A stretch of 64,000 bases of DNA. It comes from Bacteroidales bacterium (GTDB lineage Bacteria > Bacteroidota > Bacteroidia > Bacteroidales > UBA932). Shown here in pieces: positions 1 through 64,000 of this stretch. Each line of letters begins with the position of its first letter. Position 1 is the first letter of the stretch. The notes under the pieces are model-generated. The model made no database searches, had not been told where the DNA came from, and worked only from the letters and a program-made list of their open reading frames with translations. The stretch is from positions 3,770-67,769 of the forward strand of contig JAFPWX010000023.1 in assembly GCA_017412645.1 (NCBI GenBank). The letters run 5' to 3'. Position numbers and translations under genes: made by a program.

Positions 1-615
1 TCCGTCGCGAATCATTATGTTGCGCGCCTGGAAATCGCGGTACATAAAGGTTTGGCCGAAGGGTTTGAGCGAATCCTGAATCAACAGGTCCAGGTCGTCC
101 TGAAGGGCGATTTCGTCAAAGTCCACGCCGCTCTCTTTAAGGTAGCAGTACTTGAAGTAGTTCAGGTCGAAACTCACCATACGGAAGTTGAACTCCCGAT
201 CCGGGAAGCACACATCCCAGCCGTCGGCCATTTTTGCTCCGGTTCCGAACTGAAGAGCCGGAAGGGCGGCAATTGTGGCCCGCAGCCAACCGAGTTCTTC
301 GGCGGAAAAAACACCCTTCTGGATGGAGGGAACCAGCAACGCAAAGAGCTGGCCGTCGCCAAGGTCTTCCTGGATATAGGCCATGCCGTCCGGACTCACG
401 CCGTAGACTTCCGGGGCGGCCACACCGCCATCTCTCATGGCAGCGTCGATGGTGAGGAACGCCTTGTTTTCCTTAAGGTTGGTTCCTATGCACCCGATGA
501 CCCCGGCGGGAGCCATACGGTAATACTTGCGGGCGCTTCCGCTCAGAGGAAGCAGTTCCACGGAGGAAGGTTCTGCGCCGAAGCGGGCGCGGTATAGTTG
601 GAGCAGTCTTTGCAT
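1..615 (-). CDS. Phosphotransferase, APH/AmgK-like family (5' part; runs off the window start)
   Basis: Own translation of the minus strand from ATG at 615: MQRLLQLYRARFG...LSGSARKYYRM...YIQEDLGD...FDLNYFKYCYLK...FMYRDFQARNIMIRDG. Has the kinase-like RDFQARN motif and an upstream TATCTTTG box. Absent from the ORF track because it has no stop in the window. Confidence 0.8.
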   Translation of the reverse strand, partial: MQRLLQLYRARFGAEPSSVELLPLSGSARKYYRMAPAGVIGCIGTNLKENKAFLTIDAAMRDGGVAAPEVYGVSPDGMAYIQEDLGDGQLFALLVPSIQKGVFSAEELGWLRATIAALPALQFGTGAKMADGWDVCFPDREFNFRMVSFDLNYFKYCYLKESGVDFDEIALQDDLDLLIQDSLKPFGQTFMYRDFQARNIMIRDG

Positions 616-644
616 GATACACGGCGCGATTAGGGCGACCGTTA

Positions 645-675
645 CAAAGATAATCAAAATAAATTGGTATTTTTG
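645..675. promoter_or_regulatory. Back-to-back divergent Bacteroidota sigma-A -7 boxes
   Basis: TATCTTTG on minus (645-652) and TATTTTTG on plus (668-675) match TAnnTTTG. Confidence 0.65.
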
Positions 676-681
676 CAGATT

Positions 682-3387
682 GTGAGCACGCTCAAAGACA
701 TATTGATTCCCGCAGCCGTGGCCGGTATGGTCCTGGCCGGGAACCTTGTCGGCGAGGCCCCGGTGCACCGCAGTTTCGACATCGACTTTGAGGCGGCCGA
801 CACCGTGCTCTACCAGGTGGACGCCTACAAACTGAACCGCAAGGGCGACCTTGCCGACATGGCCTTAAGCGACAGCATCCTGGCTTCGCTCGGTATCTTC
901 GACAATTCCCAGGAGGAAGACACCCTCGCCCTCACCGCCCGCGACACTATCCACGCGCCGGATTCTCTCCGGGAAATCGATCCGTTCCGCTACAAGTATT
1001 ACGTCGCGCTTCTCGACTCGCTCACCCACCAACTGGTGCGGGACTCACTTTACCAGCAAATCAAGCACTGGTGGTCCGTTCCCGACACCCTCATGGCCCG
1101 TTCCGATTCAGCCGACCGCTTCAGGCTCGACTCCCTCTACTCCCGTGACTCGGCCGACCGTGCCCGCGCAGCCTTCCTGGCCTGGTACAACAGCCTAAGC
1201 AAGGACGAGCGCAAGAAATACGATTACGAGCAGAAGATGAACCGGAAGATGCACGAGATGGATTCCCTACGGAACGTGAAGGAGGAGAAGCAGGCCGTGC
1301 GCGACAGTATACATGAAAGCACTCCCCGCATACTCGAAAGCTTCGCGATACCCGAGGAGATGCAGTACAAGCGCATCATCACCTGGAACATCGACCCGGA
1401 TTTCCAGAAGGTAGAGGCGGAGGTGCCCGACACCTCTTATAATTATTATTTCTACGACTATGCTTTCCGCCGGGAAGACGTGAACGCCACCTGGCTCGGC
1501 GTGGCCGGTTCGCCGGTTCAGAACTATGATTACTTCAAGCGCGAGAGCCAGGGAGGCATAGATTTCTACACTCCGTACGAATCCTGGAGCTTCTCGCACA
1601 GCACTCTGCGCAACTACAACACCAAAACCCCGTATACCGAACTGGCCTATTGGGGCACGCTGTTGCTGGCGTCTGACGAGACCGAGAGCGACAATATCCA
1701 TATCTTTACCACCCAGAACATCACTCCGGCGCTTAACCTTCAGCTGCTCTACGACCGCTGGGGCGGCGGAGGCATGCTGGACAACGAGGCCACCAAGAAC
1801 AAGACCTTCTCTCTGGCCGGCAACTATCTGGGACGCAAGTACATGGCCCATGCAGGCGTGATCTCCAACACCATCTCCCACGAAGAGAACGGAGGTGTGC
1901 AGGACGGATTCTGGGTAAGGGACACCACAGTGGAAGCCCGTGAAATCAGCGTGGTACTGAACAACGCTTCTAACTCCATCAAGAAACGCACCGCCTTCCT
2001 GGATCAGCAGTACAGGATTCCGCTCTCCTTCATAAAAGATATCTTCACACCGAAGGATACTTCGAAGACGGAGGCATCGGCAGACACTCTGGTGCGCGAT
2101 GTCACCACCGCCTTCATCGGCCACAGCAGTGAATGGAACTGGTACGGAAGGGAGTATATCGACGCCTTCTCCGCCAGCGGCTACGTGGACAACTTATTCC
2201 ACAGCACCTACAACTACAGCCCTACGGCCAGTAAGGATTTCTTCCGGGCCACGCAGTTGGATAACAAGGTCTTCATGAAACTTCAGCCATGGAGCGAAGA
2301 CGCAATAGTTTCGAAACTCAACGTGGGCGTGGGAGACGTTTACAGCACCTGGCTGGACCAGCACGATTCGCTCAAATACAGAAGCGTCCACAAGGAGAAT
2401 TCCATCTATGCCTATGCCGGCATTGAGGGTAATATCCACGAGTATTTCGACTGGAACGCCGGTGGAAGGTTCGTCTTCGCCGGTGAAGATCTGGGAGATT
2501 TCGACCTGGGAGCTGATGCCCATCTGAACCTCTTCCCGTTCAGAAGGGCGCGAAAGAGCCCGCTAACCCTGTCGGCGGGATTCAGCACCTCGCTCGGCAC
2601 CCCCGACCACTACCGCGAACGCATCTACGCCAACCATGCCTCCTGGGATGTAAGTTTCGATAAAACGTCCGAAACCCGAGTACACGCAGGGCTGGACGTG
2701 CCATATTGGAAGCTTTCCGCCGACGTGAACTACGCCCTCATCGGCAATCATACCTATTACGACACCGCAGCCGTATCCAGGCAGCATACGGGAATCATAA
2801 ATGTGCTCAGCGCTTCGCTGCGGAAAGAATTTGTATTCGGAGATTTCCTGCATCTGGATAACAGGGCGCTCATCCAGACATCCTCCAATCAGGAAGTGCT
2901 GCCACTGCCTCTGCTCTCCCTCAACCTCAAGTGGTTTGCACAGTTCGTAGTGCAGCGCAACGAGCGGCAGGAGAACGTAATGACCATGCAGATAGGCCTC
3001 AACGGATGGTATAACAGCCAGTGGTACGCCCCCGCCTGGAACCCGGCCATTAGTGCCTTCCATAACCAGACCTCGGTGCTATATGAGAACGGCCCCATCG
3101 TGGATGTATTCATGAACATCCAGTGGAAGCGTGCATGCATCTTTATAAAGCTCGAAAACGCCAACATGGGCTGGCCGCTTAAGGATTCCGACTACTTCAC
3201 CGCCCATAATTTCATCAATACCCAGCGCACCCTTAAAGTGGGTATATTCTGGCCGTTCTACCTGCAGCCTGGCCGCGGATTCAAGGCAGGAGGCGGCACC
3301 GGCGAAGGCAGTACCGGGCTTCCGGGCGGAGGAGTATCTTCCGGACGCAGCCCTAATTCCCGTGTCAGGACCGCCACCAACCGATGA
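682..3387 (+). CDS. Putative outer-membrane beta-barrel protein (Bacteroidota 'putative porin' type)
   Basis: About 900 aa ORF; GTG at 682 lies just after the promoter box. C-terminal beta-strand pattern ...MNIQWKRACIFIKLEN...TLKVGIFWPFY; N-terminal NTKTPYTELAY motif. Confidence 0.7.
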   Translation: MSTLKDILIPAAVAGMVLAGNLVGEAPVHRSFDIDFEAADTVLYQVDAYKLNRKGDLADMALSDSILASLGIFDNSQEEDTLALTARDTIHAPDSLREIDPFRYKYYVALLDSLTHQLVRDSLYQQIKHWWSVPDTLMARSDSADRFRLDSLYSRDSADRARAAFLAWYNSLSKDERKKYDYEQKMNRKMHEMDSLRNVKEEKQAVRDSIHESTPRILESFAIPEEMQYKRIITWNIDPDFQKVEAEVPDTSYNYYFYDYAFRREDVNATWLGVAGSPVQNYDYFKRESQGGIDFYTPYESWSFSHSTLRNYNTKTPYTELAYWGTLLLASDETESDNIHIFTTQNITPALNLQLLYDRWGGGGMLDNEATKNKTFSLAGNYLGRKYMAHAGVISNTISHEENGGVQDGFWVRDTTVEAREISVVLNNASNSIKKRTAFLDQQYRIPLSFIKDIFTPKDTSKTEASADTLVRDVTTAFIGHSSEWNWYGREYIDAFSASGYVDNLFHSTYNYSPTASKDFFRATQLDNKVFMKLQPWSEDAIVSKLNVGVGDVYSTWLDQHDSLKYRSVHKENSIYAYAGIEGNIHEYFDWNAGGRFVFAGEDLGDFDLGADAHLNLFPFRRARKSPLTLSAGFSTSLGTPDHYRERIYANHASWDVSFDKTSETRVHAGLDVPYWKLSADVNYALIGNHTYYDTAAVSRQHTGIINVLSASLRKEFVFGDFLHLDNRALIQTSSNQEVLPLPLLSLNLKWFAQFVVQRNERQENVMTMQIGLNGWYNSQWYAPAWNPAISAFHNQTSVLYENGPIVDVFMNIQWKRACIFIKLENANMGWPLKDSDYFTAHNFINTQRTLKVGIFWPFYLQPGRGFKAGGGTGEGSTGLPGGGVSSGRSPNSRVRTATNR

Positions 3388-4064
3388 GTTTCGTTCCCGT
3401 TTTCAAACGCGCCTTCGTGGCGTTCTGCGCCCTGCTTGCAGCCGGGGCATTCGCGGCCTTGGCAGTCAGGGACGACTCCCCCGCCGAAGCACGGTACATA
3501 CCGTTCGGAGAGCGCGACCGTCAGGAGCATTACAGGATAAGCCCATACGATTCCCTGATCAAAGTGTGGAGCGATTCCGCAGGGCTCGACTGGAGGCTGG
3601 TATCTGCGGTCGTCTACCATGAATCGCATTTCAAGCACGACGCCGTGTCGCGTCGCGGGGCCACGGGCCTCATGCAGATGATGCCCTCCACCGCCAGGGC
3701 CTTCGGAGCCGACAGCCTGCTGGATCCCACCCAGAGCGTGAAGGCTGGAACGAAGTACCTGCAGAGCCTGCGCTACCGTTACCGCGGAGTTGCCGCCAAT
3801 CCCACCGAACAGGACAAACTGATGCTTGCAGCCTACAATGCCGGAGGCGGACGCATGACCGACCTCATCAACTATGCCCGCTGGCGCGGAGTGGATCCCG
3901 GCTACTGGGACAATATCGTGGGGCTGATTCCGGAATTCCGCAGCGATTCTATCCTTACGGTGGACACAGTGAAGCTGGGCAAATTCCACGGCCACGAGAC
4001 CATAGAATACGTAAAGGCAGTAATGGCACGTTATGGCCACTACTGCCGTATTGCTTCGAGGTAA
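3384..4064 (+). CDS. Lytic transglycosylase, SLT domain (MltF-like catalytic domain)
   Basis: HESHF catalytic Glu, GATGLMQMMP and LAAYNAG motifs. Confidence 0.9.
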   Translation: MSFVPVFKRAFVAFCALLAAGAFAALAVRDDSPAEARYIPFGERDRQEHYRISPYDSLIKVWSDSAGLDWRLVSAVVYHESHFKHDAVSRRGATGLMQMMPSTARAFGADSLLDPTQSVKAGTKYLQSLRYRYRGVAANPTEQDKLMLAAYNAGGGRMTDLINYARWRGVDPGYWDNIVGLIPEFRSDSILTVDTVKLGKFHGHETIEYVKAVMARYGHYCRIASR

Positions 4065-4068
4065 TCCT

Positions 4069-5175
4069 CTATTTTACCCTTACTGTTTCCGCAGGATCCA
4101 CCCTTGAAATAAAGAGGGTGGGAAGCAGGAGTATAAGCATGATCACCGCATAAGCCGCAGCGCACACAGCGATAATCTTCAGCACATTCACATCTACCGG
4201 TACGTAACTCACAAAGTAGTTTTCCGGATTGAGCCGAAGAACATGAGTGGTGCTCTGAACCAGAGCGAAAACGGCTGCGGCTCCCCCTCCCCAGGCCAGG
4301 CCCTTCAGGGTAACCCCCGATGCCACCCGGAGAAATACTTTCGCCAGGCCGCGATTTCCCATTCCGAGAGCCTTGAGGGTTCCTATGGTACCGGTATTGC
4401 GGAAAAGCATGATGAGAAGGCCCGACACCATGTTGAATCCGGCCACAAGAGTCATCAGCAACAGGATAGCCGCCACGTTATAATCCAGGAGGCCTAGCCA
4501 TTCGAACAGGCGGCTATAACGGTCCACCGCGGCATCCGCCCTTAGGGAAGAAGCCGCAGACAACTCCTGAGCCTTGGCCCTCTGTGCGCTGGCATCGTCG
4601 TACCTGGGCAAGAGTCCCACTTCCAAGGCCGAAACCAGAGTGGAATCCCAGCCATTCACGCGCTGAAGGTCTGCCAGAGGCACCTGTACTATGGCCCTGT
4701 CGTCCGGAAGCAGCATGTCACTGGAGACCTCCGAAACACTGAACTTGCGCACCTTCACCTTCTCTCCTATAAAATAGGTGGTCAAGGCATCGCCAGGGCC
4801 GACTCCAAGTTTACGGGAAAGCGACTTGGGTATGCTCACCGTGAGGGACTCCCCTTCCATGGGAAGGCCCTTCACCAACACTCCCTGCAGGCCGGCGTCC
4901 GTTTTCACCACGGCGGTGCGATAGATTGCAGGCGTAACGCTTTCAACCCCCTTCACCGCCATGATGGCAGACAGGAGTGAATCGCTGGTTTCCACCACAT
5001 CGGCCGTGAGCTGCACGTCGCCCATGAGGGAACCGATGCCGCCGCGTATCTCCCTACGGAATCCGTCTACCACAAGGAGGGAGACGATGATGACGAAGAA
5101 GGACACGGCCGTAGCTACGACCGTGATCCTTCCCCTGAAATCGAGACGGGAGGATATTAAGCTCTCGGGGCTCAC
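4069..5175 (-). CDS. ABC transporter permease, FtsX/LolC-E family
   Basis: N-terminal TM, periplasmic domain, VAGFNMVSGLLIM...IGTLKALG motif, YFVSYVP, C-terminal DPAETVR. Confidence 0.85.
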   Translation of the reverse strand: MSPESLISSRLDFRGRITVVATAVSFFVIIVSLLVVDGFRREIRGGIGSLMGDVQLTADVVETSDSLLSAIMAVKGVESVTPAIYRTAVVKTDAGLQGVLVKGLPMEGESLTVSIPKSLSRKLGVGPGDALTTYFIGEKVKVRKFSVSEVSSDMLLPDDRAIVQVPLADLQRVNGWDSTLVSALEVGLLPRYDDASAQRAKAQELSAASSLRADAAVDRYSRLFEWLGLLDYNVAAILLLMTLVAGFNMVSGLLIMLFRNTGTIGTLKALGMGNRGLAKVFLRVASGVTLKGLAWGGGAAAVFALVQSTTHVLRLNPENYFVSYVPVDVNVLKIIAVCAAAYAVIMLILLLPTLFISRVDPAETVRVK

Positions 5176-7184
5176 CAGATGTGCACCCTTTCAGCCTCGG
5201 GCCTCCACATCGGAGCGCCCTCGGTGATGCCGAAAGCGTCGAAGAAAGTCTGGAAGTTGCGAACAGCCACGTTCACGCGGAGTTCGGCGAGCGAGTGCAC
5301 GTCGAGGTTGGTGAGGCGGGCCTTCTCTTCCGGAGTGATGTTTTGGGCCCATACTGTGGCGTAGCCCAGGTAGAAGCGCTGGTCGGGAGTAAAGCCGTCG
5401 ATGTCGCCCACGTTCTTGCCGTCGATAGCGTTGTGAAGGGCGCTGTAGGCGATGCTGAGACCACCATGGTCGGCGATGTTCTCACCGAGGGTATTCTGGC
5501 CGTTGGCGTGAACGCCTGGCAGAATCTCCACCGCGCTGTACTGCTTCACAAGCACTGTTGCCTTTTCGTTGAACTTGGCGGCGTCTTCCGCGGTCCACCA
5601 GTCGTTCATGTTGCCATCCGCATCGAAGAGGCGGCCCTGGTCGTCGAAACCGTGGGTCATCTCATGACCGATCACGACGCCGATCGCACCGTAGTTGATG
5701 GCATCGTCGGCATCGGGATTGAAGAACGGCGGCTGAAGGATGGCGGCCGGGAAGCAGATCTCGTTGGATGTGGGGTTGTAGTAGGCATTCACAGTCTGAG
5801 GAGTCATTCCCCATTCGGTCTTGTCCGTCGGCTTGCCAAGCTTGGCAAGATTGTCCGCCACATACCACTCGCTGGCTGCCTTGAGATTCTCGAAGTAGCT
5901 CTTTTCCGGATCGATGGCGAGGGTGCTGTAGTCTTTCCACTTGTCGGGATATCCTATCTTGACGGTGAAGGACGAAAGTTTCTCCTGTGCGCGAAGCTTG
6001 GTAGAATCGCTCATCCATTCGAGGGCGTCGATGTGCTCTCCGAGAGCCTTCTGGAGGTTCTTTACGAGCGCGAGCATCTTGCGCTTGCTGCTCTCGGGGA
6101 AGTATTTCTTGACGTACATCTTGCCAACCGCTTCGCCGAGGATGCCATTGGGGACCTGCATTGCGCGCTTCCAGCGGGGCTTCTGCTCCTGAATGCCTGC
6201 CATCTGACGGCTGTAGAACTCAAAACTGGCAGTATAGAAGTCATCGCTCAGGGCACCGCAGCCATCGCTGACTATCTGTGCCTCAACGTAGTCCTTCAGG
6301 ACCTGCAGGTCGGTGATTGCGAAGTAGTCGCTGAATCCCTTGAAGAAAGAAGGTTCAGCCACGACGAGCTTCTCCTGGGGCTCGATTCCGCGCTCCTCAA
6401 AGTATACGGCGAACGGGAAGCCGGGATATGCCGCTTCGAGTTCCTCTGTGCTCATCGGATTGTAGAGGGCGATCATGTCGCGCTCCTGTTCACGGGTCCA
6501 GCTGTGGCCTGCGAGCACTTCTTCAACGAACACGGCGTTGTCTGCCTTGGCCTTGGCGTTCTCTACGCCGGCCAGATCCAACACGGTGGTGAGGAACTTG
6601 CGGTATCCTTCCTTGATGGCGACATTGGAAGCCAGCAGGTAGTAATCACGGTCGCCTATTCCGAGGCCGCCCTGACCAAGATAGAGGATCTGGTTGTTGC
6701 TGTCCATGAGGTCCTCCATCACATAGGCACCGAAGAATCCGCCGCCACCGCAATTGTGCATACGGCCAATTGCGCGTGCGAGCTCCTCCTTGTCGGAGAC
6801 TGCGTAAAGCTCAGCGATATACGGCTTGATAGGCTCGGCGCCCTCTTCGTTAAGGCGCAGTGAATCCAGGCCCTGCTTGTAGAGGTCCACGATCTTGCGG
6901 TCCACGCTGCCGGGCTTCGTCTTCATGGTGGTCATGGAGGCGAAGAGGTCGTTCAGACGCACCACGTTATTCTCACGGAGCTGATCGAAGCTGCCAAAAC
7001 GGGAGAACTCAGGAGCAAGCGGGTTGTTAACCTGCCAACCGTGGGTAGCATAGGCATAAAAGTCATCCCCGGGAGCCACGAGGGTATCGAGGTTGGAAAG
7101 GTCCAGAGCGGGCACTTTCTCGCCCTTCGGCTGGCATGCGGCCAGCATCAGGAAGGGAATCATAAGAAGAAATGCTTTTTTCAT
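5172..7184 (-). CDS. pepO: M13 family zinc endopeptidase lipoprotein (PepO-like)
   Basis: Lipobox LAAC, VNAYY, HEMTH zinc motif, GENIADHGG. Confidence 0.92.
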   Translation of the reverse strand: MKKAFLLMIPFLMLAACQPKGEKVPALDLSNLDTLVAPGDDFYAYATHGWQVNNPLAPEFSRFGSFDQLRENNVVRLNDLFASMTTMKTKPGSVDRKIVDLYKQGLDSLRLNEEGAEPIKPYIAELYAVSDKEELARAIGRMHNCGGGGFFGAYVMEDLMDSNNQILYLGQGGLGIGDRDYYLLASNVAIKEGYRKFLTTVLDLAGVENAKAKADNAVFVEEVLAGHSWTREQERDMIALYNPMSTEELEAAYPGFPFAVYFEERGIEPQEKLVVAEPSFFKGFSDYFAITDLQVLKDYVEAQIVSDGCGALSDDFYTASFEFYSRQMAGIQEQKPRWKRAMQVPNGILGEAVGKMYVKKYFPESSKRKMLALVKNLQKALGEHIDALEWMSDSTKLRAQEKLSSFTVKIGYPDKWKDYSTLAIDPEKSYFENLKAASEWYVADNLAKLGKPTDKTEWGMTPQTVNAYYNPTSNEICFPAAILQPPFFNPDADDAINYGAIGVVIGHEMTHGFDDQGRLFDADGNMNDWWTAEDAAKFNEKATVLVKQYSAVEILPGVHANGQNTLGENIADHGGLSIAYSALHNAIDGKNVGDIDGFTPDQRFYLGYATVWAQNITPEEKARLTNLDVHSLAELRVNVAVRNFQTFFDAFGITEGAPMWRPEAERVHIW

Positions 7185-7999
7185 TTTTTATTGTTATTTG
7201 TGATGAATTTCATGTTTTGGGAAGCGGCATAGTCATTGGGATCCAGCTTGAGGGCCTTCCTGTAGAACTTTGCCGCCATTTTGTTGTCTTTTTTAGCCAC
7301 TTGCCAATAGGCCCCCACATTGTCGATGAATCCGGTATCCTTCGGTTCTGCCCTCATCATACGGCGGGAAACATTGTAGAAGGATTCGTATCCCACAGGA
7401 GTGGCGAGCTTCCAGAATGAATAGCAGTACTCCTTAACCGCATCCGTGAAATCCTGCTGCGTGAAGGGTTCTCCGTAGAGATTCCAACGCGGGTGTTCGG
7501 AATAGTTCCGGTCGATGAGATTGAGCAACGCGGTGGCTGCCATGTCAGGGCTGTCCCCTTCGTAGTCCAAAAGCGAAGTAATTTCGTCGAACAGATAACC
7601 TATGTTGTTCGGGGCCAGCGTGATAGCTTTGTCCAGAGCTTTCTGCGCCGAGGCGAAATACTCCTCGTCGTATACCGGGACCTCAAAATAGTTGACCCGC
7701 CTGCCTGTGCTGTCCTTTAAAGTAAGCAGAGGATCGCGGCCCAGATATTTCTTTTCGGGTCTGGTTACCGCCACGGTACTGCGCCCTTTTGCCAGATTAT
7801 ATGTGAAGACTGCCTCCAGCATCAGAGTGTCGTTCGGGAATGCGTCGTTCCAGCTTTCAAGTATGCTCTTGACCCCCAGACCGGTAATCCCAACGGCGGC
7901 CTTCTGCCTTTCATACGCAGCCCTGAACCCTTCTGGAGTGGTCTGCGCGGCGGCAGTAGTAGCGACAAGAAGCAGTATTGAGGCTAGAACCTTTCTCAT
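7181..7999 (-). CDS. Exported TPR-containing hypothetical protein
   Basis: Signal peptide; C-terminal TPR-like KFYRKALKLDPNDYAASQN; 4-nt overlaps with both neighbours. Confidence 0.7.
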   Translation of the reverse strand: MRKVLASILLLVATTAAAQTTPEGFRAAYERQKAAVGITGLGVKSILESWNDAFPNDTLMLEAVFTYNLAKGRSTVAVTRPEKKYLGRDPLLTLKDSTGRRVNYFEVPVYDEEYFASAQKALDKAITLAPNNIGYLFDEITSLLDYEGDSPDMAATALLNLIDRNYSEHPRWNLYGEPFTQQDFTDAVKEYCYSFWKLATPVGYESFYNVSRRMMRAEPKDTGFIDNVGAYWQVAKKDNKMAAKFYRKALKLDPNDYAASQNMKFITNNNKK

Positions 8000-9183
8000 A
8001 CGTCCATAAGTATCCTTCTCCCCTTTGGGAGGAGATTGTTACAACGGCTCCCCAGGTTTTTGGCGAGCCCAAGAGGATGTCCGTGATATGCTACAATAAT
8101 CAGGCCTTGTGGAGTGCCTTCGGGCAGACGGAGAGCGTCGCGGTGGAGATAACGCAGAGCATCCTGAAGCGACAGCTCCACAACGGGATATTCGGGGCGA
8201 TATCCTATTGCGAGGACGCGGTCGAATTCTTCAATCTTCATTACGCCAGGCACTACAGAAAAAGCTGCACTCTTCAAGCCGGGAGCAGAGGTGCCGTTTG
8301 CGGAAGTTTTTTGCGTCAGGCCCCGTGCGGCCGCGGTAGCGGAGCAAACGGTAGCCTCTGGCCCGGCGTTCTGGTGCGCCGTTTTTCTCAGGGCCCCGAC
8401 CCACTGGCCTTCGCCTGGGACTTCACCCGCCTTGAGGAGATTGCCGTGGGCGGTCAGACGAACTCCGTACTGCGGGAATTCGTCTTCCGGGGCGAAGATT
8501 TCGCCTCCCAGGGTTTCAGCAGCCCATGCCAGATTGCCGTCGTTCTCCGCCTCTTCGTAGGTGCAGGTGGAGTAGACCAGGATGCCGCCTTCGCGAAGAG
8601 CTGGCCAGACATCGGCGAGGATCCTCCGCTGACGGGCCGCGCACATCTCCACCAGCTCCGGACTCCAGTCCGCCACGGCCTTGGGGTCTTTTCGGAACAT
8701 GCCTTCGCCGCTGCACGGAACGTCGGCCACGATTATGTCGAAGCAACTCGGCATCCGCTGCCCGAAAACGGCGGGGTCGGCGCTGGTAACCTGCACGTTC
8801 GGGTCACCCCATCGGGCAACGTTATCGCGAAGCACTCCGGCGCGGGCTTTCATCACCTCATTCGAAATCAGCTGGAACTTATCTCCGAGGGCTTCCCTGA
8901 GGCTCGCCGCCAGGTCGGTCGTCTTGCCTCCCGGGGCGGCGCAAAGGTCGAGCACCCTTACACCCGGGCCGAACTCACTTAAATGCTTGCGGAAGATGTG
9001 CCCCGGGTACATGGCGGAGCTGTCCTGGACATAGTAGCAGCCGGCGTGAAGAAGAGGGTCGAGGGTGAAGTTCGGACGCTCCTGCAGGATACGGCCGTAA
9101 GGGCTCCACGGAACGGGAGCGCCATCCGGGCCTTCACAGCCCTTGAAGGGATTCAGCCGTATTGCAGTACTTGGCGCTTCCAT
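7996..9183 (-). CDS. RsmB/RsmF/NOP2-family rRNA cytosine-C5 methyltransferase
   Basis: YYVQDSSAM, VLDLCAAPGGKT, DVPCSGEGMFRK, YSTCT motifs; C-terminal PUA-like region; contains a 30-aa low-complexity segment encoded by a palindrome. Confidence 0.9.
   Translation of the reverse strand: MEAPSTAIRLNPFKGCEGPDGAPVPWSPYGRILQERPNFTLDPLLHAGCYYVQDSSAMYPGHIFRKHLSEFGPGVRVLDLCAAPGGKTTDLAASLREALGDKFQLISNEVMKARAGVLRDNVARWGDPNVQVTSADPAVFGQRMPSCFDIIVADVPCSGEGMFRKDPKAVADWSPELVEMCAARQRRILADVWPALREGGILVYSTCTYEEAENDGNLAWAAETLGGEIFAPEDEFPQYGVRLTAHGNLLKAGEVPGEGQWVGALRKTAHQNAGPEATVCSATAAARGLTQKTSANGTSAPGLKSAAFSVVPGVMKIEEFDRVLAIGYRPEYPVVELSLQDALRYLHRDALRLPEGTPQGLIIVAYHGHPLGLAKNLGSRCNNLLPKGRRILMDV
8278..8367 (-). 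repeat. 90-bp intragenic imperfect palindrome, exactly 30 codons, in the RsmF-like gene
   Basis: Coding-strand arms GCCGGGCCAGAGGCTACCGTTTGC ... GCAAACGGCACCTCTGCTCCCGGC. Confidence 0.6.
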
Positions 9184-9635
9184 TAACTGAAGTTGTACTT
9201 GTCCTTTATGTCCTGCGGAAGGTCTTCCGGAATCTTGCCGTTGGAAACGTCTACCAGACCGTCAACTACGCGGTCGAGCGCCTCCTGGAGCTTGTTCCCA
9301 AGCATCATCTTCAGCATGAAATTGAGATCGGCGTCCACCTCTATGTAGAATTCGGTGGAGTTGGGACCGGCATAGTCGAAGTGCAGGCCGACGGTGAATT
9401 CGAAGGGAGCGTTCTCGCTGCGGAGTTCGATATAGGAATAGGGCTCGCGGCGCACGATGCGCGCGCTGATGCTTACGCCCTGAGCCTTGACGGAAATGGA
9501 ATCGTAGTCGGCCGTGACTTCTCCGAGCTTTTCGGCCGGAACCATACGGGTGAGGTTCCGTGGATCGGTGAAGACCATGAAAAGCTCCGCCTGAGGGCGG
9601 TTCACGGTGCCGTGCTTACTGGAATAATGCGTCAT
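9183..9635 (-). CDS. SRPBCC/CoxG-like ligand-binding protein
   Basis: 150 aa from ATG 9635; FMVFTDPRNL pattern and a C-terminal helix typical of SRPBCC folds. Confidence 0.7.
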   Translation of the reverse strand: MTHYSSKHGTVNRPQAELFMVFTDPRNLTRMVPAEKLGEVTADYDSISVKAQGVSISARIVRREPYSYIELRSENAPFEFTVGLHFDYAGPNSTEFYIEVDADLNFMLKMMLGNKLQEALDRVVDGLVDVSNGKIPEDLPQDIKDKYNFS

Positions 9636-9650
9636 CTCGAGAGTTTTTTC

Positions 9651-9666
9651 TAACTTTGCAAAGATA
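9651..9666. promoter_or_regulatory. Face-to-face overlapping -7 boxes (TAACTTTG plus, TATCTTTG minus)
   Basis: TAACTTTGCAAAGATA between the divergent SRPBCC and NUDIX genes. Confidence 0.65.
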
Positions 9667-9675
9667 GGAATAATT

Positions 9676-10287
9676 ATGCACAAGATTTACTTCGAGCGGC
9701 GCTGCATCATCATATGCAATCCGGACGATCAGGCACTTGCGGACCCGAACGCCATGGAGTTCCATGTGGGAGAAAAAATCGATATCCGCACTCTGGTGCT
9801 GATGTTCGAGGGTTCACAGGGTCTTTCCCGCATATACATACCCTGTGAAAACACCGACAAGATGTACCGCAGGCTCTGCGCGGAGTTTCGCGAAGTGAAC
9901 GCTGCCGGGGGTCTTGTGAGCAATCGCCGGGGAGATTTCCTATTGATTCGTCGTGGAGAACTCTGGGATCTTCCAAAAGGCCATCAGGAGGCCGGGGAAG
10001 ACATTAAGGTAACTGCCATCCGCGAAGTTCAGGAAGAGACCGGAGTGGACAAGCTCGAACTCAGGGACCTTATTTGCATAACCGATCACTGTTACCTGCG
10101 CGACGGAGTGTGGCACCTCAAGCACACCTGGTGGTACGACATGCTCTACACCGATCCGGTGAACCTCACCCCGCAGCGCGAGGAGGATATTACCAAGGCC
10201 GTATGGGTTGCAAAATCGAGCCTGCCGCCCTATCTGACCGAGACCTTCCCCAGCATCCAGGAAGTTTTCCGCGAAGCGAGGGTGTAA
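9676..10287 (+). CDS. NUDIX hydrolase
   Basis: Nudix box WDLPKGHQEAGEDIKVTAIREVQEETG. Confidence 0.9.
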   Translation: MHKIYFERRCIIICNPDDQALADPNAMEFHVGEKIDIRTLVLMFEGSQGLSRIYIPCENTDKMYRRLCAEFREVNAAGGLVSNRRGDFLLIRRGELWDLPKGHQEAGEDIKVTAIREVQEETGVDKLELRDLICITDHCYLRDGVWHLKHTWWYDMLYTDPVNLTPQREEDITKAVWVAKSSLPPYLTETFPSIQEVFREARV

Positions 10288-10294
10288 ATCCCAG

Positions 10295-11455
10295 TTACAG
10301 CATATTCATATTTACCGTGCAGCGGCCGAGAAGGTCGGTGCAAATGAGGCCGTCGCTCTCAAGGGTAAGGACGACAGGAGAGACCTCAGCATAAGGCAAT
10401 TCCAACACGGTGCAGAGTTCGTCCACGGTGATGCCCCTCTGTCGGTGGATAAACTCCGCCGTTTTGAGCATCAGGGCTTTCTGACTTTCCGGAAGATCTT
10501 TATAATAGTCCCGAATTTTGTCGAGGAAGCCTTTTCGGGCACGCAGATTATAGCGACCCAAGCCCAGCTGCAGCCCCACTTCCGCCAGGTTTACTATGGG
10601 CTCCGCCTTCTTTTCGCGGATGAGAATATTGCAGCCCTCTGAACGCAGGTCGTCGATACGGCCCGGAAGGGCGAACACCTCTCTTCCGTAACCCACCGCC
10701 AGTTCGGCAGTTATGAGCCCGCCTCCGTGCTTCTTGCTTTCTATAAGTATGGTTGCCCTGCTGAGCGCGGCAATGATACGATTTCTTCGGAGAAAAGTGA
10801 AGGCCACCGGGCCCGTCCCGGGCGGATAGTCGGTAACGAGAGCGCTGCCTTCAGATGCCGCTATCTTGCCGGCTGCCACAGCATGGGCATTGGGATAGAC
10901 GGTTTCTATCCCGTTAGGAAGCACGGCGATTGTTGACAGTCCATGGCCGAGAGCGGCCAGATGTGCGGTGATATCTATACCGTAAGCCAGCCCACTCACA
11001 ATTACCGGCTTCTCCGGAGCCTGACTGAGCGCGCTCACGACACGCGTGCACCATTCCTTCCCATAGGGGCTCATGTCTCGCGTGCCGACTATGGCAATAG
11101 CGGGGCGTGCGCGAAAAATCTCCTCCGGCGCCGAACAGCTCCGGTAATATAGCCCCGCCGGGGGATCGCCGCATTCCCTGAGTGCCTCCGGAAAGGCCGG
11201 GTCACAGAGTGGAAGATAGCGGCAGCCCTGCCGCTCAAGGCCGGCAAGTTCCTCCGCCGTCTGCTCCAGAAGGGCGTCAGTGAGAGTTCCCGAGTACTTG
11301 CTGTAAGGCCCGAGCAGACCATCCCTATCCTTGGGAGAAAGGGCAAACACAGCTGCAGCCGAGCCGGTGTTTTCCACTAGTGAGAGGGCCACCCGGGGCT
11401 CATACCCGAACACCTTTCCAAGCGCACACGCGCACACCGTTTCGTTGTTTTCCAT
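10295..11455 (-). CDS. dprA: DNA processing protein DprA
   Basis: IAIVGTR, IVSGLAYGIDITAH, FLRRNRIIAALS, GGLITA, ALPGRIDD motifs plus a C-terminal winged helix. Confidence 0.92.
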   Translation of the reverse strand: MENNETVCACALGKVFGYEPRVALSLVENTGSAAAVFALSPKDRDGLLGPYSKYSGTLTDALLEQTAEELAGLERQGCRYLPLCDPAFPEALRECGDPPAGLYYRSCSAPEEIFRARPAIAIVGTRDMSPYGKEWCTRVVSALSQAPEKPVIVSGLAYGIDITAHLAALGHGLSTIAVLPNGIETVYPNAHAVAAGKIAASEGSALVTDYPPGTGPVAFTFLRRNRIIAALSRATILIESKKHGGGLITAELAVGYGREVFALPGRIDDLRSEGCNILIREKKAEPIVNLAEVGLQLGLGRYNLRARKGFLDKIRDYYKDLPESQKALMLKTAEFIHRQRGITVDELCTVLELPYAEVSPVVLTLESDGLICTDLLGRCTVNMNML

Positions 11456-11480
11456 ACCCAAAGATAAGGGCAGGAAAAGC

Positions 11481-11520
11481 AAAAATCTGCCGGAGTAAAT
11501 CGGAACTCCGGCAGATTTTT
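11481..11520 (-). terminator. Perfect 16-bp inverted repeat, probable intrinsic terminator after queA
   Basis: AAAAATCTGCCGGAGT-8 nt loop-ACTCCGGCAGATTTTT. Confidence 0.8.
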
Positions 11521-11588
11521 ATGTTTTGAAAAAGTCGAAAAAAAAGATGAAACGTTTACAATCGTTTATAAACGTTTTACACCCTTTT

Positions 11589-12638
11589 TTACAGGATTAG
11601 AAGCGCGTCTCCGTATGGCCCGAAACGATAGCCTTCCTGGAGGGCGACCTCATAGGCGTTCATCACGTTCTTGTAGCCACCGAATGCCGCCTCGCACATG
11701 AGCATGGTGCTTTCGGGCAGATGGAAATTGCTCACGAATGCATCCGCAATGCTGAACTGATAGGGCGGGAAGATGAACTTGTTGGTCCACATGTCGCTGG
11801 GCTTCACCTCATGATTGGTGGTGGTGTAGGTTTCCAGTGCGCGAAGCACCGTGACACCAACCGCCAGCACCTTATGTCCGCTGTGCTTGGCCTCGTTGAT
11901 ACGCTCCGCGGATTCCGGGCTGATGATCATGCGCTCGCCGTCCATGCGATGCTTGGAAAGGTCTTCCACATCCACCTGACGGAAGTGGCCTATACCCATG
12001 TGAACGGTGATGAAAGTCTTGTCTATATCCTTGAGGATCATGCGGTTGAAGAGCTCGCGAGAGAAATGCATACCGGCTGCCGGGGCACTCACGGCACCCT
12101 CCTTCTCGGCGAAAATGGTCTGGAAATTCTCCACATCTTCCGGATCCGGTTCTTCCTTGACCCATTCGGGAATAGGAGTTTTGCCAAGGGCGAAAAGAGC
12201 CTGCTTGAACTCCTCGTACGGACCATCGTAAAGGAAACGCAGGGTGCGGCCGCGGGAGGTGGTATTGTCGATGACCTCGGCTACCATGCTCTCGTCTTCT
12301 CCGAAATAGAGCTTATTGCCTATGCGGATCTTGCGGGCGGGCTCCACTATCACGTCCCAGAGTTTCTGCTCGCGGCTGAGTTCGCGGAGAAGGAAGACCA
12401 TGATTTCCGCTCCGGTCTTTTCCTTTTTGCCATAAAGCTTTGCCGGGAAGACCTTGGTGTCGTTCAGGACGAAGAGGTCCCTCTTGCCGAAATAGTCGAT
12501 GATATCCTTGAACTGACGGTGTTCGATTTCACCGGTATTCTTGTGAAGAACCATCAGGCGGCACTCGTCGCGCCAGCGTGTGGGCTCCTTTGCGATGCGA
12601 TCCTGCGGGAGCTCGAAATTGAATTGAGAGAGTTTCAT
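11589..12638 (-). CDS. queA: S-adenosylmethionine:tRNA ribosyltransferase-isomerase
   Basis: LNDTKVFPAKL, FQTIFAEKEGAVSAPAAGMHF, NFHLPESTMLM, YRFGPYGDALLI. Confidence 0.95.
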   Translation of the reverse strand: MKLSQFNFELPQDRIAKEPTRWRDECRLMVLHKNTGEIEHRQFKDIIDYFGKRDLFVLNDTKVFPAKLYGKKEKTGAEIMVFLLRELSREQKLWDVIVEPARKIRIGNKLYFGEDESMVAEVIDNTTSRGRTLRFLYDGPYEEFKQALFALGKTPIPEWVKEEPDPEDVENFQTIFAEKEGAVSAPAAGMHFSRELFNRMILKDIDKTFITVHMGIGHFRQVDVEDLSKHRMDGERMIISPESAERINEAKHSGHKVLAVGVTVLRALETYTTTNHEVKPSDMWTNKFIFPPYQFSIADAFVSNFHLPESTMLMCEAAFGGYKNVMNAYEVALQEGYRFGPYGDALLIL

Positions 12639-12731
12639 TTAGTGAAAAGGGTATAACAAATAATTATACGGACAAATAGCCCGAAAAGTTTCAGGTCCAT
12701 CCTAAAGGAATAATCGTTATCTTTGTGTGTT

Positions 12732-13496
12732 ATGTTCATCGACACCCATACCCATGTGACCGACGAGGCCTTCCACGGCGAAGAAGACGCCGTTGTACAG
12801 AGGGCCGTCGCCGCCGGCGTGGGCAAGATGCTTCTGGCCGACGTGGGCAGCGAAGAGCGGGGTCCGATGTTCGCCGCATGCGAGCGGCATCCCGGCGTGC
12901 TCTACCCCATGCTCGGCCTGCATCCCGAGAACGTAAAGGAGAACTGGCAGAACGAACTGGCCCTGCTGGAAGACTGGCTCCCCCGGAACCCCGTGGCCAT
13001 AGGCGAAATCGGCCTGGACTACCACTGGGACGTCTCTTTCAAGGAGCAGCAGAAGGAGGCCCTGCGAGCTCAGTTCGAACTGGCAGCACGGGAGAATCTG
13101 CCAGTAAACATACATCTCCGCGACGCCACCGAAGACTTTCTTGCAGTGGTTAAAGACTGTGCGCATCTTCACCTTCGCGGCAACATGCACGCCTTCTCCG
13201 GCAGCCTCGAAACCTGGAAGGAACTCTGCCGCTGGGGCGACTGGAGCGTGGGAATAGGAGGCGTGCTCACGTTTAAAAACGCACATCTGCCCGAAGTGGT
13301 GTCTGAGATCCCGCTCAACCGCATTCTGCTCGAAACCGACGCTCCATACATGGCTCCCGTGCCGCTCAGGGGCAGCCGCAACGAACCGGCAAACATCCCG
13401 ATTATCGCCGCAAAAGTGGCTGAAATCAAGGGAATCAGCATAGAAGAAGTGGAAAATGCGACCACCGCAAACGCCAAGGAACTGTTCAGCATATGA
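12732..13496 (+). CDS. TatD-family hydrolase
   Basis: IDTHTH, GLHP, AIGEIGLDY, LLETDAPY. Confidence 0.92.
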   Translation: MFIDTHTHVTDEAFHGEEDAVVQRAVAAGVGKMLLADVGSEERGPMFAACERHPGVLYPMLGLHPENVKENWQNELALLEDWLPRNPVAIGEIGLDYHWDVSFKEQQKEALRAQFELAARENLPVNIHLRDATEDFLAVVKDCAHLHLRGNMHAFSGSLETWKELCRWGDWSVGIGGVLTFKNAHLPEVVSEIPLNRILLETDAPYMAPVPLRGSRNEPANIPIIAAKVAEIKGISIEEVENATTANAKELFSI

Positions 13497-14539
13497 GTAA
13501 TCCGTCAAATAAATCAAGTGTCCTCCTCATCTACACCGGAGGTACCATCGGAATGAAGGAAGACCCGAAAACCAAGGCCCTCTCCCCCTTTGATTTCAGC
13601 CAGATACTGCAGGAAGTCCCAGAGCTCGGGAAGTTCTCTTCGAGAGTGGATTCCTACACCTTCGATCCGCTCATCGACTCTTCCGACGTGGAGCCGTCGC
13701 TATGGATACGGCTTACGGAGCTCATACGCGACCGTTACGACGATTACGCCGGCTTCATCGTGCTTCACGGCACCGACACCATGGCCTATAGCGCCTCGGC
13801 CCTGAGCTTCATGCTGGACCATCTACGCAAACCGGTTATCTTCACCGGAAGCCAGCTCCCCATAGGGTCGCTGCGCACCGACGGCAAGGAGAACCTCATT
13901 TCGGCCGTGGAGATAGCTACGGCCCACGACAGCAAGGGCGCCGCCATCGTCCCGGAGGTCTGTATCTACTTCAATTCGCAACTCATCAGGGGCAACCGGG
14001 CCTGCAAGGTGAATTCTACCAGTTTCGACGCCTTCCGCTCTCCCAACTGGCCCACTCTGGCCGATGCCGGCATCAGCATACGTTTCCACGAGCACGCCAT
14101 CCACTACTCCGCCGTGCCCGACCGCAAGTTTCAGATTCACACCACGCTGGACACACGTGTAGCGATACTCAAGATCCACCCGGGAATCACCGAACAGGTA
14201 GCCCGCAACGTGCTTCTGGGCGATGGAATCAGGGCCGTCATACTGGAAACCTACGGCTCCGGCAACGCAATCAGCAAGCCCTGGTTCACGGATATCCTCC
14301 GGGAGGCGGCGGCATCAGGGAAGATCCTGCTCAACATTACCCAGTGCCTCGCAGGGGAGGTGAACATGAACCTTTATTCCACAGGTAAGGCGCTTGCCGA
14401 AGCGGGCGTCGTGGGAGGCGGAGACATGACCACCGAAGGTGCCCTCGCCAAGCTTTTTGTGCTTATGGGCGAATATACTGACAATGAAAAGGTTAAGGAA
14501 CTCCTGGGGCAGGACCTCAAGGGCGAAATCACAAAATAA
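13493..14539 (+). CDS. ansA: Type I L-asparaginase
   Basis: IYTGGTIGM, HGTDTMAY, FTGSQLP motifs. Confidence 0.92.
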   Translation: MSNPSNKSSVLLIYTGGTIGMKEDPKTKALSPFDFSQILQEVPELGKFSSRVDSYTFDPLIDSSDVEPSLWIRLTELIRDRYDDYAGFIVLHGTDTMAYSASALSFMLDHLRKPVIFTGSQLPIGSLRTDGKENLISAVEIATAHDSKGAAIVPEVCIYFNSQLIRGNRACKVNSTSFDAFRSPNWPTLADAGISIRFHEHAIHYSAVPDRKFQIHTTLDTRVAILKIHPGITEQVARNVLLGDGIRAVILETYGSGNAISKPWFTDILREAAASGKILLNITQCLAGEVNMNLYSTGKALAEAGVVGGGDMTTEGALAKLFVLMGEYTDNEKVKELLGQDLKGEITK

Positions 14540-14638
14540 CGCTTGCCTTTCGGATTTTTTTTCCTAAATTGCAACGATTTCAAGCAAACTGAAACAAAAC
14601 TAAAGATAAATTAATTTAAAAACACCAAAAATTCAGTT

Positions 14639-15439
14639 ATGAAAAAGTTTTTCATGATTCTGGCGGCCCTGGCTCTTATGGCCTTCACTGCCAACATCGC
14701 GTCCGCACAGGACTCCGCAGCCCCCGCTGACGAAGCTACCGAGCAGGTTGCAGAAGCTACCGAGGCTGAAGTCGCTCCGCTTGCAGAGGAAGCTCCCGAA
14801 GAAATTCCTCTCACCCAAGCCATCAAGACCAAGTTCATCGAAGGCGGCGCTGGCTTCATGTCCCTCATCATCCTCTGCCTCATCATCGGCCTTGCGTTCG
14901 CAATTGAGAGGATTCTCTATCTCTCCTTCTCCAAGACGAATACCGACGCCCTTCTGAAGAAGGTTGAGGAAGCTCTTGCCGAAGGTGGCATCGAGAAAGC
15001 AAAGGACATCTGCCGTGAAACCCGCGGCCCCGTGGCAAGCATTTTCTATCAGGGTCTGCTCCACTACGACCAGGGTATCGACGTTGTCGAAAAGAACATC
15101 GTGTCCTACGGTTCTGTTCAGGCCAGCCTCATGGAAAACGGTCTCAGCTGGATCGCCCTCTTCATCGCCATCGCCCCGTCTCTCGGATTCCTCGGAACCG
15201 TTATCGGTATGGTACAGGCCTTCGATGATATTCAGAAGGCAGGTGACATCTCTCCGAACGTTGTGGCTGGCGGTATGAAGGTCGCTCTTATCACCACCGT
15301 CGCCGGTCTTATCGTGGCTATGATTCTCCAGGTGTTCTACAACTACATCCTCTCCAGAATCGAAGCCCTCACCATCGACATGGAAAACAGCACCATCAAC
15401 ATGGTGGACGTCCTCTCCAAGTACGAAGAAAAGAAGTAA
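14639..15439 (+). CDS. MotA/TolQ/ExbB proton-channel protein
   Basis: APSLGFLGTVIGM...ALITTVAGL; acidic Ala/Glu-rich N-terminal extension. Confidence 0.9.
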   Translation: MKKFFMILAALALMAFTANIASAQDSAAPADEATEQVAEATEAEVAPLAEEAPEEIPLTQAIKTKFIEGGAGFMSLIILCLIIGLAFAIERILYLSFSKTNTDALLKKVEEALAEGGIEKAKDICRETRGPVASIFYQGLLHYDQGIDVVEKNIVSYGSVQASLMENGLSWIALFIAIAPSLGFLGTVIGMVQAFDDIQKAGDISPNVVAGGMKVALITTVAGLIVAMILQVFYNYILSRIEALTIDMENSTINMVDVLSKYEEKK

Positions 15440-15446
15440 TGTAATT

Positions 15447-15887
15447 ATGAAGAATTACAACAAATTATTCACCTGGCTGATGATTGTGCTGGCCGTGATA
15501 GGCTTCGCGCTGGTCGTCTGGGGCTTCGTAGGAGGCTGGGAGACGAAGAACGCGTTGGCTTCGGACGCCATCCTCACCTTCGCCTACATCATGGTCGGAA
15601 TCGCAGTCCTGGCCATCATCACCGGCGTTGTGATCGGAGGCATGAACGACCCGAAGAGCCTTGTCAAGCTCGGCATCACCCTCGTGGCAATCGCAGTCGT
15701 GTGCTTCGTGGTGTATCTCATTGCACCCGGCACCGAGGCGAAGGGCCTGCTCGTGGAGCAGCCCGGCCCCGGCACGCTCAAACTTACCGACACAGTACTC
15801 TATCTCGCATACCTTCTCGCCATTGCGGCCGCGGTTGCCATCGTGGTCGGCGAGGTGCGTGTTGCCATAACCAACAAAAAGGGCTGA
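15447..15887 (+). CDS. Membrane protein with four hydrophobic segments in the ExbB-ExbD operon
   Basis: Hydrophobic helices; sits between exbB and exbD as in other Bacteroidales. Confidence 0.75.
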   Translation: MKNYNKLFTWLMIVLAVIGFALVVWGFVGGWETKNALASDAILTFAYIMVGIAVLAIITGVVIGGMNDPKSLVKLGITLVAIAVVCFVVYLIAPGTEAKGLLVEQPGPGTLKLTDTVLYLAYLLAIAAAVAIVVGEVRVAITNKKG

Positions 15888-15893
15888 TAATCC

Positions 15894-16472
15894 ATGGCAA
15901 AGAAATTACCCGGACTCAACACGTCGTCCACCGCAGACATAGCGTTCCTGCTTCTGTGCTACTTCCTCATGACTACAACCATGGGGTCGCAGACAGGTCT
16001 TAGCCGTCGTCTTCCTCCCATGCCAGACGAAAAGCAGAAAACGCAGGACCAGAAGGTCAATCGTCGCAACATTATCATTGTGAAGATCAACTCGCAGGAC
16101 CGTTTGATGGCCGGAACTGAGCCCATGGATGTTAGTCAGCTTAAAGACAAGATCAAGATATTCTTGACCAATCCCACCAACGATCCCACCCTTCCCGAAA
16201 AGGAACTTCTGGACATTGAAGGCCTTGGCAAGCGCGAAGTCTCCAAGGGAGTTATCTCCCTTCAGAACGACCGTGGTACCAGCTATCAGGCCTACATCGC
16301 AGTCCAGAACGAACTTGTGAAGGCGGTGAACGAGCTTCGTGACGAGGCATCAATGGTGGAATTCGGTAAAAAGTTTCTGCAGCTCGACGAAGACCAGCAG
16401 GGTATGATCAAGAAACTCATACCTTCCTACATTTCCGAGGCGGAGCCCAAGGATATCGGCAAAAAGAAATAG
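15894..16472 (+). CDS. ExbD/TolR biopolymer transport protein
   Basis: SSTADIAFLLLCYFLMTTTM. Confidence 0.88.
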   Translation: MAKKLPGLNTSSTADIAFLLLCYFLMTTTMGSQTGLSRRLPPMPDEKQKTQDQKVNRRNIIIVKINSQDRLMAGTEPMDVSQLKDKIKIFLTNPTNDPTLPEKELLDIEGLGKREVSKGVISLQNDRGTSYQAYIAVQNELVKAVNELRDEASMVEFGKKFLQLDEDQQGMIKKLIPSYISEAEPKDIGKKK

Positions 16473-16483
16473 GAGGAATTATT

Positions 16484-16942
16484 ATGTCAATGTTCAAAAA
16501 AGACGGCAAGAAGGAAGTCCCCGGCGTAGGGGTCAGTTCCGACATAGTGTTCATGCTCCTGTTCTTCTTCATGGTCACCACGCAGATGCGCGACACCGAA
16601 GACAAGGTGATGGTCAAGATCCCCTCCGCCTCCGAAGCTGTGAAGCTCGAGCGCAAAGATCTCTCCTCCTACATCAACGTAGGTACTCCCATCCGCAGTC
16701 TTCAGGCCCAGTATGGTACGGAAACCCGTATCCAGCTCAACGACTCCTTCAAAACCACCAAGGACATCCGTGACTTTGTGGCTGCAGAACGTGAGAGCAT
16801 GAGCGAGAGCGACCGTGCCTTCATGACCGTGTGCATCAAAGCTGACGAGAACACCCGTATGGGTATCGTTACCGACATCAAACAGGAGCTGCGCCGTTGC
16901 TCAGCCCTCAAGATAATGTATTCAGCTAGAAAGGCCGAGTAA
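16484..16942 (+). CDS. ExbD/TolR biopolymer transport protein
   Basis: SDIVFMLLFFFMVTT; IKADENTRMGIVTDIK. Confidence 0.88.
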   Translation: MSMFKKDGKKEVPGVGVSSDIVFMLLFFFMVTTQMRDTEDKVMVKIPSASEAVKLERKDLSSYINVGTPIRSLQAQYGTETRIQLNDSFKTTKDIRDFVAAERESMSESDRAFMTVCIKADENTRMGIVTDIKQELRRCSALKIMYSARKAE

Positions 16943-16962
16943 CACCCCGGCCTCACCGATAG

Positions 16963-16991
16963 AGCAGCCCCCTTCATGAGGGCTGCTTTTT
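16963..16991 (+). terminator. Intrinsic terminator of the ExbBD operon
   Basis: AGCAGCCC...GGGCTGCT followed by a T run. Confidence 0.7.
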
Positions 16992-17005
16992 AAAATGAAA
17001 GAAAG

Positions 17006-18403
17006 ATGGCAGTTCGAAAGAAAGTAAAGGACCTGCTTAGCTCGGCACCAGGAGAAGAAGTGCTGGCAAAAGGCTGGGTCCGCACCAAAAGAGGAAACAA
17101 GGAAATAGCGTTTATCGCCCTGAACGACGGTTCCACCATCAATAGCATTCAGATCGTGGTGGACAAGGCTTCGGTCGATGCGGACCTGCTGGCCCGCATA
17201 ACTACCGGCGCCTGCATTGCGGTCGAGGGATCTCTGGTTGAGTCGCCCGGCAGCGGCCAGGCAGTGGAAATCCACGCCAGCAAGATCGAAGTCTATGGCG
17301 ACTGCGACCCGGTACGCTATCCCCTCCAGAAAAAGGATACAAGTTTCGAGTATCTGCGCACCGTGGCGCATCTGCGTCCGCGCACCAATACCTTCGGAGC
17401 AGTGCTCAGGCTCCGCAGCCAGATGGCCTTCGCCATCCACGAGTATTTCCACAGCAAGGGATTCGTCTACCTGCACACTCCCCTCATCACCGCGGCCGAC
17501 GCCGAAGGTGCGGGGAACATGTTCCAGGTGACCACCCTGCCGCTGGAAAACCTCCCGCGCGACAAGAAGGGCGGCATCGACTACAGCCGCGACTTCTTCG
17601 GCAAGAGGACCTCTCTCACCGTGAGCGGTCAGCTCGAAGGCGAACTCGGGGCCACCGCCCTGGGCGAAATCTACACCTTCGGCCCCACCTTCAGAGCGGA
17701 GAACTCCAACACCCCGAGGCACCTGGCCGAGTTCTGGATGATAGAGCCGGAGATGGCCTTCTATGACATCACCGACAACATGGATCTGGCGGAAGATTTC
17801 ATCAAGAGCCTGGTCCGCTACGCCCTCGAGAACTGCTACGACGACGTTAAGTTCCTTAACGACCGTTACGATCCGGAGCTCATCGACCGCCTTCGCGGCG
17901 TTATCGACACCGCTTTCGTACGCCTCACCTATACGGAGGGCATCCAGATCCTGGAAGAGGCGGTGGCCGCAGGTCATAAGTTCGAGGAACCCGTGAAGTG
18001 GGGAATGGACCTTCAGAGCGAGCACGAGCGCTTCCTCGTGGAGCAGCACTTCGGCAAACCCGTCATCCTCACCGGCTATCCCAAGGACATCAAGGCCTTC
18101 TACATGAAGCAGAACGAAGACGGCAAGACCGTGCGCGCCATGGACGTCCTCTTCCCGAAGATTGGCGAAATCATCGGCGGCAGCGAGCGCGAAGCCTCCT
18201 ACGAAAAACTGGAGAACCGCATCAACGAGCTCGGCATGAGCCACCGCACCCTGGAGTGGTACCTCGACACCCGTCGTTTCGGCAGCTGCCCGCACAGCGG
18301 CTTCGGCCTCGGCTTCGAGAGGTTGCTGCTCTTCGTGACCGGCATGCAGAACATCCGCGACGTCATCCCCTTCCCAAGAACCCCCAAAAACGCTGAATTC
18401 TAA
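17006..18403 (+). CDS. asnS: Asparagine--tRNA ligase
   Basis: [50 protein letters not shown]. Confidence 0.96.
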
Positions 18404-18404
18404 T

Positions 18405-19037
18405 ATGTTAGTCATCGGAATCGCCGGAGGCTCCGGCTCAGGAAAAACCACTGTCGTAAAGGCCATCACCGACCGCCTTAAGGAAAAGGTTGTCGTCATC
18501 CCCCAGGACGCCTACTACAAAGACTCGAGCGACCTCACCGACGAGGAAAAGCGCAACCAGAACTTCGACCATCCGAACGCCATCGACTGGCCGCTGCTAT
18601 GCAAACAGCTCGCCCAGCTCAAGGCCGGCAAAACCGTACAGCAGCCGGTGTATTCCTACATCTCCTGCAGCCGCAGCAAAACGGAAACGGTGACCGTGGA
18701 ACCCGCCGACGTAATCATCATCGAGGGCATCCTCATCTTCAACTGCAAGGAGCTCCGCGACCAGATGGACATCAAGATCTTCGTGGATGCGGACGACGAC
18801 GACCGCCTGATGCGCGTCATGGCCCGCGACATCCGCGAGCGTGGCAAGAACGTGGAATGGGTCATCGAGCGCTACTCCAAGACCGTGAAGCCCATGTACC
18901 TGCAGTTCATCGAGCCCAGCAAGCGCTTCGCCGACATAATCATCCCGCAGGGCGGCCACAACAAGGTTGGCATCAGCGTTATCCTTAACACCGTCGAGAA
19001 GGCGCTTCGCGAGAGCAAAAAAGGCGACGCGCGATGA
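18405..19037 (+). CDS. udk: Uridine kinase
   Basis: GIAGGSGSGKTT, QDAYY, NFDHP, IEPSKRFADIIIP. Confidence 0.95.
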   Translation: MLVIGIAGGSGSGKTTVVKAITDRLKEKVVVIPQDAYYKDSSDLTDEEKRNQNFDHPNAIDWPLLCKQLAQLKAGKTVQQPVYSYISCSRSKTETVTVEPADVIIIEGILIFNCKELRDQMDIKIFVDADDDDRLMRVMARDIRERGKNVEWVIERYSKTVKPMYLQFIEPSKRFADIIIPQGGHNKVGISVILNTVEKALRESKKGDAR

Positions 19038-19747
19038 AACGCCTTCCCAGGGAAGACAGAGCAGGACTATACATCACCGTAATAGTACATCTGGCGGTGC
19101 TGATAGTCCTGCTTGCCGTTAACCTGGGAGTCAAGATTTCCAAAGAAAATTCGTTCGTTCTCGACTTCAGCAAGGCAGAGCAGCTGGAACGCCTGCAGCA
19201 GCGTCTGGAGTTCGAGAAGAGCGTGAACGAGCGTCTCAACGAGATGCTCGCCGGCGGCAACGAATACGTGCACAACGTGGTGGTGGACCGTTCCGAGCTC
19301 AAGGACGACCGCAACTCCGCCGAAGACACACGCAAGCTTTATGAAGATGCCGAGAGGCTTCAGGCCGAGCTCGACCGCGGTTTCGAAGCTCCCAAGAGCG
19401 AAGAGGACTTCGCCAGCGTTTCGACTCCGAAGCCCAGGTCTTCTGACGAGAAAGCCAAACCATTCAGCGGACCGTCGGTGCTTTCGTACGAACTCGAGGG
19501 CCGCAAGGCTTCCCATCTGCCCATTCCGGCCTACCGCTGCATAGGAGCCGGAGAGGTCCGGGTAGACATAGGCGTGGACCCGCAGGGCAACGTGATACTG
19601 GCAAAGGTGGACGACGGCGCTTCTTCGGCCGACGGCTGCCTTCGGAGTTTTGCCGTACGGGCCGCAAGAATGTCCAAGTTTTCGTCGGCCCCTTCCGCGC
19701 CCGCGCGCCAGAGCGGATACATTATTTATAAGTTTATAGCACAATGA
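19034..19747 (+). CDS. TonB C-terminal-like membrane-anchored protein
   Basis: N-terminal TM; C-terminal [15 protein letters not shown]...GYIIYKF. Confidence 0.7.
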
Positions 19748-20178
19748 AAGTCAAGATTGTAAATCACAGCAAGTTCTCCCTTCCGGCCTATGCTACCATA
19801 GCTTCCGCCGGCATGGACCTTCACGCCAATATAGACGAACCCCTTGTTCTGGGCAGCCTGGAACGTTCCCTCGTTCCCACCGGGATTTTCATTGAGCTTC
19901 CCGTGGGCTATGAGGCGCAGATACGCCCCCGCAGCGGCCTCGCCACCAAGCACGGGATTACCGTAGCCAACGCCCCCGGCACCGTGGATGCTGATTACCG
20001 CGGAGAAGTGAAGGTGTCGCTGGTGAACATCTCGAAGGAGCCGTTTACTATCGAGCCCGGCGAGCGTATCGCCCAGATGGTTGTAGCACGCCACGAGAGA
20101 GTCGAGTGGGAAGAGGTGGCCGAACTCTCCAAAACCGATCGCGGTGCCGGCGGCTGGGGGTCGACGGGGAAGAAGTAG
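19744..20178 (+). CDS. dut: dUTP diphosphatase
   Basis: [32 protein letters not shown]. Confidence 0.96.
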
Positions 20179-20196
20179 CGTTTTAAGAAAAGTTTG

Positions 20197-20204
20197 TATA
20201 TTTG
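20197..20204 (+). promoter_or_regulatory. -7 box of the tRNA-Ser promoter
   Basis: TATATTTG 16 nt upstream of the tRNA. Confidence 0.65.
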
Positions 20205-20220
20205 CATCCCCTATCGGGAA

Positions 20221-20309
20221 GGAGAGATGGCTGAGTGGTCGAAAGCGGCGGTCTCGAAAACCGTTAACCCTCTATCGAGGGTTCTGGGGTTCGAATCCCC
20301 ATCTCTCCG
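20221..20309 (+). tRNA. tRNA-Ser(CGA)
   Basis: GGAGAGA/TCTCTCC acceptor stem; anticodon arm GCGGT-CT-CGA-AA-ACCGT; long variable arm; GGTTCGAATCC T loop; CCA not encoded. Confidence 0.96.
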
Positions 20310-20428
20310 CAAAAGGCAATAAAAAAGCGCAGCGAGCTTGCTCGTATGCGCTTTTTTAGTTGGCTTTTGCAAAGCCCCGCGCAGCGGGGTGGGATAGCGC
20401 AAGCTGCGAAGCAGCGCAGCAGAATCCC
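20309..20428 (+). repeat. Multi-hairpin trailer of tRNA-Ser (terminator-like long stem plus two GC-rich mini-hairpins)
   Basis: TAAAAAAGCGCA (20320-31) / TGCGCTTTTTTA (20347-58); CCCCGC-GCA-GCGGGG; GCTGC-GAA-GCAGC inside GGGAT...ATCCC. Confidence 0.65.
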
Positions 20429-20442
20429 AGGAGTACTGGATA

Positions 20443-22515
20443 CTAATCTACCGTAATGATTTCCGAGAGACGAATATCAAGGGCTGAGGCAGCTATCATA
20501 ATCTTATACTGTCCGGGATCGTTTACCCAAGAATGAGACGCAACATCATAATGGGAAAACGCTTCTTTGGGCAGGAAGATAGTAATGCCGGCAGATTTTT
20601 TTGGATCGAGAGATACTTTTTCATAACCCTTCAACTCCAAGTCTGCTTTAATGACAGAAGACCCCTCAGCTGAGATATAGAGCTGCGCAACTTCGCTCGC
20701 AGATGCCTTTCCGGTATTGGTGACCGTAAAACTCACCTTGAATCCACCATCGGATGGCTCAACAGAGAGGCCAGAATAATCAAATTTTGAATATGTGAGG
20801 CCATAGCCTAGCGGGAACATGGGTTCCACACCAAAATGAGACATGCCGCGATAACCGAGGAAAATACCTTCGCCATACTCTACAAAAGGATACTGGGAGA
20901 ATCTCTTGGAGTATCTCTTTGACGTCCTGTTTTCATAGGGTTTGGACAGGTAGTAATTCGCGGAAGCGGGATTCTTATCGATTGAGCCCCAGAATGTGAA
21001 AGGCAGACGTCCGGAAGGAGACACTTTTCCGGAAAGAATCCTGGCGAGAGCAGTCCCCCCCTCCTGGCCGGAGTACCATGCCATGAGGAGCGCACCGACT
21101 TTATCTATCCAGGGACTCACGTCCACTTCTCCTCCGGAATAGACGACAACGACAGTGTTGGAATTCGCAGCTGCTACCTTGGAAATCAATTCATCCTGAC
21201 CTTCGGGAAGAGCATATGTCCTGTCGAAATCCTCGCCCTCAGTATCATAATTGAACCCGGCAGCTACGATAACAGCACCGGCTTTGCGGATCTTCTCATA
21301 GTCCGGGGCCTTCCAGTCCATGAGTTCCACCTTATAACCCTTTCCGAGCCCGGATAAACCTGCAAAGAGTGTGATATTGCGTCCCTCAATGGGATCCATC
21401 CTGCCGCTGCCACCTCCGTAAGGAACAATGTCGGCATTAGGCCCGAGAACAATAATGGATTTCTTAGTGGATTTCTTAAGTGGCAAGATCCCGTTATTCT
21501 TAAGCATTACAGGTGCTTCCAAAGCCGCAGCGAGGGCATTGGCTCGTGAGATGTCGCAGTCTTCGGGGATGCTTTCATCCTTCACCGGATTATCCAGGAA
21601 GCCATATTCAATCACCGTCTGGAGAATATGCCGGCACTTTTCGTCGATCCAGCTCTCCTCAATTACACCGCTGTCCAGAAGCCGTTTTGCATTCTCGTAA
21701 TTCATCACATATCCACGTGGCATTTCAAGATCCAGACCACTGCCGAAGCAGCCGATTGCACTGTAGGTGGAAGTCCAGTCGCTCATTACTATGCCGTCGA
21801 ATCCCCAGGCACGCAGATTATCCTTTATGAGCCATGAATTCTCGGAAGCATGCGTACCGTTTATGGGATTATAGCTCGTCATTACGCAGGCAACGTTGCC
21901 TTCCTCCACCGCCTTCCTGAATGCAGGGAAATAGATTTCGTTTATCGTGCGTTCATCGGCATTGGAACTCACGCCGTGACGGTCAAATTCCTGATTATTG
22001 AGGGCGAAATGCTTGATTGTGGCCATCACCCCTTTACTTTGGATACCACTGATATAATGAAGCGCGGTTTCCGAAGCAAGATAGGGATCCTCTCCGTAAT
22101 ATTCGAAATTACGGCCACAAAGAGCTGTGCGATAGATATTTACGCCAGGGCAAAGCATGATTGCGACTCCACGGGCGCGGGCATCCAAACCGATGCCCTC
22201 TCCCACTTTCCCTGCCACGTCCCTATTCCAGGAAGCCGCGAGGGATATACCGCAAGGATAATATGTACTGTTCGTCTTGTTTCGAACACCCTGCGGGCCA
22301 TCAGCCATACGGATTGCCGGTATACCTAACCGGGGAATCGGCATAATGTGAAAGCCGTCTTCGTATTCCGCGTCTCCCCTTTCGCCGTGAATAAGGGTAC
22401 ATTTCTCTTCGAGCGTCATCTTTGATACGAGCTCTTCCGCACGTTCACGTGCAGACTGTGCATAGGAGGCTACTGAGCCTGCGACAAGCAACAATACTGG
22501 TAACAGTTTTCTCAT
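20443..22515 (-). CDS. GH3 beta-glucosidase (BglX-like), exported
   Basis: Signal peptide, MADGPQG, GRNFEYYGEDP, KHF, VMSDW nucleophile, FPLGYGLTY, C-terminal Fn3-like domain. Confidence 0.93.
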   Translation of the reverse strand: MRKLLPVLLLVAGSVASYAQSARERAEELVSKMTLEEKCTLIHGERGDAEYEDGFHIMPIPRLGIPAIRMADGPQGVRNKTNSTYYPCGISLAASWNRDVAGKVGEGIGLDARARGVAIMLCPGVNIYRTALCGRNFEYYGEDPYLASETALHYISGIQSKGVMATIKHFALNNQEFDRHGVSSNADERTINEIYFPAFRKAVEEGNVACVMTSYNPINGTHASENSWLIKDNLRAWGFDGIVMSDWTSTYSAIGCFGSGLDLEMPRGYVMNYENAKRLLDSGVIEESWIDEKCRHILQTVIEYGFLDNPVKDESIPEDCDISRANALAAALEAPVMLKNNGILPLKKSTKKSIIVLGPNADIVPYGGGSGRMDPIEGRNITLFAGLSGLGKGYKVELMDWKAPDYEKIRKAGAVIVAAGFNYDTEGEDFDRTYALPEGQDELISKVAAANSNTVVVVYSGGEVDVSPWIDKVGALLMAWYSGQEGGTALARILSGKVSPSGRLPFTFWGSIDKNPASANYYLSKPYENRTSKRYSKRFSQYPFVEYGEGIFLGYRGMSHFGVEPMFPLGYGLTYSKFDYSGLSVEPSDGGFKVSFTVTNTGKASASEVAQLYISAEGSSVIKADLELKGYEKVSLDPKKSAGITIFLPKEAFSHYDVASHSWVNDPGQYKIMIAASALDIRLSEIITVD

Positions 22516-22565
22516 TTCAGTCAGTTTTCACTAAATAAGTCCTCATAGGGCTGGTTCTCGAATCC

Positions 22566-24143
22566 CTACAACTCCATCGCCTTCTCGAAGACGTTGTCTA
22601 TCGCCAGATACATGTGATAGAAAGCATCGTCGCCCAGCTTGGAATAACGTCCTACCAACGCCCGCACCTGGGTCATGAGGTAAGGCTTCTCTACCGCCCA
22701 TTCGCGGGAAGATGTAGGCCTAATCCCGTCCTTCGATGCGGCAAACGCAAGGAACGCACGCTCCAGCCCGGCACCGTCGAGATAACGCACGAGCGCGGAG
22801 TATGAATCGATCGTCTGCAATTCTGCCTTGTGCGAATCGAACCATGCGGATGCGAAACGCATGGGAGTGGCCTTGCGGTTGCAGGCCTGATAGAATGACG
22901 ACACCCTGGTGGTATCGATGGGCACGAACACGTCGGGCACTATCCCTCCACCGCCATACACCTTGCGGCCCGCAACGGTATAATACACGGCTGACGTGTC
23001 CACCTTGATACTGTCGGCCGACAGCATCTCTCCTCCGGCATAGCGGTTATAAAGGTCGTATGCGTAATCCTCCTCGGAAGCGTAAGGCTTCTGGATGCAG
23101 CGGCCCGAAGGCGTGTAGTAACGGGCCACGGTGAGACGCACTCCGCTGCCGTCGGTAAAGTACAGCGGCTCCTGAACGAGACCCTTGCCGAAGGTACGGC
23201 GGCCCACAATTACACCGCGGTCGTTGTCCTGGATGGCTCCGGCAACGATTTCGCTGGACGAAGCCGAGCCCTCGTCGACCAGAAGCACCAGAGAAACATT
23301 CTGGTAGGCACCCTTTCCATCGGCCTTGTATTCCTTCCTTGGGCGATGCAGACCCTCTATGTAAACTACCGACGCTCCTTTGGGGAGGAAGAAATCGGAA
23401 AGTAGCAGGGCCTGGTCGAAGTAGCCGCCGGTGTTGTCGCGAAGGTCGAAAATGAGCCGTTTCATGTCCGGCATGGCGGAGAGCCTTGCAGCCACCTCTG
23501 AAGCGGTGGTACGGGCGAACTTGCTCAGGCGAAGGTATGCCGTGGTGTCGTTCACCATGAAGGCAGCGTCCACGCTGTGCATTGGGATACGGTCGCGAGT
23601 GATCTCAAATGGAATCACGTCGGAGCCGCGCCGCACTGTAACTGTGACCTTGGTGCCGGCAAGACCGCGCATACGGCGCACCATGCTGTCCTGAGGGTAC
23701 TTCACGCCGGCGATGTTGACGTCGTCCACCTTGAGCAGACGATCGCCGGGCTGCAGGCCTATCTTTTCGGAGGGCCCCCCAGGTATCACTTCCAGCACTA
23801 CGGCCGTATCGTTGGGAACGTTGAACTGAATGCCTATTCCATCGAAATTCCCCTGAAGCTCGGCTTCGGATTCCTCCAGCTGCACCGGTGGCATATAGAC
23901 CGAGTGGGGGTCCAGAGCTCCGAGGGCTGCGGTCACCGCGGCATCGGTAACCGCTTTGCGGTCCACCGTGTCCACGTAATTTTCGTCAAGGGAACTCAGG
24001 ATAAGGTTCAGCTTGCGCCAGTCGGAATACTTGGTGCGGAGCTCGCGGCGGTTGGCATCGAGCCGAACCACCAGCATGGTGGCCAGCACACCTACTGCCA
24101 CCCCCAGCAAGGCAATCCAAACGCTGGAATAACGGTCGCGCAT
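22566..24143 (-). CDS. S41 carboxy-terminal processing protease with PDZ domain
   Basis: LDPHS, GIGIQF, DLRDNTGG, SASSSEIVAGAIQD, TFGKGLVQ. Confidence 0.93.
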   Translation of the reverse strand: MRDRYSSVWIALLGVAVGVLATMLVVRLDANRRELRTKYSDWRKLNLILSSLDENYVDTVDRKAVTDAAVTAALGALDPHSVYMPPVQLEESEAELQGNFDGIGIQFNVPNDTAVVLEVIPGGPSEKIGLQPGDRLLKVDDVNIAGVKYPQDSMVRRMRGLAGTKVTVTVRRGSDVIPFEITRDRIPMHSVDAAFMVNDTTAYLRLSKFARTTASEVAARLSAMPDMKRLIFDLRDNTGGYFDQALLLSDFFLPKGASVVYIEGLHRPRKEYKADGKGAYQNVSLVLLVDEGSASSSEIVAGAIQDNDRGVIVGRRTFGKGLVQEPLYFTDGSGVRLTVARYYTPSGRCIQKPYASEEDYAYDLYNRYAGGEMLSADSIKVDTSAVYYTVAGRKVYGGGGIVPDVFVPIDTTRVSSFYQACNRKATPMRFASAWFDSHKAELQTIDSYSALVRYLDGAGLERAFLAFAASKDGIRPTSSREWAVEKPYLMTQVRALVGRYSKLGDDAFYHMYLAIDNVFEKAMEL

Positions 24144-24553
24144 TACTCTACCTCCAGCTTCTCAACCTCGATTCCCGCACGCTTGAGCAAGCGGATGCCG
24201 TCGTCCAGACGATACTCATCGGAATAGACCACCCTCTTGATGCCGCTCTGGATGATGAGCTTGCTGCACTCCATGCAGGGAGATGCCGTCACGTACAGCG
24301 TGGCTCCGGCTGCACTATTGCCGCTCTGCGCCACCTTGGTGATGGCGTTGGCCTCGGCATGAAGCACATAGGGCTTGGTGACCCCGTTCTCGTCTTCACA
24401 CACGTTCTCGAAACCGGCCGGCGTGCCGTTGTAACCGTCGCTGATGATCATGTTGTCCTTCACCAGAAGGGCGCCCACCTGACGGCGTTTGCAATAGGAA
24501 TTGGTGGCCCATATCTTGGCCATCCTGAGGTATTTGGCGTCGAACTTGCTCAT
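24143..24553 (-). CDS. dCMP deaminase
   Basis: HAEANAI and PCMEC zinc ligands. Confidence 0.92.
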   Translation of the reverse strand: MSKFDAKYLRMAKIWATNSYCKRRQVGALLVKDNMIISDGYNGTPAGFENVCEDENGVTKPYVLHAEANAITKVAQSGNSAAGATLYVTASPCMECSKLIIQSGIKRVVYSDEYRLDDGIRLLKRAGIEVEKLEVE

Positions 24554-26223
24554 TATTTCTTCCTTTGATAGAGGTAACGTTTGATGCTGCGCTTCGGAGT
24601 GCGCTCGAAGTCTTCGGGGAGGAACTCCGCATTCTTTATCTGCGCGTACACGGGCAGCAGTTTGTTCACTTCCGGAATCTCTTTCTGGAGTCTTTCCACA
24701 AGGGCTTCCTTGCTCAAGCCGTCGGACGCGCCCTGCGGGTAGTCCGGGTAGATGAGCGCGGTGAGGCCGCCGGCATCTTCAATCACCAGGGAGTCAACCA
24801 CATAGGACACGTTGTTGATCACCGCTTCGAGCTCTTCGGGATAGATGTTCTGGCCACTGGGACCGAGTATCATGCACTTGATGCGGCCGCGAAGGAACAC
24901 ATAGCCGTGCTTGTCCATTATGCCCATGTCGCCGGTACGGAACCAGCCGTCGGGGGTGAAACTCTTGTCGGTCTCTTCCTGATTGCGATAATAGCCGAGG
25001 AAGACGTTCATGCCACGGACCTGGATTTCTCCGGGGACCTTGCGCGGATTGGGGCTGTCCACACGGATTTCGCAACCCGGTATGGCCTTGCCGCAGGAAC
25101 CCTTGGGCAGGCTGCTCCACTTTTCGTATGTGAGAAGCGGACCGCACTCTGTCATTCCGTAACCGGTTGTGTAGGGGAAATGAATCTTATGGAAGAACTT
25201 TTCCACTTCCGGATTGAAGGGTGCGCCACCGAGAATCACTTCTTCGAATTCGCCACCGAAAGCCTTCATCACCTCGTTTTTGATCTTATACTCGATGGCC
25301 TGACCCAGGATGGGGATGTAGCGGAAGGTCTTGGTGCGGTCCAGCACCGGCTTGAGCTGCATCTTGTACACTTTCTCGATAATGAGCGGCACAGAGATGA
25401 TGGTAGCAGGGTGCACGTCCTGGAAGGCTTTCAGAATGATTTTCGGGCTGGGCACACGGGTGAGGAAATGCGTGTGCGCGCCTATGGTCATCTCGAAAAG
25501 CAGTTCAAACATGAGCCCGTACATATGGGCAGACGGCAGCATTGCCACCATGTTCGAGGTGTTGTCCATCTGCGGCTCGGCAATGAACTTGGCCGCATAG
25601 ATATTGGCATAGAGCGACCTGTACGGCAGCATCACTCCCTTGCTGAATCCGGAAGTGCCCGAGGTATAGTTGATGAGCGCCAGTTCGTCGGCACTGTCTT
25701 CGTAGTAATTGAGGTCTTCCGGCTGAAGGCGATTCGGATGCTTCTGAAGGAAAGCCCGGAAGATGCCGTCGCGGATCTGCTGCATCGTCTCGCTGTTCGA
25801 GTAGATGTACTTGAGGTCCCCGAGGCCCACTATCACCGAAAGGTCAGGCATCTCGTCTTCGGAAAGGTTCTCCCATACCACGCTGTCCACGAACAACACC
25901 TTGGCACCGGAGTGATTCACCAGGTAGTGGACGTTTCCAGCCTTGAACTCGTGCAGGATGGGCACGGCCACGGCTCCGTAGGTCATCGTGGCAAGAAGAG
26001 CCACCGCCCAGTTGGCCTGGTTGCGGCCGCAGATGGCCACCTTGTCGCCCCTACGGAGTCCGCAGCGCTCGAAGCCCATGTGCAAGAGCTCGATCTTGGT
26101 AGCCAGCTCCGCGTAGGTGAAGGTGTCGCCCTGATAATTGGAGAGGGCGGGGCGCGACCAGTTCTCGCGGAAACTCTTTTCGAAGAGTTTGTTTACCGAT
26201 TCAAATTTCAGTTCAGGATTCAT
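24553..26223 (-). CDS. Long-chain fatty acid--CoA ligase (AMP-binding)
   Basis: YTSGTSGFSKG, GYGMTE, GWFRTGD. Confidence 0.9.
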   Translation of the reverse strand: MNPELKFESVNKLFEKSFRENWSRPALSNYQGDTFTYAELATKIELLHMGFERCGLRRGDKVAICGRNQANWAVALLATMTYGAVAVPILHEFKAGNVHYLVNHSGAKVLFVDSVVWENLSEDEMPDLSVIVGLGDLKYIYSNSETMQQIRDGIFRAFLQKHPNRLQPEDLNYYEDSADELALINYTSGTSGFSKGVMLPYRSLYANIYAAKFIAEPQMDNTSNMVAMLPSAHMYGLMFELLFEMTIGAHTHFLTRVPSPKIILKAFQDVHPATIISVPLIIEKVYKMQLKPVLDRTKTFRYIPILGQAIEYKIKNEVMKAFGGEFEEVILGGAPFNPEVEKFFHKIHFPYTTGYGMTECGPLLTYEKWSSLPKGSCGKAIPGCEIRVDSPNPRKVPGEIQVRGMNVFLGYYRNQEETDKSFTPDGWFRTGDMGIMDKHGYVFLRGRIKCMILGPSGQNIYPEELEAVINNVSYVVDSLVIEDAGGLTALIYPDYPQGASDGLSKEALVERLQKEIPEVNKLLPVYAQIKNAEFLPEDFERTPKRSIKRYLYQRKK

Positions 26224-27473
26224 CTGTATAGGTTTAGTACGGTTTCTTTATCTGTGCAGCAGAGGCGGAATTCCTGCCCGGCTACTGCGTATTTTACTTT
26301 TTTACCGAAGGACTCTTCCCCCGGAGCGGCCCCACGGAAGGCCTCGACGTCTTCCGGGCTGCCAAAAACAAGCCAACGTCCTCTGGTTGTCATACAAACG
26401 GCTCCAACCGGTTCCGAGAAGATGCTTCCGAAGACCATGGCGGTATAGCCGGGGTACTTGTTGGGAGCGATACCCTTCACCTTAGGAGTTTTGGTGCAGC
26501 GGACTGCGGTGAGGCAGTGGCCCTCCCAGCGGAAACGGGCCAGTTCCTTCGGGCGTATGGTTTCGAACCACTTCCTCGGAGACAGTCCCCAGGCCTTGGC
26601 GGAGGAGCTGCAGCTGCGCTCGTGGGCCGACAGCATAGAACAGCTGTCCATCCATCGGCAGCGGGCTTCGTAGAAGGCGCTCCAGTCGGCCAGAGGCAGA
26701 TCAACCACCCAGTCGGCGCCTTCCGGGAGTATCTTTCCCAAAGCAGAATCCCCTGCCTTCAGGCTCTCGAATACGGAGAGATACCAGCGCTCGGGCCCGA
26801 GCGGCGAGAAAGCCATGCGAAGGCCTTCGGTGCGGCAGGCGTCGAACGATAACACCGTCCATTTGCAGGCTCCGGCAACAAAGCGGCCAAGAAATCCTCG
26901 CGACACTTCAACATCAGCCATGAAATCTTTTGGCAGCAGCTGCGCACCAGCTGAGTTGCGAAGCATCACAAAGCCTTCGCGGCCGTCGGCCTTCGCAAAC
27001 GCCTCGGCAAAACCGTCGGTATCCAGAATGGAAGTGCCAGCGGCGATGTGGATGAGGGCGTCTGAAAGAGCTGCAGTGGAAGGGGTGAGCAGCAGCGCCA
27101 CGTTCCTCCTTACTGAGTCGATTACGTAAGCCGCCTGAAGCTTCAGGTCCTGAGCCTGCTCGAGAAGGCCTTTCACTGTTTCCGAAGTATCGGTACGATA
27201 GCGGCCTGCGTCGAGGCTAAGAAGCGGCACGCGGCCCGGGGCGAAGTCGTAGGAAAGCACCATTTCGGTACCCTCCAGACGACCGAGGTCCAGACTGCGG
27301 AATACGTGGGTGGAATCGAGAAGAAGATCCAGCGCATGCCCGGCATGACGGAAATGCATTATTTCCACACTGCGCGACGGCACGGTACGCAGTAGCCACG
27401 GGGCTTCCCTGCGGGGACCCGAACAGGCCGCCAGCGCCAGCGCGACTGCGATTATGGCAATGATTCTTCTCAT
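26220..27473 (-). CDS. Hypothetical lipoprotein
   Basis: Lipobox LAAC; no motif recognised; 4-nt overlap with the next gene; upstream TATCTTTG on minus (27486-27493). Confidence 0.7.
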   Translation of the reverse strand: MRRIIAIIAVALALAACSGPRREAPWLLRTVPSRSVEIMHFRHAGHALDLLLDSTHVFRSLDLGRLEGTEMVLSYDFAPGRVPLLSLDAGRYRTDTSETVKGLLEQAQDLKLQAAYVIDSVRRNVALLLTPSTAALSDALIHIAAGTSILDTDGFAEAFAKADGREGFVMLRNSAGAQLLPKDFMADVEVSRGFLGRFVAGACKWTVLSFDACRTEGLRMAFSPLGPERWYLSVFESLKAGDSALGKILPEGADWVVDLPLADWSAFYEARCRWMDSCSMLSAHERSCSSSAKAWGLSPRKWFETIRPKELARFRWEGHCLTAVRCTKTPKVKGIAPNKYPGYTAMVFGSIFSEPVGAVCMTTRGRWLVFGSPEDVEAFRGAAPGEESFGKKVKYAVAGQEFRLCCTDKETVLNLYR

Positions 27474-27555
27474 AGTGCCGAATTACAAAGATAAGAATTT
27501 ATTTATTAAAGGCCCTTTATTAACATTTCGTATCTTTGTTCGTCTATTGGTTGAA

Positions 27556-28050
27556 ATGACTCAGACTGAATTCCGAAATACCTGGCTCCCGCTGAGCGAC
27601 GCCCTCTACAGGGTGGCGTTCTACATGCTGGAAGACGAGTCCGACGCCAAAGACGTGGTACAGGACCTCTATGTAAAACTTTTAGCCAAGTCACCCGGGG
27701 ACGTACGCAATCCGAAGGCCTATGCGATTACGATGCTTCGCAACATGTGCATCGACCGCATCCGCACCGCGCAGAAGTTCTTCAGCATCGATTGCGCGGA
27801 AGATTCCCCCAGGCTGGATTTCATGGCCACCGAACCGGATGTCCTGGCCACCAGGGAGAAGCTCCGCCGGGTACTCGCCATCATAGAAGGCCTCCCGGAC
27901 CGGGAACGTGAAGTGGTGCGGCTGCGCGTATTCGAAGACAGGGAATACGACGACATAGCTCAGTGCACCGGTTTGAATGAAGGACATTTAAGAGTTTTGC
28001 TGAGCAAGGCAAGAAAAAGAATAAGGACAGAATATGAAAGATATCAATGA
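27556..28050 (+). CDS. ECF sigma-70 factor
   Basis: DAKDVVQDLYVKL, LRNMCIDRIR, region-4 HTH ending LSKARKRIR; TATCTTTG at 27531. Confidence 0.9.
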   Translation: MTQTEFRNTWLPLSDALYRVAFYMLEDESDAKDVVQDLYVKLLAKSPGDVRNPKAYAITMLRNMCIDRIRTAQKFFSIDCAEDSPRLDFMATEPDVLATREKLRRVLAIIEGLPDREREVVRLRVFEDREYDDIAQCTGLNEGHLRVLLSKARKRIRTEYERYQ

Positions 28051-28438
28051 AATAGAAAGGCTCACCCCTGAAGATCTGGAGCGCATCGCTTCTGACGAGT
28101 CGGTGCGCGTGCCGGCGGACCTGAAGGCATCGCTCGAGGCCCTCGCCGGAGCGGCGGAGCTGGCGGAATCCGGAAGACCGGAGCCAACGACTGCCCGCCG
28201 TCCGCTATTCTGGGCGATCCCGGCAGTGGCGGCAGCGCTGGTAGCGGCCGTCATCGTCTTCCGGAGCGTTCCCCAGCAGCCTAAAGACACCTTCAGCGAT
28301 CCTTATCTTGCATATGCCGAAGTCCAGAAAGCAATCGGCCAAGTCTACCAGAAAAGAGATGCGGCGGCAGAGATAGCCGGAAACGCCGTCCCGGTAATGG
28401 AAAAGACGGAAGACATCCTTAACAGAATAATGAAATGA
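28034..28438 (+). CDS. Probable single-TM anti-sigma factor
   Basis: Overlaps the ECF gene; single TM; PKDTFSDPYLAYAEVQKA segment. Confidence 0.6.
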   Translation: MKDINEIERLTPEDLERIASDESVRVPADLKASLEALAGAAELAESGRPEPTTARRPLFWAIPAVAAALVAAVIVFRSVPQQPKDTFSDPYLAYAEVQKAIGQVYQKRDAAAEIAGNAVPVMEKTEDILNRIMK

Positions 28439-28920
28439 AAAAGATAATCATAGCGGCCGTACTCATTCTTTCGGCCATCAGCCTTCAGGCACAGAGCGCC
28501 AAGAGCCTCTATCGTAAATACGGAAACGAAAAAGGTGTTTCCGCAGTATATATCTCCCCTGCAATGTTCAGGCTCATCGGCCATCTGCCCGATGTGGAAT
28601 TGGAAGACGAAGACATCAATCTCAAGCCCATTCTTAAGAGCATCACCGGCATGTATATCCTTAACTGCGAGAATACCGTGGTGGCGGACAGGCTGCTCAA
28701 CGATGTGGAAAAAATGCTCGATTCCGGAAAATACGAAATGCTCCTTGAAGCCCGCGAGGAAGGGGAACTCACCAGGATGTTTACTGCGGGGGACAAAAAG
28801 TCCGTGAATTGTTTCATCCTGCTCAATATTGAGGACGATGAAGTCAACTTCATCTCCTTCGAAGGAGAGATTCCGCGGGAAGATCTGGAAAACGCCATAG
28901 CCGGAGCAGCGGCGGATTAG
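28435..28920 (+). CDS. DUF4252-like exported protein
   Basis: Signal peptide; VSAVYISPAMFRLIG; usual third gene of Bacteroidota ECF modules. Confidence 0.7.
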   Translation: MKKIIIAAVLILSAISLQAQSAKSLYRKYGNEKGVSAVYISPAMFRLIGHLPDVELEDEDINLKPILKSITGMYILNCENTVVADRLLNDVEKMLDSGKYEMLLEAREEGELTRMFTAGDKKSVNCFILLNIEDDEVNFISFEGEIPREDLENAIAGAAAD

Positions 28921-28963
28921 ATATTTTTTGTATTTTTGCGGCCATAATTCGTAAGTTAGAAGT

Positions 28964-30763
28964 ATGGAAATCCGCAATATAGCTCTCATCGCGCACGTCG
29001 ACCATGGTAAGACTACTATGGTCGACCGCATGATTTATCAGGCGAACCTGGTACGCCAGCCCGAGAATCTGGGCCAGCTCATTCTCGACAGCAACGACCT
29101 CGAGCGCGAAAGGGGCATCACCATTCTCGCAAAGAACGTCTCCGTAACATACAAGGGAGTCAAGATCAACATCATAGACACTCCGGGCCACAGCGATTTC
29201 GGCGGCGAAGTGGAGCGCGTGCTCAACATGGCCGACGGCGTGCTGCTGCTGGTCGACGCCTTCGAGGGCTGCATGCCCCAGACCCGATTCGTGCTGCAGA
29301 AGGCACTCGGCATGGGCAAGAAGCCCATAGTGGTCATCAACAAGGTGGACAAGCCCGGCTGCCGACCCGACGAGGTGCAGGAAGAGGTGTTCGACCTCAT
29401 GTTCAACCTCGGCGCCACGGAGGAGCAGCTCGACTTCCAGACCGTCTTCGGCAGCGCCAAGCAGGGCTGGATGGGTCCCGACTGGCAGAACCCCACCGGA
29501 GACATCTCCTATCTGCTGGATACCATACTTTCGGAGATCCCTGCCCCGCAGATCGTGGAAGGCACCCCGCAGATGCTCATCTCTTCGCTCGAATACTCCC
29601 CCTATGTGGGCCGTATCGCTGTTGGCAAGATTACCCGCGGTTCTCTGAAGAGCGGGCAGATGGTCACCCTCTGCAAGCGCTACGACATACAGCAGAAATG
29701 CAAGGTAAAGCAGCTCATGGACTTCGAAGGCCTGGGCAAGCGCGAGGTGGCCGAAGTGCAGTGCGGCGACATCTGCGCAGTGGTAGGCATCGACGGTTTT
29801 GAGATTGGCGACACCATAGCCGATCCCGAAACTCCGGAGGCCCTTCCGCCCATCGCCGTGGACGAGCCCACCATGAGCATGCTCTTCACCATCAACAACT
29901 CCCCCTTCTTCGGCAAGGACGGCAAATTCGTCACCTCCCGCCACATCAAGGAGCGTCTGGACCACGAACTCGAAAAGAACCTGGCCCTTCGGGTGAAGCC
30001 CGGGGTGAACGCCGATTCGTTCGTAGTGTACGGTCGCGGTGTACTGCATCTTTCAGTACTTATCGAGACGATGCGCCGCGAGGGCTTCGAACTTCAGGTC
30101 GGGCAGCCGAAGGTGCTGGACAAGACCATTGACGGCAAGCGCTGCGAACCTATCGAGGAACTCTCCATCGAAGTGCCGGAGCAGTTCGTGGGAGCCGCCA
30201 TCGAGATGAGCACCCGCCGCAAGGGAGCCCTGGTTCACATGGAACCCCGCGGCGACCGCACCCTGCTCGAGTTCGAGATTCCCACCCGCGGCCTCATGGG
30301 TCTGCGCAGCAATCTGCTCACAGCAACGCAGGGAGAGGCCGTCATCGCCCATCGCTACAAGGAATATCAGCCCTATAAGGGAGACATCGAAGGCCGCAGC
30401 AACGGCGCCCTCGTGAGTCTGGAAACCGGCGAAAGCATAGCCTATTCCATGAACAAGCTGCTGGACCGCGGACGCTTCTTCATCGACCCGGGTGAAGAAA
30501 TCTACGGCGGCCAGGTAGTTGGCGAGCACACCCGCGAGAGGGACCTCAACATCAACATCTGCAAGACCAAGAAGCTCACCAACGTGCGTGCCGCCGGCTC
30601 CGACGAGAAGATCGTGCTGCCCCCGCCGGTTCGCATGAGCCTCGAGGAAATGCTGGAATATATACGGGAAGACGAGATGGTGGAAATCACTCCCCATCAC
30701 CTCCGTATGCGCAAGATACTGCTGGATCCGCTGCAGCGTAAAAGAAACAGCGACAACGAATAG
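28964..30763 (+). CDS. typA: Translational GTPase TypA/BipA
   Basis: AHVDHGKTT, RERGITILAK, DTPGHSDFGGEVER, NKVD, GRGVLHLSVLIETMRREG. Confidence 0.96.
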   Translation: MEIRNIALIAHVDHGKTTMVDRMIYQANLVRQPENLGQLILDSNDLERERGITILAKNVSVTYKGVKINIIDTPGHSDFGGEVERVLNMADGVLLLVDAFEGCMPQTRFVLQKALGMGKKPIVVINKVDKPGCRPDEVQEEVFDLMFNLGATEEQLDFQTVFGSAKQGWMGPDWQNPTGDISYLLDTILSEIPAPQIVEGTPQMLISSLEYSPYVGRIAVGKITRGSLKSGQMVTLCKRYDIQQKCKVKQLMDFEGLGKREVAEVQCGDICAVVGIDGFEIGDTIADPETPEALPPIAVDEPTMSMLFTINNSPFFGKDGKFVTSRHIKERLDHELEKNLALRVKPGVNADSFVVYGRGVLHLSVLIETMRREGFELQVGQPKVLDKTIDGKRCEPIEELSIEVPEQFVGAAIEMSTRRKGALVHMEPRGDRTLLEFEIPTRGLMGLRSNLLTATQGEAVIAHRYKEYQPYKGDIEGRSNGALVSLETGESIAYSMNKLLDRGRFFIDPGEEIYGGQVVGEHTRERDLNINICKTKKLTNVRAAGSDEKIVLPPPVRMSLEEMLEYIREDEMVEITPHHLRMRKILLDPLQRKRNSDNE

Positions 30764-30820
30764 AGCGCCGCGGATTTTTCCCGTCGACCCATTGTTTAAT
30801 TAGAGAAAAATTTGCTAACT

Positions 30821-31210
30821 TTGCAGCCCTTTGTAGTTGAACTGCGGACACTCCGCACCGGAAATTCCGAATTTACCTGGAAAGCCGGGCGGCAGTTCTT
30901 TGAAGAATTCGGCGATTCAGGCATACTGGACGCGGATATTACCGTTACCGCGGTGGTGAGCAACCACGGACTTACCATCGGCGTCAAGGCTGCTATAGCC
31001 GGCAGCGTAACGGTTCCCTGCGACCGCTGTCTGGAGAACCTCGCAATACCGGTGGACTCTTCGTTCGAGGAAAGTTACACTCCCGAGTCCAACATTCTGG
31101 ACATCAGCCAGGAAGTGTACGATTACGTGCTCACATCCCTCCCGATGGTCCGGGTCCACCCAGAAGGCGAATGCAACGGCGAAACCACAAAGTATTTGGA
31201 AGAACAATAA
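30821..31210 (+). CDS. YceD/DUF177 family protein (start uncertain)
   Basis: CDRCLE motif and LPMVRVHPEGECN; position directly upstream of rpmF. Confidence 0.8.
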   Translation: MQPFVVELRTLRTGNSEFTWKAGRQFFEEFGDSGILDADITVTAVVSNHGLTIGVKAAIAGSVTVPCDRCLENLAIPVDSSFEESYTPESNILDISQEVYDYVLTSLPMVRVHPEGECNGETTKYLEEQ

Positions 31211-31229
31211 ATATTAAAAGTATACAACA

Positions 31230-31412
31230 ATGGCACATCCGAAACACAAATTCTCTCACCAGAGAACAGCCAAGAGGCGTACGCACGACTTCGCTCCCGT
31301 ACCTACCCTTGCAACTTGCCCGAACTGCGGCGCAACCGTCATCTACCACAGGGTATGTCCCGAGTGCGGCTACTACCGCGGACGTCAGATCATCGTAAAG
31401 GACGCGCAGTAA
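31230..31412 (+). CDS. rpmF: 50S ribosomal protein L32
   Basis: MAHPKHKFS...KRRTH, CPNCG...HRVCPECGYYRG zinc ribbon. Confidence 0.97.
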   Translation: MAHPKHKFSHQRTAKRRTHDFAPVPTLATCPNCGATVIYHRVCPECGYYRGRQIIVKDAQ

Positions 31413-31450
31413 GCGTCCCTCTGATGCCCGGCCCGCCCGGGCATTTCGAT

Positions 31451-31522
31451 GGCCCTATAGTTCAATGGATAGAACGGAGGTTTCCTAAACCTTAAATCCA
31501 GGTTCGATTCCTGGTGGGGCTA
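31451..31522 (+). tRNA. tRNA-Arg(CCT)
   Basis: GGCCCTA/TGGGGCT acceptor; anticodon arm GAGGT-TT-CCT-AA-ACCTT; GGTTCGATTCC T loop. Confidence 0.95.
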
Positions 31523-31529
31523 CAAAGCC

Positions 31530-32699
31530 ATGATACTCAGTATTCTGGACACGGACCTTTACAAGTTCTCGACGTCCAACGCTTATTTCCAGCTCTACCC
31601 TCTCGCCGAGGGCACGTTCAAGTTCAACGACCGCGCCGCCGAAGTATACGACGGCTCCTTCCTCGAAGAATTCAAGAAAGAAATCCGCAGCCTCGAGGCC
31701 CTGAGCCTCACCGAGGAGGAATTCGCCTATGTCACGGGGCGGGTCCGCTACATCCACCGCAACTACTGGGAGTGGCTCCGCGGCTTCCATTTCGAGGCCG
31801 ACAAGATCCAGGCGAGCCTCGATGCCGAAGGGCATCTCCAGATAGAGGTTACAGACCTACTGTATAAGGTAACGCTTTACGAGGTTCCGCTCCTCGCCAT
31901 CGTGGCCGAGCTTCGCAATCGCTTCAAGGGCGTTGCGCTCGATAAGGACAAGGCCTTGGCGCTGCTGGATTCCAAGCTCGACTATGCCAACGAACACGGC
32001 CTGGTGTTCTCGGAATTCGGCACCCGCAGGCGCTTCAGCGCGGATTTGCACGACGCCATCGTCGCCCATCTAAAAAAGCGCTGCAAGGTGTGCTCCGGCA
32101 CGTCCAACGTCTACTTCGCCATGAAGTACGGGCTTACCCCCATCGGCACCTTCCCGCACGAATGGGTGATGTTCCACAGCGGCGTGTTCGGCTACAAGAG
32201 GGCCAATTACCTTTCGCTGGAAGACTGGATCTCCGTATACGACGGCGCCCTTGGCACCGCCCTCATAGACACCTTCACCACCGGCTCCTTCCTTCGCACC
32301 CTCACCATGAAACAGGCAAAGCTGCTCGACGGCTTCCGCCAGGATTCGGGAGACGAGCGCATTGTGGGCGACGCCATCATCGCCCGTCTGAAAGAGTTCG
32401 GCATCGACCCGGCCACCAAGGTCATCGTCTTCAGCAATGCTCTCACCTTCCCCCGCTACAAGGACGTCGTCGACTACTTCCGCGGCCGCGTCAAGGTGAG
32501 CGCCGGCATCGGTACAAACATCACCTGCGATCCTGGCATCGAGGGCTACAAGGCCGCCAACATCGTCATGAAACTTTCCCGCTGCCGCATGAGCGCCAAG
32601 GACCCGTGGGAAAAGGTGATTAAGATCTCGGACGACACCGGCAAGCACATGGGCGACGACCACGAGTTCGAGATAGCCGCATACGAGTTGCACTTGTAA
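31530..32699 (+). CDS. pncB: Nicotinate phosphoribosyltransferase
   Basis: LDTDLYKF, SEFGTRRRFS, GTSNV, RQDSGD, AGIGTNITCD, KISDDTGKH. Confidence 0.95.
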   Translation: MILSILDTDLYKFSTSNAYFQLYPLAEGTFKFNDRAAEVYDGSFLEEFKKEIRSLEALSLTEEEFAYVTGRVRYIHRNYWEWLRGFHFEADKIQASLDAEGHLQIEVTDLLYKVTLYEVPLLAIVAELRNRFKGVALDKDKALALLDSKLDYANEHGLVFSEFGTRRRFSADLHDAIVAHLKKRCKVCSGTSNVYFAMKYGLTPIGTFPHEWVMFHSGVFGYKRANYLSLEDWISVYDGALGTALIDTFTTGSFLRTLTMKQAKLLDGFRQDSGDERIVGDAIIARLKEFGIDPATKVIVFSNALTFPRYKDVVDYFRGRVKVSAGIGTNITCDPGIEGYKAANIVMKLSRCRMSAKDPWEKVIKISDDTGKHMGDDHEFEIAAYELHL

Positions 32700-32747
32700 T
32701 CTCGATATTTATTCATATCTTTGGCAAATAACCACTATTAACCGACT

Positions 32748-33332
32748 ATGCGTAAATTATTTATTGCTTTGGCGGCCATGTTTCTGGCGTTCTCGTTCAC
32801 TTCCTGCAACGATAACGGCAAGGAGAACGAAGACGACAACGCCGCCCTCGAGATTAATGAAACCACCCTGGCTGGCACCTGGGAAGCAAGCGTGGAGCAC
32901 GACTTCGCCCAGGGCTATCCCCAGAAATGGCGCATCAAATTCGAAGGAAGCACCTATACCACATGGCATACTCATCAGACTGCCGGCGGTACCGGTGATG
33001 ATGTTCAAGGTCTCAAGACTGTGGGCAACAAGGAGCAGGGCACATGGGAATATGCAGACGGAGTTCTCACTCTTATTCCTGAGAAACAGTGGGCCTCTTT
33101 TGCAGTGGTCAATCTGAGCACCGCCAAACACGAGTATCACACTTATCATGAGGATACCATGGAATGTGACGACTGGTATGAAACCTCCGAAAGCCTTATT
33201 AAGCAAGGAGTTGCTGAAGATCTTGAAAACGGTTCGGATTGGTGGATTCACAAGTGGACATCCGTTTCCCTGACAGCCAAGACCCTTTCGGTCAAGATCA
33301 ACATGGATACCTTTAAACTCGAGAAGAAATAA
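32748..33332 (+). CDS. Surface lipoprotein, lipocalin-like (copy 1 of 3)
   Basis: Lipobox FTSC followed by acidic residues; LAGTW and GTWEY motifs; TATCTTTG at 32716. Confidence 0.75.
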   Translation: MRKLFIALAAMFLAFSFTSCNDNGKENEDDNAALEINETTLAGTWEASVEHDFAQGYPQKWRIKFEGSTYTTWHTHQTAGGTGDDVQGLKTVGNKEQGTWEYADGVLTLIPEKQWASFAVVNLSTAKHEYHTYHEDTMECDDWYETSESLIKQGVAEDLENGSDWWIHKWTSVSLTAKTLSVKINMDTFKLEKK

Positions 33333-33347
33333 TTAAAACCTATTGAT

Positions 33348-33845
33348 ATGAAAAAACTGTTTTATGCAATTGTCACCGCCTGCGCCCTTTTTGCGGTAGC
33401 ATCCTGCGGAAAGGACAAAACCGATGAATCCCTGGACGGCCGTTGGGATGTCTACACTCCCCTGCACAGTGGGCCGGAGGATTGTCAGACTTTCACGTTT
33501 ATATTTGACGGCAATAAGGTAGATGCGTATATCATTTATTGGGCACAGCGCCTCAAGGGTACGTACACCTATGCAGATAATAAATTTGATTTCAAGTTCG
33601 ATATTAACGAGGCCTGGCTGGCAGCAGTAGACGATGATTATCAGGAAACGATAGATGAAAATGTTTTCCCTTATGTCAATCCGGAAACATTGAAAACGGA
33701 GGCAGGTTATATTTGGAAAGCTATGTCGTTACAGCAATTCTCCGAAGCCGTCGAGATGCTGAAAGGATGGGAATTCGAACGCGAATCCAGCAAATCCGGA
33801 AAGGGCAGCGATGGCCACCAGAGTCTTACTTTTGTCAAGAAATAA
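33348..33845 (+). CDS. Surface lipoprotein, lipocalin-like (copy 2 of 3)
   Basis: Lipobox VASC; LDGRW and GTYTY motifs. Confidence 0.75.
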   Translation: MKKLFYAIVTACALFAVASCGKDKTDESLDGRWDVYTPLHSGPEDCQTFTFIFDGNKVDAYIIYWAQRLKGTYTYADNKFDFKFDINEAWLAAVDDDYQETIDENVFPYVNPETLKTEAGYIWKAMSLQQFSEAVEMLKGWEFERESSKSGKGSDGHQSLTFVKK

Positions 33846-33861
33846 TCAAACAACTATAGTC

Positions 33862-34347
33862 ATGAAGAAATTAGCTTACATTCTGGCCGCGATCGCCGTT
33901 CTGTTCTGCGGCTGCAACAAGGAAGACGAGTCTTCCACCTCCGAGGTCGGCAAGTGGTATGGTTACAACACTTTCGAAGACGGCTCTTACAACAAAAACG
34001 ACGTCGCCTACATGCTCGACCTTAAGGCCGACAAGAGCGCCGAATACATCATTTCGGCCTGGGGCTCCCGCTGGGAAGGGACCTACACCTATGACGGAGA
34101 GGAAGTTAAGCTTACATGGAATAAGTATTACGCACGTCCCGCAGCCATTCCTCTGAGCGAAACCGTTGATAATCCCTGTTCTCCGGAGAATATCTACAAG
34201 TTTTGGACAGAAGTTGGTGAGAAGGATGAAGGCTACCAAGCAGCCAGTGAGTTCGGAGACGTTCTCACCATCAAATTCACCTTCAAAGGCGACAAGGGAA
34301 CTATCGACATGTTCAATAAACCCTGCGTCGCCGAAAGGCAGAAATAA
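33862..34347 (+). CDS. Surface lipoprotein, lipocalin-like (copy 3 of 3)
   Basis: Lipobox FCGC-NKEDE; VGKWY and GTYTY motifs. Confidence 0.75.
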   Translation: MKKLAYILAAIAVLFCGCNKEDESSTSEVGKWYGYNTFEDGSYNKNDVAYMLDLKADKSAEYIISAWGSRWEGTYTYDGEEVKLTWNKYYARPAAIPLSETVDNPCSPENIYKFWTEVGEKDEGYQAASEFGDVLTIKFTFKGDKGTIDMFNKPCVAERQK

Positions 34348-34350
34348 GGC

Positions 34351-35140
34351 TTAGCGATTGATCCACCGCATCCCCAGGCGGTCCTTGAGCCGGGCAGGCA
34401 TAAGGGATACGATAAAGGGAACGAGGTGGTTACCGAAACCGGGGCGGAGTATTCTCCGCCCTTTTTTCATACCCCGAAGGGCCCTGCGAACAAGCCACTC
34501 CGGGCTGCGCATAATTCCAAGGCGGCGCAGCCAGAGGCGCTGCCGCTTGCCCAGACCATAGAGCCCGGTATCGATTGCCGCCGGGCAGACGGTTGTTACC
34601 GTGACTCCGTAGGGCCGCAGTTCATAAGACAGGCTGCGTCCGAAACTCGCCATATACGCCTTGCTTGCCGAATACACGGCTATTCCCGGCGCGGGGATCC
34701 ATGCAGTCATGGAAGCCACGTTAAGAATATAGCCTGTCCCGCGCTCCTTCATGCGGGACCCGAACAGCACACTAAGCTCAGTTACGGCCTTTACGTGAAT
34801 GTCCACCATGGCACTGGCCTTAGCCAGATTCTCCGGCCCCAGGTACTGCATGAAGAACATCCCGGCGTTATTTATAAGGATATCCGGGCAGATGCCCTCG
34901 GCGTCGCACCACTCCAGAACCTTTGCCGCGGCGCCGGGAGCGCAGAGGTCCATGTCCAGAGTAGCGACCTTAACCCCGAATTCGGAGCTTAGCGTCCCCG
35001 CGGCCGCAGCCAGTTCATCCGGCCTGTTGCTTACAAGGGCAAGCCCGCAGCCTTCGGAGGCCAGTTGGCGGGCATACTCCAGACCCATTCCGGAGCCGCC
35101 GCCTGTAACAATGGCAAAATGCCCCGTCGATGCCCCCCAT
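34351..35140 (-). CDS. Short-chain dehydrogenase/reductase; natural ATG is out of frame by one base
   Basis: VTGGGSGMG, LINNAG, YSASK motifs. ATG at 35140 precedes a G6 run and is one base out of frame. Confidence 0.75.
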
Positions 35141-35144
35141 GACG

Positions 35145-35172
35145 AAAAAGAGCGGCCGTTCGACCGCTCTTT
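35145..35172 (-). terminator. Intrinsic terminator of ompA
   Basis: AAAGAGCGG/CCGCTCTTT stem followed by T5 on the minus strand. Confidence 0.75.
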
Positions 35173-35194
35173 ATCGCTTGGGCTAATGCCCGAC

Positions 35195-36358
35195 TTACTG
35201 CTTCTCGATGATAACTGCACGGTTGAGTTCCGGGCTGTCGAAGATGTCGTTGGCGCCGTTGGCCTTCACGGTGAAGCGGCTGCCGTCGATTCCGAGTTCC
35301 TCGGTCATCATCTTGTAAACATAGTCTGCGCGCTGCTCGGAGAGCTGCTGGTTGCGCTTCTTGCTGCCGGTCTTGCTGTCGGCGTTTCCGCTGAGGGTGA
35401 ACTGAACGTTCTCGCCACGGGCGATGATGTTCTTGGCAACGTACTTGACGTGCTCCTTCTCCTTTGCGGTGAGCTTGGCCTGGCCGATCTCGAAGTAGGC
35501 TACGATGGGCTCGTCGAAGAGGTCGCCATAGTTGTGGCTATTGGCGAGCTCGTCTTTGAGCTTGGCGTTCTCGTCTGCGAGAGCCTTTTCGTTATCCTGA
35601 GCGGCGTTCTTTGCGGCCTCTGCTGCATCCTTGTCGGCTGCTGCCTGATCAGCGGCTGCCTTTGCGGCGGCGACTGCTGCGGTGTAAGCGGCGACTGTGG
35701 TGGCCTTGCGGGTCCAGTTGGTGCGGCCAAGAGCGTAGGTTAGACCGAGTTCAGCCTTCCAGAAGTTGTAGGTATCGTTCAGGTGGCCGATGAGCTTGCC
35801 GTCGGAAAGGATTCCGCCGAGGTCACCGAACATGCCCCACCTTTCGCTGAAGCGAAGGGTTGCGTAGATACCGGCGCCTGCACCGGTTCCGAGAACCTTG
35901 TTGGCCCTCATGAACGGAGCGAGGGAGAGGTATGGGGAGACCTCGAACTTGCGGCCTTCCTTGTAGCCCCACCATGCGTTGCAGATATTCCACATGATGT
36001 CCACGTGAGCGTAGTTGAGATTCCAGATGTCATCTTCAGGAGCGCGATAGGTCTGCATGCCGGTCCAGCCGAAACGCACACCGTAGCAAGGCTCAATCCA
36101 TTTGAGAGCGAAGAGCTCTGCGCCGAGGGCGAAACCGTTCTTGAACGGACGGCCAACCTGCCATACTCCGGGAATCCAGAGGGGACCGGAAGTGGTGGAC
36201 GGGAAGTTCCAACCAAGACCGATAACCCAGTTATCGGCGAATTTGTTGGTTTCGTAGGGACCGAAGACCTTGTTGCCGTCGGCATCCCTGTTAGTCTCCT
36301 GTGCGAAAGCTGCGATGCTTACGAGAAGAGCTGCTGCGAAAACGATAAGTTTTTTCAT
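35195..36358 (-). CDS. OmpA-family outer-membrane protein
   Basis: Signal peptide, N-terminal barrel, Ala-rich coiled-coil linker, C-terminal GNADSKTG...LSEQRA...NR; TAACTTTG box on minus at 36402-36409. Confidence 0.9.
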   Translation of the reverse strand: MKKLIVFAAALLVSIAAFAQETNRDADGNKVFGPYETNKFADNWVIGLGWNFPSTTSGPLWIPGVWQVGRPFKNGFALGAELFALKWIEPCYGVRFGWTGMQTYRAPEDDIWNLNYAHVDIMWNICNAWWGYKEGRKFEVSPYLSLAPFMRANKVLGTGAGAGIYATLRFSERWGMFGDLGGILSDGKLIGHLNDTYNFWKAELGLTYALGRTNWTRKATTVAAYTAAVAAAKAAADQAAADKDAAEAAKNAAQDNEKALADENAKLKDELANSHNYGDLFDEPIVAYFEIGQAKLTAKEKEHVKYVAKNIIARGENVQFTLSGNADSKTGSKKRNQQLSEQRADYVYKMMTEELGIDGSRFTVKANGANDIFDSPELNRAVIIEKQ

Positions 36359-36427
36359 GTTTTATTAGAAATTTTTGAGTTATTACTTTCTCTTTGAAAT
36401 GCAAAGTTATTGATTATTTTTGATAAA

Positions 36428-39022
36428 TCAAACTTTTTCCAGATTATCTTCCCTCATCCAGCCCTGTCGGCCATCGGCCAATTCTATATTCACCCAGCCT
36501 GCTACAGAGTCGGTGACCCGCACTTTCGTGCCTTCGTGAAGGATGAAAAGATCCTTTCCGTCGCCTGCACCGGGAGTGCTCTTCACCGCCACAACCGGAC
36601 TCATAACTATCGCCTTATCAGCGTTCTGATACTCACTACGCTGCCATGAAGAGAAGCCCAAAGAAGCCAGGGAAAGTAGCAGAAGCGCGATTCCAACGAA
36701 GAATCCGGTCTTCCTCGCGGCAGAACTCCGACCGAGCAGGAAGAGCAGCCCCAGCGCCAGCGCTCCTGCCAGCAGCACCAGGAACAGCACTGCCCAGGCA
36801 TCGGAAGAAAGCTTCCAGCCAAGGGCCCGCATCCAGCTCACCAGGAAAAACTCCGGAACCGATTCAATTCTATCCTGAACACGGTTGTTGGCAAGTGTCA
36901 GATTGTAACGGGCATCTGCATACGACGGGTCCATCTTGAGAGCACGCTCATAGCAGAGTATAGCGCGGGCGTAATCTTCAATCTTGAAATATGCGTCTCC
37001 CTCGTTCGTGTAGAGTTCGGGCGATGCCAACCCGGCCTGTTCAAGGGCGGCCCACGCCTTCACGGCTCCCTGATAATCAGCGGCCGTGTAAGCCTCCACG
37101 CCGGCTGTCCAGAGGGAATCCGCATAGTTCTCGGAAGCATGCATTCCAATGGGTAGGAGCAGTAAAGCCAGTGCTGCCAAACCTACCTTCGGCAAAGTTT
37201 TCCGGCCGATAGCGGAATCGATGCCGGAGATGACCGAAACGGCCTTTTCGTACTGGGCCGACATGGCTTCGTGGCCTGCGGCCGGGGCATAACGGGCATA
37301 CTCGCACTGCTCCAGCAGGCCGCAGAAGTCTTCCGCCAGCTCCTCCGGCACCCCTGCCGTCTGCAGACGCTGAAGGATGTTCTCCCGACTCATGTCGGAC
37401 GAATCCATGGCAAGTTTGTCGGCTGCAAAGCCCAAAAGCGCACGGTGAAGCTCTTCGTAGAAGGCGGTGTCGAGGTTCTTTTTCAGGAAGTCGCCGGCCG
37501 TAGCCAGACGTTTACGGGCCATGCGTGCGGCACCGCGGTTACGGGTCCGCACCACGTCGGCCCGGAGTTCCGCCCTCTTGCGAAGGCCGAAGTAGAGAGC
37601 TGTAGCCAGCAGAAGAAGCGCCCCCGTGATACCCCAGAACAGGGGTGACCACACCAGGAATGTGCCGGGAGATGCGAACGCCGGAACCCTTGTGGCAATG
37701 AAGCGGATGTCGCTTCCGAGGTCCTTCACATCTTTCTTTTCCGGAAGCTGAAGGCTGCCTCCCTGGGGCGCTGCCGTCTCGACCGTGGAACTTTTGGTCA
37801 CCTCAAGGGGCATCTCGGCGCTGCGGAGGGTCACATAGCGCCCCTGGGCGATGTCGTAATAACTGTATTCCACAGGTCCGATGGTGAAACTGCCGTGGCT
37901 GCGCGGGATGAACGGGAACTCAAAGGTCTTCACACCGCCCTTTTCGGTGGTCTTTACATCATACACCTCGAAATCTGGCGGGAAAACTATCTTGGGAGCT
38001 TCCAGAAGGGCGATATTGCCGCTTCCGGAAATGCTTACCAGAAGAGACGCGGCGTCGTGAGTCTTGAGGCTGTCGCGCGAGAGCGAAGCCTTCATGCTAA
38101 ACTTGCCTACTCCACCTCCGAATGAAGCCGGAGCTCCAGCGGGAAGGGCGTTTACCTTTATTGCGCGAGCCGGAGTGCTCACACGCTTGCGTATGGTGCG
38201 GTACTCGTCCTGGAAGAAGGAATCGAAGATGCTGCCGCTTCGGGAAGCGGTGTTGCGAACATTCACGAGGCACACCAGCTCGGCCGGATCGATGGCAACT
38301 TCACCGGCCTTCTGCGGAATGAGCGTCCAACTGCGGAGCAGGGCGGCGTCGTATATCTGTCCGCCTACGTTTTCCCTTTGAAACTGAATATTCTGTGGCG
38401 CCTGAATCTGCTGACTCCAGAAGCCGTCGAACGTCGGAAAACGGGCATCCTCAAAACCCGCCACCTGCACTCTGGTGTAGAGCTTCAGCGTAGCCGTGAT
38501 GCCTTCGCCCACAACAGCGGAGTTCTTGGAGAGAGTGAGACGCATGAAGATGTCATCGCCGGAGACTTCCTGAACGCCGCCGGAAGAACTGCTGCCGGAA
38601 GACGTCTGCCCCCCTGAGGGGCTCCCCTGCTGACCTCCGCCCACGACCTGGATGCTGCGGGTGCCGGAGCTCACTTTTTTGCCCTTGATGGTAGCGGTGG
38701 CGGCACCCAGAGTGTAGGTGCCGGTGCTACGCGGCATGAGCACGTAGGTGTACGTGGTGGTGGACTGACGGGTAGTCTTGCCGTTTACGATGCTGATAGA
38801 CGAAGAACTCCCCTTCTGCGGCCCCCAGACGAGCTTGAAATCGTCGCCCGGACTCCATTCGAAGTCGGAAGGAGCCTTATCGCCGTCTATCTTGAAGGTG
38901 ACGTTAAACTGTTCATCCGCGGCCACCAGGTTCGGGGCCGTCATTTCTATGGCAGACTGGGCAGCGGCGGGAAGCGCCAGTGCCAGCAAAGTCAATATGC
39001 CGAGTAACCTTCTCATTACCAA
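36428..39022 (-). CDS. batD: BatD-BatE fusion protein
   Basis: N-terminal ~600 aa BatD-like (GPQKGSSSS, PTFDGFWS, GGVGKF, ARYAP), joined in frame to BatE-like TPR, two TMs and SH3 (LHEGTKV...ELADGRQGW). Confidence 0.85.
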   Translation of the reverse strand: MVMRRLLGILTLLALALPAAAQSAIEMTAPNLVAADEQFNVTFKIDGDKAPSDFEWSPGDDFKLVWGPQKGSSSSISIVNGKTTRQSTTTYTYVLMPRSTGTYTLGAATATIKGKKVSSGTRSIQVVGGGQQGSPSGGQTSSGSSSSGGVQEVSGDDIFMRLTLSKNSAVVGEGITATLKLYTRVQVAGFEDARFPTFDGFWSQQIQAPQNIQFQRENVGGQIYDAALLRSWTLIPQKAGEVAIDPAELVCLVNVRNTASRSGSIFDSFFQDEYRTIRKRVSTPARAIKVNALPAGAPASFGGGVGKFSMKASLSRDSLKTHDAASLLVSISGSGNIALLEAPKIVFPPDFEVYDVKTTEKGGVKTFEFPFIPRSHGSFTIGPVEYSYYDIAQGRYVTLRSAEMPLEVTKSSTVETAAPQGGSLQLPEKKDVKDLGSDIRFIATRVPAFASPGTFLVWSPLFWGITGALLLLATALYFGLRKRAELRADVVRTRNRGAARMARKRLATAGDFLKKNLDTAFYEELHRALLGFAADKLAMDSSDMSRENILQRLQTAGVPEELAEDFCGLLEQCEYARYAPAAGHEAMSAQYEKAVSVISGIDSAIGRKTLPKVGLAALALLLLPIGMHASENYADSLWTAGVEAYTAADYQGAVKAWAALEQAGLASPELYTNEGDAYFKIEDYARAILCYERALKMDPSYADARYNLTLANNRVQDRIESVPEFFLVSWMRALGWKLSSDAWAVLFLVLLAGALALGLLFLLGRSSAARKTGFFVGIALLLLSLASLGFSSWQRSEYQNADKAIVMSPVVAVKSTPGAGDGKDLFILHEGTKVRVTDSVAGWVNIELADGRQGWMREDNLEKV

Positions 39023-39717
39023 TTCTTTTCTTTCTGACTGCTCTGGAGCAGGGCGGCCTTTTCCTTCTTCACCTTGTCCTGAGTCTCCTTTTCCTGGGCC
39101 TGCACGGCCTTAAGCATCTGCCGGGCCTGCTGCTGCGAAATCTGCTGAGGCTGGGGTTGATCCTGATTCTGCTGCTGGTCAGGCTGATTCTGTTGATCAG
39201 GCTGCTGTTGCTGGTCCTGCTGGTCCTGATTCTGGTCTTGATCCTGCTGATCCTGATTCTGCTGACCGTCGCCGCCACCGCCGCCACACTGCTGGTTCTT
39301 CAGCATCTCCTTGGCGTAAATGTAGTTCTCCTTGGCGTCCATATCGCCAGGATTCTCCAGCAGACACTGCCTGAAGGCCTTAACGGCAGCGGAGTAGTCC
39401 TTTCGCTGCAGGGCCACGTCGCCCTCGTTGTAGTAGTAGGATGCGGCATGGGGAGTTCCTGCCACTTCCTGATCGGCCCGACCGAGCGCCTGGGCGGCTT
39501 CGTCGTAATTCCCCTGACGATAGAGAGCCGAGGCCAGATTGTATTCGCCAGCAATCGAAAGCGAGTCCTTGAGCACCGCTTTGCGATAGTCGAGTTCGGC
39601 CTCCGGGAAAGAGCCTTTCCGGAACTTGCGGTTACCCGAACGAACCTCCCTGCGATCCACTTGTGCGGAAAGGGGCAATGCAATGAATATCAATAGTATG
39701 CAAATCCAGCGTCTCAT
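39016..39717 (-). CDS. batC: BatC TPR protein
   Basis: TPRs (YNLASALY, YYNEGD), Q/D-rich linker, EQ-type tail ending EKNW. Confidence 0.88.
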   Translation of the reverse strand: MRRWICILLIFIALPLSAQVDRREVRSGNRKFRKGSFPEAELDYRKAVLKDSLSIAGEYNLASALYRQGNYDEAAQALGRADQEVAGTPHAASYYYNEGDVALQRKDYSAAVKAFRQCLLENPGDMDAKENYIYAKEMLKNQQCGGGGGDGQQNQDQQDQDQNQDQQDQQQQPDQQNQPDQQQNQDQPQPQQISQQQARQMLKAVQAQEKETQDKVKKEKAALLQSSQKEKNW

Positions 39718-40715
39718 TCGAAAAACCTCCTGTTTGCGCGCCTGTCGCCGATTAGAAAAGCCACTGCCAGGAGCACCAGCGCAGCCGCCACAAAGTACAT
39801 GTACTGCTCGTCGTATTCCTCGAAGACGACACTCTTGAAATGCTCCGCTTCCAGGCGGCGCAGGTCGTCGATTATGGGATTAAGGCCGAATTCCTCGTTG
39901 CCCGCCCGCACATAGGCTCCGCCACCGGCCTGAGCCATCTTGCGAAGCACTCCCTCGTCGAGCTTGGTTACCACTATATTGCCGTCTTTGTCTTTCAGGA
40001 GCTCACCGTTCAGACGAATTGGCTGGCCTTCGGGGGAACCGACGCCGATAGTGTATAGCTTTATTCCGGATTCCGCCGCCTGTTTTGCCGCAGCCACGGC
40101 ATCGTCTTCATGATTCTCACCGTCGGTGATAACTATGATGGCCCGGCTCTTCTCGCTCTGGCTGCTGAAACTCTTGACCGCCGTGAGAACCGCGTCACCT
40201 ATGGCAGTCCCCTGCACCGGAACGCTGTCGGGGCCTATGCTCCCGAGGAACATTTTGGCGGACACGTAGTCGGTGGTGATGGGCAGCTGAACGAAGGGTT
40301 TGCCGGCGAAAATGATGAGGCCGATGCGGTCGTCGCGAAGACGGTCCACAAGGCGGCTAATGGCCAGTTTCGCCCGTTCCAGACGATTCGGGGAGTAGTC
40401 TTCCGCGAGCATGGAATTGGATACGTCGAGGCATATCATTATCTCCGCTCCGCGGGTCTCGCGTTCGGCGAGCTTCGCACCTATCTGAGGGCGGGCCAGG
40501 GCGATGGCAAGAAGTCCAAGCGCCAGGTCCACGAGAATCAGCCTTATCCAGCCCTTCGCGCGGGAATAATGAGGCATGAGCCTGGCCGCAGCGGCAGCAT
40601 CTCCCAGTTTTTCCAAACGCCTGCGCCGCATGCCCAAGGAAATAGCGTAGAGCAGCGGAAGAAGCGGAACCAGAAGCAGTAGCCAGAGGTATTTTATCGC
40701 AGCGAAATACAGCAT
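39714..40715 (-). CDS. batB: BatB VWA-domain protein
   Basis: MIDAS DVSNSM, ITDGENHE. Confidence 0.9.
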   Translation of the reverse strand: MLYFAAIKYLWLLLLVPLLPLLYAISLGMRRRRLEKLGDAAAAARLMPHYSRAKGWIRLILVDLALGLLAIALARPQIGAKLAERETRGAEIMICLDVSNSMLAEDYSPNRLERAKLAISRLVDRLRDDRIGLIIFAGKPFVQLPITTDYVSAKMFLGSIGPDSVPVQGTAIGDAVLTAVKSFSSQSEKSRAIIVITDGENHEDDAVAAAKQAAESGIKLYTIGVGSPEGQPIRLNGELLKDKDGNIVVTKLDEGVLRKMAQAGGGAYVRAGNEEFGLNPIIDDLRRLEAEHFKSVVFEEYDEQYMYFVAAALVLLAVAFLIGDRRANRRFFE

Positions 40716-41698
40716 TACGGCAGCCTCCTAACGAATAATTTCAGAATCAGCAGGAGCAGCAGGCAGCCCAGCGCGGCAAGTACGTATGGGGCATAGAGCT
40801 CTTTGTACACGGGGAAACTGTCCACCGTAGTGCGGACCTTCTCCATGCGGCCAATCTCTGAATAGATTTCACTGAGTTTGGTGTTGTCGGTTGCACGGAA
40901 ATACCTGCCTCCGGTTGCCTCGGCAACACGCTTGAGCAGGTCTTCGTCTATTTCCACCGGCATCTTGCGCACCTCGACTCCCCATGGAGTCATCACCGGA
41001 TAGGGGGCTTCGCCGTTCGCGCCCACGCCTATCGTATATACGCGTACATTATAGGTTTTAGCTATCTCCGCAGCCGTTTCCGGGGCGATTTCGCCGCGGT
41101 TGTTCACACCGTCGGTAAGCAGTATGATCACCCGACTGGGGGCATCGGAATCCATCATTCGAGCCACTGCGGTTGCAAGTCCGTTGCCTATGGCAGTACC
41201 GTCTTCAATCAGATCCGTCTGCACCTCCTTCATGAGGTTGATAAGCGTGGCCCTGTCGGTAGTGAGCGGGCACTGAGTATAGCTTTCTCCCGCAAACACC
41301 ACTATTCCCATTCGGTCCGAAGGCCTCTGGGAGATGAATTCGATGGCTATGTCCTTGGCTGCGCTGATGCGGTCGGGAGTGAAGTCCCGGGCCAGCATGG
41401 AGGTGGAGACGTCCATCGCGAAGATGATGTCGATGCCTTCGGAATCCACCTTTTCCACCTGGGACGACGAGCGCGGCCTTGCCAGCGCCACCGTGAGCAG
41501 CACCATGGCGGCCGTGAAGAGGACCATGGGCAGATGGCTGAGGACCTGCAGGAGGACGGATCCCTTCTGCAGCCAGGGAGCTGATGCACTCACCCGCATG
41601 TGCGGGGAGCGGCCCTTCAGACAGCGCCACACATAGAGCCCCAGCAGCACTGCCGGAACAGCCAGAAGCCAGAGAAGACGTGGATACTCGAAGAACAT
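40715..41698 (-). CDS. batA: BatA VWA-domain protein
   Basis: DVSTSMLARDF, GTAIGNGLATAV, LLTDGVNN, GGRYFRATDN. Confidence 0.9.
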   Translation of the reverse strand: MFFEYPRLLWLLAVPAVLLGLYVWRCLKGRSPHMRVSASAPWLQKGSVLLQVLSHLPMVLFTAAMVLLTVALARPRSSSQVEKVDSEGIDIIFAMDVSTSMLARDFTPDRISAAKDIAIEFISQRPSDRMGIVVFAGESYTQCPLTTDRATLINLMKEVQTDLIEDGTAIGNGLATAVARMMDSDAPSRVIILLTDGVNNRGEIAPETAAEIAKTYNVRVYTIGVGANGEAPYPVMTPWGVEVRKMPVEIDEDLLKRVAEATGGRYFRATDNTKLSEIYSEIGRMEKVRTTVDSFPVYKELYAPYVLAALGCLLLLLILKLFVRRLP

Positions 41699-41701
41699 GA
41701 C

Positions 41702-42649
41702 CTACTTTTCCGGAGCCTCCTCCCCCTCCAACTGTTTCTGATACGTTTCAGTGACGAACTTCACCGCCGTGGGCAGCACGCCTGCGTTCTCCTCGGGCGG
41801 CACCGTCATCTTCGCAAACTTCACAAAGTCGGCCGTTTCGAAGAGTCCTTTCAGACGCTCGAACATCTCCGGAGTGATGTCTTCGCGGCCCTTCAGGGCG
41901 GCAAAGAGCTCGGCGGAGGTCATTTCCGGGGCGTCCACCCCGAATTCGGCGTCCATGTATTCCTTGAGGGTATCGGTAACGCCGGAATAGAAGGTCTTCT
42001 GTTTGTCTGGCGCCCAGTATTTATCGCCGCGCCAGCGGTCCAGGCCGCGCAAGGCAACCACATATGGCGGATCCTTGGATTTCTCGTCCTGACTGCGCCC
42101 CGAGTAGCGCCTTATGAGGTAGATCGCCAGCAGTATCAGAGCTACCAGGCCAATCGCCCCGAGCACCCAGGGCAGCACTTCTGCAAAGGTTACCGGGTAG
42201 GTAATCTGGCCCTTGATATCGTGCGGAGTATAAGTGGCGGTGTCGATCTGGATGGTCGTGACCTTCATGGTGAGAGGCTCGAACACCAGGGTGTCGGGCT
42301 CGGTGCCGGGAGCGCCGCGAAGCGCGTAAATCGGCGGAAGCAGATACTCTCCCTCTTCGAAAGGAGCCAGCACCACCGAGGCTCGGATGTCTCTTTTGCG
42401 GGCCTTTTTATCATAGCGCAAAGTATCTGTCTTCCAATTCCTTACAAGAGCAAGAGTATCGTTGGACAGTTTGCTCCAGTCGGGCAGGGCAAGCGCGATT
42501 CCGTCTTCCACTCCTTCGAGGGTGAAACCGTATTCGAGCTGATCGGCTATAAGTATGGAATCCCGCTTCTGAAGCTGCTCCAGAAAAGCCTTTCCGGCCG
42601 GAACAGGATCCAGCAGGACGGACAGAATTATGAGAAGGATTCCTTTCAT
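41702..42649 (-). CDS. Bat-operon hypothetical membrane protein
   Basis: Signal peptide, one TM, ADFVKFAK C-terminal motif; lies between DUF58 and batA. Confidence 0.75.
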   Translation of the reverse strand: MKGILLIILSVLLDPVPAGKAFLEQLQKRDSILIADQLEYGFTLEGVEDGIALALPDWSKLSNDTLALVRNWKTDTLRYDKKARKRDIRASVVLAPFEEGEYLLPPIYALRGAPGTEPDTLVFEPLTMKVTTIQIDTATYTPHDIKGQITYPVTFAEVLPWVLGAIGLVALILLAIYLIRRYSGRSQDEKSKDPPYVVALRGLDRWRGDKYWAPDKQKTFYSGVTDTLKEYMDAEFGVDAPEMTSAELFAALKGREDITPEMFERLKGLFETADFVKFAKMTVPPEENAGVLPTAVKFVTETYQKQLEGEEAPEK

Positions 42650-43545
42650 CTTCTTGCAAACAGGGCCATCAGCCCCTTTACGTAATCGTCGTCCGTGGAG
42701 ATATCCACGCTGTCTATCTTGTACAGGTTGAAGAGGTGGCGCTCACGCTCATGCAGTGCCTGCATCCAGCGGGCATGAGCGGCGCGAGTGGCAGGGTTGG
42801 AAGTGTCCACCCAGGCGGCCCGGCCAGTTTCGCTGTCCTTGATGTGCACAAGGCCCAGGTTCGGCAGCACGTAGTCGACCGGATCGTGTACCTTGATGAC
42901 CGAGAGATCGTGCCTGCCGGCCGCCACCTTGAGGGCGTCTTCGTAACGGGGGTTGCCGTCGGCCGAAGCGTCCAGCAAGTCGCTGAGCAGGAAGACGTTG
43001 CACTTTTTCTTGATGGCTCCGGTGAGGAACTGCAGGGCGGCTCCGATGTCGGTCCCGTTGCCCTGCGGATCCAGCTCCAGCATCTCCCTTATGATGTGCA
43101 GCAGATGGGTGCGACCCTTTGCCGGCGGGATGAACTTCTCCACCCTGTCGCTGAAGAAGAGGGCACCCACCTTGTCGTTGTTCAGGATGGCGCTGAAGGA
43201 GAGCACCGCCGCTATCTCCGTAAGCAGTTCCCTTTTGTTCTGTTCCCTGGTGCCGAAGAGGCCGCTGCGGGAAACGTCCACCAGCAGCACGACGGTGAGC
43301 TCGCGCTCTTCCTCGAACACCTTTACATACGGCGCGCGCAGGCGTGCGGTGACGTTCCAGTCCATATTGCGCACGTCGTCGCCGTACTGGTACTCGCGTA
43401 CTTCGCTGAATGCCATGCCGCGACCCTTGAAGGCGGAGTGATACTCGCCGGCAAAGATCTGGTGAGACAGGGCCTTGGTGCGGATTTCTATCTTCCGAAC
43501 CTTGCCAAGAAGCTCCTCTGTGGTCATTCTGCGAGCGGCTGCCAT
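42646..43545 (-). CDS. DUF58 domain protein
   Basis: FSEVREYQYGDDVRNMDWNVTAR, EEERELT. Confidence 0.92.
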   Translation of the reverse strand: MAAARRMTTEELLGKVRKIEIRTKALSHQIFAGEYHSAFKGRGMAFSEVREYQYGDDVRNMDWNVTARLRAPYVKVFEEERELTVVLLVDVSRSGLFGTREQNKRELLTEIAAVLSFSAILNNDKVGALFFSDRVEKFIPPAKGRTHLLHIIREMLELDPQGNGTDIGAALQFLTGAIKKKCNVFLLSDLLDASADGNPRYEDALKVAAGRHDLSVIKVHDPVDYVLPNLGLVHIKDSETGRAAWVDTSNPATRAAHARWMQALHERERHLFNLYKIDSVDISTDDDYVKGLMALFARR

Positions 43546-44541
43546 TTACGGAACGATAACAGCGTTGATTACCTTTTCGATGATCTGGTCGGAAGTGACG
43601 TTTTCCGCCTCCGCCTCGTAGGTGAGGCCGATACGGTGACGCAGCACCTCCGGGCACACGGCGCGCACGTCTTCGGGAATCACGTAGCCGCGGCGCTTGA
43701 TGAAGGCGTAGGCCCTTGCTGCGGCGGCCAGGGAGATGCTGGCACGGGGCGAGGCTCCGAAGCCGATGAGGCCTTCGAGCTCCTTCAGGCCGTAATCCGC
43801 CGGGGTGCGGGTTGCGTAGACTATGTCCACGATGTAGCGCTCTATCTTCTCGTCCATATAGACTTCGCGCACGACCTCGCGGGCGCGGACGATGTCCTGT
43901 GGAGTGACTATCTTGTTTGGCTTGGGGAACTCACCCGTGGTGTTCATGCGGAGGATCTGCTTTTCCTCTTCCTTTTTGGGGTATCCCACCAGCACCTTGA
44001 GCATGAAACGGTCCACCTGGGCCTCGGGGAGAGGATAGGTGCCTTCCTGCTCGATTGGGTTCTGTGTTGCCATCACGAGGAATGGCTCCGGAAGCGGGTA
44101 GGTGTCGTCGCCAAGGGTGACCTGACGCTCCTGCATGGCTTCGAGCAGGGCGCTCTGCACCTTGGCCGGGGCGCGGTTGATTTCATCCGCCAGCACGAAA
44201 TTGGCGAAGACCGGGCCCTTGTGCACCTCGAAGGCCTCTTTTTTCTGGGAATAGATGAGGGTGCCGGTCACATCGGCTGGAAGCAGGTCCGGGGTGAACT
44301 GGATGCGGCTGAACTTAGCGTCGATAGCCTTTGCCAATGTGCTGATTGCCAGAGTTTTGGCCAGGCCCGGCACACCTTCCAGAAGAATGTGGCCGTTTGC
44401 CAGAAGGGCGATCATGAGGTTCTCCACCAGATGTTTCTGGCCGACGATGACCTTGCCCATTTCAATGCCAAGAAGATCCACGAAACCGCTTTCCGCCTGG
44501 ATGCGTTCGTTGAGTTCCTTGATGTTTACGTTTTGGTCCAT
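43546..44541 (-). CDS. moxR: MoxR-family AAA+ ATPase
   Basis: LEGVPGLAKT, RIQFTPDLLPAD, DEINRAPAKVQSALLEAM, ATQNPIE. Confidence 0.93.
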   Translation of the reverse strand: MDQNVNIKELNERIQAESGFVDLLGIEMGKVIVGQKHLVENLMIALLANGHILLEGVPGLAKTLAISTLAKAIDAKFSRIQFTPDLLPADVTGTLIYSQKKEAFEVHKGPVFANFVLADEINRAPAKVQSALLEAMQERQVTLGDDTYPLPEPFLVMATQNPIEQEGTYPLPEAQVDRFMLKVLVGYPKKEEEKQILRMNTTGEFPKPNKIVTPQDIVRAREVVREVYMDEKIERYIVDIVYATRTPADYGLKELEGLIGFGASPRASISLAAAARAYAFIKRRGYVIPEDVRAVCPEVLRHRIGLTYEAEAENVTSDQIIEKVINAVIVP

Positions 44542-44564
44542 ATTTTTGTTAAATTTGCATTCGT

Positions 44565-45518
44565 ATGCGCTACAAAATCACTCTTTCATACGACGGAGCC
44601 CCCTTCTGCGGCTGGCAGAGGCAGCCCGACGCGCCGAGCGTTCAGGAAGCTCTCGAAACCGCGCTGCAAACCCTTCTGGGAGAGCCTGTTCCGGTTACCG
44701 GCGCAGGCCGCACCGACACCGGTGTCAGTGCCGTGGATTATGTGGCGCATTTCGACGCTCGGCAGGAGCTCGACGCAGGTCATCTTGCCTGCAAATTAAA
44801 TGCCATCCTGCCCGTCTCGATAGCCGTTTCCAAGCTTGAGCCGGCCGCGCCGGACTTCCATGCCCGCTTCGACGCCCGCAAACGCACATACACTTACTTT
44901 CTGCACCGCTGCAAAGACCCGTTCCTGGCCACCCGTTCGTATTTTTACGGCTACCCGGAAGTGGATTTCGAAGCCATGAACAAGGCGGCCGCGATGCTTG
45001 TCGGCACCCACGATTTTTCCTGCTTCCAGAAGGTCGGATCGGACAACAAAACCACCACCTGCACCGTCTTCGAAGCTGGCTGGCAGCCTTACGCTCCGGC
45101 CGGAGGGACCCTTGCCTCCGACCCGGTTCGCGGATCCACCGCTCATCCCTCCCAGCCTGGCGGCGGGGCCCCTCGAAGCGAAGGAAACCGGGGTCCCCGA
45201 AAATCTGCTGATTTTTGGGGTGCTCACGAGGGTGGCACGCCTCTCGGAGGCAAGGTCCCTCCGGCCTCGCCGCAATATTGGTTCTTCCGGATTTCGGCCG
45301 ACCGCTTCCTGCGGAACATGGTTCGGGCCATAGTGGGAACGCTGTTGGAGGTAGGTCGCGGCCGCCGCAGCCTCGAGGAGTTCGCCGCGCTCATCCTCCC
45401 GCCGGCTCCTAATGCCTCCGGTGCCGGAATCGCCCCGAAAAACTCGCCGTCGCGCCGTTGTCTTGCAGGCGAGTCCGCCCCCGGCCACGCCCTCTTCCTC
45501 ACCGCCATAGAGTACTGA
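44565..45518 (+). CDS. truA: tRNA pseudouridine(38-40) synthase carrying a ~56-aa in-frame insertion
   Basis: YDGAPFCGWQ, GAGRTDTGV (catalytic Asp), FHARF, HDFSCF, ADRFLRNMVRAIVGTL, APGHALFL. Confidence 0.92.
   Translation: MRYKITLSYDGAPFCGWQRQPDAPSVQEALETALQTLLGEPVPVTGAGRTDTGVSAVDYVAHFDARQELDAGHLACKLNAILPVSIAVSKLEPAAPDFHARFDARKRTYTYFLHRCKDPFLATRSYFYGYPEVDFEAMNKAAAMLVGTHDFSCFQKVGSDNKTTTCTVFEAGWQPYAPAGGTLASDPVRGSTAHPSQPGGGAPRSEGNRGPRKSADFWGAHEGGTPLGGKVPPASPQYWFFRISADRFLRNMVRAIVGTLLEVGRGRRSLEEFAALILPPAPNASGAGIAPKNSPSRRCLAGESAPGHALFLTAIEY
45098..45266 (+). mobile_element. Palindromic MITE/RPE-like element inserted in frame in truA
   Basis: Arms GGCCGGAGGGACCCTTGCCTCCGA (45098-45121) and TCGGAGGCAAGGTCCCTCCGGCC (45244-45266) pair perfectly apart from one bulged base; inner hairpin CCCCGAAAATC-TGCT-GATTTTTGGGG (45195-45220). 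Confidence 0.8.
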
Positions 45519-45545
45519 CCTGTCGGCCTGTAGCCGGACAGGTGC
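45517..45545. repeat. 29-bp REP-like palindrome, copy 1
   Basis: GACCTGTCGGCCTGTAGCCGGACAGGTGC, identical to 62506-62534. Confidence 0.85.
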
Positions 45546-45565
45546 TAAAGGCCAGGGCATTTTAC

Positions 45566-45596
45566 CGCATTTCTATTGCAGGAATGCGGATTTTTG
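45566..45596 (+). terminator. Probable terminator downstream of truA
   Basis: CCGCATT...AATGCGG stem followed by ATTTTTG. Confidence 0.55.
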
Positions 45597-45660
45597 TTTA
45601 ATTTTGCAGGTTAATGGCCAAACGGCCAAAATTATGAAATAATTTTAAGTCTAAACCGAT

Positions 45661-46350
45661 ATGTTATTCTCTCTTCTTCAGGCAGCGGAAGTCGCCCCCG
45701 TGCCGCAGGAAATGTCCTACTCTCTGATCGACATGGCCACCAAGGGCGGCTGGCTCATGATTGTGCTGCTGCTTCTCAGCGTTATCGCCATCTACATCTT
45801 CGGCAAGAAGCTCTGGGTCATCAACCGTGCAGCAAAGGTTGACAAGCACTTCCTCGACGACGTCAAGGATTACATCCACGACGGCAAGACCAAGAGCGCC
45901 ATCACCTACTGCGGCAAGTTCGACACTCCCGTCGCCCGTCTGGTAGAAAAAGGCCTCGAGCGCTTCGGCAGACCCCTGGCAGATATCCAGAGCGCAATTG
46001 AGAATGTGGGCAACCTCGAAGTGGCAAGGCTCGAGAAGGGTCTTCCCATCCTCGCCACCATTGCCGGCGGCGCCCCGATGATTGGATTCCTGGGCACCGT
46101 CACCGGTATGGTACGTGCCTTCTTCAACATGGCCAACGCAGGCAACAACATCGACATCACCCTGCTCTCCAGCGGTATCTACGAGGCAATGATTACCACC
46201 GTGGGCGGCCTTATCGTGGGTATCCTCGCCTACTTCGGCTACAACTATCTCACCAGCCGCATCGACAACGTGGTGTACGAGATCGAGAACGCCACCATCG
46301 AATTCATGGATGTCCTGAACGAGCCCGAAAAGCCCCAAACCGAAGAATAA
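45661..46350 (+). CDS. MotA/TolQ/ExbB proton-channel protein
   Basis: APMIGFLGTVTGM, AMITTVGGL. Confidence 0.9.
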   Translation: MLFSLLQAAEVAPVPQEMSYSLIDMATKGGWLMIVLLLLSVIAIYIFGKKLWVINRAAKVDKHFLDDVKDYIHDGKTKSAITYCGKFDTPVARLVEKGLERFGRPLADIQSAIENVGNLEVARLEKGLPILATIAGGAPMIGFLGTVTGMVRAFFNMANAGNNIDITLLSSGIYEAMITTVGGLIVGILAYFGYNYLTSRIDNVVYEIENATIEFMDVLNEPEKPQTEE

Positions 46351-46353
46351 GCC

Positions 46354-46764
46354 ATGGCAGTCAAGCGTCGCACAAAGGTGAGCCCGGAAATCTCGATGGG
46401 AAGCATGACGGACATCGTCTTCCTGCTCCTCATCTTCTTCCTGGTCACCTCAACGCTGGTCAACCCCAACGCCCTCAAGCTCCTGCTCCCCAAGAGCACC
46501 GGCCAGGTGAGCGCCAAGCCCACCGTGAGCGTCAGCATCAAGGACTGGGGCAACGACCAGTACACATATCACGTGAACGGCAACGAAATCGCCGAAGAAC
46601 TCACTCAGGTGGAAGACGACCTGGTGGGCCTTCTCCAGAACGAGGAAGACCCCACTTTCAGCATCTATTCGGACGAATCCGTGCCGATAGGTGAGATTGT
46701 GCAGGTGATGAACATCGCCAAGCGCAACCACTACAAGGTAATCCTGGCAACGCAACCCGAATGA
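46354..46764 (+). CDS. ExbD/TolR protein
   Basis: SMTDIVFLLLIFFLVTST. Confidence 0.9.
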   Translation: MAVKRRTKVSPEISMGSMTDIVFLLLIFFLVTSTLVNPNALKLLLPKSTGQVSAKPTVSVSIKDWGNDQYTYHVNGNEIAEELTQVEDDLVGLLQNEEDPTFSIYSDESVPIGEIVQVMNIAKRNHYKVILATQPE

Positions 46765-47546
46765 AAGAGTACCAAAGGACACGCGCGGAAAGGGAGCATA
46801 ACGCCGTAATTATCGGCCTGCTCCTCACGATAGCCCTTCATGCAGGGGCCCTGGTTCTCGTGTCCTTCACCGGAATCAAGTATCTATGGCCGCCTCCGGA
46901 AGAGACAGCCATGGTGATAGATTTCACGGAAGACGAGCAGCCCGACTTCAAACCCGTCTACGGCCGTGAGCCGCAGGGTGAAGATGTGGACCTCGAGGCC
47001 CCGGTGAACATAGTCCAGCGCAGCGAAAGCCCCTTCGAGAGCACGGCGCAGAACATCACCCCGGAAACCAAGGCCGACGATTTCGGCGACGTCCCGGTTC
47101 AGGAGCCCGAACATCCAGAGGAACCGAAGCTCGACCCAAGGGCCTCCTTCCCCGGAATGGCCAAAAAAGACACCAGCGCCACCACTCCCCACTCGGCTGA
47201 AGAGGCGTCCGAGACATATCATGCCGGCCAGGCCCGCGGCAACAGCGCCGAGGCCGCCACGGAAGGCACGCCCAACGCCCATCTGGAAGGCCGCAAGGTG
47301 AACAAGAGCACCCTGCGCAAGCCCTCCTACAACCTCCAGGAAAGCGGAACGGTCGTGGTCAAGGTCTGGGTCGACCAGTACGGCCGCGTGAAGCGCGCCG
47401 AACCGGGGGCCGACGGAACCACGGTTACCAACGCCAAGCTCTGGGCTGCAGCCCGCGCAGTGGCTATGGAAGCCTGTTTTGACACTAAAGCAGATGCCCC
47501 TGCGCTGCAGGAAGGCACCATTACGTATATATTCAAACTCAAATGA
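46761..47546 (+). CDS. TonB-family energy transducer
   Basis: N-terminal TM, P/E-rich linker, GTVVVKVWVDQYGRV...GTITYIF. Confidence 0.8.
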   Translation: MKEYQRTRAEREHNAVIIGLLLTIALHAGALVLVSFTGIKYLWPPPEETAMVIDFTEDEQPDFKPVYGREPQGEDVDLEAPVNIVQRSESPFESTAQNITPETKADDFGDVPVQEPEHPEEPKLDPRASFPGMAKKDTSATTPHSAEEASETYHAGQARGNSAEAATEGTPNAHLEGRKVNKSTLRKPSYNLQESGTVVVKVWVDQYGRVKRAEPGADGTTVTNAKLWAAARAVAMEACFDTKADAPALQEGTITYIFKLK

Positions 47547-47594
47547 CATCGTCCCTGTGCGACGTGAGTCGCGCCCGGACTTAACACCTAAGAA

Positions 47595-48692
47595 ATGGAT
47601 CAGTTTTCCAAAGACGGCAGGAAATTAAGACCCCGTAAAAAGGTCTCCACTACAGAAGCCGAACACCCGCAGCACGGGTCCTACAACGCCGGGAGGCGCG
47701 AAGGCGGCTACCACAAAGCCGAAGGCGGCTACAGCCAGCACCGCGAGGGCGGCTACCGCTCCGAAGGCGGACAGCACCGCGAAGGCGGTTACCACAAGAG
47801 CTACGGCCACCGCAGCGAAGGCGCTCAGCACCGTGAAGGCGGCTACGGCCAGAACCGCGAAGGCGGCTATCGCAAAAACTCCGGCTACCGCCAGAAAGGC
47901 GGCTACCGCAAATCATTTAACGATTCCCCGCGCCCGGCGCCCAAATACTCCGACGACTCCTTCACTCCAGTACAGGAGGAGGTGCGCCTGAACAAGTTCA
48001 TCGCCAACTCCGGCGTGTGCTCACGCCGCGAGGCCGACACCATGATTCAAGCCGGCGTCGTCACCGTGAACGGAGAGGTCGTCACCGAACTTGGCACCAA
48101 GGTCAATGTCTTCAACGACGTGGTGAAGTTCAACGGCGAAACCCTCCGCGGCGAAGCCAAGGTTTATCTGGTGATGAACAAGCCCCGCGGCTATGTCACC
48201 ACCGCCAGCGATCCCCACGCCGAAAAGACGGTCATGGACCTCCTGAAGGCCTGCACCACCAGGGTCTACCCCGTAGGCCGTCTGGACAAGGCCACCACCG
48301 GAGTGCTCATGTTCACCAACGACGGCGAGATCGCCGAGCGTCTCACCCATCCGTCGTACGACAAGAAGAAAATATACCAGGTTACCCTCAACAGGCCCCT
48401 TACCGATGAAGACCGCGACCGCATCCTTGCCGGTCTCGAGCTCTCCGACGGTCCCATGGCGGCCGACGCCCTCGAATTCATCGACGAGACCGACCACCGC
48501 AAGGCCGGCATCGAGATCCACTCCGGCAAGAACCGTGTGGTAAGGCGTCTGTTCGAAGCCGCCGGCTACGAGGTGCGCGCACTCGACCGCGTGTACTTCG
48601 CCGGACTCACCAAGAAGGGCCTCAAGAAAGGCGAATGGCGCTATCTCACCGAGAGCGAAGTTAACATTCTCAAAATGGGGGCATACGTATAA
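47595..48692 (+). CDS. rRNA pseudouridine synthase (RluB/RsuA family) with a repetitive N-terminal extension
   Basis: S4 domain RLNKFIANSGVCSRREAD, NKPRGY, GRLDKATTG catalytic Asp, GKNRVVRR. Confidence 0.92.
   Translation: MDQFSKDGRKLRPRKKVSTTEAEHPQHGSYNAGRREGGYHKAEGGYSQHREGGYRSEGGQHREGGYHKSYGHRSEGAQHREGGYGQNREGGYRKNSGYRQKGGYRKSFNDSPRPAPKYSDDSFTPVQEEVRLNKFIANSGVCSRREADTMIQAGVVTVNGEVVTELGTKVNVFNDVVKFNGETLRGEAKVYLVMNKPRGYVTTASDPHAEKTVMDLLKACTTRVYPVGRLDKATTGVLMFTNDGEIAERLTHPSYDKKKIYQVTLNRPLTDEDRDRILAGLELSDGPMAADALEFIDETDHRKAGIEIHSGKNRVVRRLFEAAGYEVRALDRVYFAGLTKKGLKKGEWRYLTESEVNILKMGAYV
47695..47910 (+). repeat. Degenerate coding repeat (R)EGGY
   Basis: Repeated CGCGAAGGCGGCTA-like units encoding REGGY/EGG. 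Confidence 0.8.
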
Positions 48693-49573
48693 TGGCGTTC
48701 AAATCTGGTTTCATCAACATAATAGGCAATCCCAACGTCGGCAAGAGCACGCTCATGAACGCCATCATGGGTGAGAAGCTGAGCATCGTCACCGCGAAGG
48801 CCCAGACCACCCGTCACCGCATCATGGGCATACTCAACGGCGAGGACTACCAGGCGGTGTTCTCCGACACCCCGGGCATACTCAAGCCGGTGTACCGTCT
48901 GCAGGAAGACATGATGGGCGCGGTTCGCAGCGCAATAGGCGATGCCGACGTGATCCTTTACGTCACCGATACGGTGGAGAAGGCCGACAAGAACGGCGAA
49001 TACGTGCGCAAGCTCTCCGAACTGCTCTGCCCGGTCGTCGTGGTGATCAACAAGATCGACCTGAGCGACCAGGCCCGCGTGGAGGAACTGATGGCCCTGT
49101 GGCGGGAGCATCTCCCCAAGGCCACCGTCATCCCCGCATCGGCAAAGGAGCACTTCGGACTCGAGAACATACTCAGCACCGTAGTGGGCCTGCTTCCCGA
49201 AGCTCCGGCCTGGTACGACCGCGATACCTTCACCGACCGCAATCTGCGCTTTTTCGCAAGCGAGATCATCCGCGAGAAGATACTCCTGAACTACCGTGAG
49301 GAGATTCCCTACTCCTGTCAGGTGGAGATCGAGAGCTTCCGAGAAGGCGAAGACCGTTACGAGATAAACGCAGTCATTTACGTGATGCGCGACACCCAGA
49401 AGGGAATAGTGATAGGCAAGGGCGGCAGCGCCCTCAAGAAAGTGGGCACCCAGGCCCGCATCGACATGGAAGATTTCTTCCAGAAGAAGGTCTTCCTGCA
49501 GCTGCTGGTAAAGGTGGATCCCGACTGGCGGGAGAACCGCAGGGAACTGCGTAAATTCGGATACGAAGACTAG
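48692..49573 (+). CDS. era: GTPase Era
   Basis: GNPNVGKST, QTTR, DTPG, NKID, KH-domain GKGGSALK. Confidence 0.96.
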   Translation: MAFKSGFINIIGNPNVGKSTLMNAIMGEKLSIVTAKAQTTRHRIMGILNGEDYQAVFSDTPGILKPVYRLQEDMMGAVRSAIGDADVILYVTDTVEKADKNGEYVRKLSELLCPVVVVINKIDLSDQARVEELMALWREHLPKATVIPASAKEHFGLENILSTVVGLLPEAPAWYDRDTFTDRNLRFFASEIIREKILLNYREEIPYSCQVEIESFREGEDRYEINAVIYVMRDTQKGIVIGKGGSALKKVGTQARIDMEDFFQKKVFLQLLVKVDPDWRENRRELRKFGYED

Positions 49574-49579
49574 AAGATT

Positions 49580-52387
49580 ATGGAAGAAGACGATATAATG
49601 ACCCAGGAAGAGCAGCTGGATGCCGACGCCCTCGAGGCCCCATTGGCTGAAGACGCCGCCCCGTCGGGCAAGTTCGACCGTCTGCTTGGAAGCGACGCCT
49701 CCAAGTTCAAACTGTCGGGCATGTTCCGGGACTGGTTCCTCGACTACTCCTCGTACGTGATACTGCAGAGGGCCGTGCCGCACGTGGTGGACGGTCTGAA
49801 GCCTGTGCAGAGGCGTGTGCTCCACGCCATGTTCCGCATGGACGACGGCGCCTACACCAAGGTGGCCAACATCGTGGGACAGGCCATGCAGTACCATCCG
49901 CACGGCGACGCTTCCATTCTGGGAGCCCTGGTGCAGCTTGGGCAGAAGGGTCTGCTCATCGACTGCCAGGGTAACTGGGGCAACATCCTCACCGGCGACT
50001 CCAACGCCGCCCCGAGGTACATCGAGGCACGCCTGAGCAAGTTCGCAAAGGAAGTGGTCTTCGACCCGGAAATCACCAACTGGATGAACTCCTACGACGG
50101 CCGCAACCAGGAGCCCACCGAGCTCCCGGTCCGCTTTCCGCTGCTGCTCGCACAGGGCACCGAGGGCATCGCCGTGGGTATGGCCAGCAAGATACTCCCC
50201 CACAACTTCAACGAACTGCTTGACGCGTCAGTGAAGATACTCGAGGGCAAGCCCTATGAGATCTACCCGGACTTCCCCACCGGGGGCTTCGCCGACTGTA
50301 GCAAATACCAGAACGGCAGGCGCGGCGGCAGCGTGAAGGTGCGCGCCCGCATCGAAAAGATAGACAAGAGCACGGTCGCCATCACGGAGATTCCTTATGG
50401 CAAGACCACCCACATGCTCATCGACTCCATACTCAAGGCCAAGGACAAGGGCAAGATAAAGATCAAGAAGATCGAGGACATGACCACCGACCGCGTGAAC
50501 ATCCTCATCCATCTGCCCGGTGACGTGTCGCCCGACAAGACGATTGACGCCCTCTATGCCTTCACGGACTGCGAATGCAACCTGGCCCCGAATGCCTGCG
50601 TAATCCGGAACAACAAGCCGGAGTTCCTGTGCATCAACGACATCCTGGAGTACGACACCATGCACACCCGCGACCTCCTGGAGGCCCAGCTTCGCCTGAA
50701 GCTCACAAAACTCGAAGGCGACTGGCACTGGAGCACGCTGGAAAAGATCTTCTTCGAGAACCGCATCTACAAGGTCCTCGAACAGGATCAGAAGACATGG
50801 GAAGACCAGCTGCAGGACATCTTCGAGCAGATGCTTACCTACCAGGACCTCCTGAAGCGCGAAATCGTGATGGAGGATATCCTGAAGCTCGTGGAGAAGC
50901 CGGTACGCAAGATTTCCCGCTTCGACACCAAGGCGAACGACGAGAAGATAGTCCGCATCGAGAACGAGATGGCCGAGGTGCAGCACAATATCGACACCAT
51001 CACCGACTACACTATAGCCTGGTTCAAGGGCCTCAAGGAAAAGTACGGCAAGGACTTCCCGCGCCTCACCGAGCTCACCGGCTTCGAGACCATCGCCGCC
51101 ACCAAGGTGGTGAACAACAACGCAAAGCTCTCCGCCAATCTGGAAGAGGGCTTCGTGGGAATCGGTCTCAAGCGCGACGATCGCGGCGAATACATCTGCG
51201 ACTGCTCCGACATGAGCGAAATCATAGTTATCAGCCGCGACGGCAAGTACCGCATCGCCAAGGTGGAGGACAAGGCCTTCTTCGGCAAGGACCTCCTCTA
51301 TGTGAACGTGTTCAACCGCGGCGACGAGCGTACCATCTACAACGTGATCTACCGCGACGGGGGCAGCGGAGTCTACTACGCCAAGCGCTTCCCTGTCACG
51401 AGCATCACCCGTGACAAGGAGTACGACATCACCATGGGCACTCCGGGCAGCCGCATCGAGTACTTCTCGGCCAACCACAACGGCGAAGCCGAGACCGTGA
51501 AGGTGAACCTTCGTCCCAAGGCCAAGCTCAAGAAGACCAGCTTCGAGTACGACTTCGCCACCCTGGCCATCAAGGGCAAGGCGGCGCGCGGCAACCTGGT
51601 TTCCAAGAACCCGGTGCGCAGCATCGCGCTCAAGAGCCGCGGCGTCTCCACCATCGCCGGCAAGGACATCTGGTACGACACCGACATACAGAAACTCAAC
51701 GACGAGGGACGCGGCCTCTACCTGGGCCAGTTCGACACCTCCGACAAGGTTCTGGCGGTATTCCGCAACGGCACCTTCTACACCACTGGCTTCGAGCTTG
51801 TGAACAAGTATCAGGGCGACGTGCTGCTCATCCAGAAGTTCGACCCCGAGAAGACCTTCACAGCCCTCTATTACGACGGCGCCGCCAAGGCCTTCTACGT
51901 GAAGCGATTCAGCTTCCCTCTCAGCGAGAACAACCCGCAGAGCTTCATAGCCGACGGTCCGAAGTCGTATCTGGTGGCCATTTCGGAAGATCCGAGGCCG
52001 CAGTACCAGGTGACCTTCGGCGGCAAGGACGGCACCCACTCCCCCGAAACCATTTCGGCGGAAGATTGGATTGGCAAGAAGGGCTTCACCGCCAAGGGCC
52101 GCAAGTGCCACGACCGCTACAAGGTTGCGAAGGTGAAGTTCGTAGAGCCGCTGCCCGTTCCGGAAGAGTTGCAGGAAGATATGCCTGAGGATATGCCGGA
52201 AGAACCCGAGGCAATGGAAGCGGTAGAACTCCTGGAGGACCTTCCGGAAGAGACGATAGTCGAAAACGTGGCACCCGAGCCGGAACCGGCAGCCGAAGCT
52301 GCAACGGCCGAACCGAAAGCCGCGAAAAAGAAGGCCGCTCCAAAGGAAGAGGCCATAGAGTTGTTTGAAGAACCCACCCTGTTTTGA
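49580..52387 (+). CDS. parC: DNA topoisomerase IV subunit A (Bacteroidota type)
   Basis: DGLKPVQRR, YHPHGD, AAPRYIEAR catalytic Tyr; acidic C-terminal tail. Confidence 0.85.
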   Translation: MEEDDIMTQEEQLDADALEAPLAEDAAPSGKFDRLLGSDASKFKLSGMFRDWFLDYSSYVILQRAVPHVVDGLKPVQRRVLHAMFRMDDGAYTKVANIVGQAMQYHPHGDASILGALVQLGQKGLLIDCQGNWGNILTGDSNAAPRYIEARLSKFAKEVVFDPEITNWMNSYDGRNQEPTELPVRFPLLLAQGTEGIAVGMASKILPHNFNELLDASVKILEGKPYEIYPDFPTGGFADCSKYQNGRRGGSVKVRARIEKIDKSTVAITEIPYGKTTHMLIDSILKAKDKGKIKIKKIEDMTTDRVNILIHLPGDVSPDKTIDALYAFTDCECNLAPNACVIRNNKPEFLCINDILEYDTMHTRDLLEAQLRLKLTKLEGDWHWSTLEKIFFENRIYKVLEQDQKTWEDQLQDIFEQMLTYQDLLKREIVMEDILKLVEKPVRKISRFDTKANDEKIVRIENEMAEVQHNIDTITDYTIAWFKGLKEKYGKDFPRLTELTGFETIAATKVVNNNAKLSANLEEGFVGIGLKRDDRGEYICDCSDMSEIIVISRDGKYRIAKVEDKAFFGKDLLYVNVFNRGDERTIYNVIYRDGGSGVYYAKRFPVTSITRDKEYDITMGTPGSRIEYFSANHNGEAETVKVNLRPKAKLKKTSFEYDFATLAIKGKAARGNLVSKNPVRSIALKSRGVSTIAGKDIWYDTDIQKLNDEGRGLYLGQFDTSDKVLAVFRNGTFYTTGFELVNKYQGDVLLIQKFDPEKTFTALYYDGAAKAFYVKRFSFPLSENNPQSFIADGPKSYLVAISEDPRPQYQVTFGGKDGTHSPETISAEDWIGKKGFTAKGRKCHDRYKVAKVKFVEPLPVPEELQEDMPEDMPEEPEAMEAVELLEDLPEETIVENVAPEPEPAAEAATAEPKAAKKKAAPKEEAIELFEEPTLF

Positions 52388-52893
52388 TCCTGGCGATTTG
52401 CGGATTCATGGGGTCGGGCAAGACCACGACGGGACGCTCCCTGGCGGCCCGGCTCGGCTGGCAGTTCGCCGATCTCGACAGCGAAATCGAGAAGGCGGCA
52501 GGCCAGACGGTGGCGAAGATCTTTGAAGATGAAGGCGAAGCGGCCTTCAGAAAAAGGGAGACGGAGGCCCTCCGGGCGATTCTGGTCGATGCCGACACTC
52601 CCCTGGTGCTCGCCCTTGGCGGCGGAACGCTCATGGCCGAAGAGAACCGGCAGCTCGTGCGGCAGCACTGCCGCTGCGTATGGCTGAAGGCTTCACCGAC
52701 GGCGCTGGCAGAAAGGCTGGCACACGAGGCCGAAGGCCGTCCGCTGCTGGCCGGGCAGGACCTGCGAACCAGGGTGGCGACGCTGCTGGCCGGCAGGGAA
52801 GGCACCTACCGGGAAGCGGCCGACGTCGTCGTCGACACAGACGGCATCTCCCCGGAGGAGACAGTAGAAAGAATAATTGAAATATTAAGATAA
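52384..52893 (+). CDS. aroK: Shikimate kinase
   Basis: [26 protein letters not shown]. Confidence 0.92.
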
Positions 52894-54431
52894 TGGAACA
52901 GTTCAACGAACAGGAACAAAACAGAAGAAACGCTTTAACCGCGCTGCGCGAACTCGGAATCAACCCATATCCGGCGCCGCTTTATCCCGTTAACGCCACG
53001 GCTGCCGGGATAGCTGCCGGCTTCGACCGCGAGGCCGCCGCACAGGAAGGATTCGACCCCACGGTGGGGCCTTTTGCCGATGTCTGCATCGCCGGCCGTA
53101 TCATGAGCCGCCGCATCATGGGAGCCGCCTCCTTCGGCGAGCTTCAGGACTCCACCGGACGCATCCAGATCTACGTGAAACGCGATGAGATCTGCCCCGG
53201 CGAAGACAAGACCATGTACAACACCGTATGGAAGAAGCTGCTCGACATAGGCGACATCATAGGAATCAAGGGCTTCGCCTTCCTCACTCAGACCGGCCAG
53301 CTCAGCGTTCACGCACGCGAGCTCACCCTGCTCAGCAAGTCTCTGAGGGTTCTGCCGATAGTGAAGGAAGCCGACGGAGTGGTGCACGACGCAGTGACCG
53401 ACCCCGAGCTCCGCTACCGTCAGCGCTACGTAGACCTAATCGTGAACCCGCAGGTGCGCGAAGTGTTCGTGAAGCGTACTCAGATCATGAACACCATGCG
53501 CAAGTTCTGCTCCGACGCAGGCTATCTGGAGGTGGAGACCCCCATCCTGCAGAGCATCCCTGGAGGCGCCACCGCCCGTCCGTTCATCACCCATCACAAT
53601 GCGCTGGACATTCCGCTGTACATGCGTATAGCCGATGAGCTTTACCTGAAGCGCCTGATCGTGGGCGGATACGACGGAGTGTTCGAGTTCGCAAAGGACT
53701 TCCGCAACGAGGGAATGGACAAGACCCACAACCCGGAGTTCACCCAGATGGAGCTCTACGCCGCCTATAAGGATTATATCTGGATGATGGATTTCACCGA
53801 GCGCATGCTCGAGAAGATAGCTTTGGACCTTCACGGCACCACCGTGGTGGAGGTCGACGGCAACCAGATCGACTTCAAGGCCGGTTGGAGGAGAGTTCGC
53901 ATCCTGGATGCAATCAAGGAATACGCCGGCGTGGATGTGCACGACATGGACGAGGCCGCCCTCCGCGAGACCTGCAAGAAACTGCATGTGGAGACCACTC
54001 CTTCGATGGGCCGCGGCAAGCTGATCGACGCCATCTTCGGAGCCTTCTGCGAGGAGCACTTCATCCAGCCCACCTTCGTGACCGACTATCCCGTGGAGAT
54101 GTCGCCGCTCACCAAGCGCTGCCGCTACGACGACACGCTCACCGAGCGCTTCGAGCTCTTCGTGAACGGTCACGAACTGGCCAACGCCTACTCCGAGCTC
54201 AACGACCCCATCGACCAGCTGGAGCGCTTCAAGGAAGAGGCCGCCCTCAAGACCAAGGGCGACGACGAGGCGATGTTCGTGGATTACGATTTCGTGCGCG
54301 CCCTCGAGTACGGCATGCCGCCTACCGCGGGTATAGGCATCGGTATCGACCGTCTGGCCATGCTCATGCTCGGCCAGAGCAGCATCCAGGATGTCCTGTT
54401 CTTCCCCCAGATGAGACCTGAAAAAATGTAA
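52893..54431 (+). CDS. lysS: Lysine--tRNA ligase (class II)
   Basis: [43 protein letters not shown]. Confidence 0.96.
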
Positions 54432-54438
54432 AAAAGAT

Positions 54439-54648
54439 ATGAAACAGTTCACCCTTGACAAGCAGAACAGGAAGATCGGAGGCGTTTGCGCCGGTCTTGC
54501 CAAGTACTTCGGAATCGATGTGACCATCATCAGGGCTGCGTTCCTTTTCGCACTGCTCTGCCTCTCCTCCGGATTCTGGCTCTACGTGATCCTCTGGATC
54601 ATTGCGCCCGCCGAGGATGAATCCGCACCGACCGTCCATTACGAATAG
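54439..54648 (+). CDS. PspC-domain membrane protein
   Basis: KIGGVCAGLAKYFGIDVTIIR...YVILWII. Confidence 0.88.
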   Translation: MKQFTLDKQNRKIGGVCAGLAKYFGIDVTIIRAAFLFALLCLSSGFWLYVILWIIAPAEDESAPTVHYE

Positions 54649-54669
54649 GCTCGTTTGATAGCGGATTCG

Positions 54670-55557
54670 ATGGCGGAGCTCCTCACATCGGCGCAGAACC
54701 CCAAATTCAAGCGCCTGGTCGCCCTGCGTGAAAAGTCGCGGTTACGCCGCGACGAGGGCGTGTTTGTGGTGGAGGGACGCCGCGAACTGGAGCACTGCGT
54801 GGAGGCGGGGTTCGAGGTGGAGACGGTGTTCGTGTGCCCGGAGATAGCCGACTCCGCTGCGGGGGCTACTCCCCCTTCGGGAGTTCGTCCTTCGGACTCA
54901 CCCCACCACCCCTCCGGGGCGGTCCCCCCGCTTCCGTGCCGCGGGTGTTACGTCCCTCAGGGGGAGTACCCCCGCAGCTTAGGGCCCAAAACCTTCGAAC
55001 TGAGCAAGGAATTGTATGCCAAGGTGGCTTACAGGGAGGGAACGGAAGGAGTGATGGCGATTGTTAAGAGCCGCGAGCTGCGGCTGGATGAGCTGCAGTT
55101 AGGCGACAAGCCGCTGGTAATGGTGCTGGAAGGAGTGGAGAAACCCGGCAACCTCGGGGCGGTTCTGAGGAGTGCCGACGCGGCCGGGGCAGACGCCGTG
55201 ATCGTCTGCGACCCGCTTACCGACCTCTGGAACCCCAATCTAATCCGCGCCAGCATCGGAGCGGTGTTCACCGTGCCCACCGTATGCTGCTCTTCGGCCG
55301 AGGCCATCGCGTGGCTGAAGGCACGCGGGATACGCATCCTCACCGCCCAGCTGCAGGATTCGTCCGTCTATTACGACGCCGACATGACAGGCCCCACCGC
55401 CATCGTGATGGGCACCGAAGCCACCGGTCTCACAGATCCCTGGCGCCAGGCCGCCGATGCCCACGTGCTTATACCGATGCTGGGCCGTCTGGACTCGCTG
55501 AACGTGAGCGTCTCCGCCGCCATTCTCCTGTATGAGGCAGTCCGGCAGAGGCAGTAG
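54670..55557 (+). CDS. TrmH/SpoU-family RNA 2'-O-methyltransferase with a 41-aa in-frame insertion
   Basis: EKPGNLGAVLRSA, VMGTEATGL, IPMLGRLDSLNVSVSA. Confidence 0.92.
   Translation: MAELLTSAQNPKFKRLVALREKSRLRRDEGVFVVEGRRELEHCVEAGFEVETVFVCPEIADSAAGATPPSGVRPSDSPHHPSGAVPPLPCRGCYVPQGEYPRSLGPKTFELSKELYAKVAYREGTEGVMAIVKSRELRLDELQLGDKPLVMVLEGVEKPGNLGAVLRSADAAGADAVIVCDPLTDLWNPNLIRASIGAVFTVPTVCCSSAEAIAWLKARGIRILTAQLQDSSVYYDADMTGPTAIVMGTEATGLTDPWRQAADAHVLIPMLGRLDSLNVSVSAAILLYEAVRQRQ
54856..54978 (+). mobile_element. Palindromic MITE/RPE-like element inserted in frame in the TrmH gene
   Basis: Arms GCTGCGGGGGCTACTCCCCCT (54856-76) and AGGGGGAGTACCCCCGCAGC (54959-78) pair perfectly apart from one bulge; 123 nt = 41 codons on codon boundaries; inner GTCC-TTCG-GAC hairpin. 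Confidence 0.8.
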
Positions 55558-55601
55558 AGGTATTGACATTACGATTTTTATTTGATAACTTTGTAAGTTG
55601 C

Positions 55602-57332
55602 ATGGAAGCAAAGTGGAACATAGCACCTGAACCTAATCCCGAAAAGGTTACCGCCCTTTCGCTGGCGCTCGGAATCGACCGGGTCCTGGCTCAGTTGCTG
55701 GTGCAGCGCGGCATCGAGACCTTCGAACAGGCGCGCAAGTTCTTCCGGCCCAGCCTGGAAGACCTCCACGACCCCTTCCTCATGAAAGACCTCGACGTCG
55801 CCGTTGAAAGGCTCCACAAAGCCATCGTCTCCGGAGAAAAAATTCTCGTATACGGCGACTACGACGTGGACGGCACCACCGCCGTTTCACTGGTTTACTC
55901 CTTCATCAAAAGGTACTCCGCCGACGTCGACTTTTATATTCCCGACCGCTACGACGAAGGCTACGGTCTCTCGGTCAAGGGTATAGAAACCGCCGAGAAG
56001 GGTGGCTACACCCTCATCATCACGCTGGACTGCGGCATCAAGGCCATTCAGAAGATCGGCCTCGCCAAGGAGAAGGGCATCGACGTCATCGTCTGCGACC
56101 ACCATCTTCCCGAAGAGGAATTACCCCCCGCAGTGGCGGTGCTGGACCCCAAGCGCTCGGACGACAGCTATCCCTTCGACGACCTCTGCGGCTGCGGAGT
56201 GGGTTTCAAGCTGGTGCAGGGCTATTCCCAGAAATATGGCATCCCGTTCGATACGCTGGTACCGCTGCTGGATCTATGCGCCGTGAGCATCGCCTCGGAC
56301 CTGGTGCTCATGACAGGCGAAAACCGCATCCTCGCCCACTACGGACTCAAGACCCTCAACGAGAATCCCCGCAACGGATTCAGGGCGCTGATGAACCTGA
56401 GCAATCTGGAGCCGGGGCATGTGAGCATCGACGATATAGTGTTCAAACTGGGCCCCCGCATCAACGCCGCCGGCCGAATGGAGAGCGGACGCCTCGCAGT
56501 GGAACTGCTCACAGCCGAAGAGCAGGGGCAGGCCATGATCATCGCCCAGAGAATCAACGAAAACAATAACAACCGCAAGAATATCGACCGCGAAATCACG
56601 GCCGAAGCACTCGAAATGGTGGAGAGCGGCAAGGCTCTCGCCAGCGAGAACGCAACCATAGTGTACAGCCCCGAGTGGAACAAGGGCGTGGTGGGTATCG
56701 TGGCGTCGCGCCTCGTGGAGGCTTTCTACAAGCCCACGGTGGTGCTCACCAGGAGCAATGGATTCATCACCGGTTCCGCCCGCAGCGTACAGGGCTTCGA
56801 CCTCTATTCCGCCATCGAGAGCTGCGCGGACCTTCTGGAGAACTTTGGCGGGCACATGTATGCCGCCGGCCTCACCATGAAGGAAGAGAATCTGCCCGAA
56901 TTCGCCCGCCGCATGAACTCCTTCGTGTCGGGCAAGGTCTCCGAAGAGATGCTGGTTCCGGTGGTCGACATCGACGCCCGTCTGGGGTTTGAGGCCATCA
57001 CTCCCAAATTCTCCCGCCTGCTCAAGCAGTTCCAGCCTTTCGGCCCCGGCAACACCAACCCGGTGTTCCTCACCGAGAACGTTTACGATTCCGGAAACGG
57101 CCGCAAGGTGGGCGCCGGCGGGGTGCATCTCAAGCTGGACCTCGTGCTGGAAAGCCAGCCCTATCATCGCATTCCGGCCATAGGCTTCAACATGAGCGAG
57201 TACTACGACTACATCCGCGAAGGCAACGCCATGGATGTGTGCTACAGCATCGTGGAGAATTACTATAAGGGCTCTTCCAGCCTTCAGCTGCGTCTGCGCG
57301 ACATACGCAAGCGCGACGATATGGACCTTTAA
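55602..57332 (+). CDS. recJ: ssDNA-specific exonuclease RecJ
   Basis: YGDYDVDG, PDRYDEGYG, DHH, PRINAAGR, GGHMYAAG; TAACTTTG at 55586. Confidence 0.95.
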   Translation: MEAKWNIAPEPNPEKVTALSLALGIDRVLAQLLVQRGIETFEQARKFFRPSLEDLHDPFLMKDLDVAVERLHKAIVSGEKILVYGDYDVDGTTAVSLVYSFIKRYSADVDFYIPDRYDEGYGLSVKGIETAEKGGYTLIITLDCGIKAIQKIGLAKEKGIDVIVCDHHLPEEELPPAVAVLDPKRSDDSYPFDDLCGCGVGFKLVQGYSQKYGIPFDTLVPLLDLCAVSIASDLVLMTGENRILAHYGLKTLNENPRNGFRALMNLSNLEPGHVSIDDIVFKLGPRINAAGRMESGRLAVELLTAEEQGQAMIIAQRINENNNNRKNIDREITAEALEMVESGKALASENATIVYSPEWNKGVVGIVASRLVEAFYKPTVVLTRSNGFITGSARSVQGFDLYSAIESCADLLENFGGHMYAAGLTMKEENLPEFARRMNSFVSGKVSEEMLVPVVDIDARLGFEAITPKFSRLLKQFQPFGPGNTNPVFLTENVYDSGNGRKVGAGGVHLKLDLVLESQPYHRIPAIGFNMSEYYDYIREGNAMDVCYSIVENYYKGSSSLQLRLRDIRKRDDMDL

Positions 57333-57342
57333 TTTCCCCGTT

Positions 57343-58056
57343 TTGGTCAGATTCGGACTCATAGGACACCCGCTTACCGGCTCGGGCAGTCCCGCGCTGT
57401 TCGCTAAGGCTTACGGCGGCCGCTGGCCCTATGATCTGATCGACTGCGCTTCTTTTGATGAGGCTTGGGAGCATTTCCTTGCCGACTATCAGGCTGTGAA
57501 TGTGACCGCGCCATTCAAGCGGTCCGCCTACGAGCGCGTGGCTGCTTGCGGCCGGCTCTCGGAAGAGGCGCTCGCGGTCGGGGCGGTGAATATTGTGGTG
57601 AAGGAAGAGGGCTTCGGACTGGCGGGCTACAACTCCGACTATCTGGGCGTGCGCGCCCTGCTGGAGGACGAAGGATTCGGACGGGGCGACGTTGCCGTAG
57701 TGGCGGGATTTGGAGGAGCCGGAAGGGCCGCCGCGGCGGCGGCCAGTTCGCTGAGGATGGACGTGGTCGTCTGCAACCGCAGCCCTCATCCCGGCACCAG
57801 ACCGCTTTCCGAACTGCCGGTCCTTGCAGGTGTGGCCGACATCCTCATTTATACCCTACCTGTCGCAGTGCCCGAAGCGGCTGAATTGCTGGCCGCCGCT
57901 GAAAAGGGTGGGCGCGTCCCCGTCGTCCTGGAAGCGAACTACCACTCCCCATGCATGGAAGGCGCCGCCGAGCGCTATATTTCCGGCAGACGCTGGCTAC
58001 TTGAGCAGGCCCGCGCGGGATATCAATTGATGACTGGTGAAAAACCCGTTTTATAG
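57343..58056 (+). CDS. aroE: Shikimate dehydrogenase (compact form)
   Basis: FGLIGHPL..SGSP, NVTAPFK, GAVN, NSD, GFGGAG, WLLEQA; TTG start inferred. Confidence 0.82.
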   Translation: MVRFGLIGHPLTGSGSPALFAKAYGGRWPYDLIDCASFDEAWEHFLADYQAVNVTAPFKRSAYERVAACGRLSEEALAVGAVNIVVKEEGFGLAGYNSDYLGVRALLEDEGFGRGDVAVVAGFGGAGRAAAAAASSLRMDVVVCNRSPHPGTRPLSELPVLAGVADILIYTLPVAVPEAAELLAAAEKGGRVPVVLEANYHSPCMEGAAERYISGRRWLLEQARAGYQLMTGEKPVL

Positions 58057-58093
58057 TGTTTCGTAATATTTCGATTTTGATTATTTTTGTACC

Positions 58094-58894
58094 ATGAAAG
58101 TTATAATCAGAGACACAGCACATGAGGCATCCCTTTGGGTTGCCCATCGCATTGCAGCCGCCATCAAGGCCAAGGCTGCCGTTACCGACAAGCCGTTCGT
58201 ACTCGGCCTTTGTACCGGTGGCACTCCCATCGAAACCTACGCCGAACTCGCAAGAATGGTCAAGGCCGGAGAACTCAGTTTCAAGAACGTCATTTCCTTC
58301 AACATGGACGAATATGTGGGCCTTCCCGTGGAGCATCCCGAGAGCTACCATTCCTTCATGTTCCGCAACCTCTTCGACCATATCGACGAGCCGCGCGAAA
58401 ACATACACATCCTCAACGGCCTGGCCAAGGACCTCGATGCTGAATGCGAGGCTTATGAAAAGGCCATCGACGCCACGGGCGGATTCGACCTCTTTTTCGG
58501 GGGTATAGGCGAAGACGGGCACATCGCTTTCAACGAACCTTTCAGCAGCCTCAAGAGCCGCACTCGCGTGGTCACTCTCACGGAAGACACCATCCGCGTG
58601 AACAGCCGCTTCTTCGGGGGCGATGTGAACCAGGTTCCCAAACAGGCCCTTTCCGTAGGCGTTGCCACAGTGCTTGGCGCAAAGGAAGTGATAGTGCTGG
58701 CAACCGGTCCCAAGAAGGCCCGCGCCATCCAGCAGAGCATCGAGGGCCCGATGACCCACGTGGTTACCGTGAGCGCCCTTCAGGATCACCCCGACGGCAT
58801 TATCGTGGTAGACGAGCCCGCCGCCGGCGAACTCAAGGTGAACAGCTACCGCTACTTCAAGGCGGTGGAAGAGGCCGAGAACCGCGCAAAATAG
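58094..58894 (+). CDS. nagB: Glucosamine-6-phosphate deaminase
   Basis: GLCTGGTP, NMDEYVGL, GIGEDGHIAFNEP. Confidence 0.95.
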   Translation: MKVIIRDTAHEASLWVAHRIAAAIKAKAAVTDKPFVLGLCTGGTPIETYAELARMVKAGELSFKNVISFNMDEYVGLPVEHPESYHSFMFRNLFDHIDEPRENIHILNGLAKDLDAECEAYEKAIDATGGFDLFFGGIGEDGHIAFNEPFSSLKSRTRVVTLTEDTIRVNSRFFGGDVNQVPKQALSVGVATVLGAKEVIVLATGPKKARAIQQSIEGPMTHVVTVSALQDHPDGIIVVDEPAAGELKVNSYRYFKAVEEAENRAK

Positions 58895-58941
58895 CGGACG
58901 GTATTGCGGCCGGCTGGCGGTTGGTCGCATTTTCGCCCCAT

Positions 58942-58983
58942 AATGAAACTAACCCCGGGTTTTAGCCTGGGGTTAGTTTCATT
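58942..58983. terminator. Bidirectional terminator between convergent nagB and ssb
   Basis: AATGAAACTAACCCC / GGGGTTAGTTTCATT perfect 15-bp stem. Confidence 0.8.
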
Positions 58984-59006
58984 TTAGGCGTATTATGATA
59001 CCAGCC

Positions 59007-59573
59007 TTAGAACGGGAGATCGTCGCTTTCCGCGGGATTGTCCACCACGGGGGCGGCGGGCTCTGCTGCGGGAGCAGCGGGCTGGGGTGCACCTGCACTG
59101 GGCTGGGCTGCACCGGCATAAGAACCCTGGCTTCCTGCGTAGCCGCCACGGTTGTAGCCGCCCTGCTGGCCTCCGCCATAGCTCTGGCCGGCGGGAGCGC
59201 CGTAGTCTCCTTCTTCGGGAGCGCCGTCACGCTTGCCGAGAAGCTGAAGATTATCCACAGTGATTTCGGTAGTGTACTTCTTAACACCGTCCTGTCCCGT
59301 ATAGGAACGGGTGCGAAGGCGGCCTTCGATGAAGAGCTGCGTGCCCTTGCGGACGAATTTTTCGGCTACATCGGCCGACTGCCTCCAGGCGACGATGTTG
59401 TGCCACTCGGTGTTTTCACGGAGCTCGCCGCTGCGGTCGCGGTAGCGCTCGGAGGTGGCAAGGGTAAATGTTGCGACTTTAGTGCCGGCGCTGCCTGCGC
59501 CGTTCCCATCAAGGTAACGTACTTCGGGGTCTCTGCCAACGTTACCGATTAACATGACTTTGTTCAGACTCAT
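59007..59573 (-). CDS. ssb: Single-stranded DNA-binding protein
   Basis: LNKVMLIGNVGRDPEVRY, TEWHNIVAW, IEGRLRTR, C-terminal DDLPF. Confidence 0.96.
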   Translation of the reverse strand: MSLNKVMLIGNVGRDPEVRYLDGNGAGSAGTKVATFTLATSERYRDRSGELRENTEWHNIVAWRQSADVAEKFVRKGTQLFIEGRLRTRSYTGQDGVKKYTTEITVDNLQLLGKRDGAPEEGDYGAPAGQSYGGGQQGGYNRGGYAGSQGSYAGAAQPSAGAPQPAAPAAEPAAPVVDNPAESDDLPF

Positions 59574-59649
59574 AACAGTAGTATTTAGTAGACGCAAATA
59601 TAAACAAATTTCGTATCTTCGCAATTCGGAAAACAACAGTTTTAAAGAT

Positions 59650-61095
59650 ATGGCAGAAAAGATTAAAAAGCTGATGAACGACTACCCGGCGGCACGCTGG
59701 GCAGCCCTCATCCTCATCGCCCTCATGATGTTCTTCGGCTACATGTTCGTGGACGTCATGAGCCCGCTGCAGAGCCTCGTGGAGCAGCAGCGCGGCTGGA
59801 CTCCCCACGTGTTCGGCACCTATGCCGCGGCGGAGTACATCCTGAACGTGTGCGGTTTCCTCATCATCGCGGGTATAATCCTGGACAAGATGGGTATACG
59901 CTTCACCGGCATCCTTGCCGCAAGCATGATGTTCGTGGGTGCATCCATCAAGTTCATAGGCATATCGGAGTGGTTCCAGGGCACGGCGTTCAACGCCTGG
60001 CTCGGCAGCTGGTGGACGGCCCTTCCCGGCAGTGCCAAAATGGCAAGTCTGGGATTCATGATCTTCGGCTGCGGCTGTGAAATGGCCGGCACCACTGTTT
60101 CCAAGAGTATAGCCAAGTGGTTCAAGGGTAAGGAAATGGCCCTTGCCATGGGTATAGAAATGGCTATCGCCCGCGTGGGCGTGTTCGCCATCTTCAGCAT
60201 CAGCCCGGCCATCGCCGCCAAGTTCGGCACGGTTGCCGCCCCCGTGGGCTTCTGCACCGTGCTGCTCCTCATCGGAGTGATCAACTTCATCGCCTTCAGC
60301 GTGATGGATACCCGTTTCGACAAGCAGCTGGTCGCGGCCGGAAAGCTCAAAGCCAAGGAAGAGCGCAGCAGCGAAGACGAATTCCATCTTCGCGACCTGG
60401 GCGGCGTGTTCGGTAGCAAGAGCTTCTGGACCGTGGCCATCCTCTGCGTGCTCTACTACAGCGCCATCTTCCCGTTCCAGAGATACGGCGCCAATATGCT
60501 TCAGTGCAATATCGGCGACCTCTCTCCACAGCAGGCTGCCAACATCTTCCGCTGGTTCCCCATCGGCGCGGCCGTCATCACTCCGTTCCTCGGAGCCTTC
60601 CTGGATCACAAGGGCAAGGGCGCCACGATGCTCATCTGGGGTGCAGTGCTGCTCATAGTCTGCCACCTCGTGTTCGCGTTTGCACTTCCGGCAACCCACA
60701 GCAAGCTGCTGGCATACAGCACCATCGTGCTTCTGGGAATCAGCTTCGCCCTGGTGCCGGCAGCTCTCTGGCCCAGCGTCCCGAAGATCATCGACGAGAA
60801 GATACTCGGATCGGCATACAACCTCATCTTCTGGGTTCAGAATATCGGACTCTGCTTCGTTCCGCTCCTTATCGGCAGCGTGCTGGAGTCGTCAAACGCC
60901 TATAATCCTTCGGTGCTCAGCGCCAAGTGGAACGGGCTGGATTTCATTCCTTATAACTACACCGTTCCGCTCATCATCTTCGCATGCTTCGGTGTGGCTG
61001 CCCTCCTGGTGGCCGTTTACCTGAAGGCTCTGGATGCAAAGAAACATCTCGGCCTCGAGGAACCGAACATCAAGAAGGAAGAAGCCGCCGAGTAG
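59650..61095 (+). CDS. MFS transporter (paralog 1)
   Basis: About 12 TMs; GIILDKMGIR, KWFKGKEMALAMG, ALWPSVPK. Confidence 0.88.
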   Translation: MAEKIKKLMNDYPAARWAALILIALMMFFGYMFVDVMSPLQSLVEQQRGWTPHVFGTYAAAEYILNVCGFLIIAGIILDKMGIRFTGILAASMMFVGASIKFIGISEWFQGTAFNAWLGSWWTALPGSAKMASLGFMIFGCGCEMAGTTVSKSIAKWFKGKEMALAMGIEMAIARVGVFAIFSISPAIAAKFGTVAAPVGFCTVLLLIGVINFIAFSVMDTRFDKQLVAAGKLKAKEERSSEDEFHLRDLGGVFGSKSFWTVAILCVLYYSAIFPFQRYGANMLQCNIGDLSPQQAANIFRWFPIGAAVITPFLGAFLDHKGKGATMLIWGAVLLIVCHLVFAFALPATHSKLLAYSTIVLLGISFALVPAALWPSVPKIIDEKILGSAYNLIFWVQNIGLCFVPLLIGSVLESSNAYNPSVLSAKWNGLDFIPYNYTVPLIIFACFGVAALLVAVYLKALDAKKHLGLEEPNIKKEEAAE

Positions 61096-61100
61096 TTCCG

Positions 61101-62501
61101 ATGGCAGGCAAGCTCAAGATTACAGGCAGCGCCGCGGCATGGATAGCCCTGGCGCTGCTTGTCGTTCCCATGTTCGGGTCGTACTTCTTCGACGACATGT
61201 TCAGTACGGTCTCGAACATTTTCAATGACCCGTCCGCTCTTCAGCTCGGCTGGGGGCAGGACGAATACGGCAAGTATACTTCCGGTTATTCCATCCTTTG
61301 CATTTTCGGAGGTCTGGTGCTCTGCGGCATGCTGCTCGACCGCTGGGGTGTGCGTATCACCGGTTCCATCTTCGTGGGACTCATGGTGGCAGGTGCCGGC
61401 ATGGTCACCTGGGCGCTGGTTTCCGGACTTCCGGCGGCGCAGTCCCTGAACGTGGCATGGGCTGGATGTATGGTCTTTGGCTTGGGCTCGGAGATTGCCG
61501 GCGTGGCTGTCACGCGAAGCATAGCCAAGTGGTTCAAGGGTCGTAATATGGCCTTTGCCATGGGGCTCCAGTTGGCAATAGCCCGCCTCGGCACCGCCAC
61601 GGCCTTCCTGCTTTCGCCTGTGCTCATTCAGCAGAAGGATCTTTATACTCTTGCCGAAACCGCACGTCCGGCCTTTTTCGGCATGATGCTGCTCTTTGTG
61701 GGAGCCATCTTCTGGGCCGTGTTCGTGGCGATGGACGCCCGTTTTGACAGAGAATCCCGACGACTCGCCGCCGGGGAGGGCCCTGTCAAAAATGGCGAAA
61801 ATGACGGGGCTCCATCCAACGAGCAGTTCCGTTTCCGGGATGTACTAAAGGTCCTGGGCAATCCCAACTGGTGGCTACTGGCGCTGCTTTGCGTATTCTT
61901 CTACAGCAGCATCGTCGCGTTCAAGAAATTCACCGGAGCCATTCTGGTTCCGCGCTTTGGCGTGTCGGCCGGGATAGCCGGTCTGATGGCAACCATACTC
62001 CCGTTCTCCACAGTGGTGTTCGCTCCGCTCTTCGGCCTTATGGTCGACCGCCGCGGCCATGGCACCCGCTGGATGGTGTTCGGTGCCGTCCTGGCCCTGG
62101 CCGCCCATCTGGTACTGGCCTTCGCACCTTCGGGAAGTCCGTTCTGGGGATACGCAGCGATGATCCTGCTCGGGTTCAGCTACTCGCTGGTGCCCGCGGC
62201 TCTCTGGCCCAGTGTTCCCAAGGTCATTCCCGACCGCATGCTAGGCACCGCCTTTGCGCTCATCTACTGGGTGCAGAACCTCGGCCTGTGGGGATTCAAG
62301 CGTTTCGCCGGAAGGATACTGGAATCGACGCACGGCTCGGTGAACGCCGCTGATGCCGCCAGCAATCTCGGCAACTCTCCTCTTCTGAACGTCGAACTGA
62401 TGTTCCTCGCTGTGTGCGTGGCGGCCCTGGTGTTGGCATTTCTCTTCGCGGCATCTTCCCGCCGTCACCCTGAACTCGCCCTGGACAAAGCCAACAAGTA
62501 G
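61101..62501 (+). CDS. MFS transporter (paralog 2)
   Basis: GMLLDRWGVR, KWFKGRNMAFAMG, ALWPSVPK. Confidence 0.88.
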   Translation: MAGKLKITGSAAAWIALALLVVPMFGSYFFDDMFSTVSNIFNDPSALQLGWGQDEYGKYTSGYSILCIFGGLVLCGMLLDRWGVRITGSIFVGLMVAGAGMVTWALVSGLPAAQSLNVAWAGCMVFGLGSEIAGVAVTRSIAKWFKGRNMAFAMGLQLAIARLGTATAFLLSPVLIQQKDLYTLAETARPAFFGMMLLFVGAIFWAVFVAMDARFDRESRRLAAGEGPVKNGENDGAPSNEQFRFRDVLKVLGNPNWWLLALLCVFFYSSIVAFKKFTGAILVPRFGVSAGIAGLMATILPFSTVVFAPLFGLMVDRRGHGTRWMVFGAVLALAAHLVLAFAPSGSPFWGYAAMILLGFSYSLVPAALWPSVPKVIPDRMLGTAFALIYWVQNLGLWGFKRFAGRILESTHGSVNAADAASNLGNSPLLNVELMFLAVCVAALVLAFLFAASSRRHPELALDKANK

Positions 62502-62505
62502 TCGC

Positions 62506-62534
62506 GACCTGTCGGCCTGTAGCCGGACAGGTGC
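62506..62534. repeat. 29-bp REP-like palindrome, copy 2
   Basis: Identical to 45517-45545. Confidence 0.85.
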
Positions 62535-62568
62535 CGGGGGTGGAGGATTTTTACTATCTTTGTACGAT

Positions 62569-64000
<1,432 letters not shown>

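Follow-up and report, generated by a model that had tools for sequence, protein, structure and literature searches.

Two genes in the 64,000-nt stretch of Bacteroidales DNA analysed here (the window), truA and a gene for a TrmH-type RNA methyltransferase, each contain a palindromic segment that leaves the reading frame of its host open. This raises the question of whether such segments are copies of a mobile element, and if so how that element enters conserved enzymes, acquires its palindromic ends and persists there. The initial annotation had proposed a dispersed, non-autonomous family of palindromic elements that inserts in frame and adds new peptide to its hosts, with a third, weaker case in an RsmF-like gene; our analysis supports this proposal, none of whose stated refuting conditions was borne out, with 11 copies of the core family and two of a separate family in the source genome, all of them in frame. 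The features of the three starting loci are collected in Table 1.

Table 1. Host genes and element parts at the three starting loci; positions are those of the window.
Feature	Position	Strand	Description
truA (tRNA pseudouridine synthase A) host gene	44565..45518	+	317 aa, open throughout (ORF/translation); PF01416 listed for homologs
Family A element in truA	45098..45266	+	169 nt, sense; inverted repeats, fold, other copies
5' arm, truA element	45098..45112	+	GGCCGGAGGGACCCT; locus-specific, single bulged C; not common to other family A copies
Family A core, truA	45113..45252	+	Inner stem TGCCTCCGA/TCGGAGGCA, helices P2, P3, P4 and P5; blastn/nhmmer copies, covariance model R1, covariation of P3/P4/P5
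Nested expansion in P4 loop, truA	45174..45227	+	Small hairpin 45195-45205/45210-45220; marks A-long versus short AB type
3' arm, truA element	45253..45266	+	AGGTCCCTCCGGCC; complements 5' arm
TrmH/SpoU-type RNA methyltransferase host gene	54655..55557	+	300 aa, open throughout; PF22435 and PF00588 listed for homologs
Family B element in TrmH gene	54856..54978	+	123 nt, sense; inverted repeats, fold, other copies
5' arm, TrmH element	54856..54869	+	GCTGCGGGGGCTAC; bulged C
Core, TrmH element	54870..54965	+	
3' arm, TrmH element	54966..54978	+	
RsmF/RsmB-like 16S rRNA methyltransferase host gene	7996..9183	-	395 aa; Pfam PF01189, PF13636, PF17125
Family D element in RsmF-like gene	8278..8367	-	90 nt, 30 codons; core CCGTTTGCTCCGCTAC...CGCAAAAAACTTCCGCAAACGGCA

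Translation of the three host genes confirmed that each remains open. The arms in truA and TrmH were also as first described, with perfect complementarity interrupted by one extra base, a C, in the 5' arm. In truA, positions 45098-45110 pair with 45254-45266 and 45110-45121 with 45244-45255; in TrmH the pairings are 54856-54865/54969-54978 and 54862-54882/54953-54973. As RNA the truA segment folds at -104.9 kcal/mol (z = -4.9), a stability reached by none of 200 shuffles, and the TrmH segment at -76.2 kcal/mol (z = -4.5). The motifs GTTCG and CTCAYCCC and the 3' block that the two segments have in common reflect true homology, as a single covariance model of the core (R1) matches both, with E-values of 2.6e-14 for truA and 6.6e-9 for TrmH; the two segments represent subfamilies A and B of one element family. 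The RsmF segment folds more weakly (z = -2.7). It is a genuine insertion whose architecture is the same, in that its outer arms vary, the 5' arm is one base longer and the frame is intact, but its core differs. Because it does not match R1, and because a homologous second copy lies in the same frame inside a 364-aa ORF elsewhere in the genome (C17:~69475-69555), we assign it to a separate two-copy family, D.

Searches of the 1.8-Mb source genome by blastn, nhmmer and covariance model recovered the 11 core copies, nine in sense and two in antisense orientation, in addition to the two of family D. Every one of the 11 lies in frame within a conserved long ORF that is still open; the hosts, whose identities are backed by Pfam, are truA, TrmH, mutL, polA, atpG, an M28 peptidase, PAP2, an S13 peptidase, WbqC-QueH, DUF819 and DUF3575. 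The family A copies in mutL and the WbqC-QueH ORF are 96-97% identical to the truA copy over the 140-nt core, and further family B copies are found in polA, atpG and the M28 peptidase gene. Including family D, the elements measure 90-170 nt, each folds as a long hairpin, and 13 of 13 intragenic copies preserve the frame with no stops; the chance that 11 of 11 insert lengths would be divisible by three is (1/3)^11. A gapless hairpin scan of the whole genome found 10 hairpins, against one in a codon-shuffled genome.

The inserts in this genome comprise 30-56 codons and encode peptide rich in Pro, Gly, Ala and Ser. Since every copy keeps the frame of its host, the ribosome would be expected to read through the element and add its peptide, and we infer from this conservation of frame that the host proteins carry the translated insert. 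In truA, alignment of orthologs places the insert, of about 56 residues (AGGTLASDP...PLGGKVPPA), in a loop between ...EAGWQPY and YWFFRISADRFL; it is missing from the ortholog of the nearest relative (G016), and an AlphaFold model of the insert-bearing TruA, built from a shallow alignment, has a mean pLDDT of 43.7, too low to be informative. Distant orthologs show no conservation of the inserted peptides. We considered, and set aside, selection for open frames as a trait of the family: copies across the genus have 2.6 of six frames open, a weak excess over the 2.2 in shuffles, so that in-frame persistence is mainly a survival filter.

Beyond the source genome, 100 of 121 genomes of the genus carry the core, some in as many as about 40 copies and often at contig ends, as does one of 200 other genomes of the order; searches of phage and plasmid collections with the core gave no match. 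Most copies in the genus are intergenic and have near-perfect arms of 25-40 bp.

Rather than forming conserved terminal repeats, the arms proved to be locus-specific. The two arms that flank a core are complementary to each other and vary in sequence from copy to copy. At 21-43 nt they are nearly all unique, even among near-identical cores within one genome, and copies with 95-97% identity in the core have dissimilar outer arms. Outer arms and flanks correlate in GC content (r = 0.50, p = 2e-4), and orthologous copies in three species have arms in common that decay through point mutations. When the flanks of about 25 copies were inspected, the result agreed with the original statement that no target-site duplication is visible: no consistent direct duplication of fixed length was seen, the short coincidences being limited to cases such as CTAC at mutL and GCTGG at the C17 copy, and no fixed target motif was found. 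These observations bear on whether the elements could be classical MITEs, in which the DDE transposase of a related IS recognizes terminal inverted repeats and generates a direct target-site duplication. Their size, hairpin shape, multicopy spread and the breaks in assemblies at their copies would all suit such an origin; however, divergent termini around near-identical cores and flanks free of a consistent direct duplication do not. No longer element with the same ends came to light either, and pairs of copies some 2.7 kb apart (2.6-2.8 kb in G018, G056 and G128), examined as a possible autonomous parent, merely bracket tandem paralogs of FtsX/MacB-type ABC permeases. We therefore regard a MITE origin as scarcely plausible.

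In contrast to the arms, the core is conserved, with a basic form of around 60-100 nt and a form of 140 nt that carries the nested expansion. The expansion itself varies: the C6 copy is without it, and the TruA alleles P0124-P0126 have the same arms as truA in the window and are missing 13 residues at this point. The core comprises the hairpins P2, of 4 bp, and P3, of 7 bp, together with the helices P4 and P5, which interleave with each other and nevertheless both covary. In the core alignment 93% of cells are paired, compared with 83% after shuffling (none of 500 shuffles reached 93%) and at most 56% in slid controls, and compensatory double changes occupy 70 cells where 16.8 are expected. 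Mismatches in P3 are A.C in 18 cases and G.T in three; as an A.C mismatch on one strand is a G.T wobble on the other, we infer that the structure forms on the strand opposite to the one that is sense in most hosts. Hairpin-templated repair of a DNA palindrome, rather than selection on structure, is another possible source of such covariation.

Strong covariation that extends to pseudoknot-like interleaved helices, wobble pairs tolerated on one strand only, and the many intergenic copies in relatives, where terminators or stabilizers act, could indicate that the core is a functional structured RNA, whether a regulatory, antisense or processing signal or a self-excising intervening sequence, that is kept for its function and may be removed from the mRNA. 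Splicing would, however, make it needless for all 13 intragenic copies to stay in frame and free of stops, and in this genome the structured strand would be antisense to most host mRNAs. The polymorphism for presence, absence and inversion at single sites, described below, is typical of mobile DNA. As to known RNA families, the Rfam comparison that had been called for returned two tRNAs only in the 64-kb window at gathering scores, with no match to the element, and nothing relevant at seven related loci with E up to 1. A retained functional RNA is, in our assessment, distinctly improbable.

To follow the fate of single sites, we compared metagenomic alleles of TrmH, TruA and M28 with at least 93% identity outside the insert. 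Across these genes the same site may be occupied by a forward, inverted, other-subfamily, chimeric or partly deleted element, or may be present as a footprint or empty; the TrmH site alone has empty, footprint, inverted and chimeric alleles, and the search for empty sites thus yielded both empty and footprint alleles in near-identical strains. Both orientations occur at TrmH (P0002 and P0012) and M28 (P0243 and P0249), in different strains, with different arms and with an open ORF in each, and loci L011 and L013, from two species, have the core inverted between the same flanks. Intragenic invertons, in which the arms would serve as recombination sites for an invertase and the core would flip reversibly to recode the protein in phase variation, would account for these inversions, and have been described in Bacteroides (PMC10028968). 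Against this, a site-specific recombinase would find no sequence common to the arms to recognize, forward and inverted alleles at one site differ in their arms as well, and relatives carry the elements in many copies, most of them between genes, so that a phase-variable switch of this type seems to us very improbable.

The footprint and empty alleles give some insight into the origin of the arms. Footprint alleles are short hairpins made of both arms, with a 9-bp stem and 6-nt loop in TrmH P0016; the TrmH element allele exceeds the footprint allele by 99 nt (33 codons), and the M28 footprint P0248/P0256 reads ADGW then GAHPP. In the empty TrmH alleles P0024 and P0023 the outer sequence of the 5' arm is present as native codons and the 3' arm is absent, while native Q-P-L codons account for the outer 7 nt of one arm in M28 allele P0249. 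Together, the three allele comparisons point to one arm being native to the target and its partner being an inverted copy of that sequence. Relative to the orientation of the core, the native arm is not constant: TrmH has it on the 5' side and M28 P0249 on the 3' side. A model of target copying consequently requires that the core can flip. M28 P0250 was also considered as an allele that had never been filled; it retains AAGGGGGAG from the end of the core and is thus a deletion remnant, which makes every apparently empty allele suspect. As P0250, P0016 and P0142 all look empty and are deletion remnants, P0024 and P0023 could instead be asymmetric deletions.

Some IS elements target REP hairpins, and by analogy the core alone might be mobile, inserting into the loops of pre-existing hairpins (excision footprints or chance palindromes), in which case the arms would never be synthesized at insertion. 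The two-armed footprints in TrmH P0016 and M28 P0248/P0256 are hairpins of the type required, and re-insertion at a landing pad would predict the differing subfamilies and orientations seen at one site in related strains. However, the empty alleles P0024 and P0023 have the sequence of one arm only, alleles of different subfamilies at one site use different arms rather than re-using the same ones, and unique, near-perfect palindromes of 25-40 bp are unlikely to have existed beforehand at dozens of intergenic sites. We consider landing in existing hairpins unlikely, although less so than the other alternatives.

With regard to the enzyme that moves the element, the initial annotation saw no transposase. 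No IS or MITE sharing ends with the element was found, but the genome does contain candidates outside the window, in the form of four RAYT-like HUH genes, each separated from an element by 1.3-6.7 kb, a proximity that 20,000 random placements never reproduced. The encoded proteins, of about 300 aa, have an HUH motif, a tyrosine motif resembling Y-x-x-N-N-P and a long C-terminal extension. They score 27-45 bits against NF047646 (cut-off 80) and 28-31 bits against Pfam Y1_Tnp (cut-off 23), and by these scores are divergent relatives. One RAYT-like subfamily occurs in 59 of 100 core-bearing genomes and two of 20 core-free genomes (Fisher p = 5e-5, phylogeny ignored), and median copy number is nine against one; many core-bearing genomes do not have this subfamily. 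A search with NF047646 found one to seven RAYT-like genes in all 14 high-copy genomes tested and in five of 20 core-free genomes, again ignoring phylogeny. Direct flanking by elements was not seen at three RAYT-like genes, whose flanks hold other small hairpins; in G125 the distance from a copy to the RAYT-like ORF downstream of it is about 0.3 kb. A reverse transcriptase was rejected as mobilizer: PF00078 shows no association, being found in six of 13 element-rich and four of 11 element-free genomes and missing from G046 despite the 35 copies there. From co-occurrence and proximity, the RAYT-like HUH transposases are the best candidate mobilizer.

Taken together, these data identify the segments in truA and TrmH as copies of small non-autonomous mobile DNA elements whose family is spread across the genus. 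We propose, with modest confidence, that the elements are probably moved as single-stranded DNA by the co-occurring RAYT-like HUH tyrosine transposases, have arms made by fold-back synthesis and undergo later flipping and deletion. At insertion the core would first become attached to the target on one side. Fold-back synthesis from the core's 3' end, anchored at the foot of its own stem, would then use the adjoining target DNA as template and give a second arm that repeats the target in inverted form, a 'target-site inverted duplication' instead of the direct one. Recombination or hairpin processing between the arms could later flip the core, and slippage between short repeats could delete it. 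The specific step in which the core is joined, probably by the RAYT-like HUH enzyme, and primes fold-back synthesis before the second joining, so that each copy acquires its own near-perfect arms of 10-40 bp from the site of insertion, is a more tentative suggestion that we regard as possible rather than probable. If true, inverted duplication of the target would be a transposition signature undescribed for bacterial elements, and the family would constitute a built-in source of invertible, excisable, in-frame peptide cassettes in essential genes.

In-frame selfish palindromes have so far been regarded mainly as a peculiarity of Rickettsia, and Bacteroidota go unmentioned in a 2024 review of prokaryotic MITEs in which the in-frame cases are listed. 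The genus examined here, a large and uncultured one of rumen and gut Bacteroidales, shows this phenomenon in abundance, and its natural populations reveal how single sites gain and lose elements, have them inverted or exchange one subfamily for another; such sites lie in tRNA- and rRNA-modifying enzymes, DNA polymerase I, MutL and the gamma subunit of ATP synthase. Three questions become tractable with this family: the means by which essential proteins tolerate inserted peptides and perhaps put them to use, the role of the poorly understood RAYT-like HUH proteins of Bacteroidetes, and the possibility that a mobile element makes its terminal repeats out of target DNA. In practical terms, the elements break MAG assemblies and inflate apparent variation in protein length, with consequences for annotation and ortholog calling in gut metagenomics.

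The closest functional parallel is with the Rickettsia palindromic elements (RPE; Ogata et al., 2000), which the summary in PMC10969869 describes as palindromic, non-autonomous repeats of 100-150 bp in a small genome that lie in frame within unrelated housekeeping genes and add a tolerated peptide, and to which that summary's account links no transposase. The elements described here are likewise palindromic, multicopy and in frame within unrelated protein-coding genes, the likeness drawn here being one of function. They differ from the RPE in that the host, a Bacteroidales MAG, belongs to the Bacteroidota and not the Rickettsiales, the outer arms are locus-specific, the core helices covary and are in part interleaved, most copies in related genomes are intergenic, and inversion, subfamily swaps and footprints are documented at the level of strains.

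As in REP/REPIN-RAYT systems, short hairpin repeats co-occur with HUH single-tyrosine (RAYT-like) genes, and handling of single-stranded DNA is presumed in both. However, REPINs are paired REP arms that are conserved around a variable spacer, whereas here the center is conserved and the arms vary; no conserved GTAG/CGTC foot was identified, the RAYT-like genes are near elements rather than flanked by them, and the copies in this genome are intragenic, not extragenic. The IS200/IS605 elements and their palindrome-associated miniature derivatives also have neither the usual terminal inverted repeats nor a target duplication, and depend on subterminal hairpins that are read as single-stranded DNA by a Y1 HUH enzyme; they have distinct hairpins at their left and right ends and insert beside a fixed tetranucleotide, in contrast to the single central core between mutually pairing arms, with no target motif found, that is seen here. 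Finally, the intragenic invertons of Bacteroides (PMC10028968) also place inverted repeats inside genes, with both orientations found and translatable. Those are single-locus switches with recombinase-specific repeats, while the elements in truA, TrmH and their counterparts form a multicopy mobile family whose arms differ at each locus.

The truA and TrmH segments that the initial annotation described as palindromic have complementary arms, identified by an inverted-repeat search, and the truA fold lies far beyond those of shuffled sequences; the third case, in an RsmF-like gene, is weaker, as had been noted, and all three host ORFs are open. The assembly that holds the window is a 1.8-Mb genome in 26 contigs with 55% GC. 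Blastn and nhmmer searches of this genome with the 140-nt truA core, the conserved multi-hairpin centre of the element, recovered copies of 96-97% identity within two further genes, together with one shorter hybrid copy and one remnant, and the 96-nt TrmH core recovered three further copies (89-96% identical). The proposed covariance-model search was made with R1, a model of the 56 positions of the shared centre, which matched both window elements and added two copies of a further subfamily, C.

All 11 copies in the genome sit within long open ORFs, with the host frame kept on either side. The hosts are truA, mutL, a WbqC-QueH fusion, PAP2, an S13 DD-peptidase (the remnant copy), TrmH, polA, atpG, an M28 peptidase, DUF819 and DUF3575. 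Nine copies are in sense and two in antisense orientation; the sense copies of subfamilies A and B have one common reading frame within the subfamilies, which gives rise to the recurring peptides ASDPVRG..AHPSQPGG... and PPSGVRPSDSPHHPSG.... R1 gives no match to the RsmF segment, which has a second copy of its own in another ORF; the RsmF case shares the in-frame placement and the architecture expected of a family member but therefore represents a separate family, D. With these copies the suggestion of a dispersed family placed in frame is borne out, and we regard its existence and in-frame persistence as essentially certain.

Coordinates of the elements and other features (window positions, or contig:position in the source genome)
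Feature	Location	Details
Family A element, truA	45098-45266	Arms pair perfectly save one extra C in the 5' arm; fold -104.9 kcal/mol, z = -4.9
Family B element, TrmH gene	54856-54978	Same arm and fold behaviour; z = -4.5
Family D element, RsmF-like gene	8278-8367	z = -2.7
Family D, second copy	C17:~69475-69555	Within a 364-aa ORF, same frame
truA 3' part	45380-45470	TruA C-terminal region LILPPAPNASGAGIAPKNSPSRRCLAGES swapped for the much shorter LL-EGGSRTQSGES in several close alleles
REP-like palindrome ACCTGTCGGCCTGTAGCCGGACAGGTGC	45518-45545	Directly 3' of the truA stop codon
Identical ACCTGTCGGCCTGTAGCCGGACAGGTGC	62507-62534	Directly 3' of the stop codon of the ORF ending at 62501
REPIN-like inverted pair of the ACCTGTCGGCCTGTAGCCGGACAGGTGC unit	C10:22158-22265	
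Two copies of small hairpin GGAGACGTCCCATTTTTCGGGACGTCTCC	C8:~62800-63040	Outside the window
RAYT-like gene	C8:63044-64159	Just downstream of the GGAGACGTCCCATTTTTCGGGACGTCTCC pair
RAYT-like gene	C6:3231-4142	Outside the window
RAYT-like gene	C17:46550-47512	Outside the window
Unit similar to GGAGACGTCCCATTTTTCGGGACGTCTCC	C15:108610-108700	
Unit similar to GGAGACGTCCCATTTTTCGGGACGTCTCC	C10:22277-22366	
Unit similar to GGAGACGTCCCATTTTTCGGGACGTCTCC	C26:3584-3673	
~165-nt hairpin element	C11:33061-33225	Termini AGAAGCTGTTT.../...AAACAGCTTCT
~165-nt hairpin element	C13:97195-97358	Same termini
Reverse transcriptase ORF	C20:144485-145795	436 aa; PF00078, E 2.5e-16

Near-identical cores carry differing outer arms, and within each copy both arms are complementary. 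In this genome the arms extend 13-16 nt outside a 6-9-bp inner stem, and one arm always has one extra base, usually C; in related genomes they span 21-43 nt (most 26-31), are often perfect and nearly all unique, and their semi-conserved portion is limited to the innermost ~8 bp. No consistent direct target duplication is seen at the copies, in agreement with the initial annotation.

The core comprises a 4-bp hairpin (P2), a 7-bp hairpin (P3) and the helices P4 and P5. Across 54 copies, 93% of cells are paired, compared with 83% in column shuffles (0 of 500 reach 93%); 70 double-compensatory cells were observed against 16.8 expected, and pairing falls to at most 56% when partners are slid by 1-3 columns. 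P4 and P5 interleave, yet both covary; with a first loop of 1 nt and a third loop of 5-6 nt they would, by standard pseudoknot geometry, be sterically unremarkable as an H-type pseudoknot only if formed on the complement of '+'. On this complement the hairpin loops read GAA, GCA or GNNA and are closed by C:G, and the frequent A.C mismatch in P3 becomes a G.T wobble (18 A.C versus 3 G.T across P3). As pseudoknot geometry, loops and wobbles all point to the complement, the structured strand is antisense to most host mRNAs here, which is easier to reconcile with a single-stranded DNA intermediate (or an antisense RNA) than with an mRNA element. The Rfam check matched no family, either in a scan of the window or at seven related loci.

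Ortholog alignment, suggested as a way of finding empty sites, revealed that truA of the nearest genome lacks the insert; at the same site another relative carries a different subfamily, and a third an independent insertion a few codons away. Among homologous proteins we found allele populations of TrmH, TruA and the M28 peptidase that are at least ~93% identical outside the insert. TrmH alleles with the element present include B forward, B inverted, C type, a B/C chimera, an expansion and a tandem multi-copy form, and reduced alleles include a partial deletion, a 24-nt hairpin footprint and empty forms. TruA alleles comprise A-long, a short AB type with the same arms, C type and AB with other arms, as well as several deletion footprints (for example PAL|EGSAS via GGAGG microhomology), while those of the M28 peptidase comprise B inverted, B forward, forward copies in other frames, A type, footprints retaining both arms, and deletions. 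Three species share one intergenic locus at which the arms have been passed down, eroding through point mutations, and at which one species has the core inverted.

These host genes are also variable in other ways. The more distant TrmH homolog P0077 (375 aa) repeats part of the element-encoded peptide, GGRVLGGTRPPLSNRGCYVPQGKCPEPRGEE..., three times in tandem, which implies that a portion of an element was amplified inside the gene. Farther downstream, TrmH homologs P0007, P0041, P0043, P0053 and P0061 (alignment A3, columns ~235-320) have a second, unrelated polymorphic insertion of ~70-100 residues, WTLADLDVMLSSRGNAGEN...RVPLHQSQGAQGSRPQGARQQ..., in strains otherwise 97-99% identical; it is absent from the TrmH gene of the window. 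TruA homologs P0127, P0131, P0133 and P0137 (alignment A4) carry in the same truA loop an insert, ALKSSTAAGTCRPTAGQVNQDIADNQGVAGQ..., that is unlike families A-D and may be another element type exploiting this permissive loop. The 3' part of truA is a second indel-variable site within the gene.

The TrmH alleles give insight into the origin of the arms. The filled allele reads GCTGCGGGGGCTAC-core-GTACCCCCGCAGC, and the empty allele P0024 reads GCTGCGGGG-CTCAAC-AGC, with the 5' arm present as native Ala-Ala-Gly codons and the 3' arm absent. A second empty allele, P0023, has GCTGCGGACTG, the outer 5' arm of C-type alleles, without the C-type 3' arm ...CAGTCCGGCCAGC. One arm of the M28 allele P0249 has native Gln-Pro-Leu codons as its outer 7 nt, and the other arm is complementary to them. 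Together with the correlation between the GC content of the outer arm and that of its flank (r = 0.50, p = 2e-4), these alleles suggest that target DNA supplies one arm, of which the other is an inverted copy produced on insertion; the extra bulged base lies on the native arm in resolvable cases. Several 'empty' alleles are demonstrable deletion remnants, however, and the side of the core that bears the native arm varies, which can be accommodated only by invoking later core flipping; we place a target-derived origin of the arms at slightly below even chances.

Related records are entitled 'Bacteroidales bacterium' (rumen samples) or 'Candidatus Cryptobacteroides sp.'. Within the genus, 100 of 121 genomes contain the core, in up to ~40 copies, many at contig ends; in the rest of the order only 1 of 200 genomes (167 genera) does so, and the core was not found in phage and plasmid collections. 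Copies in relatives are mostly intergenic, with a minority in ORFs; the all-intragenic pattern is thus particular to this small genome. The single genome outside the genus, G147, belongs to another family of the order and has five copies, several at contig ends (its loci include L214, L216 and L218), a possible sign that the element or its mobiliser was transferred horizontally.

A search for a cognate transposase had been proposed, and this genome has genes for four divergent RAYT-like HUH Y1 proteins, about 300 aa long, with HUH motifs DHTH, NHYH and NHVH and a Y-x-x-N-N-P-like tyrosine motif, which score above the cut-off for Pfam Y1_Tnp and below that for NCBIfam REP_Tyr_transpos. Each gene lies 1.3-6.7 kb from an element copy, a proximity that 0 of 20,000 random placements reached, but inspection of their flanks found no flanking elements. 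Within the genus, and with counts that ignore kinship, one RAYT-like subfamily occurs in 59 of 100 core-bearing and 2 of 20 core-free genomes (p = 5e-5), with a median copy number of 9 versus 1; a broader model, in counts with the same limit, finds 1-7 RAYT-like genes in 14 of 14 high-copy genomes versus 5 of 20 core-free ones. Flanking 'atypical secondary structures', which recur elsewhere in the genome, have already been noted in the literature for a RAYT subclass of Bacteroidetes (PMC6006769). We judge mobilisation by RAYT-like proteins to be an even prospect. A reverse transcriptase is also encoded, with no association to the elements. Outside the window, the GGAGACGTCCCATTTTTCGGGACGTCTCC pair and its adjacent RAYT-like gene form a REPtron-like arrangement.

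HUH-mediated single-stranded insertion followed by fold-back extension is the mechanism that we favour as most likely, with the specific fold-back route put forward as a tentative and rather doubtful one. The self-folding core would insert as a single strand, and fold-back extension along the target would build the second arm; thereafter the arms would give rise to inversions and to deletions by slippage, and in a genome as gene-dense as this one selection would spare no copies but those in frame and in loops.

Other hairpin repeats are present. The ACCTGTCGGCCTGTAGCCGGACAGGTGC palindrome represents a second hairpin repeat family, separate from the in-frame elements, and may be a terminator or a RAYT substrate. 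Unlike the variable-arm family, the two ~165-nt elements resemble an ordinary MITE, one whose terminal inverted repeats are conserved.

The in-frame elements themselves differ from classical MITEs in having no conserved terminal repeats, target-site duplication or parent IS. They reverse the REPIN design, in that the centre is conserved and the arms vary, and overlap with intragenic invertons only in occurring in both orientations. Inverted target duplication is potentially a new mechanism. In a comparison by behaviour only, the elements are functionally alike to the Rickettsia palindromic elements.

Follow-up and report, generated by a model that had tools for sequence, protein, structure and literature searches.

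The question raised by this locus is why the gene for tRNA pseudouridine38-40 synthase (truA), within a window of 64,000 nt (the whole stretch of Bacteroidales DNA that was analysed), contains a long palindrome which is read through in frame. A preliminary description, made from the letters of the window, had noted that 65 residues separate a strand ending in EAGW from the WFFRISADRFLRNMVR motif of TruA, and that a segment of 168 nt could be removed in frame. Both points hold when the ORF and its codon positions are followed: the translated ORF has 65 aa from EAGW to WFFRISADRFLRNMVR (residues 174-238), codon 179 starts at 45099, and excising 45099-45266 (168 nt, 56 codons) joins WQPYAP directly to SPQYWFF. 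The 23/24-bp inverted repeat said to bound the segment is also present, with arms of 24 and 23 nt and a one-base bulge, and the inner hairpin CCCCGAAAATC-TGCT-GATTTTTGGGG and the GAAGCGAAGG motif were located at 45195-45220 and 45175. What had gone unseen is that the insert belongs, as a single copy, to a family of dispersed repeats that share a conserved core with a pseudoknot, and that the truA copy is a composite in which the pseudoknot loop of the canonical element has been swapped for a second small hairpin repeat. The features referred to below are the following, R1 being a covariance model of the element core.

44565..45518, + strand: truA (tRNA pseudouridine38-40 synthase), the host gene, an intact 317-aa ORF with a PF01416 match
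45098..45266, + strand: whole palindromic element, 169 nt, 69% GC, encoding AGGTLASDPVRGSTAHPSQPGGGAPRSEGNRGPRKSADFWGAHEGGTPLGGKVPPA; the C-rich strand is the coding strand
45098..45121, + strand: left outer arm GGCCGGAGGGACCCTTGCCTCCGA, pairing with 45244-45266 save for a one-base bulge
45130..45142, + strand: small variable hairpin GCGGATCCACCGC upstream of the core, from the fold; other copies have different short hairpins here
45142..45174, + strand: core conserved across the family, CTCATCCCTCCCA-(hairpin a)-GGGGCCCCTC, which takes in the stem c 5' strand, from the R1 match and the covariation of hairpin a
45175..45227, + strand: nested 53-nt segment with the small hairpin repeat CCCCGAAAATC-TGCT-GATTTTTGGGG (45195-45220), from DNA alignment with the orthologous alleles P0002-P0004
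45228..45241, + strand: GAGGGTGGCACGCC, the 3' strand of stem c and the 3' strand of pseudoknot stem b, from the family structure
45244..45266, + strand: right outer arm TCGGAGGCAAGGTCCCTCCGGCC
54856..54978, + strand: a further superfamily copy within the window (123 nt, subfamily B), inserted in frame into a gene for a SpoU/TrmH methyltransferase (ORF 54649-55557)

For the host protein, the extra sequence is a matter of one loop. The E. coli TruA structures 1dj0/2nqp could be aligned to residues 5-168 and 238-278 of the window TruA, and the loop between them is 69 residues long, compared with 10 in the E. coli enzyme. As had been supposed earlier, orthologs are short at this site: the loop has 12-20 residues, in proteins of about 250-280 aa, in the nearest species representative (74% identical) and in Bacteroidales of other families. 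In an AlphaFold2 model with a mean pLDDT of 81, most 10-residue blocks of the fold exceed 90, while residues 181-228, between the strands 165-175 and 238-245, remain below 50 and form coil without secondary structure, which is the disordered loop that had been expected. The model places the insert as a predicted floppy loop at the tip of a beta-hairpin, a site which would be compatible with the host fold. Within the genus this loop is variable and often long, and the conserved RNA-binding helix motif FLRNMVR adjoins the insert-bearing beta-hairpin. Comparison of truA with the allele P0004 gave 45 synonymous and 8 non-synonymous single-change codons, and because synonymous changes far outnumber non-synonymous ones relative to related alleles, the gene is under purifying selection. 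TruA also stays intact in alleles with in-frame partial deletions, and in one with only the remnant arm of a related copy. The predicted coil, the selection and these intact alleles support the earlier suggestion that the insertion is tolerated in a surface loop.

It could be argued that the loop is not selfish DNA but an extension by which TruA has gained a function in this lineage, such as the binding of tRNA or of a partner, as it is frequently long in the genus and lies beside FLRNMVR. However, the same DNA occurs in mutL, WbqC/QueH, PAP2 and Peptidase_S13 genes, sister alleles hold unrelated hairpin repeats or deletions in this loop, and the peptide is predicted to be disordered. We therefore consider a functional extension very improbable; most likely, TruA gains no function from the insert. 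The peptides which it encodes include GGTLASDPVR and SADFWGAHEGGTPLGGK.

Another concern is that a repeat-induced chimera placed the palindrome in truA during assembly, as the genome is a metagenome-type assembly of 26 contigs, the element is repeated, and two short public contigs (P0007 and P0012) look chimeric at it. It is extremely unlikely that such an artefact accounts for the locus, as the exact 317-aa protein is found on 9 contigs (20-284 kb) of independently assembled public assemblies, with two of its placements coming from two different ENA samples and having the same neighbouring genes. In addition, the canonical element sits at identical junctions in orthologous alleles from other samples, and the frame of the truA gene is intact.

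A census of the 1.8-Mb source assembly with R1 gave 11 matches, which belong to three subfamilies and are all in frame within genes, 8 of them sense and 3 antisense. The hosts are TruA, SpoU/TrmH, MutL, PolA, ATP synthase gamma, WbqC/QueH, PAP2, DUF819, an M28 peptidase, a TPR-LuxR regulator and an outer-membrane-like protein, the last of these (a long ORF) being the only product of the eleven that is not Pfam-confirmed. An additional degenerate copy, detected by BLAST, lies in frame within a Peptidase_S13 gene. The census thereby rejects the idea that every host is an RNA-modification enzyme. In truA, the match spans 45141-45184 (26.9 bits, E 3.5e-5) and ends after the 5' strand of stem c; in the SpoU/TrmH gene (host PF00588) it spans 54896-54953 (27.6 bits), and sister copies of this subfamily-B element are found in atpG, polA and the M28 peptidase gene. 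In MutL, the copy separates the DNA_mis_repair domain from the MutL_C domain; in PolA, it separates the 5'-3' exonuclease domain from the 3'-5' exonuclease-like domain. Four of the six frames of the truA copy are stop-free, and all five subfamily-A copies are read in the one that gives a Gly/Pro/Ser/Ala-rich hydrophilic peptide. As judged from the reading frames, the open host frame in all copies argues for translation. With regard to an intein or a self-splicing intron, for which the frame of the insert would be free to decay, a search of Rfam with the truA copy gave no group I or II intron match. Excision of the insert from the RNA, for which a test had been suggested in the preliminary description, would be unlikely, because 11 of 11 genomic copies leave the host frame open.

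Beyond the source genome, 55 of 61 genomes of the genus have 1-49 R1 copies each, mostly intergenic, and 12 genomes from other families of the order have none. Copies are found in both orientations and in unrelated genes. That some are antisense and others intergenic argues against their deriving from the shared ancestry of a protein domain. A known RNA family was ruled out, as nothing was found in Rfam at permissive thresholds: the best match to the truA copy was tfoR (E = 0.17, 16.6 bits vs a gathering score of 70), and 20 related loci gave weak sub-threshold matches only (E 0.002 to 0.4, mostly to eukaryotic microRNA models). In the searchable papers, neither topic nor sequence-string searches turned up an account of this family.

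A canonical unit, such as the copy in the PAP2 gene at C6:6069-6169, measures about 100-130 nt and has an outer stem of 25-70 bp, the sequence of which depends on the subfamily, and in some cases a small variable hairpin. Its core consists of CTCAYCCCTCCCA-(hairpin a)-GGGCCCCTCCC, the last bases of which open a 5-bp stem c, and the loop of stem c pairs with the sequence just 3' of that stem to form the 4-6-bp stem b. From its pattern of substitutions, this fold appears to be a hairpin followed by a compact H-type pseudoknot. Among 86 distinct copies, 93% of cells are paired, vs 77% in shuffles and 38-48% with slid partners, and double-change cells number 223 vs 58 in the same test of the core fold. 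Hairpin a covaries across these copies, and stem b, which is outside the search model, is 96.6% paired, with 3 of its 4 pairs covarying. Among 37 low-GC loci picked by the 19-nt core motif alone, 30 have the exact pseudoknot. The outer arms (25-70 bp) are 92% Watson-Crick paired.

The truA copy departs from this plan. Its arms pair in two perfect blocks, 45098-45110 with 45254-45266 (13 nt, 100%) and 45110-45121 with 45244-45255 (12 nt, 100%), which are offset by the one-base bulge, and the fold energy of the element region is -104.9 kcal/mol, vs -83.6 +/- 4.9 for dinucleotide shuffles (z = -4.4). The nested 53-nt segment, of which the GAAGCGAAGG motif at 45175 is the start, stands where a canonical element has a pseudoknot loop of 14 nt and the 5' strand of stem b (CCTCTAACGATGCC), and the partner strand of stem b is mostly lost. 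The same nested segment is present in the copies in mutL (C8:57158-57297) and in the WbqC/QueH gene (C17:39656-39795), which are 94-97% identical to the truA copy over the inner 140 nt, with outer arms that differ from those of truA. Small hairpins related to the nested repeat occur in tandem in another genome (G006, locus L023). A shared inner segment between unlike arms suggests either that sequence was exchanged among the copies by gene conversion, or that the small repeat nested more than once at one and the same position. The truA, mutL and WbqC/QueH copies may be dead, because their pseudoknot is disrupted.

A further part of the answer comes from the alleles of truA itself. At the same junctions, near-relative orthologous alleles from other samples carry a canonical 129-nt element, and two in-frame deletion derivatives of the element are bounded by the short direct repeats GAGGG and CCCTC. 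Other subfamilies, one solo arm and a 29-nt REP-like hairpin all occupy the TruA loop in near relatives, and an allele that seemed to be empty (P0020) proved to have a solo arm of a subfamily-C copy. More speculatively, the hairpins of these elements may offer sites onto which additional repeats are inserted, and this would account for four or more different hairpin repeats having succeeded one another in a single TruA loop. The idea that the outer arms are inverted duplications of the target flank was ruled out for subfamily A, because near-identical arms, encoding AVEATAS, recur elsewhere, namely in PAP2, in WbqC/QueH and in a further allele of truA.

The element has diverged little, with differences at 4 of 129 sites (about 3%), vs 28 of 79 four-fold sites (35%) in the same gene pair (Fisher p 5e-10). 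Such slow divergence, about ten-fold with third codon positions included, suggests that the constraint is on the nucleotides and not on the peptide. Conservation of nucleotides would fit selection on a fold that mobility requires, but it could also mean a function for the host, and could equally stem from homogenisation by gene conversion or strain-to-strain recombination.

If there were a host function, the folded nucleic acid would serve the cell or the host gene, either as an mRNA structure (ribosome pausing, stability) or as an antisense small RNA, with the loop being a by-product. This would be in accord with the strong covariation of the core, with the roughly ten times slower divergence of the element relative to neighbouring four-fold sites, and with one position at which 39 of 86 copies have A opposite T or C, a combination that corresponds to G-U wobble on the G-rich strand only. 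Yet a general RNA-wobble signature is found neither in the stems, where other positions are balanced (8 G-T vs 7 A-C), nor in the outer arms, where 30 A-C and 16 G-T mismatches stand beside 81 others and transversions prevail, so that G-U wobble as a general cue to the folding strand was rejected. Moreover, the copies sit in unrelated host genes in both orientations and are mostly intergenic in relatives, Rfam has no match, the pseudoknot has been lost from the truA copy, and near-identical truA alleles have large in-frame deletions of the element. A service to the cell or host gene is accordingly improbable in our opinion. We also rejected an antisense-only tolerance, by which the G-rich strand would be a functional RNA unable to sit in an mRNA, as this strand is the sense strand in 3 of the 11 copies of the source genome. 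The excess of sense copies agrees with the C-rich strand having more frames that are free of stops.

The other possibility, concerted evolution by gene conversion or recombination, would apply to an element that has ceased to transpose in this genome, with the in-gene copies being trapped relics in a shrinking genome. The close match of the inner truA segment to the mutL and WbqC/QueH copies between unlike outer arms would be expected in this case, as would the contigs P0007 and P0012, in which the 5' half of truA is joined through the element to unrelated sequence, and the fact that no candidate enzyme was found. There are also only 11 copies, with none between genes, in a small genome (1.8 Mb, about 92% coding by rough ORF tiling); however, random insertion would place all 11 in genes with a chance of 0.92^11 ~ 0.40, which is not improbable, and copy numbers as high as 49 among sister genomes make recent activity likely in some part of the genus. 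We regard concerted evolution of an immobile element as conceivable but rather unlikely, and it would complement our main explanation, since reaching unrelated genes required past mobility.

Our favoured explanation, which we consider very probable, is that a selfish and non-autonomous repeat of palindromic form, akin to the palindromic elements of Rickettsia, has one of its copies in truA, where it is translated as a tolerated floppy loop. The folded core, as single-stranded DNA or as RNA, would be recognised by the enzyme that copies the element, and this recognition would explain the covariation of the fold across copies. The in-gene copies would be survivors that landed in permissive loops or linkers in a stop-free frame. 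Copies decay through in-frame deletions between short direct repeats. Four copies of subfamily A have both ends (truA, mutL, WbqC/QueH and PAP2), and none of them showed a detectable target-site duplication.

None of the candidates examined proved to be the mobilising enzyme, and a transposition event was not seen directly. A DUF559 nuclease was rejected as the mobiliser in this genus: the source genome has no such gene, elsewhere in the genus there are only weak partial matches within large ORFs, and the DUF559 cassettes of other Bacteroidales families have different hairpins and no R1 core. The source genome contains four Y1/HUH (RAYT-like) genes, of which three lie at a distance of 2-8 kb from a copy of the element. 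These were also rejected, as their flanking hairpins are unrelated and gene counts do not correlate with element copy number over 19 genomes of the genus (Spearman rho 0.22, p 0.37). A larger autonomous element was sought between paired cores in one genome (G056), where only ABC-permease genes and no transposase were found.

Some consequences are practical. The family explains many odd low-complexity loops in metagenome-derived proteins, as well as chimeric short contigs that break at the repeat. It also constitutes a clean natural experiment on where proteins can accommodate 40-56 additional residues, and a single TruA loop displays insertion, nesting, replacement and in-frame decay among near-identical alleles.

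Of the systems already described, bacterial MITEs within genes, such as ERIC, BOX elements and QMITE1 of Coxiella burnetii (PMC5896051, PMC10969869), are likewise small and non-autonomous, have terminal inverted repeats and occasionally fuse in frame with host ORFs. The family has the size and the terminal inverted repeats of a MITE, but no target-site duplication was seen and a parent insertion sequence sharing its ends was not found. It also differs in that the interior is conserved, whereas the arms are not conserved family-wide. REP elements with RAYT (Y1/HUH) transposases (PMC3733652) are repeats of 20-40 bp that have a GTAG or CGTC tag and flank the RAYT gene. Like the truA family, they are hairpin repeats that are presumably recognised in the form of folded single-stranded DNA, and they insert without a target duplication. 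The truA element is much longer, however (100-170 nt), and short tagged palindromes of this family do not flank a RAYT gene as in a REPtron; the Y1-like genes are bordered by other hairpins and their numbers do not track the element copies.

A closer likeness in sequence is found in Alphaproteobacteria, in small DUF559-nuclease cassettes bounded by inverted CCCTCCCA-hairpin-GGGCCCCTCCC repeats, of which the searchable literature gave no description. The Caulobacter CIR repeats, reportedly described by Chen and Shapiro in 2003, are perhaps related to them. The cassettes share about 27 nt of core with the truA family, namely CTCA-Y-CCCTCCCA, a variable hairpin, GGGCCCCTCCC-TCT and then a stem starting with CCCTC. 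In Alphaproteobacteria, however, the second stem is a plain hairpin (CCCTCTCCC/GGGAGAGGG) without a pseudoknot, and a cassette or MITE-like pair ends in two inverted cores, whereas in the genus studied here a single core lies inside a long palindrome and there is no stand-alone DUF559 gene. A speculative and rather doubtful extension of this likeness would be that a widespread but undescribed class of mobile DNA is recognised through the fold of this core (CTCAYCCCTCCCA-hairpin-GGGCCCCTCCC plus a CCCNN stem). A DUF559 cassette of about 420 bp with two inverted cores (Caulobacter, Sphingomonas, Rhodospirillales) would then be the autonomous form of the class, DUF559 would be a new mobilising or homing nuclease acting on folded hairpin ends (possibly triplex or pseudoknot), and the elements of the present genus would be orphan non-autonomous derivatives that colonised coding sequence. 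The slow divergence of the core, together with the part shared with the ends of DUF559 cassettes, makes the mechanism of mobilisation a concrete and testable question.

The system that most resembles the present one in kind is that of the Rickettsia palindromic elements (RPEs), which, in the account given by a review (PMC10969869) of Ogata et al. (2000 Science 290:347), are palindromic repeats lying in frame within genes. Like these, the members of the truA family are palindromes of about 100-170 bp that lie scattered over a small genome, fall into several sequence families and have no linked transposase. Many copies of both are in frame in unrelated housekeeping genes with open ORFs, at sites compatible with the host fold, and are read as an extra peptide. 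The truA family differs in phylum and habitat, its hosts being free-living gut and rumen Bacteroidales, and in having a covarying core of hairpin and pseudoknot that is common to its subfamilies, with freely varying outer arms, a second repeat nested within copies, and mostly intergenic copies in sister genomes. By analogy, we would file it as the same kind of element as the RPEs and not as a member of the sequence families RPE-1 to RPE-10, as homology is not expected across phyla and Rfam contains no RPE consensus. RPE-like behaviour is thus seen in uncultured gut and rumen Bacteroidales, where it reaches core genes such as polA, atpG, mutL and truA.

An intact truA gene in the window carries a palindromic element in frame, with a second, smaller hairpin inside it:

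44565–45518, truA: intact ORF of 317 aa with a match to PF01416
45098–45266, the element: palindromic insert of 169 nt within truA
45195–45220, inner hairpin of the element: CCCCGAAAATC-TGCT-GATTTTTGGGG

As position 45099 is the first base of codon 179, the 168 nt that follow the junction make up exactly 56 codons, and excising these in silico leaves WQPYAP joined to SPQYWFF. The intact frame, the codon 179 start and this clean junction bear out the preliminary description, which had reported a palindromic insert of about 168 bp adding 56 aa to TruA. Its inverted-repeat borders could be confirmed as arms that pair perfectly over a stretch of 13 nt and one of 12 nt, offset by a one-base bulge, and both the internal hairpin with its TGCT loop and the GAAGCGAAGG motif were found in the insert. 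The region has a folding energy of -104.9 kcal/mol, compared with -83.6 +/- 4.9 kcal/mol in dinucleotide shuffles (z = -4.4).

The expectation that TruA orthologues have only a short turn at this position also held. E. coli TruA (1dj0, 2nqp) aligns to residues 5–168 and 238–278 and has 10 residues where 69 are present here, and short connectors occur in TruA from the closest species representative (74% identical) and from other Bacteroidales families. AlphaFold2, run with an 84-sequence alignment, gave a confident TruA fold (mean pLDDT 81, 183 residues at 90 or above) in which residues 181–228, between the strands 165–175 and 238–245, have pLDDT below 50 and no secondary structure, the disordered loop that had been foreseen. 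In the first 176 codons, comparison with related alleles showed 12–45 synonymous but only 1–8 non-synonymous single-change codons, and because the former far exceed the latter, truA is under purifying selection. Together with the coil predicted at the beta-hairpin tip, this supports the earlier proposal that the insertion is tolerated in a surface loop. Nine contigs in public assemblies code for an identical 317-aa protein, and two of these places, from two ENA samples, have the same neighbouring genes; misassembly is unlikely, and the insert appears to be tolerated. We consider it very probable that it is a selfish palindromic repeat resembling the Rickettsia palindromic elements (RPE), translated as a floppy loop at the beta-hairpin tip of a TruA still under selection, and that it is a composite copy with a disrupted pseudoknot.

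The inner 140 nt of the truA copy recur at 94–97% identity on two other contigs of the same 1.8-Mb genome, with shorter or degenerate copies elsewhere. A search of this genome with R1, a covariance model of the core of the element family, retrieved 11 copies, every one in frame within a long ORF (host genes identified by Pfam):

C-rich strand sense (8): TruA, SpoU/TrmH (window 54856–54978), MutL, DNA polymerase I, ATP synthase gamma, WbqC/QueH fusion, PAP2 phosphatase, DUF819 membrane protein
G-rich strand sense (3): TPR-LuxR regulator, M28 peptidase, outer-membrane-like protein without Pfam match

A degenerate copy, missed by R1, lies in frame in a Peptidase_S13 gene. This range of hosts speaks against the reading that all of them are RNA-modification enzymes. 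Since 92% of the genome is coding according to a rough ORF tiling, the location of all 11 copies within genes is not improbable under random insertion (0.92^11 ~0.40); the notable point is that all 11 intragenic copies are tolerated. Three subfamilies are present, and the five copies of subfamily A, which includes that in truA, are all read in one frame, giving ...ASDPVRGxAAHPSQPGGWAP.... The truA copy is stop-free in four of six frames (1.9 on average in shuffles), and the chance of five out of five in one frame is ~0.004, assuming that open frames are equally likely. We take this shared frame to mean that selection favours the frame whose peptide is most hydrophilic and rich in Gly/Pro/Ser/Ala.

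Some host genes have further peculiarities. WbqC-like and QueH (epoxyqueuosine reductase) domains share one open frame of 429 aa (C17:39246–40532), with the element in the WbqC part. The ATP synthase gamma subunit gene atpG on contig C11 carries a subfamily-B element, and additional long low-complexity stretches (e.g. residues ~60–105 and AASLPPAASLPGNAP) split its Pfam match in two. A 90-nt palindrome in an RsmF/NOP2-like gene (window 8278–8367, minus strand) has an open frame and no R1 match, and is either a very degenerate copy or a different element.

The nearest public relatives are Bacteroidales MAGs from rumen, horse, deer and chicken gut, and Candidatus Cryptobacteroides. Of 61 genomes in the genus, 55 have R1 matches (1 to 49 copies per genome), and the 12 genomes searched from other families of the order have none. 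Among 51 sampled copies from relatives, about 11 lie within genes (7 clearly sense, 1 antisense, the rest ambiguous), the other ~40 being intergenic or at gene ends.

The outer arms of the family are 25–70 bp long and 92% paired, and their sequence varies freely between subfamilies; the interior, CTCAYCCCTCCCA-[hairpin a]-GGGCCCCTCCC, is kept across them. In stem c, the last CCC of the core and two variable bases pair with NNGGG downstream, and in stem b the bases just 3' of stem c pair back with the end of its loop, so that stems b and c are predicted to form a compact H-type pseudoknot. Covariation was analysed in 86 distinct copies, gathered with a model that did not contain stem b. Over the whole structure, 93.2% of cells are paired, compared with 76.6% in shuffles and 38–48% with slid partners, and 223 cells are changed on both sides (58 in shuffles). 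For stem b, which was outside the search model, 96.6% of cells are paired and three of four pairs covary. A hand-made alignment gave the same covariation picture, and in a sample defined by a 19-nt motif alone an exact pseudoknot is formed by 30 of 37 low-GC loci. An Rfam search with the element gave no match. One conserved A stands opposite T or C, a pairing that on the G-rich strand would correspond to a G-U wobble. At other stem positions G-T mismatches are about as common as A-C mismatches, and most mismatches in the arms are transversions; either strand may be the one that folds, as RNA or as single-stranded DNA. In one family copy, from a Bacteroidales MAG of sheep caecum (L210), the outer arms are perfectly complementary over 70 bp. 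Such a length is far beyond what a hairpin needs and is not easily accounted for by ordinary decay, and it points to active homogenisation or extension of the arms.

The loop was compared among alleles whose proteins are 70–93% identical to the window TruA, nine of them also as DNA.

States of the TruA loop among related alleles
P0002, P0003, P0004: canonical 129-nt element, junctions and arms as in the window truA
Window truA: changed only in that 14 nt, CCTCTAACGATGCC (pseudoknot loop and 5' strand of stem b), are swapped for the 53 nt at 45175–45227
P0010, P0006: in-frame deletions between short direct repeats (GAGGG and CCCTC)
P0013: same core, other arms
P0019, P0023: subfamily-C copy that contains a nested piece
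P0020: one arm alone of the P0019/P0023-type copy
P0005, P0009, P0011, P0015: another insert at this place
TruA of genome G010: yet another subfamily, in a different frame

The range of these states makes the TruA loop a hot spot where repeats insert, nest, are replaced and decay, and a hairpin already in place may attract further ones. Within the 53-nt segment lies a small hairpin repeat distinct from the element, and genome G006 has related repeats in tandem. The copies in mutL and WbqC/QueH have the same inner segment as the truA copy despite different outer arms, which points to sequence exchange among copies or to more than one nesting event at the same spot. In P0009, the only allele of its group compared as DNA, the insert is a 29-nt REP-like hairpin encoding GTCRPTAGQV in frame, a motif that protein alignment also places in P0005, P0011 and P0015. 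The same hairpin, the REP-like palindrome CCTGTCGGCCTGTAGCCGGACAGG (24–29 nt), overlaps the truA stop codon at window 45517–45545 and is one of 7 in the genome, the others being at window 62506–62534 and at C2:312, C10:22162, C10:38296, C10:38372 and C25:20732. TruA has a second variable segment with low pLDDT at residues 278–296 (window 45396–45452), where related alleles either are longer by about 25 residues (ILPP...IAPKN.PSRR) or have a short EGGSRTQS. The left half of the small nested hairpin is nearly repeated in this segment, as CCCCGAAAAACT, and the segment may be a remnant of another insertion. On the contigs of P0007 and P0012 (2.4 and 2.9 kb), the 5' half of truA is followed by an element with mutL/PAP2-type arms and then by unrelated sequence, reflecting either repeat-induced chimeric assembly or real rearrangement at the repeat.

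Alleles P0003 and P0004 differ at 28 of the 79 four-fold degenerate sites in truA and at 4 positions of the 129-nt element (Fisher p 5e-10); for the window copy and P0004 the figures are 30/83 and 5/129. Conservation at third codon positions equals that at the other two, so it is not the peptide that is constrained. The conservation may reflect selection on the fold or, equally well, homogenisation by gene conversion or between-strain recombination.

No target-site duplication is visible at the junctions of the four subfamily-A copies that have both ends. The core motif is also abundant in Alphaproteobacteria (e.g. Caulobacter, Sphingomonas, Rhodospirillales), there followed by a plain CCCTCTCCC/GGGAGAGGG hairpin, and at 13 such loci a DUF559 gene is present, directly abutting a core in at least 10. 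Five of these have the gene between two inverted cores, forming a cassette of ~420 bp. DUF559 genes between two inverted cores lie at the following loci:

L189, 1413–1903: DUF559 gene
L217, 4259–4680: DUF559 gene
L248, L251, L268: DUF559 genes

A few bases at most separate these genes (110–150 aa) from a copy of CCCTCACCCTCCCA-hairpin-GGGCCCCTCCCTCTCCC-loop-GGGAGAGGG on either side, the two copies being inverted, and the same inverted pairs occur without a gene at L149 and L162. The arrangement resembles a mobile cassette, apparently undescribed, that has MITE-like derivatives. No description of DUF559 cassettes with these ends was found in the literature searched; the alphaproteobacterial repeat may be the one treated in the Caulobacter CIR paper. 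In other Bacteroidales families, DUF559 genes have hairpins of a similar flavour at their flanks and carry no R1 core. DUF559 was rejected as mobiliser in this genus, as the element's own genome has no such gene and the rest of the genus gave weak partial matches within large ORFs alone. A cross-phylum class of mobile elements built on this core fold, with DUF559 as its nuclease, appears unlikely.

The genome also encodes four Y1/HUH (IS200-like, RAYT-like) proteins of ~290–340 aa:

C6:3231–4169, Y1/HUH gene
C17:46496–47512, Y1/HUH gene
C8:63044–64201, Y1/HUH gene
C17:70391–71383, Y1/HUH gene

Three of the four lie 2–8 kb from an element copy. Each is flanked by its own hairpins (e.g. GGAGACGTCCCATTTTTCGGGACGTCTCC and GTACGAGCAAAAAAGGCTCATTTTGCTCGTAC), and these enzymes were rejected as mobiliser because the flanking hairpins are unrelated to the element and because Y1/HUH counts show no correlation with copy number in 19 genomes of the genus (rho 0.22, p 0.37). 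In genome G056, two cores separated by 2.6 kb were dismissed as the ends of a larger element, since only ABC-permease genes lie between them. The mobilising enzyme was not found among the DUF559, Y1/HUH and G056 paired-core candidates.

In the literature searched, no account of elements of this kind from Bacteroidales was found. The element differs from MITEs on two counts, target duplication and a parent insertion sequence, and does not qualify as part of a REP/RAYT system. RPE comprise ten families of ~150-bp repeats, of which nearly half lie in frame within unrelated genes (PMC10969869, review). These are the closest known kind: the element family works like RPE and is probably no member by sequence. 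It differs from RPE in its pseudoknotted, covarying core common to the subfamilies, its freely varying arms, the nesting of a second repeat, and the mostly intergenic position of its copies in sister genomes.

Follow-up and report, generated by a model that had tools for sequence, protein, structure and literature searches.

The window, a 64,000-nt stretch of DNA from a Bacteroidales bacterium (GCA_017412645.1, JAFPWX010000023.1:3770-67769), carries on its + strand at positions 54655-55557 the gene for a SpoU/TrmH-family RNA 2'-O-methyltransferase, recognised from its open reading frame, from Pfam and from an AlphaFold model. The ATG at 54670 is the likely start. The encoded protein has an N-terminal MRM3-like substrate-binding domain followed by a C-terminal SpoU methylase domain. 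The Pfam match to the methylase domain (PF00588, residues 150-289, 1.7e-37) is complete, covering profile positions 2-142 of 142, and the match to the substrate-binding domain (PF22435, residues 11-64, 9e-15) ends at profile position 53 of 84, where a palindromic insert starts. This element occupies positions 54856-54978, comprises 123 nt or 41 in-frame codons, and encodes the peptide AAGATPPSGVRPSDSPHHPSGAVPPLPCRGCYVPQGEYPRS; neither it nor its arms and core are assigned to a strand. An example of the peptide across the insert junction is ...EIADSAAGATPPSGVR.... A first-pass annotation of the sequence had described a 123-bp in-frame palindrome that adds 41 amino acids to TrmH, and this was borne out, our translation giving the same 41 residues exactly. 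Its further claim that the segment is an insert in the N-terminal domain was upheld by the break in the Pfam match at residue 64 and by the existence of near-identical alleles (P0012, P0020, P0021 and P0028; 93-97% identity outside the site) that lack the core of the element.

An AlphaFold model of the protein, built with 78 homologues, had a mean pLDDT of 80.7. Confidence fell below 50 only at residues 66-105, which coincide with the insert, and was above 90 outside it. In the model the insert lies between a helix and a strand and splits the substrate-binding domain; it is predicted from this model to form a disordered loop that leaves the catalytic SpoU domain intact. These results support the interpretation of the 123-nt segment as an insertion into a permissive site.

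The element is a near-perfect palindrome. Its left outer arm GCTGCGGGGGCTACTCCCCC (54856-54875) and right outer arm GGGGGAGTACCCCCGCAGC (54960-54978) are complementary apart from one bulged C in the left arm. The outer ~13 nt of the left arm are specific to this locus, its inner CTCCCCC is common to other copies of the same family (family A, below), and its GCTGCGGGG is also present in a short TrmH allele, P0021. The predicted TTCG-loop hairpins, expected at about 54870-54883 and 54887-54897, were found with their loops at 54873-54881 and 54887-54897. We compared folding energies with 200 dinucleotide-preserving shuffles in each of four cases. As RNA the element folded at -73.8 kcal/mol on the + strand (z -4.95) and -83.1 kcal/mol on the - strand (z -7.23), and as DNA at -37.5 (z -4.65) and -42.2 kcal/mol (z -6.0), respectively. 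The folding control proposed in the first-pass annotation was therefore passed for RNA and DNA and for either strand, as 0/200 shuffles were as stable in every case. A search of positions 54600-55200 of the window against Rfam 15 with cmscan, on both strands, gave no match at E <= 10.

In-frame copies in the same genome

A blastn search of the genome (1.8 Mb in 26 contigs) with the 123-mer returned three further copies, aligned over positions ~14-111 of the query only. These are located in frame in the genes for DNA polymerase I (PolA), the ATP synthase gamma subunit (AtpG) and an M28 peptidase, the last on the opposite strand. An nhmmer profile search raised the number to six by adding a sister family, B, with two copies in two further ORFs. 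A more distant family, C, was found in MutL (contig C8, 57142-57314), in a PAP2 protein (contig C6, 6067-6171) and in truA within the window (45098-45266, no strand assigned). The truA element is in frame and has an outer stem GGCCGGAGGGACC...GGTCCCTCCGGCC with a CACGAGGGTGGCACG motif near its 3' end. It was not reached by nhmmer with the A/B profile. All three family C copies encode one type of peptide. A generic scan for inverted repeats did not discriminate, with 93 loci in the genome and 65 in a shuffled control, and was used only for spotting GC-rich family C copies.

The genome thus has at least nine in-frame copies, namely four of family A, two of family B and three of family C, hosted by TrmH, PolA, AtpG, the M28 peptidase, MutL, TruA, the PAP2 protein and two other ORFs. 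Intragenic status here means that an ORF spans the copy, and the host gene was confirmed by Pfam for five of the copies (TrmH, M28 peptidase, AtpG, PAP2 and MutL). In the seven named hosts the Pfam domains to either side of the copy are intact. The PolA and MutL copies are located in inter-domain linkers. No intergenic copies were found in this genome.

The four family A cores are 88-95% identical, and the outer 10-13 nt of their arms are unrelated between copies; each arm is nevertheless complementary to its own partner. This rules out that the outer stems are mutated versions of a common terminal repeat. What is repeated is a core of 84-90 nt plus a few inner stem pairs rather than the entire 123-mer, and the outer arms are unique to each locus.

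Structure of the conserved core

In the TrmH gene the family A core comprises 84 nt at positions 54876-54959, with 88-95% identity to the three other copies in the genome. Its order is a TTC / GGGA inner stem, a GTCC-TTC-GGAC hairpin, CCCCACC, a CCCC-TCC-GGGG hairpin and GGTCCCCCC, followed by a CCCGC...GCGGG helix that is crossed by a second helix, and then TCCC / TCA. An alignment of 59 copies gave the general layout as a variable outer stem, inner stem P1, hairpin 1, CCCCACC, hairpin 2, GGTCCCCCC and a CCCKC/GMGGG helix. P1 pairs GGGA with TCCC in family A and AACC with GGTT in family B. Hairpin 1 (54887-54897), which reads GTCC-TTC-GGAC on the + strand and GTCC-GAA-GGAC on the - strand, is replaced in the M28 copy by GCCC/GGGC, a compensatory change. 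The near-invariant junction motif CCCCACC (54901-54907) contributes its ACC to pairing with the GGT of the next motif, closing hairpin 2, and these pairs (columns 50-52/79-81) are kept in 59/59 copies. The signature motif GGTCCCCCCGCTTCCGTGCCGCGGGTG (54921-54947) was the basis of the search pattern GGTCCCCCCKCTN{6,7}CCGMGGGYG.

Covariation was measured among the 59 copies. Pairing in the consensus structure was present in 90.9% of cells, compared with 38-48% when the partners were slid, and the covariation score was 0.376 against 0.14 for shuffles, with 0/500 shuffles reaching the observed value. The conserved repeated unit is thus a multi-hairpin core of ~84-90 nt with covarying helices. The second helix that crosses the CCCKC/GMGGG helix, NN.TGCC/GGCANN, is itself strongly covarying; judged from the alignment, the two may form either a pseudoknot or two alternative folds. 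In TrmH the two strands of the crossing helix, CGTGCC and GTTACG, do not match, so that the last hairpin of this copy looks chimeric.

The outer stems have arms of ~19 nt on average that are ~95% complementary. What the arms of different copies have in common is limited to the innermost ~6-9 nt. In two sets of loci, outer arms shared a 9-mer in 7/2415 and 2/1653 pairs, and of the seven pairs in the first set five were at evidently orthologous loci and two matched through a single 9-mer. Mismatches within the stems were strongly biased, with 60 Y.Y mismatches (T.C/C.T) on the + strand against 5 R.R (G.A/A.G) (p = 5e-13), although these counts include a recurrent position adjoining the core, so that the events are not independent. 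The Y.Y mismatches of the + strand are G.A pairs on the other strand, which is purine-rich and on which the loops read CGAAG. These loops correspond to the GAA triloop of the d(GCGAAGC) type, which is unusually stable in DNA. The mismatch excess, together with the GAA triloops, leads us to infer that the strand selected to fold is probably the purine-rich one, which at the window locus is antisense to TrmH. The hairpins of the first-pass annotation are retained, but the strand on which it placed them is probably not the one under selection. Symmetric scoring of G:T and A:C stem mismatches revealed no asymmetry (13 vs 19 and 15 vs 13). A count of G:U vs A:C from alignment columns was dropped, since helix P1 is aligned out of register between the two families A and B.

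Distribution and genomic location

The core was present in 5/24 genomes of the same genus. In a sample of genomes drawn evenly from across the order (236 genera), only the present genome matched and the core was absent from the other 400. The search pattern retrieved at least 120 stretches from GTDB species genomes and at least 120 from metagenome contigs. Nearly all of the GTDB genome matches listed were metagenome-assembled genomes (MAGs) of uncultured Bacteroidales sampled from ruminants or the hindgut (cattle, buffalo, goat, deer, yak and horse), among them Candidatus Cryptobacteroides and one MAG of the Muribaculaceae; no source is named in the metagenome records. A relative in the same genus (G008, Ca. 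Cryptobacteroides) places the genome in Cryptobacteroides, which we take to belong to the GTDB family UBA932. All genomes with the element are MAGs or metagenome contigs. The motif had no match in 2.9 million viral contigs, and this ruled out phage carriage. A literature search found no description of such elements in this rumen and gut clade of Bacteroidales.

We examined the genomic context of copies in two independent samples, counting as intragenic those well inside a spanning ORF of at least 200 codons. By this definition 51/77 and 45/58 copies were intragenic, 96 in all. Copies in sense and antisense relative to the host gene numbered 21 and 30 in one sample and 20 and 25 in the other, and the element DNA is read in several frames to give unrelated peptides. 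As copies occur in both orientations relative to host genes, a role of UUCG loops in the mRNA is unlikely. Intergenic copies typically lie 5-15 nt past stop codons, often between convergent genes. Palindrome lengths were evenly distributed over 0, 1 and 2 mod 3 among the 51 and 45 intragenic copies, which rules out the whole palindrome as an inserted unit that must be a multiple of three. For the same reason the ends on codon boundaries, correctly noted for the TrmH copy, do not represent a rule of the family. The accompanying inference that selection keeps only frame-preserving insertions is supported, as all nine copies in the genome are in frame within ORFs and ~70-78% of copies elsewhere are likewise.

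Several host sites recur across genomes, including TrmH, MiaA, PolA, GcvP, IspE, IspH, RsmB/F, TsaA and KsgA, these names having been read from conserved sequence motifs without Pfam confirmation. Presence of the same 41 residues in orthologs from distant Bacteroidales had been named in advance as a result that would refute an insertion, and this outcome was half realised. The insert is missing from TrmH orthologs of the order's other families, but several related uncultured species (P0019, P0022, P0026, P0041, L124 and L127) carry the same core at the same TrmH site. From these comparisons the site may be either old or a recurrent hot spot.

Turnover and inversion at host sites

TrmH proteins that are 93-98% identical outside the site show varied states of the insert. 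Alleles P0001 and P0002 have the same insert as the window. In P0012 only a 24-nt stem-only hairpin is present, with a deletion between the CCCC repeats of the two arms, and P0020, P0021 and P0028 are short or empty and without a core. The core is in reverse orientation in P0009, P0016 and P0050, and a family B element occupies the same site in P0013 and others. P0005 is an A/B chimera with its junction at the shared GGTCCCCCC, P0003 has an additional insert nested within the loop of its last hairpin, and P0054 and P0074 have tandem partial copies. Alleles of AtpG and PolA display the same repertoire, a single site being found empty, reduced to its stem, with a reversed core, with an element of another family, or with a nested or chimeric copy. 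Across these allelic series, deletions at microhomologies leave stem-only hairpins.

The cleanest pair of filled and empty sites, P0013 and P0020, has 2 differences in 123 flanking nt and a 120-nt insert. The right arm of the P0013 insert ends in CAGTCCG, an inverted copy of the 7-nt host sequence CGGACTG to the left of the empty site in P0020. No direct target duplication was present in this one clean pair.

Inversion was clearest in MiaA of two species (L115 and L117), in which the 90-nt core is identical at 90/90 positions yet inverted, and the flanks are 81-84% identical. The stems of this pair are identical save for two compensatory double changes, and with the divergence seen in the flanks, 90 nt would be expected to stay unchanged with a probability of ~3e-8. 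Homologous stems with a flipped core were also found in PolA (the present genome and P0244) and in GcvP (L059 and L069). MiaA, PolA and GcvP thus show one trait of an intragenic inverton, a coding segment bounded by inverted repeats and found in both orientations. Over orthologous pairs, core identity was 0.89-1.00 against 0.63-0.84 for flanking coding DNA, with one exception.

Discussion

We consider it probable that the 123-nt segment in TrmH belongs to a family of selfish, non-autonomous palindromic DNA repeats that inhabit Bacteroidales of the rumen and hindgut (Cryptobacteroides and relatives). As far as allele comparison can tell, this family is gained, lost, trimmed and flipped between closely related strains. 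We infer, without transcript or peptide data, that copies within genes persist only where the frame is kept, no stop codon is introduced and the site is a permissive loop or linker; such copies would be translated as a disordered loop rich in Pro, Gly, Ser and Arg.

At each locus a core of ~85-90 nt is clamped by a long, nearly perfect, locus-specific stem. In the mechanism that we propose, the element would be handled as folded single-stranded DNA of the purine-rich strand, with its GAA triloops and tandem G.A pairs. It may spread by copy-choice or by template switching, or else with the help of an HUH/RAYT-like enzyme supplied in trans. The locus-specific stems would arise or grow by snap-back copying of the adjoining host flank and be kept perfect by arm-to-arm conversion, and flips may result from recombination or template switching between the two arms. 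The mode of movement is inferred and has not been shown, and for the suggestion that the stems originate by snap-back the evidence is a single clean pair of filled and empty sites together with a weaker one.

We found neither a transposase nor a conserved terminal repeat for the element, and the one clean filled/empty pair showed no target-site duplication. Four RAYT-like HUH ORFs in the genome gave weak matches (27-31 bits) to PF01797 and NF047646. Such genes are accompanied by different hairpins, and only 3/80 element loci have one of them within 4 kb. Within the genus, matches to PF01797 scored 20-42 bits in ORFs of 290-385 aa with their own REP-like hairpins, and a linked transposase is unsupported. 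A RAYT-like enzyme acting in trans is neither excluded nor supported. Palindromes already present in genes were considered unlikely as targets for the first colonisation of coding sites; they are possible targets in the case of stem-only remnants that are colonised again and of terminator hairpins.

A more specific reading, which we put forward only tentatively, is that the core is a new kind of single-stranded DNA element that copies itself to new sites, acquires its clamp by snap-back and then flips, seeding intragenic invertons in essential genes (such as TrmH, MiaA, PolA, AtpG and MutL) throughout a clade of rumen bacteria. On this hypothesis each locus would have a different but perfect stem because the clamp is built by snap-back copying of host sequence, and the near-invariant CCCCACC, GGTCCCCCC and GAGGGTG would be its recognition or catalytic part.

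The recurrence of sites in many species and the cores that are better conserved than the coding DNA around them, at 90/90 positions in MiaA, could also mean function and vertical descent rather than mobility. The core would then be a selected, structured nucleic acid or switch, either a natural intragenic inverton whose flips give two alternative loop peptides in housekeeping enzymes, or a site acting in cis in replication, recombination or regulation. Such a function would suit the invariant motifs that stay unpaired and the covarying helix that crosses another, as well as the flipped states with conserved stems in MiaA, PolA and GcvP, and intragenic invertons have been documented in Bacteroides (PMC10028968). 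However, near-identical strains lack the core, copies decay by partial deletion, the encoded peptides are wholly different from one frame or orientation to the next, disorder is predicted for the insert, and no invertase is linked to the element. High similarity of cores is equally expected from recent spread or gene conversion. We regard a function of this kind as unlikely.

Another reading is that the 41 residues are never part of the protein. The very stable RNA fold on either strand and the UUCG-type loops of family A might be expected of an RNA processing signal in an insert removed, like an intron or intein, before or after translation; yet the frame is open through all nine copies in the genome and 96 elsewhere, which splicing would not need, roughly every second copy runs antisense to its host gene, Rfam contains nothing similar at the threshold used, and 41 amino acids are far too few for an intein. 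We give removal of the insert very little credence. The opposite proposal, a linker or loop module selected at the protein level and spread by recombination with only incidental palindromy, draws on the recurrence of the peptide PPSGVRPSDSPHHP.G.VPPL..RGCYVPQGE in TrmH, PolA, AtpG and RsmG. Against this, RNase R of genome G016 uses another frame, and the other strand is read in the M28 peptidase and in many TrmH, PolA and MiaA alleles, with unrelated peptides in either case; conservation tracks base pairing and not codons, and intergenic copies exist, and such a module is just as improbable. An error of assembly or binning is conceivable in principle, as the genome is a MAG in 26 contigs and palindromes can confuse assemblers, but the same insert is present in independent ENA, NCBI, JGI and Logan assemblies from many samples, accompanied by a coherent series of allelic variants, and we see practically no room for an artefact.

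The evidence fits a selfish repeat of the kind known in Rickettsia, of which selection leaves only copies that keep the frame, contain no stop codon and lie in permissive loops. The Rickettsia palindromic elements (RPEs) were reportedly described by Ogata et al. in 2000 and 2002. RPEs are palindromic repeats of 100-150 bp in several families without a transposase of their own, and many are in frame in unrelated housekeeping genes and are translated as extra loops compatible with the protein fold (PMC10969869). The Bacteroidales element shares the palindromic repeat of ~100-150 bp with several copies per genome (six by nhmmer and three of family C), the in-frame location in unrelated and otherwise intact protein genes, and the placement in fold-compatible loops or linkers (the TrmH AlphaFold model, and the linkers of PolA and MutL). 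It differs in that its terminal arms are locus-specific and only the inner core is repeated, in that the core has four covarying helices and copies flip in place, and in its rapid turnover at the level of strains, whereas RPEs have been described as decaying relics (PMC6649704). Because the host is a Bacteroidales MAG, from a different phylum, the element is only an analogue of the RPE families.

Other known repeats share some of these features. A REP (Di Nocera et al. 2013, PMC3733652) consists of one hairpin of 20-40 bp that carries a GTAG or CGTC tag, and HUH tyrosine transposases are believed to act on it in its single-stranded hairpin form. REPs resemble our element in being GC-rich hairpins, mostly located just downstream of genes and in some cases inside replication or repair genes, and RAYT-like genes exist in this genome as in REP/RAYT systems; unlike REPs and REPtrons, the element is a multi-hairpin unit of 90-170 nt that does not adjoin the RAYT-like genes. 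Like MITEs (Correia/NEMIS, ERIC, Nezha and Coxiella QMITE), it is small, non-autonomous, multicopy and sometimes fused in frame to host ORFs, but what defines MITEs is terminal inverted repeats that are conserved, a parent IS element and target-site duplications, and none of these was seen, the duplications being judged from one clean filled/empty pair. Fungal mitochondrial GC clusters, or double-hairpin elements, are mobile GC-rich palindromes that can also sit in frame in coding regions; they are organellar, much shorter and of other architecture.

The coding palindromes of nematomorph mitochondria are locus-specific, near-perfect inverted repeats for which template switching has been proposed (PMC6649704). 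They have in common with the Bacteroidales element locus-specific stems in coding sequence that are kept perfect by arm-to-arm conversion, which in the latter is inferred, but they have no repeated core in common, and each of the two arms codes for conserved residues of the host protein. In Bacteroides, invertases flip intragenic invertons back and forth within a population (PMC10028968). Here too a segment flanked by inverted repeats lies wholly inside a gene, occurs in both orientations and recodes the protein; however, flips of the present element were seen only between strains or species, and the flipped segment is itself a repeat element. The locus-specific stems, the structured covarying core and the in-place inversion represent departures from RPEs, MITEs and REPs, and the first and last of these are not mentioned in the descriptions of the three classes that we consulted.

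The inserts have practical consequences, as they interrupt domain annotations and make strains look more diverse in marker genes than they are, and errors of assembly and PCR are likely to occur at them. Protein-coding palindromic repeats have so far been treated as a peculiarity of Rickettsia. The Bacteroidales element represents an independent and much more dynamic case in abundant uncultured bacteria of the rumen and hindgut, with hundreds of copies and strain-level series of alleles already in public metagenomes. How such elements move, how proteins tolerate them and whether they create new protein segments has been difficult to address in Rickettsia and can now be tested.

Additional palindromes and RAYT-like HUH genes

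Two further palindromes were observed in the window. The first, a GC-rich family C element of 169 nt, lies in frame within truA (window 45098-45266), has an outer stem that is perfect over 13 bp and carries the CACGAGGGTGGCACG motif. Other copies of family C in the same genome (G000) are located in MutL (contig C8:57142-57314) and in a gene for a PAP2 protein (C6:6067-6171), and family C is also an alternative occupant of the AtpG element site in other strains (alleles P0132, P0134 and P0137). The second palindrome, of 90 nt, is within an RsmF/NOP2-like gene (window 8278-8367), and reading its sequence did not reveal the core motifs of families A-C.

G000 also encodes four RAYT-like ORFs of 290-385 aa with HUH and Tyr motifs (C8:63647-63835, C17:46631-46894, C6:3780-4049 and C17:71003-71140), which match Y1_Tnp and REP-associated tyrosine transposase weakly. 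A subset has its own repeated hairpins downstream, such as GGAGACGTCCCGAAAAATGGGACGTCTCC, present twice after the C8 gene.

Variable sites in TrmH and AtpG

Insertion in TrmH was not confined to the palindrome site (window 54856-54978). A second strain-variable site, at approximately residue 140 of the window protein, holds a low-complexity insert of about 70 residues (WTLADLDVMLSSRGNAGEN...QGARQQ...) in alleles P0004, P0007, P0030, P0032, P0037, P0040, P0046, P0049, P0050 and P0058, and whether this insert is present does not depend on which state the palindrome site is in. In other congeneric species, the palindrome site itself is occupied by unrelated inserts (loci L018 in genome G012, L017 in G014 and L021 in G009). 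One insert at this site is a tandem repeat of three APRDDNNEG units; two more are 50-70 residues in length, one of them containing FVLRTHP, the family-A core in another reading frame.

AtpG, the ATP synthase gamma subunit, has at least three more strain-variable indel sites in this species group (columns 55-75, 225-255 and 320-340 of alignment A2 of AtpG alleles), one of which contains GSGNPAAS-type tandem repeats.

Structural features of family-A copies

A single bulged C, equally distant from the core in each case, occurs in the left arm of three of G000's four family-A copies, those in TrmH (window 54866), PolA and the M28 peptidase, within arm sequence that is locus-specific. In genome G016, two family-A copies (L010 and L012; C37:790-879 and 1125-1214) lie 335 nt apart, surrounded by other short repeats (EQNDPSCTPDPFRGLSG... 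on translation). Rather than a gene, this region may be a mixed array of repeat elements.

Family-A copies in two different genes, TrmH allele P0003 (L051) and AtpG allele P0125, share a nested piece of approximately 36 nt in their last hairpin loop, which encodes SGSP(E/A)(S/N)ASSLGCT. The two copies could represent a distinct subfamily, or could reflect gene conversion between loci.
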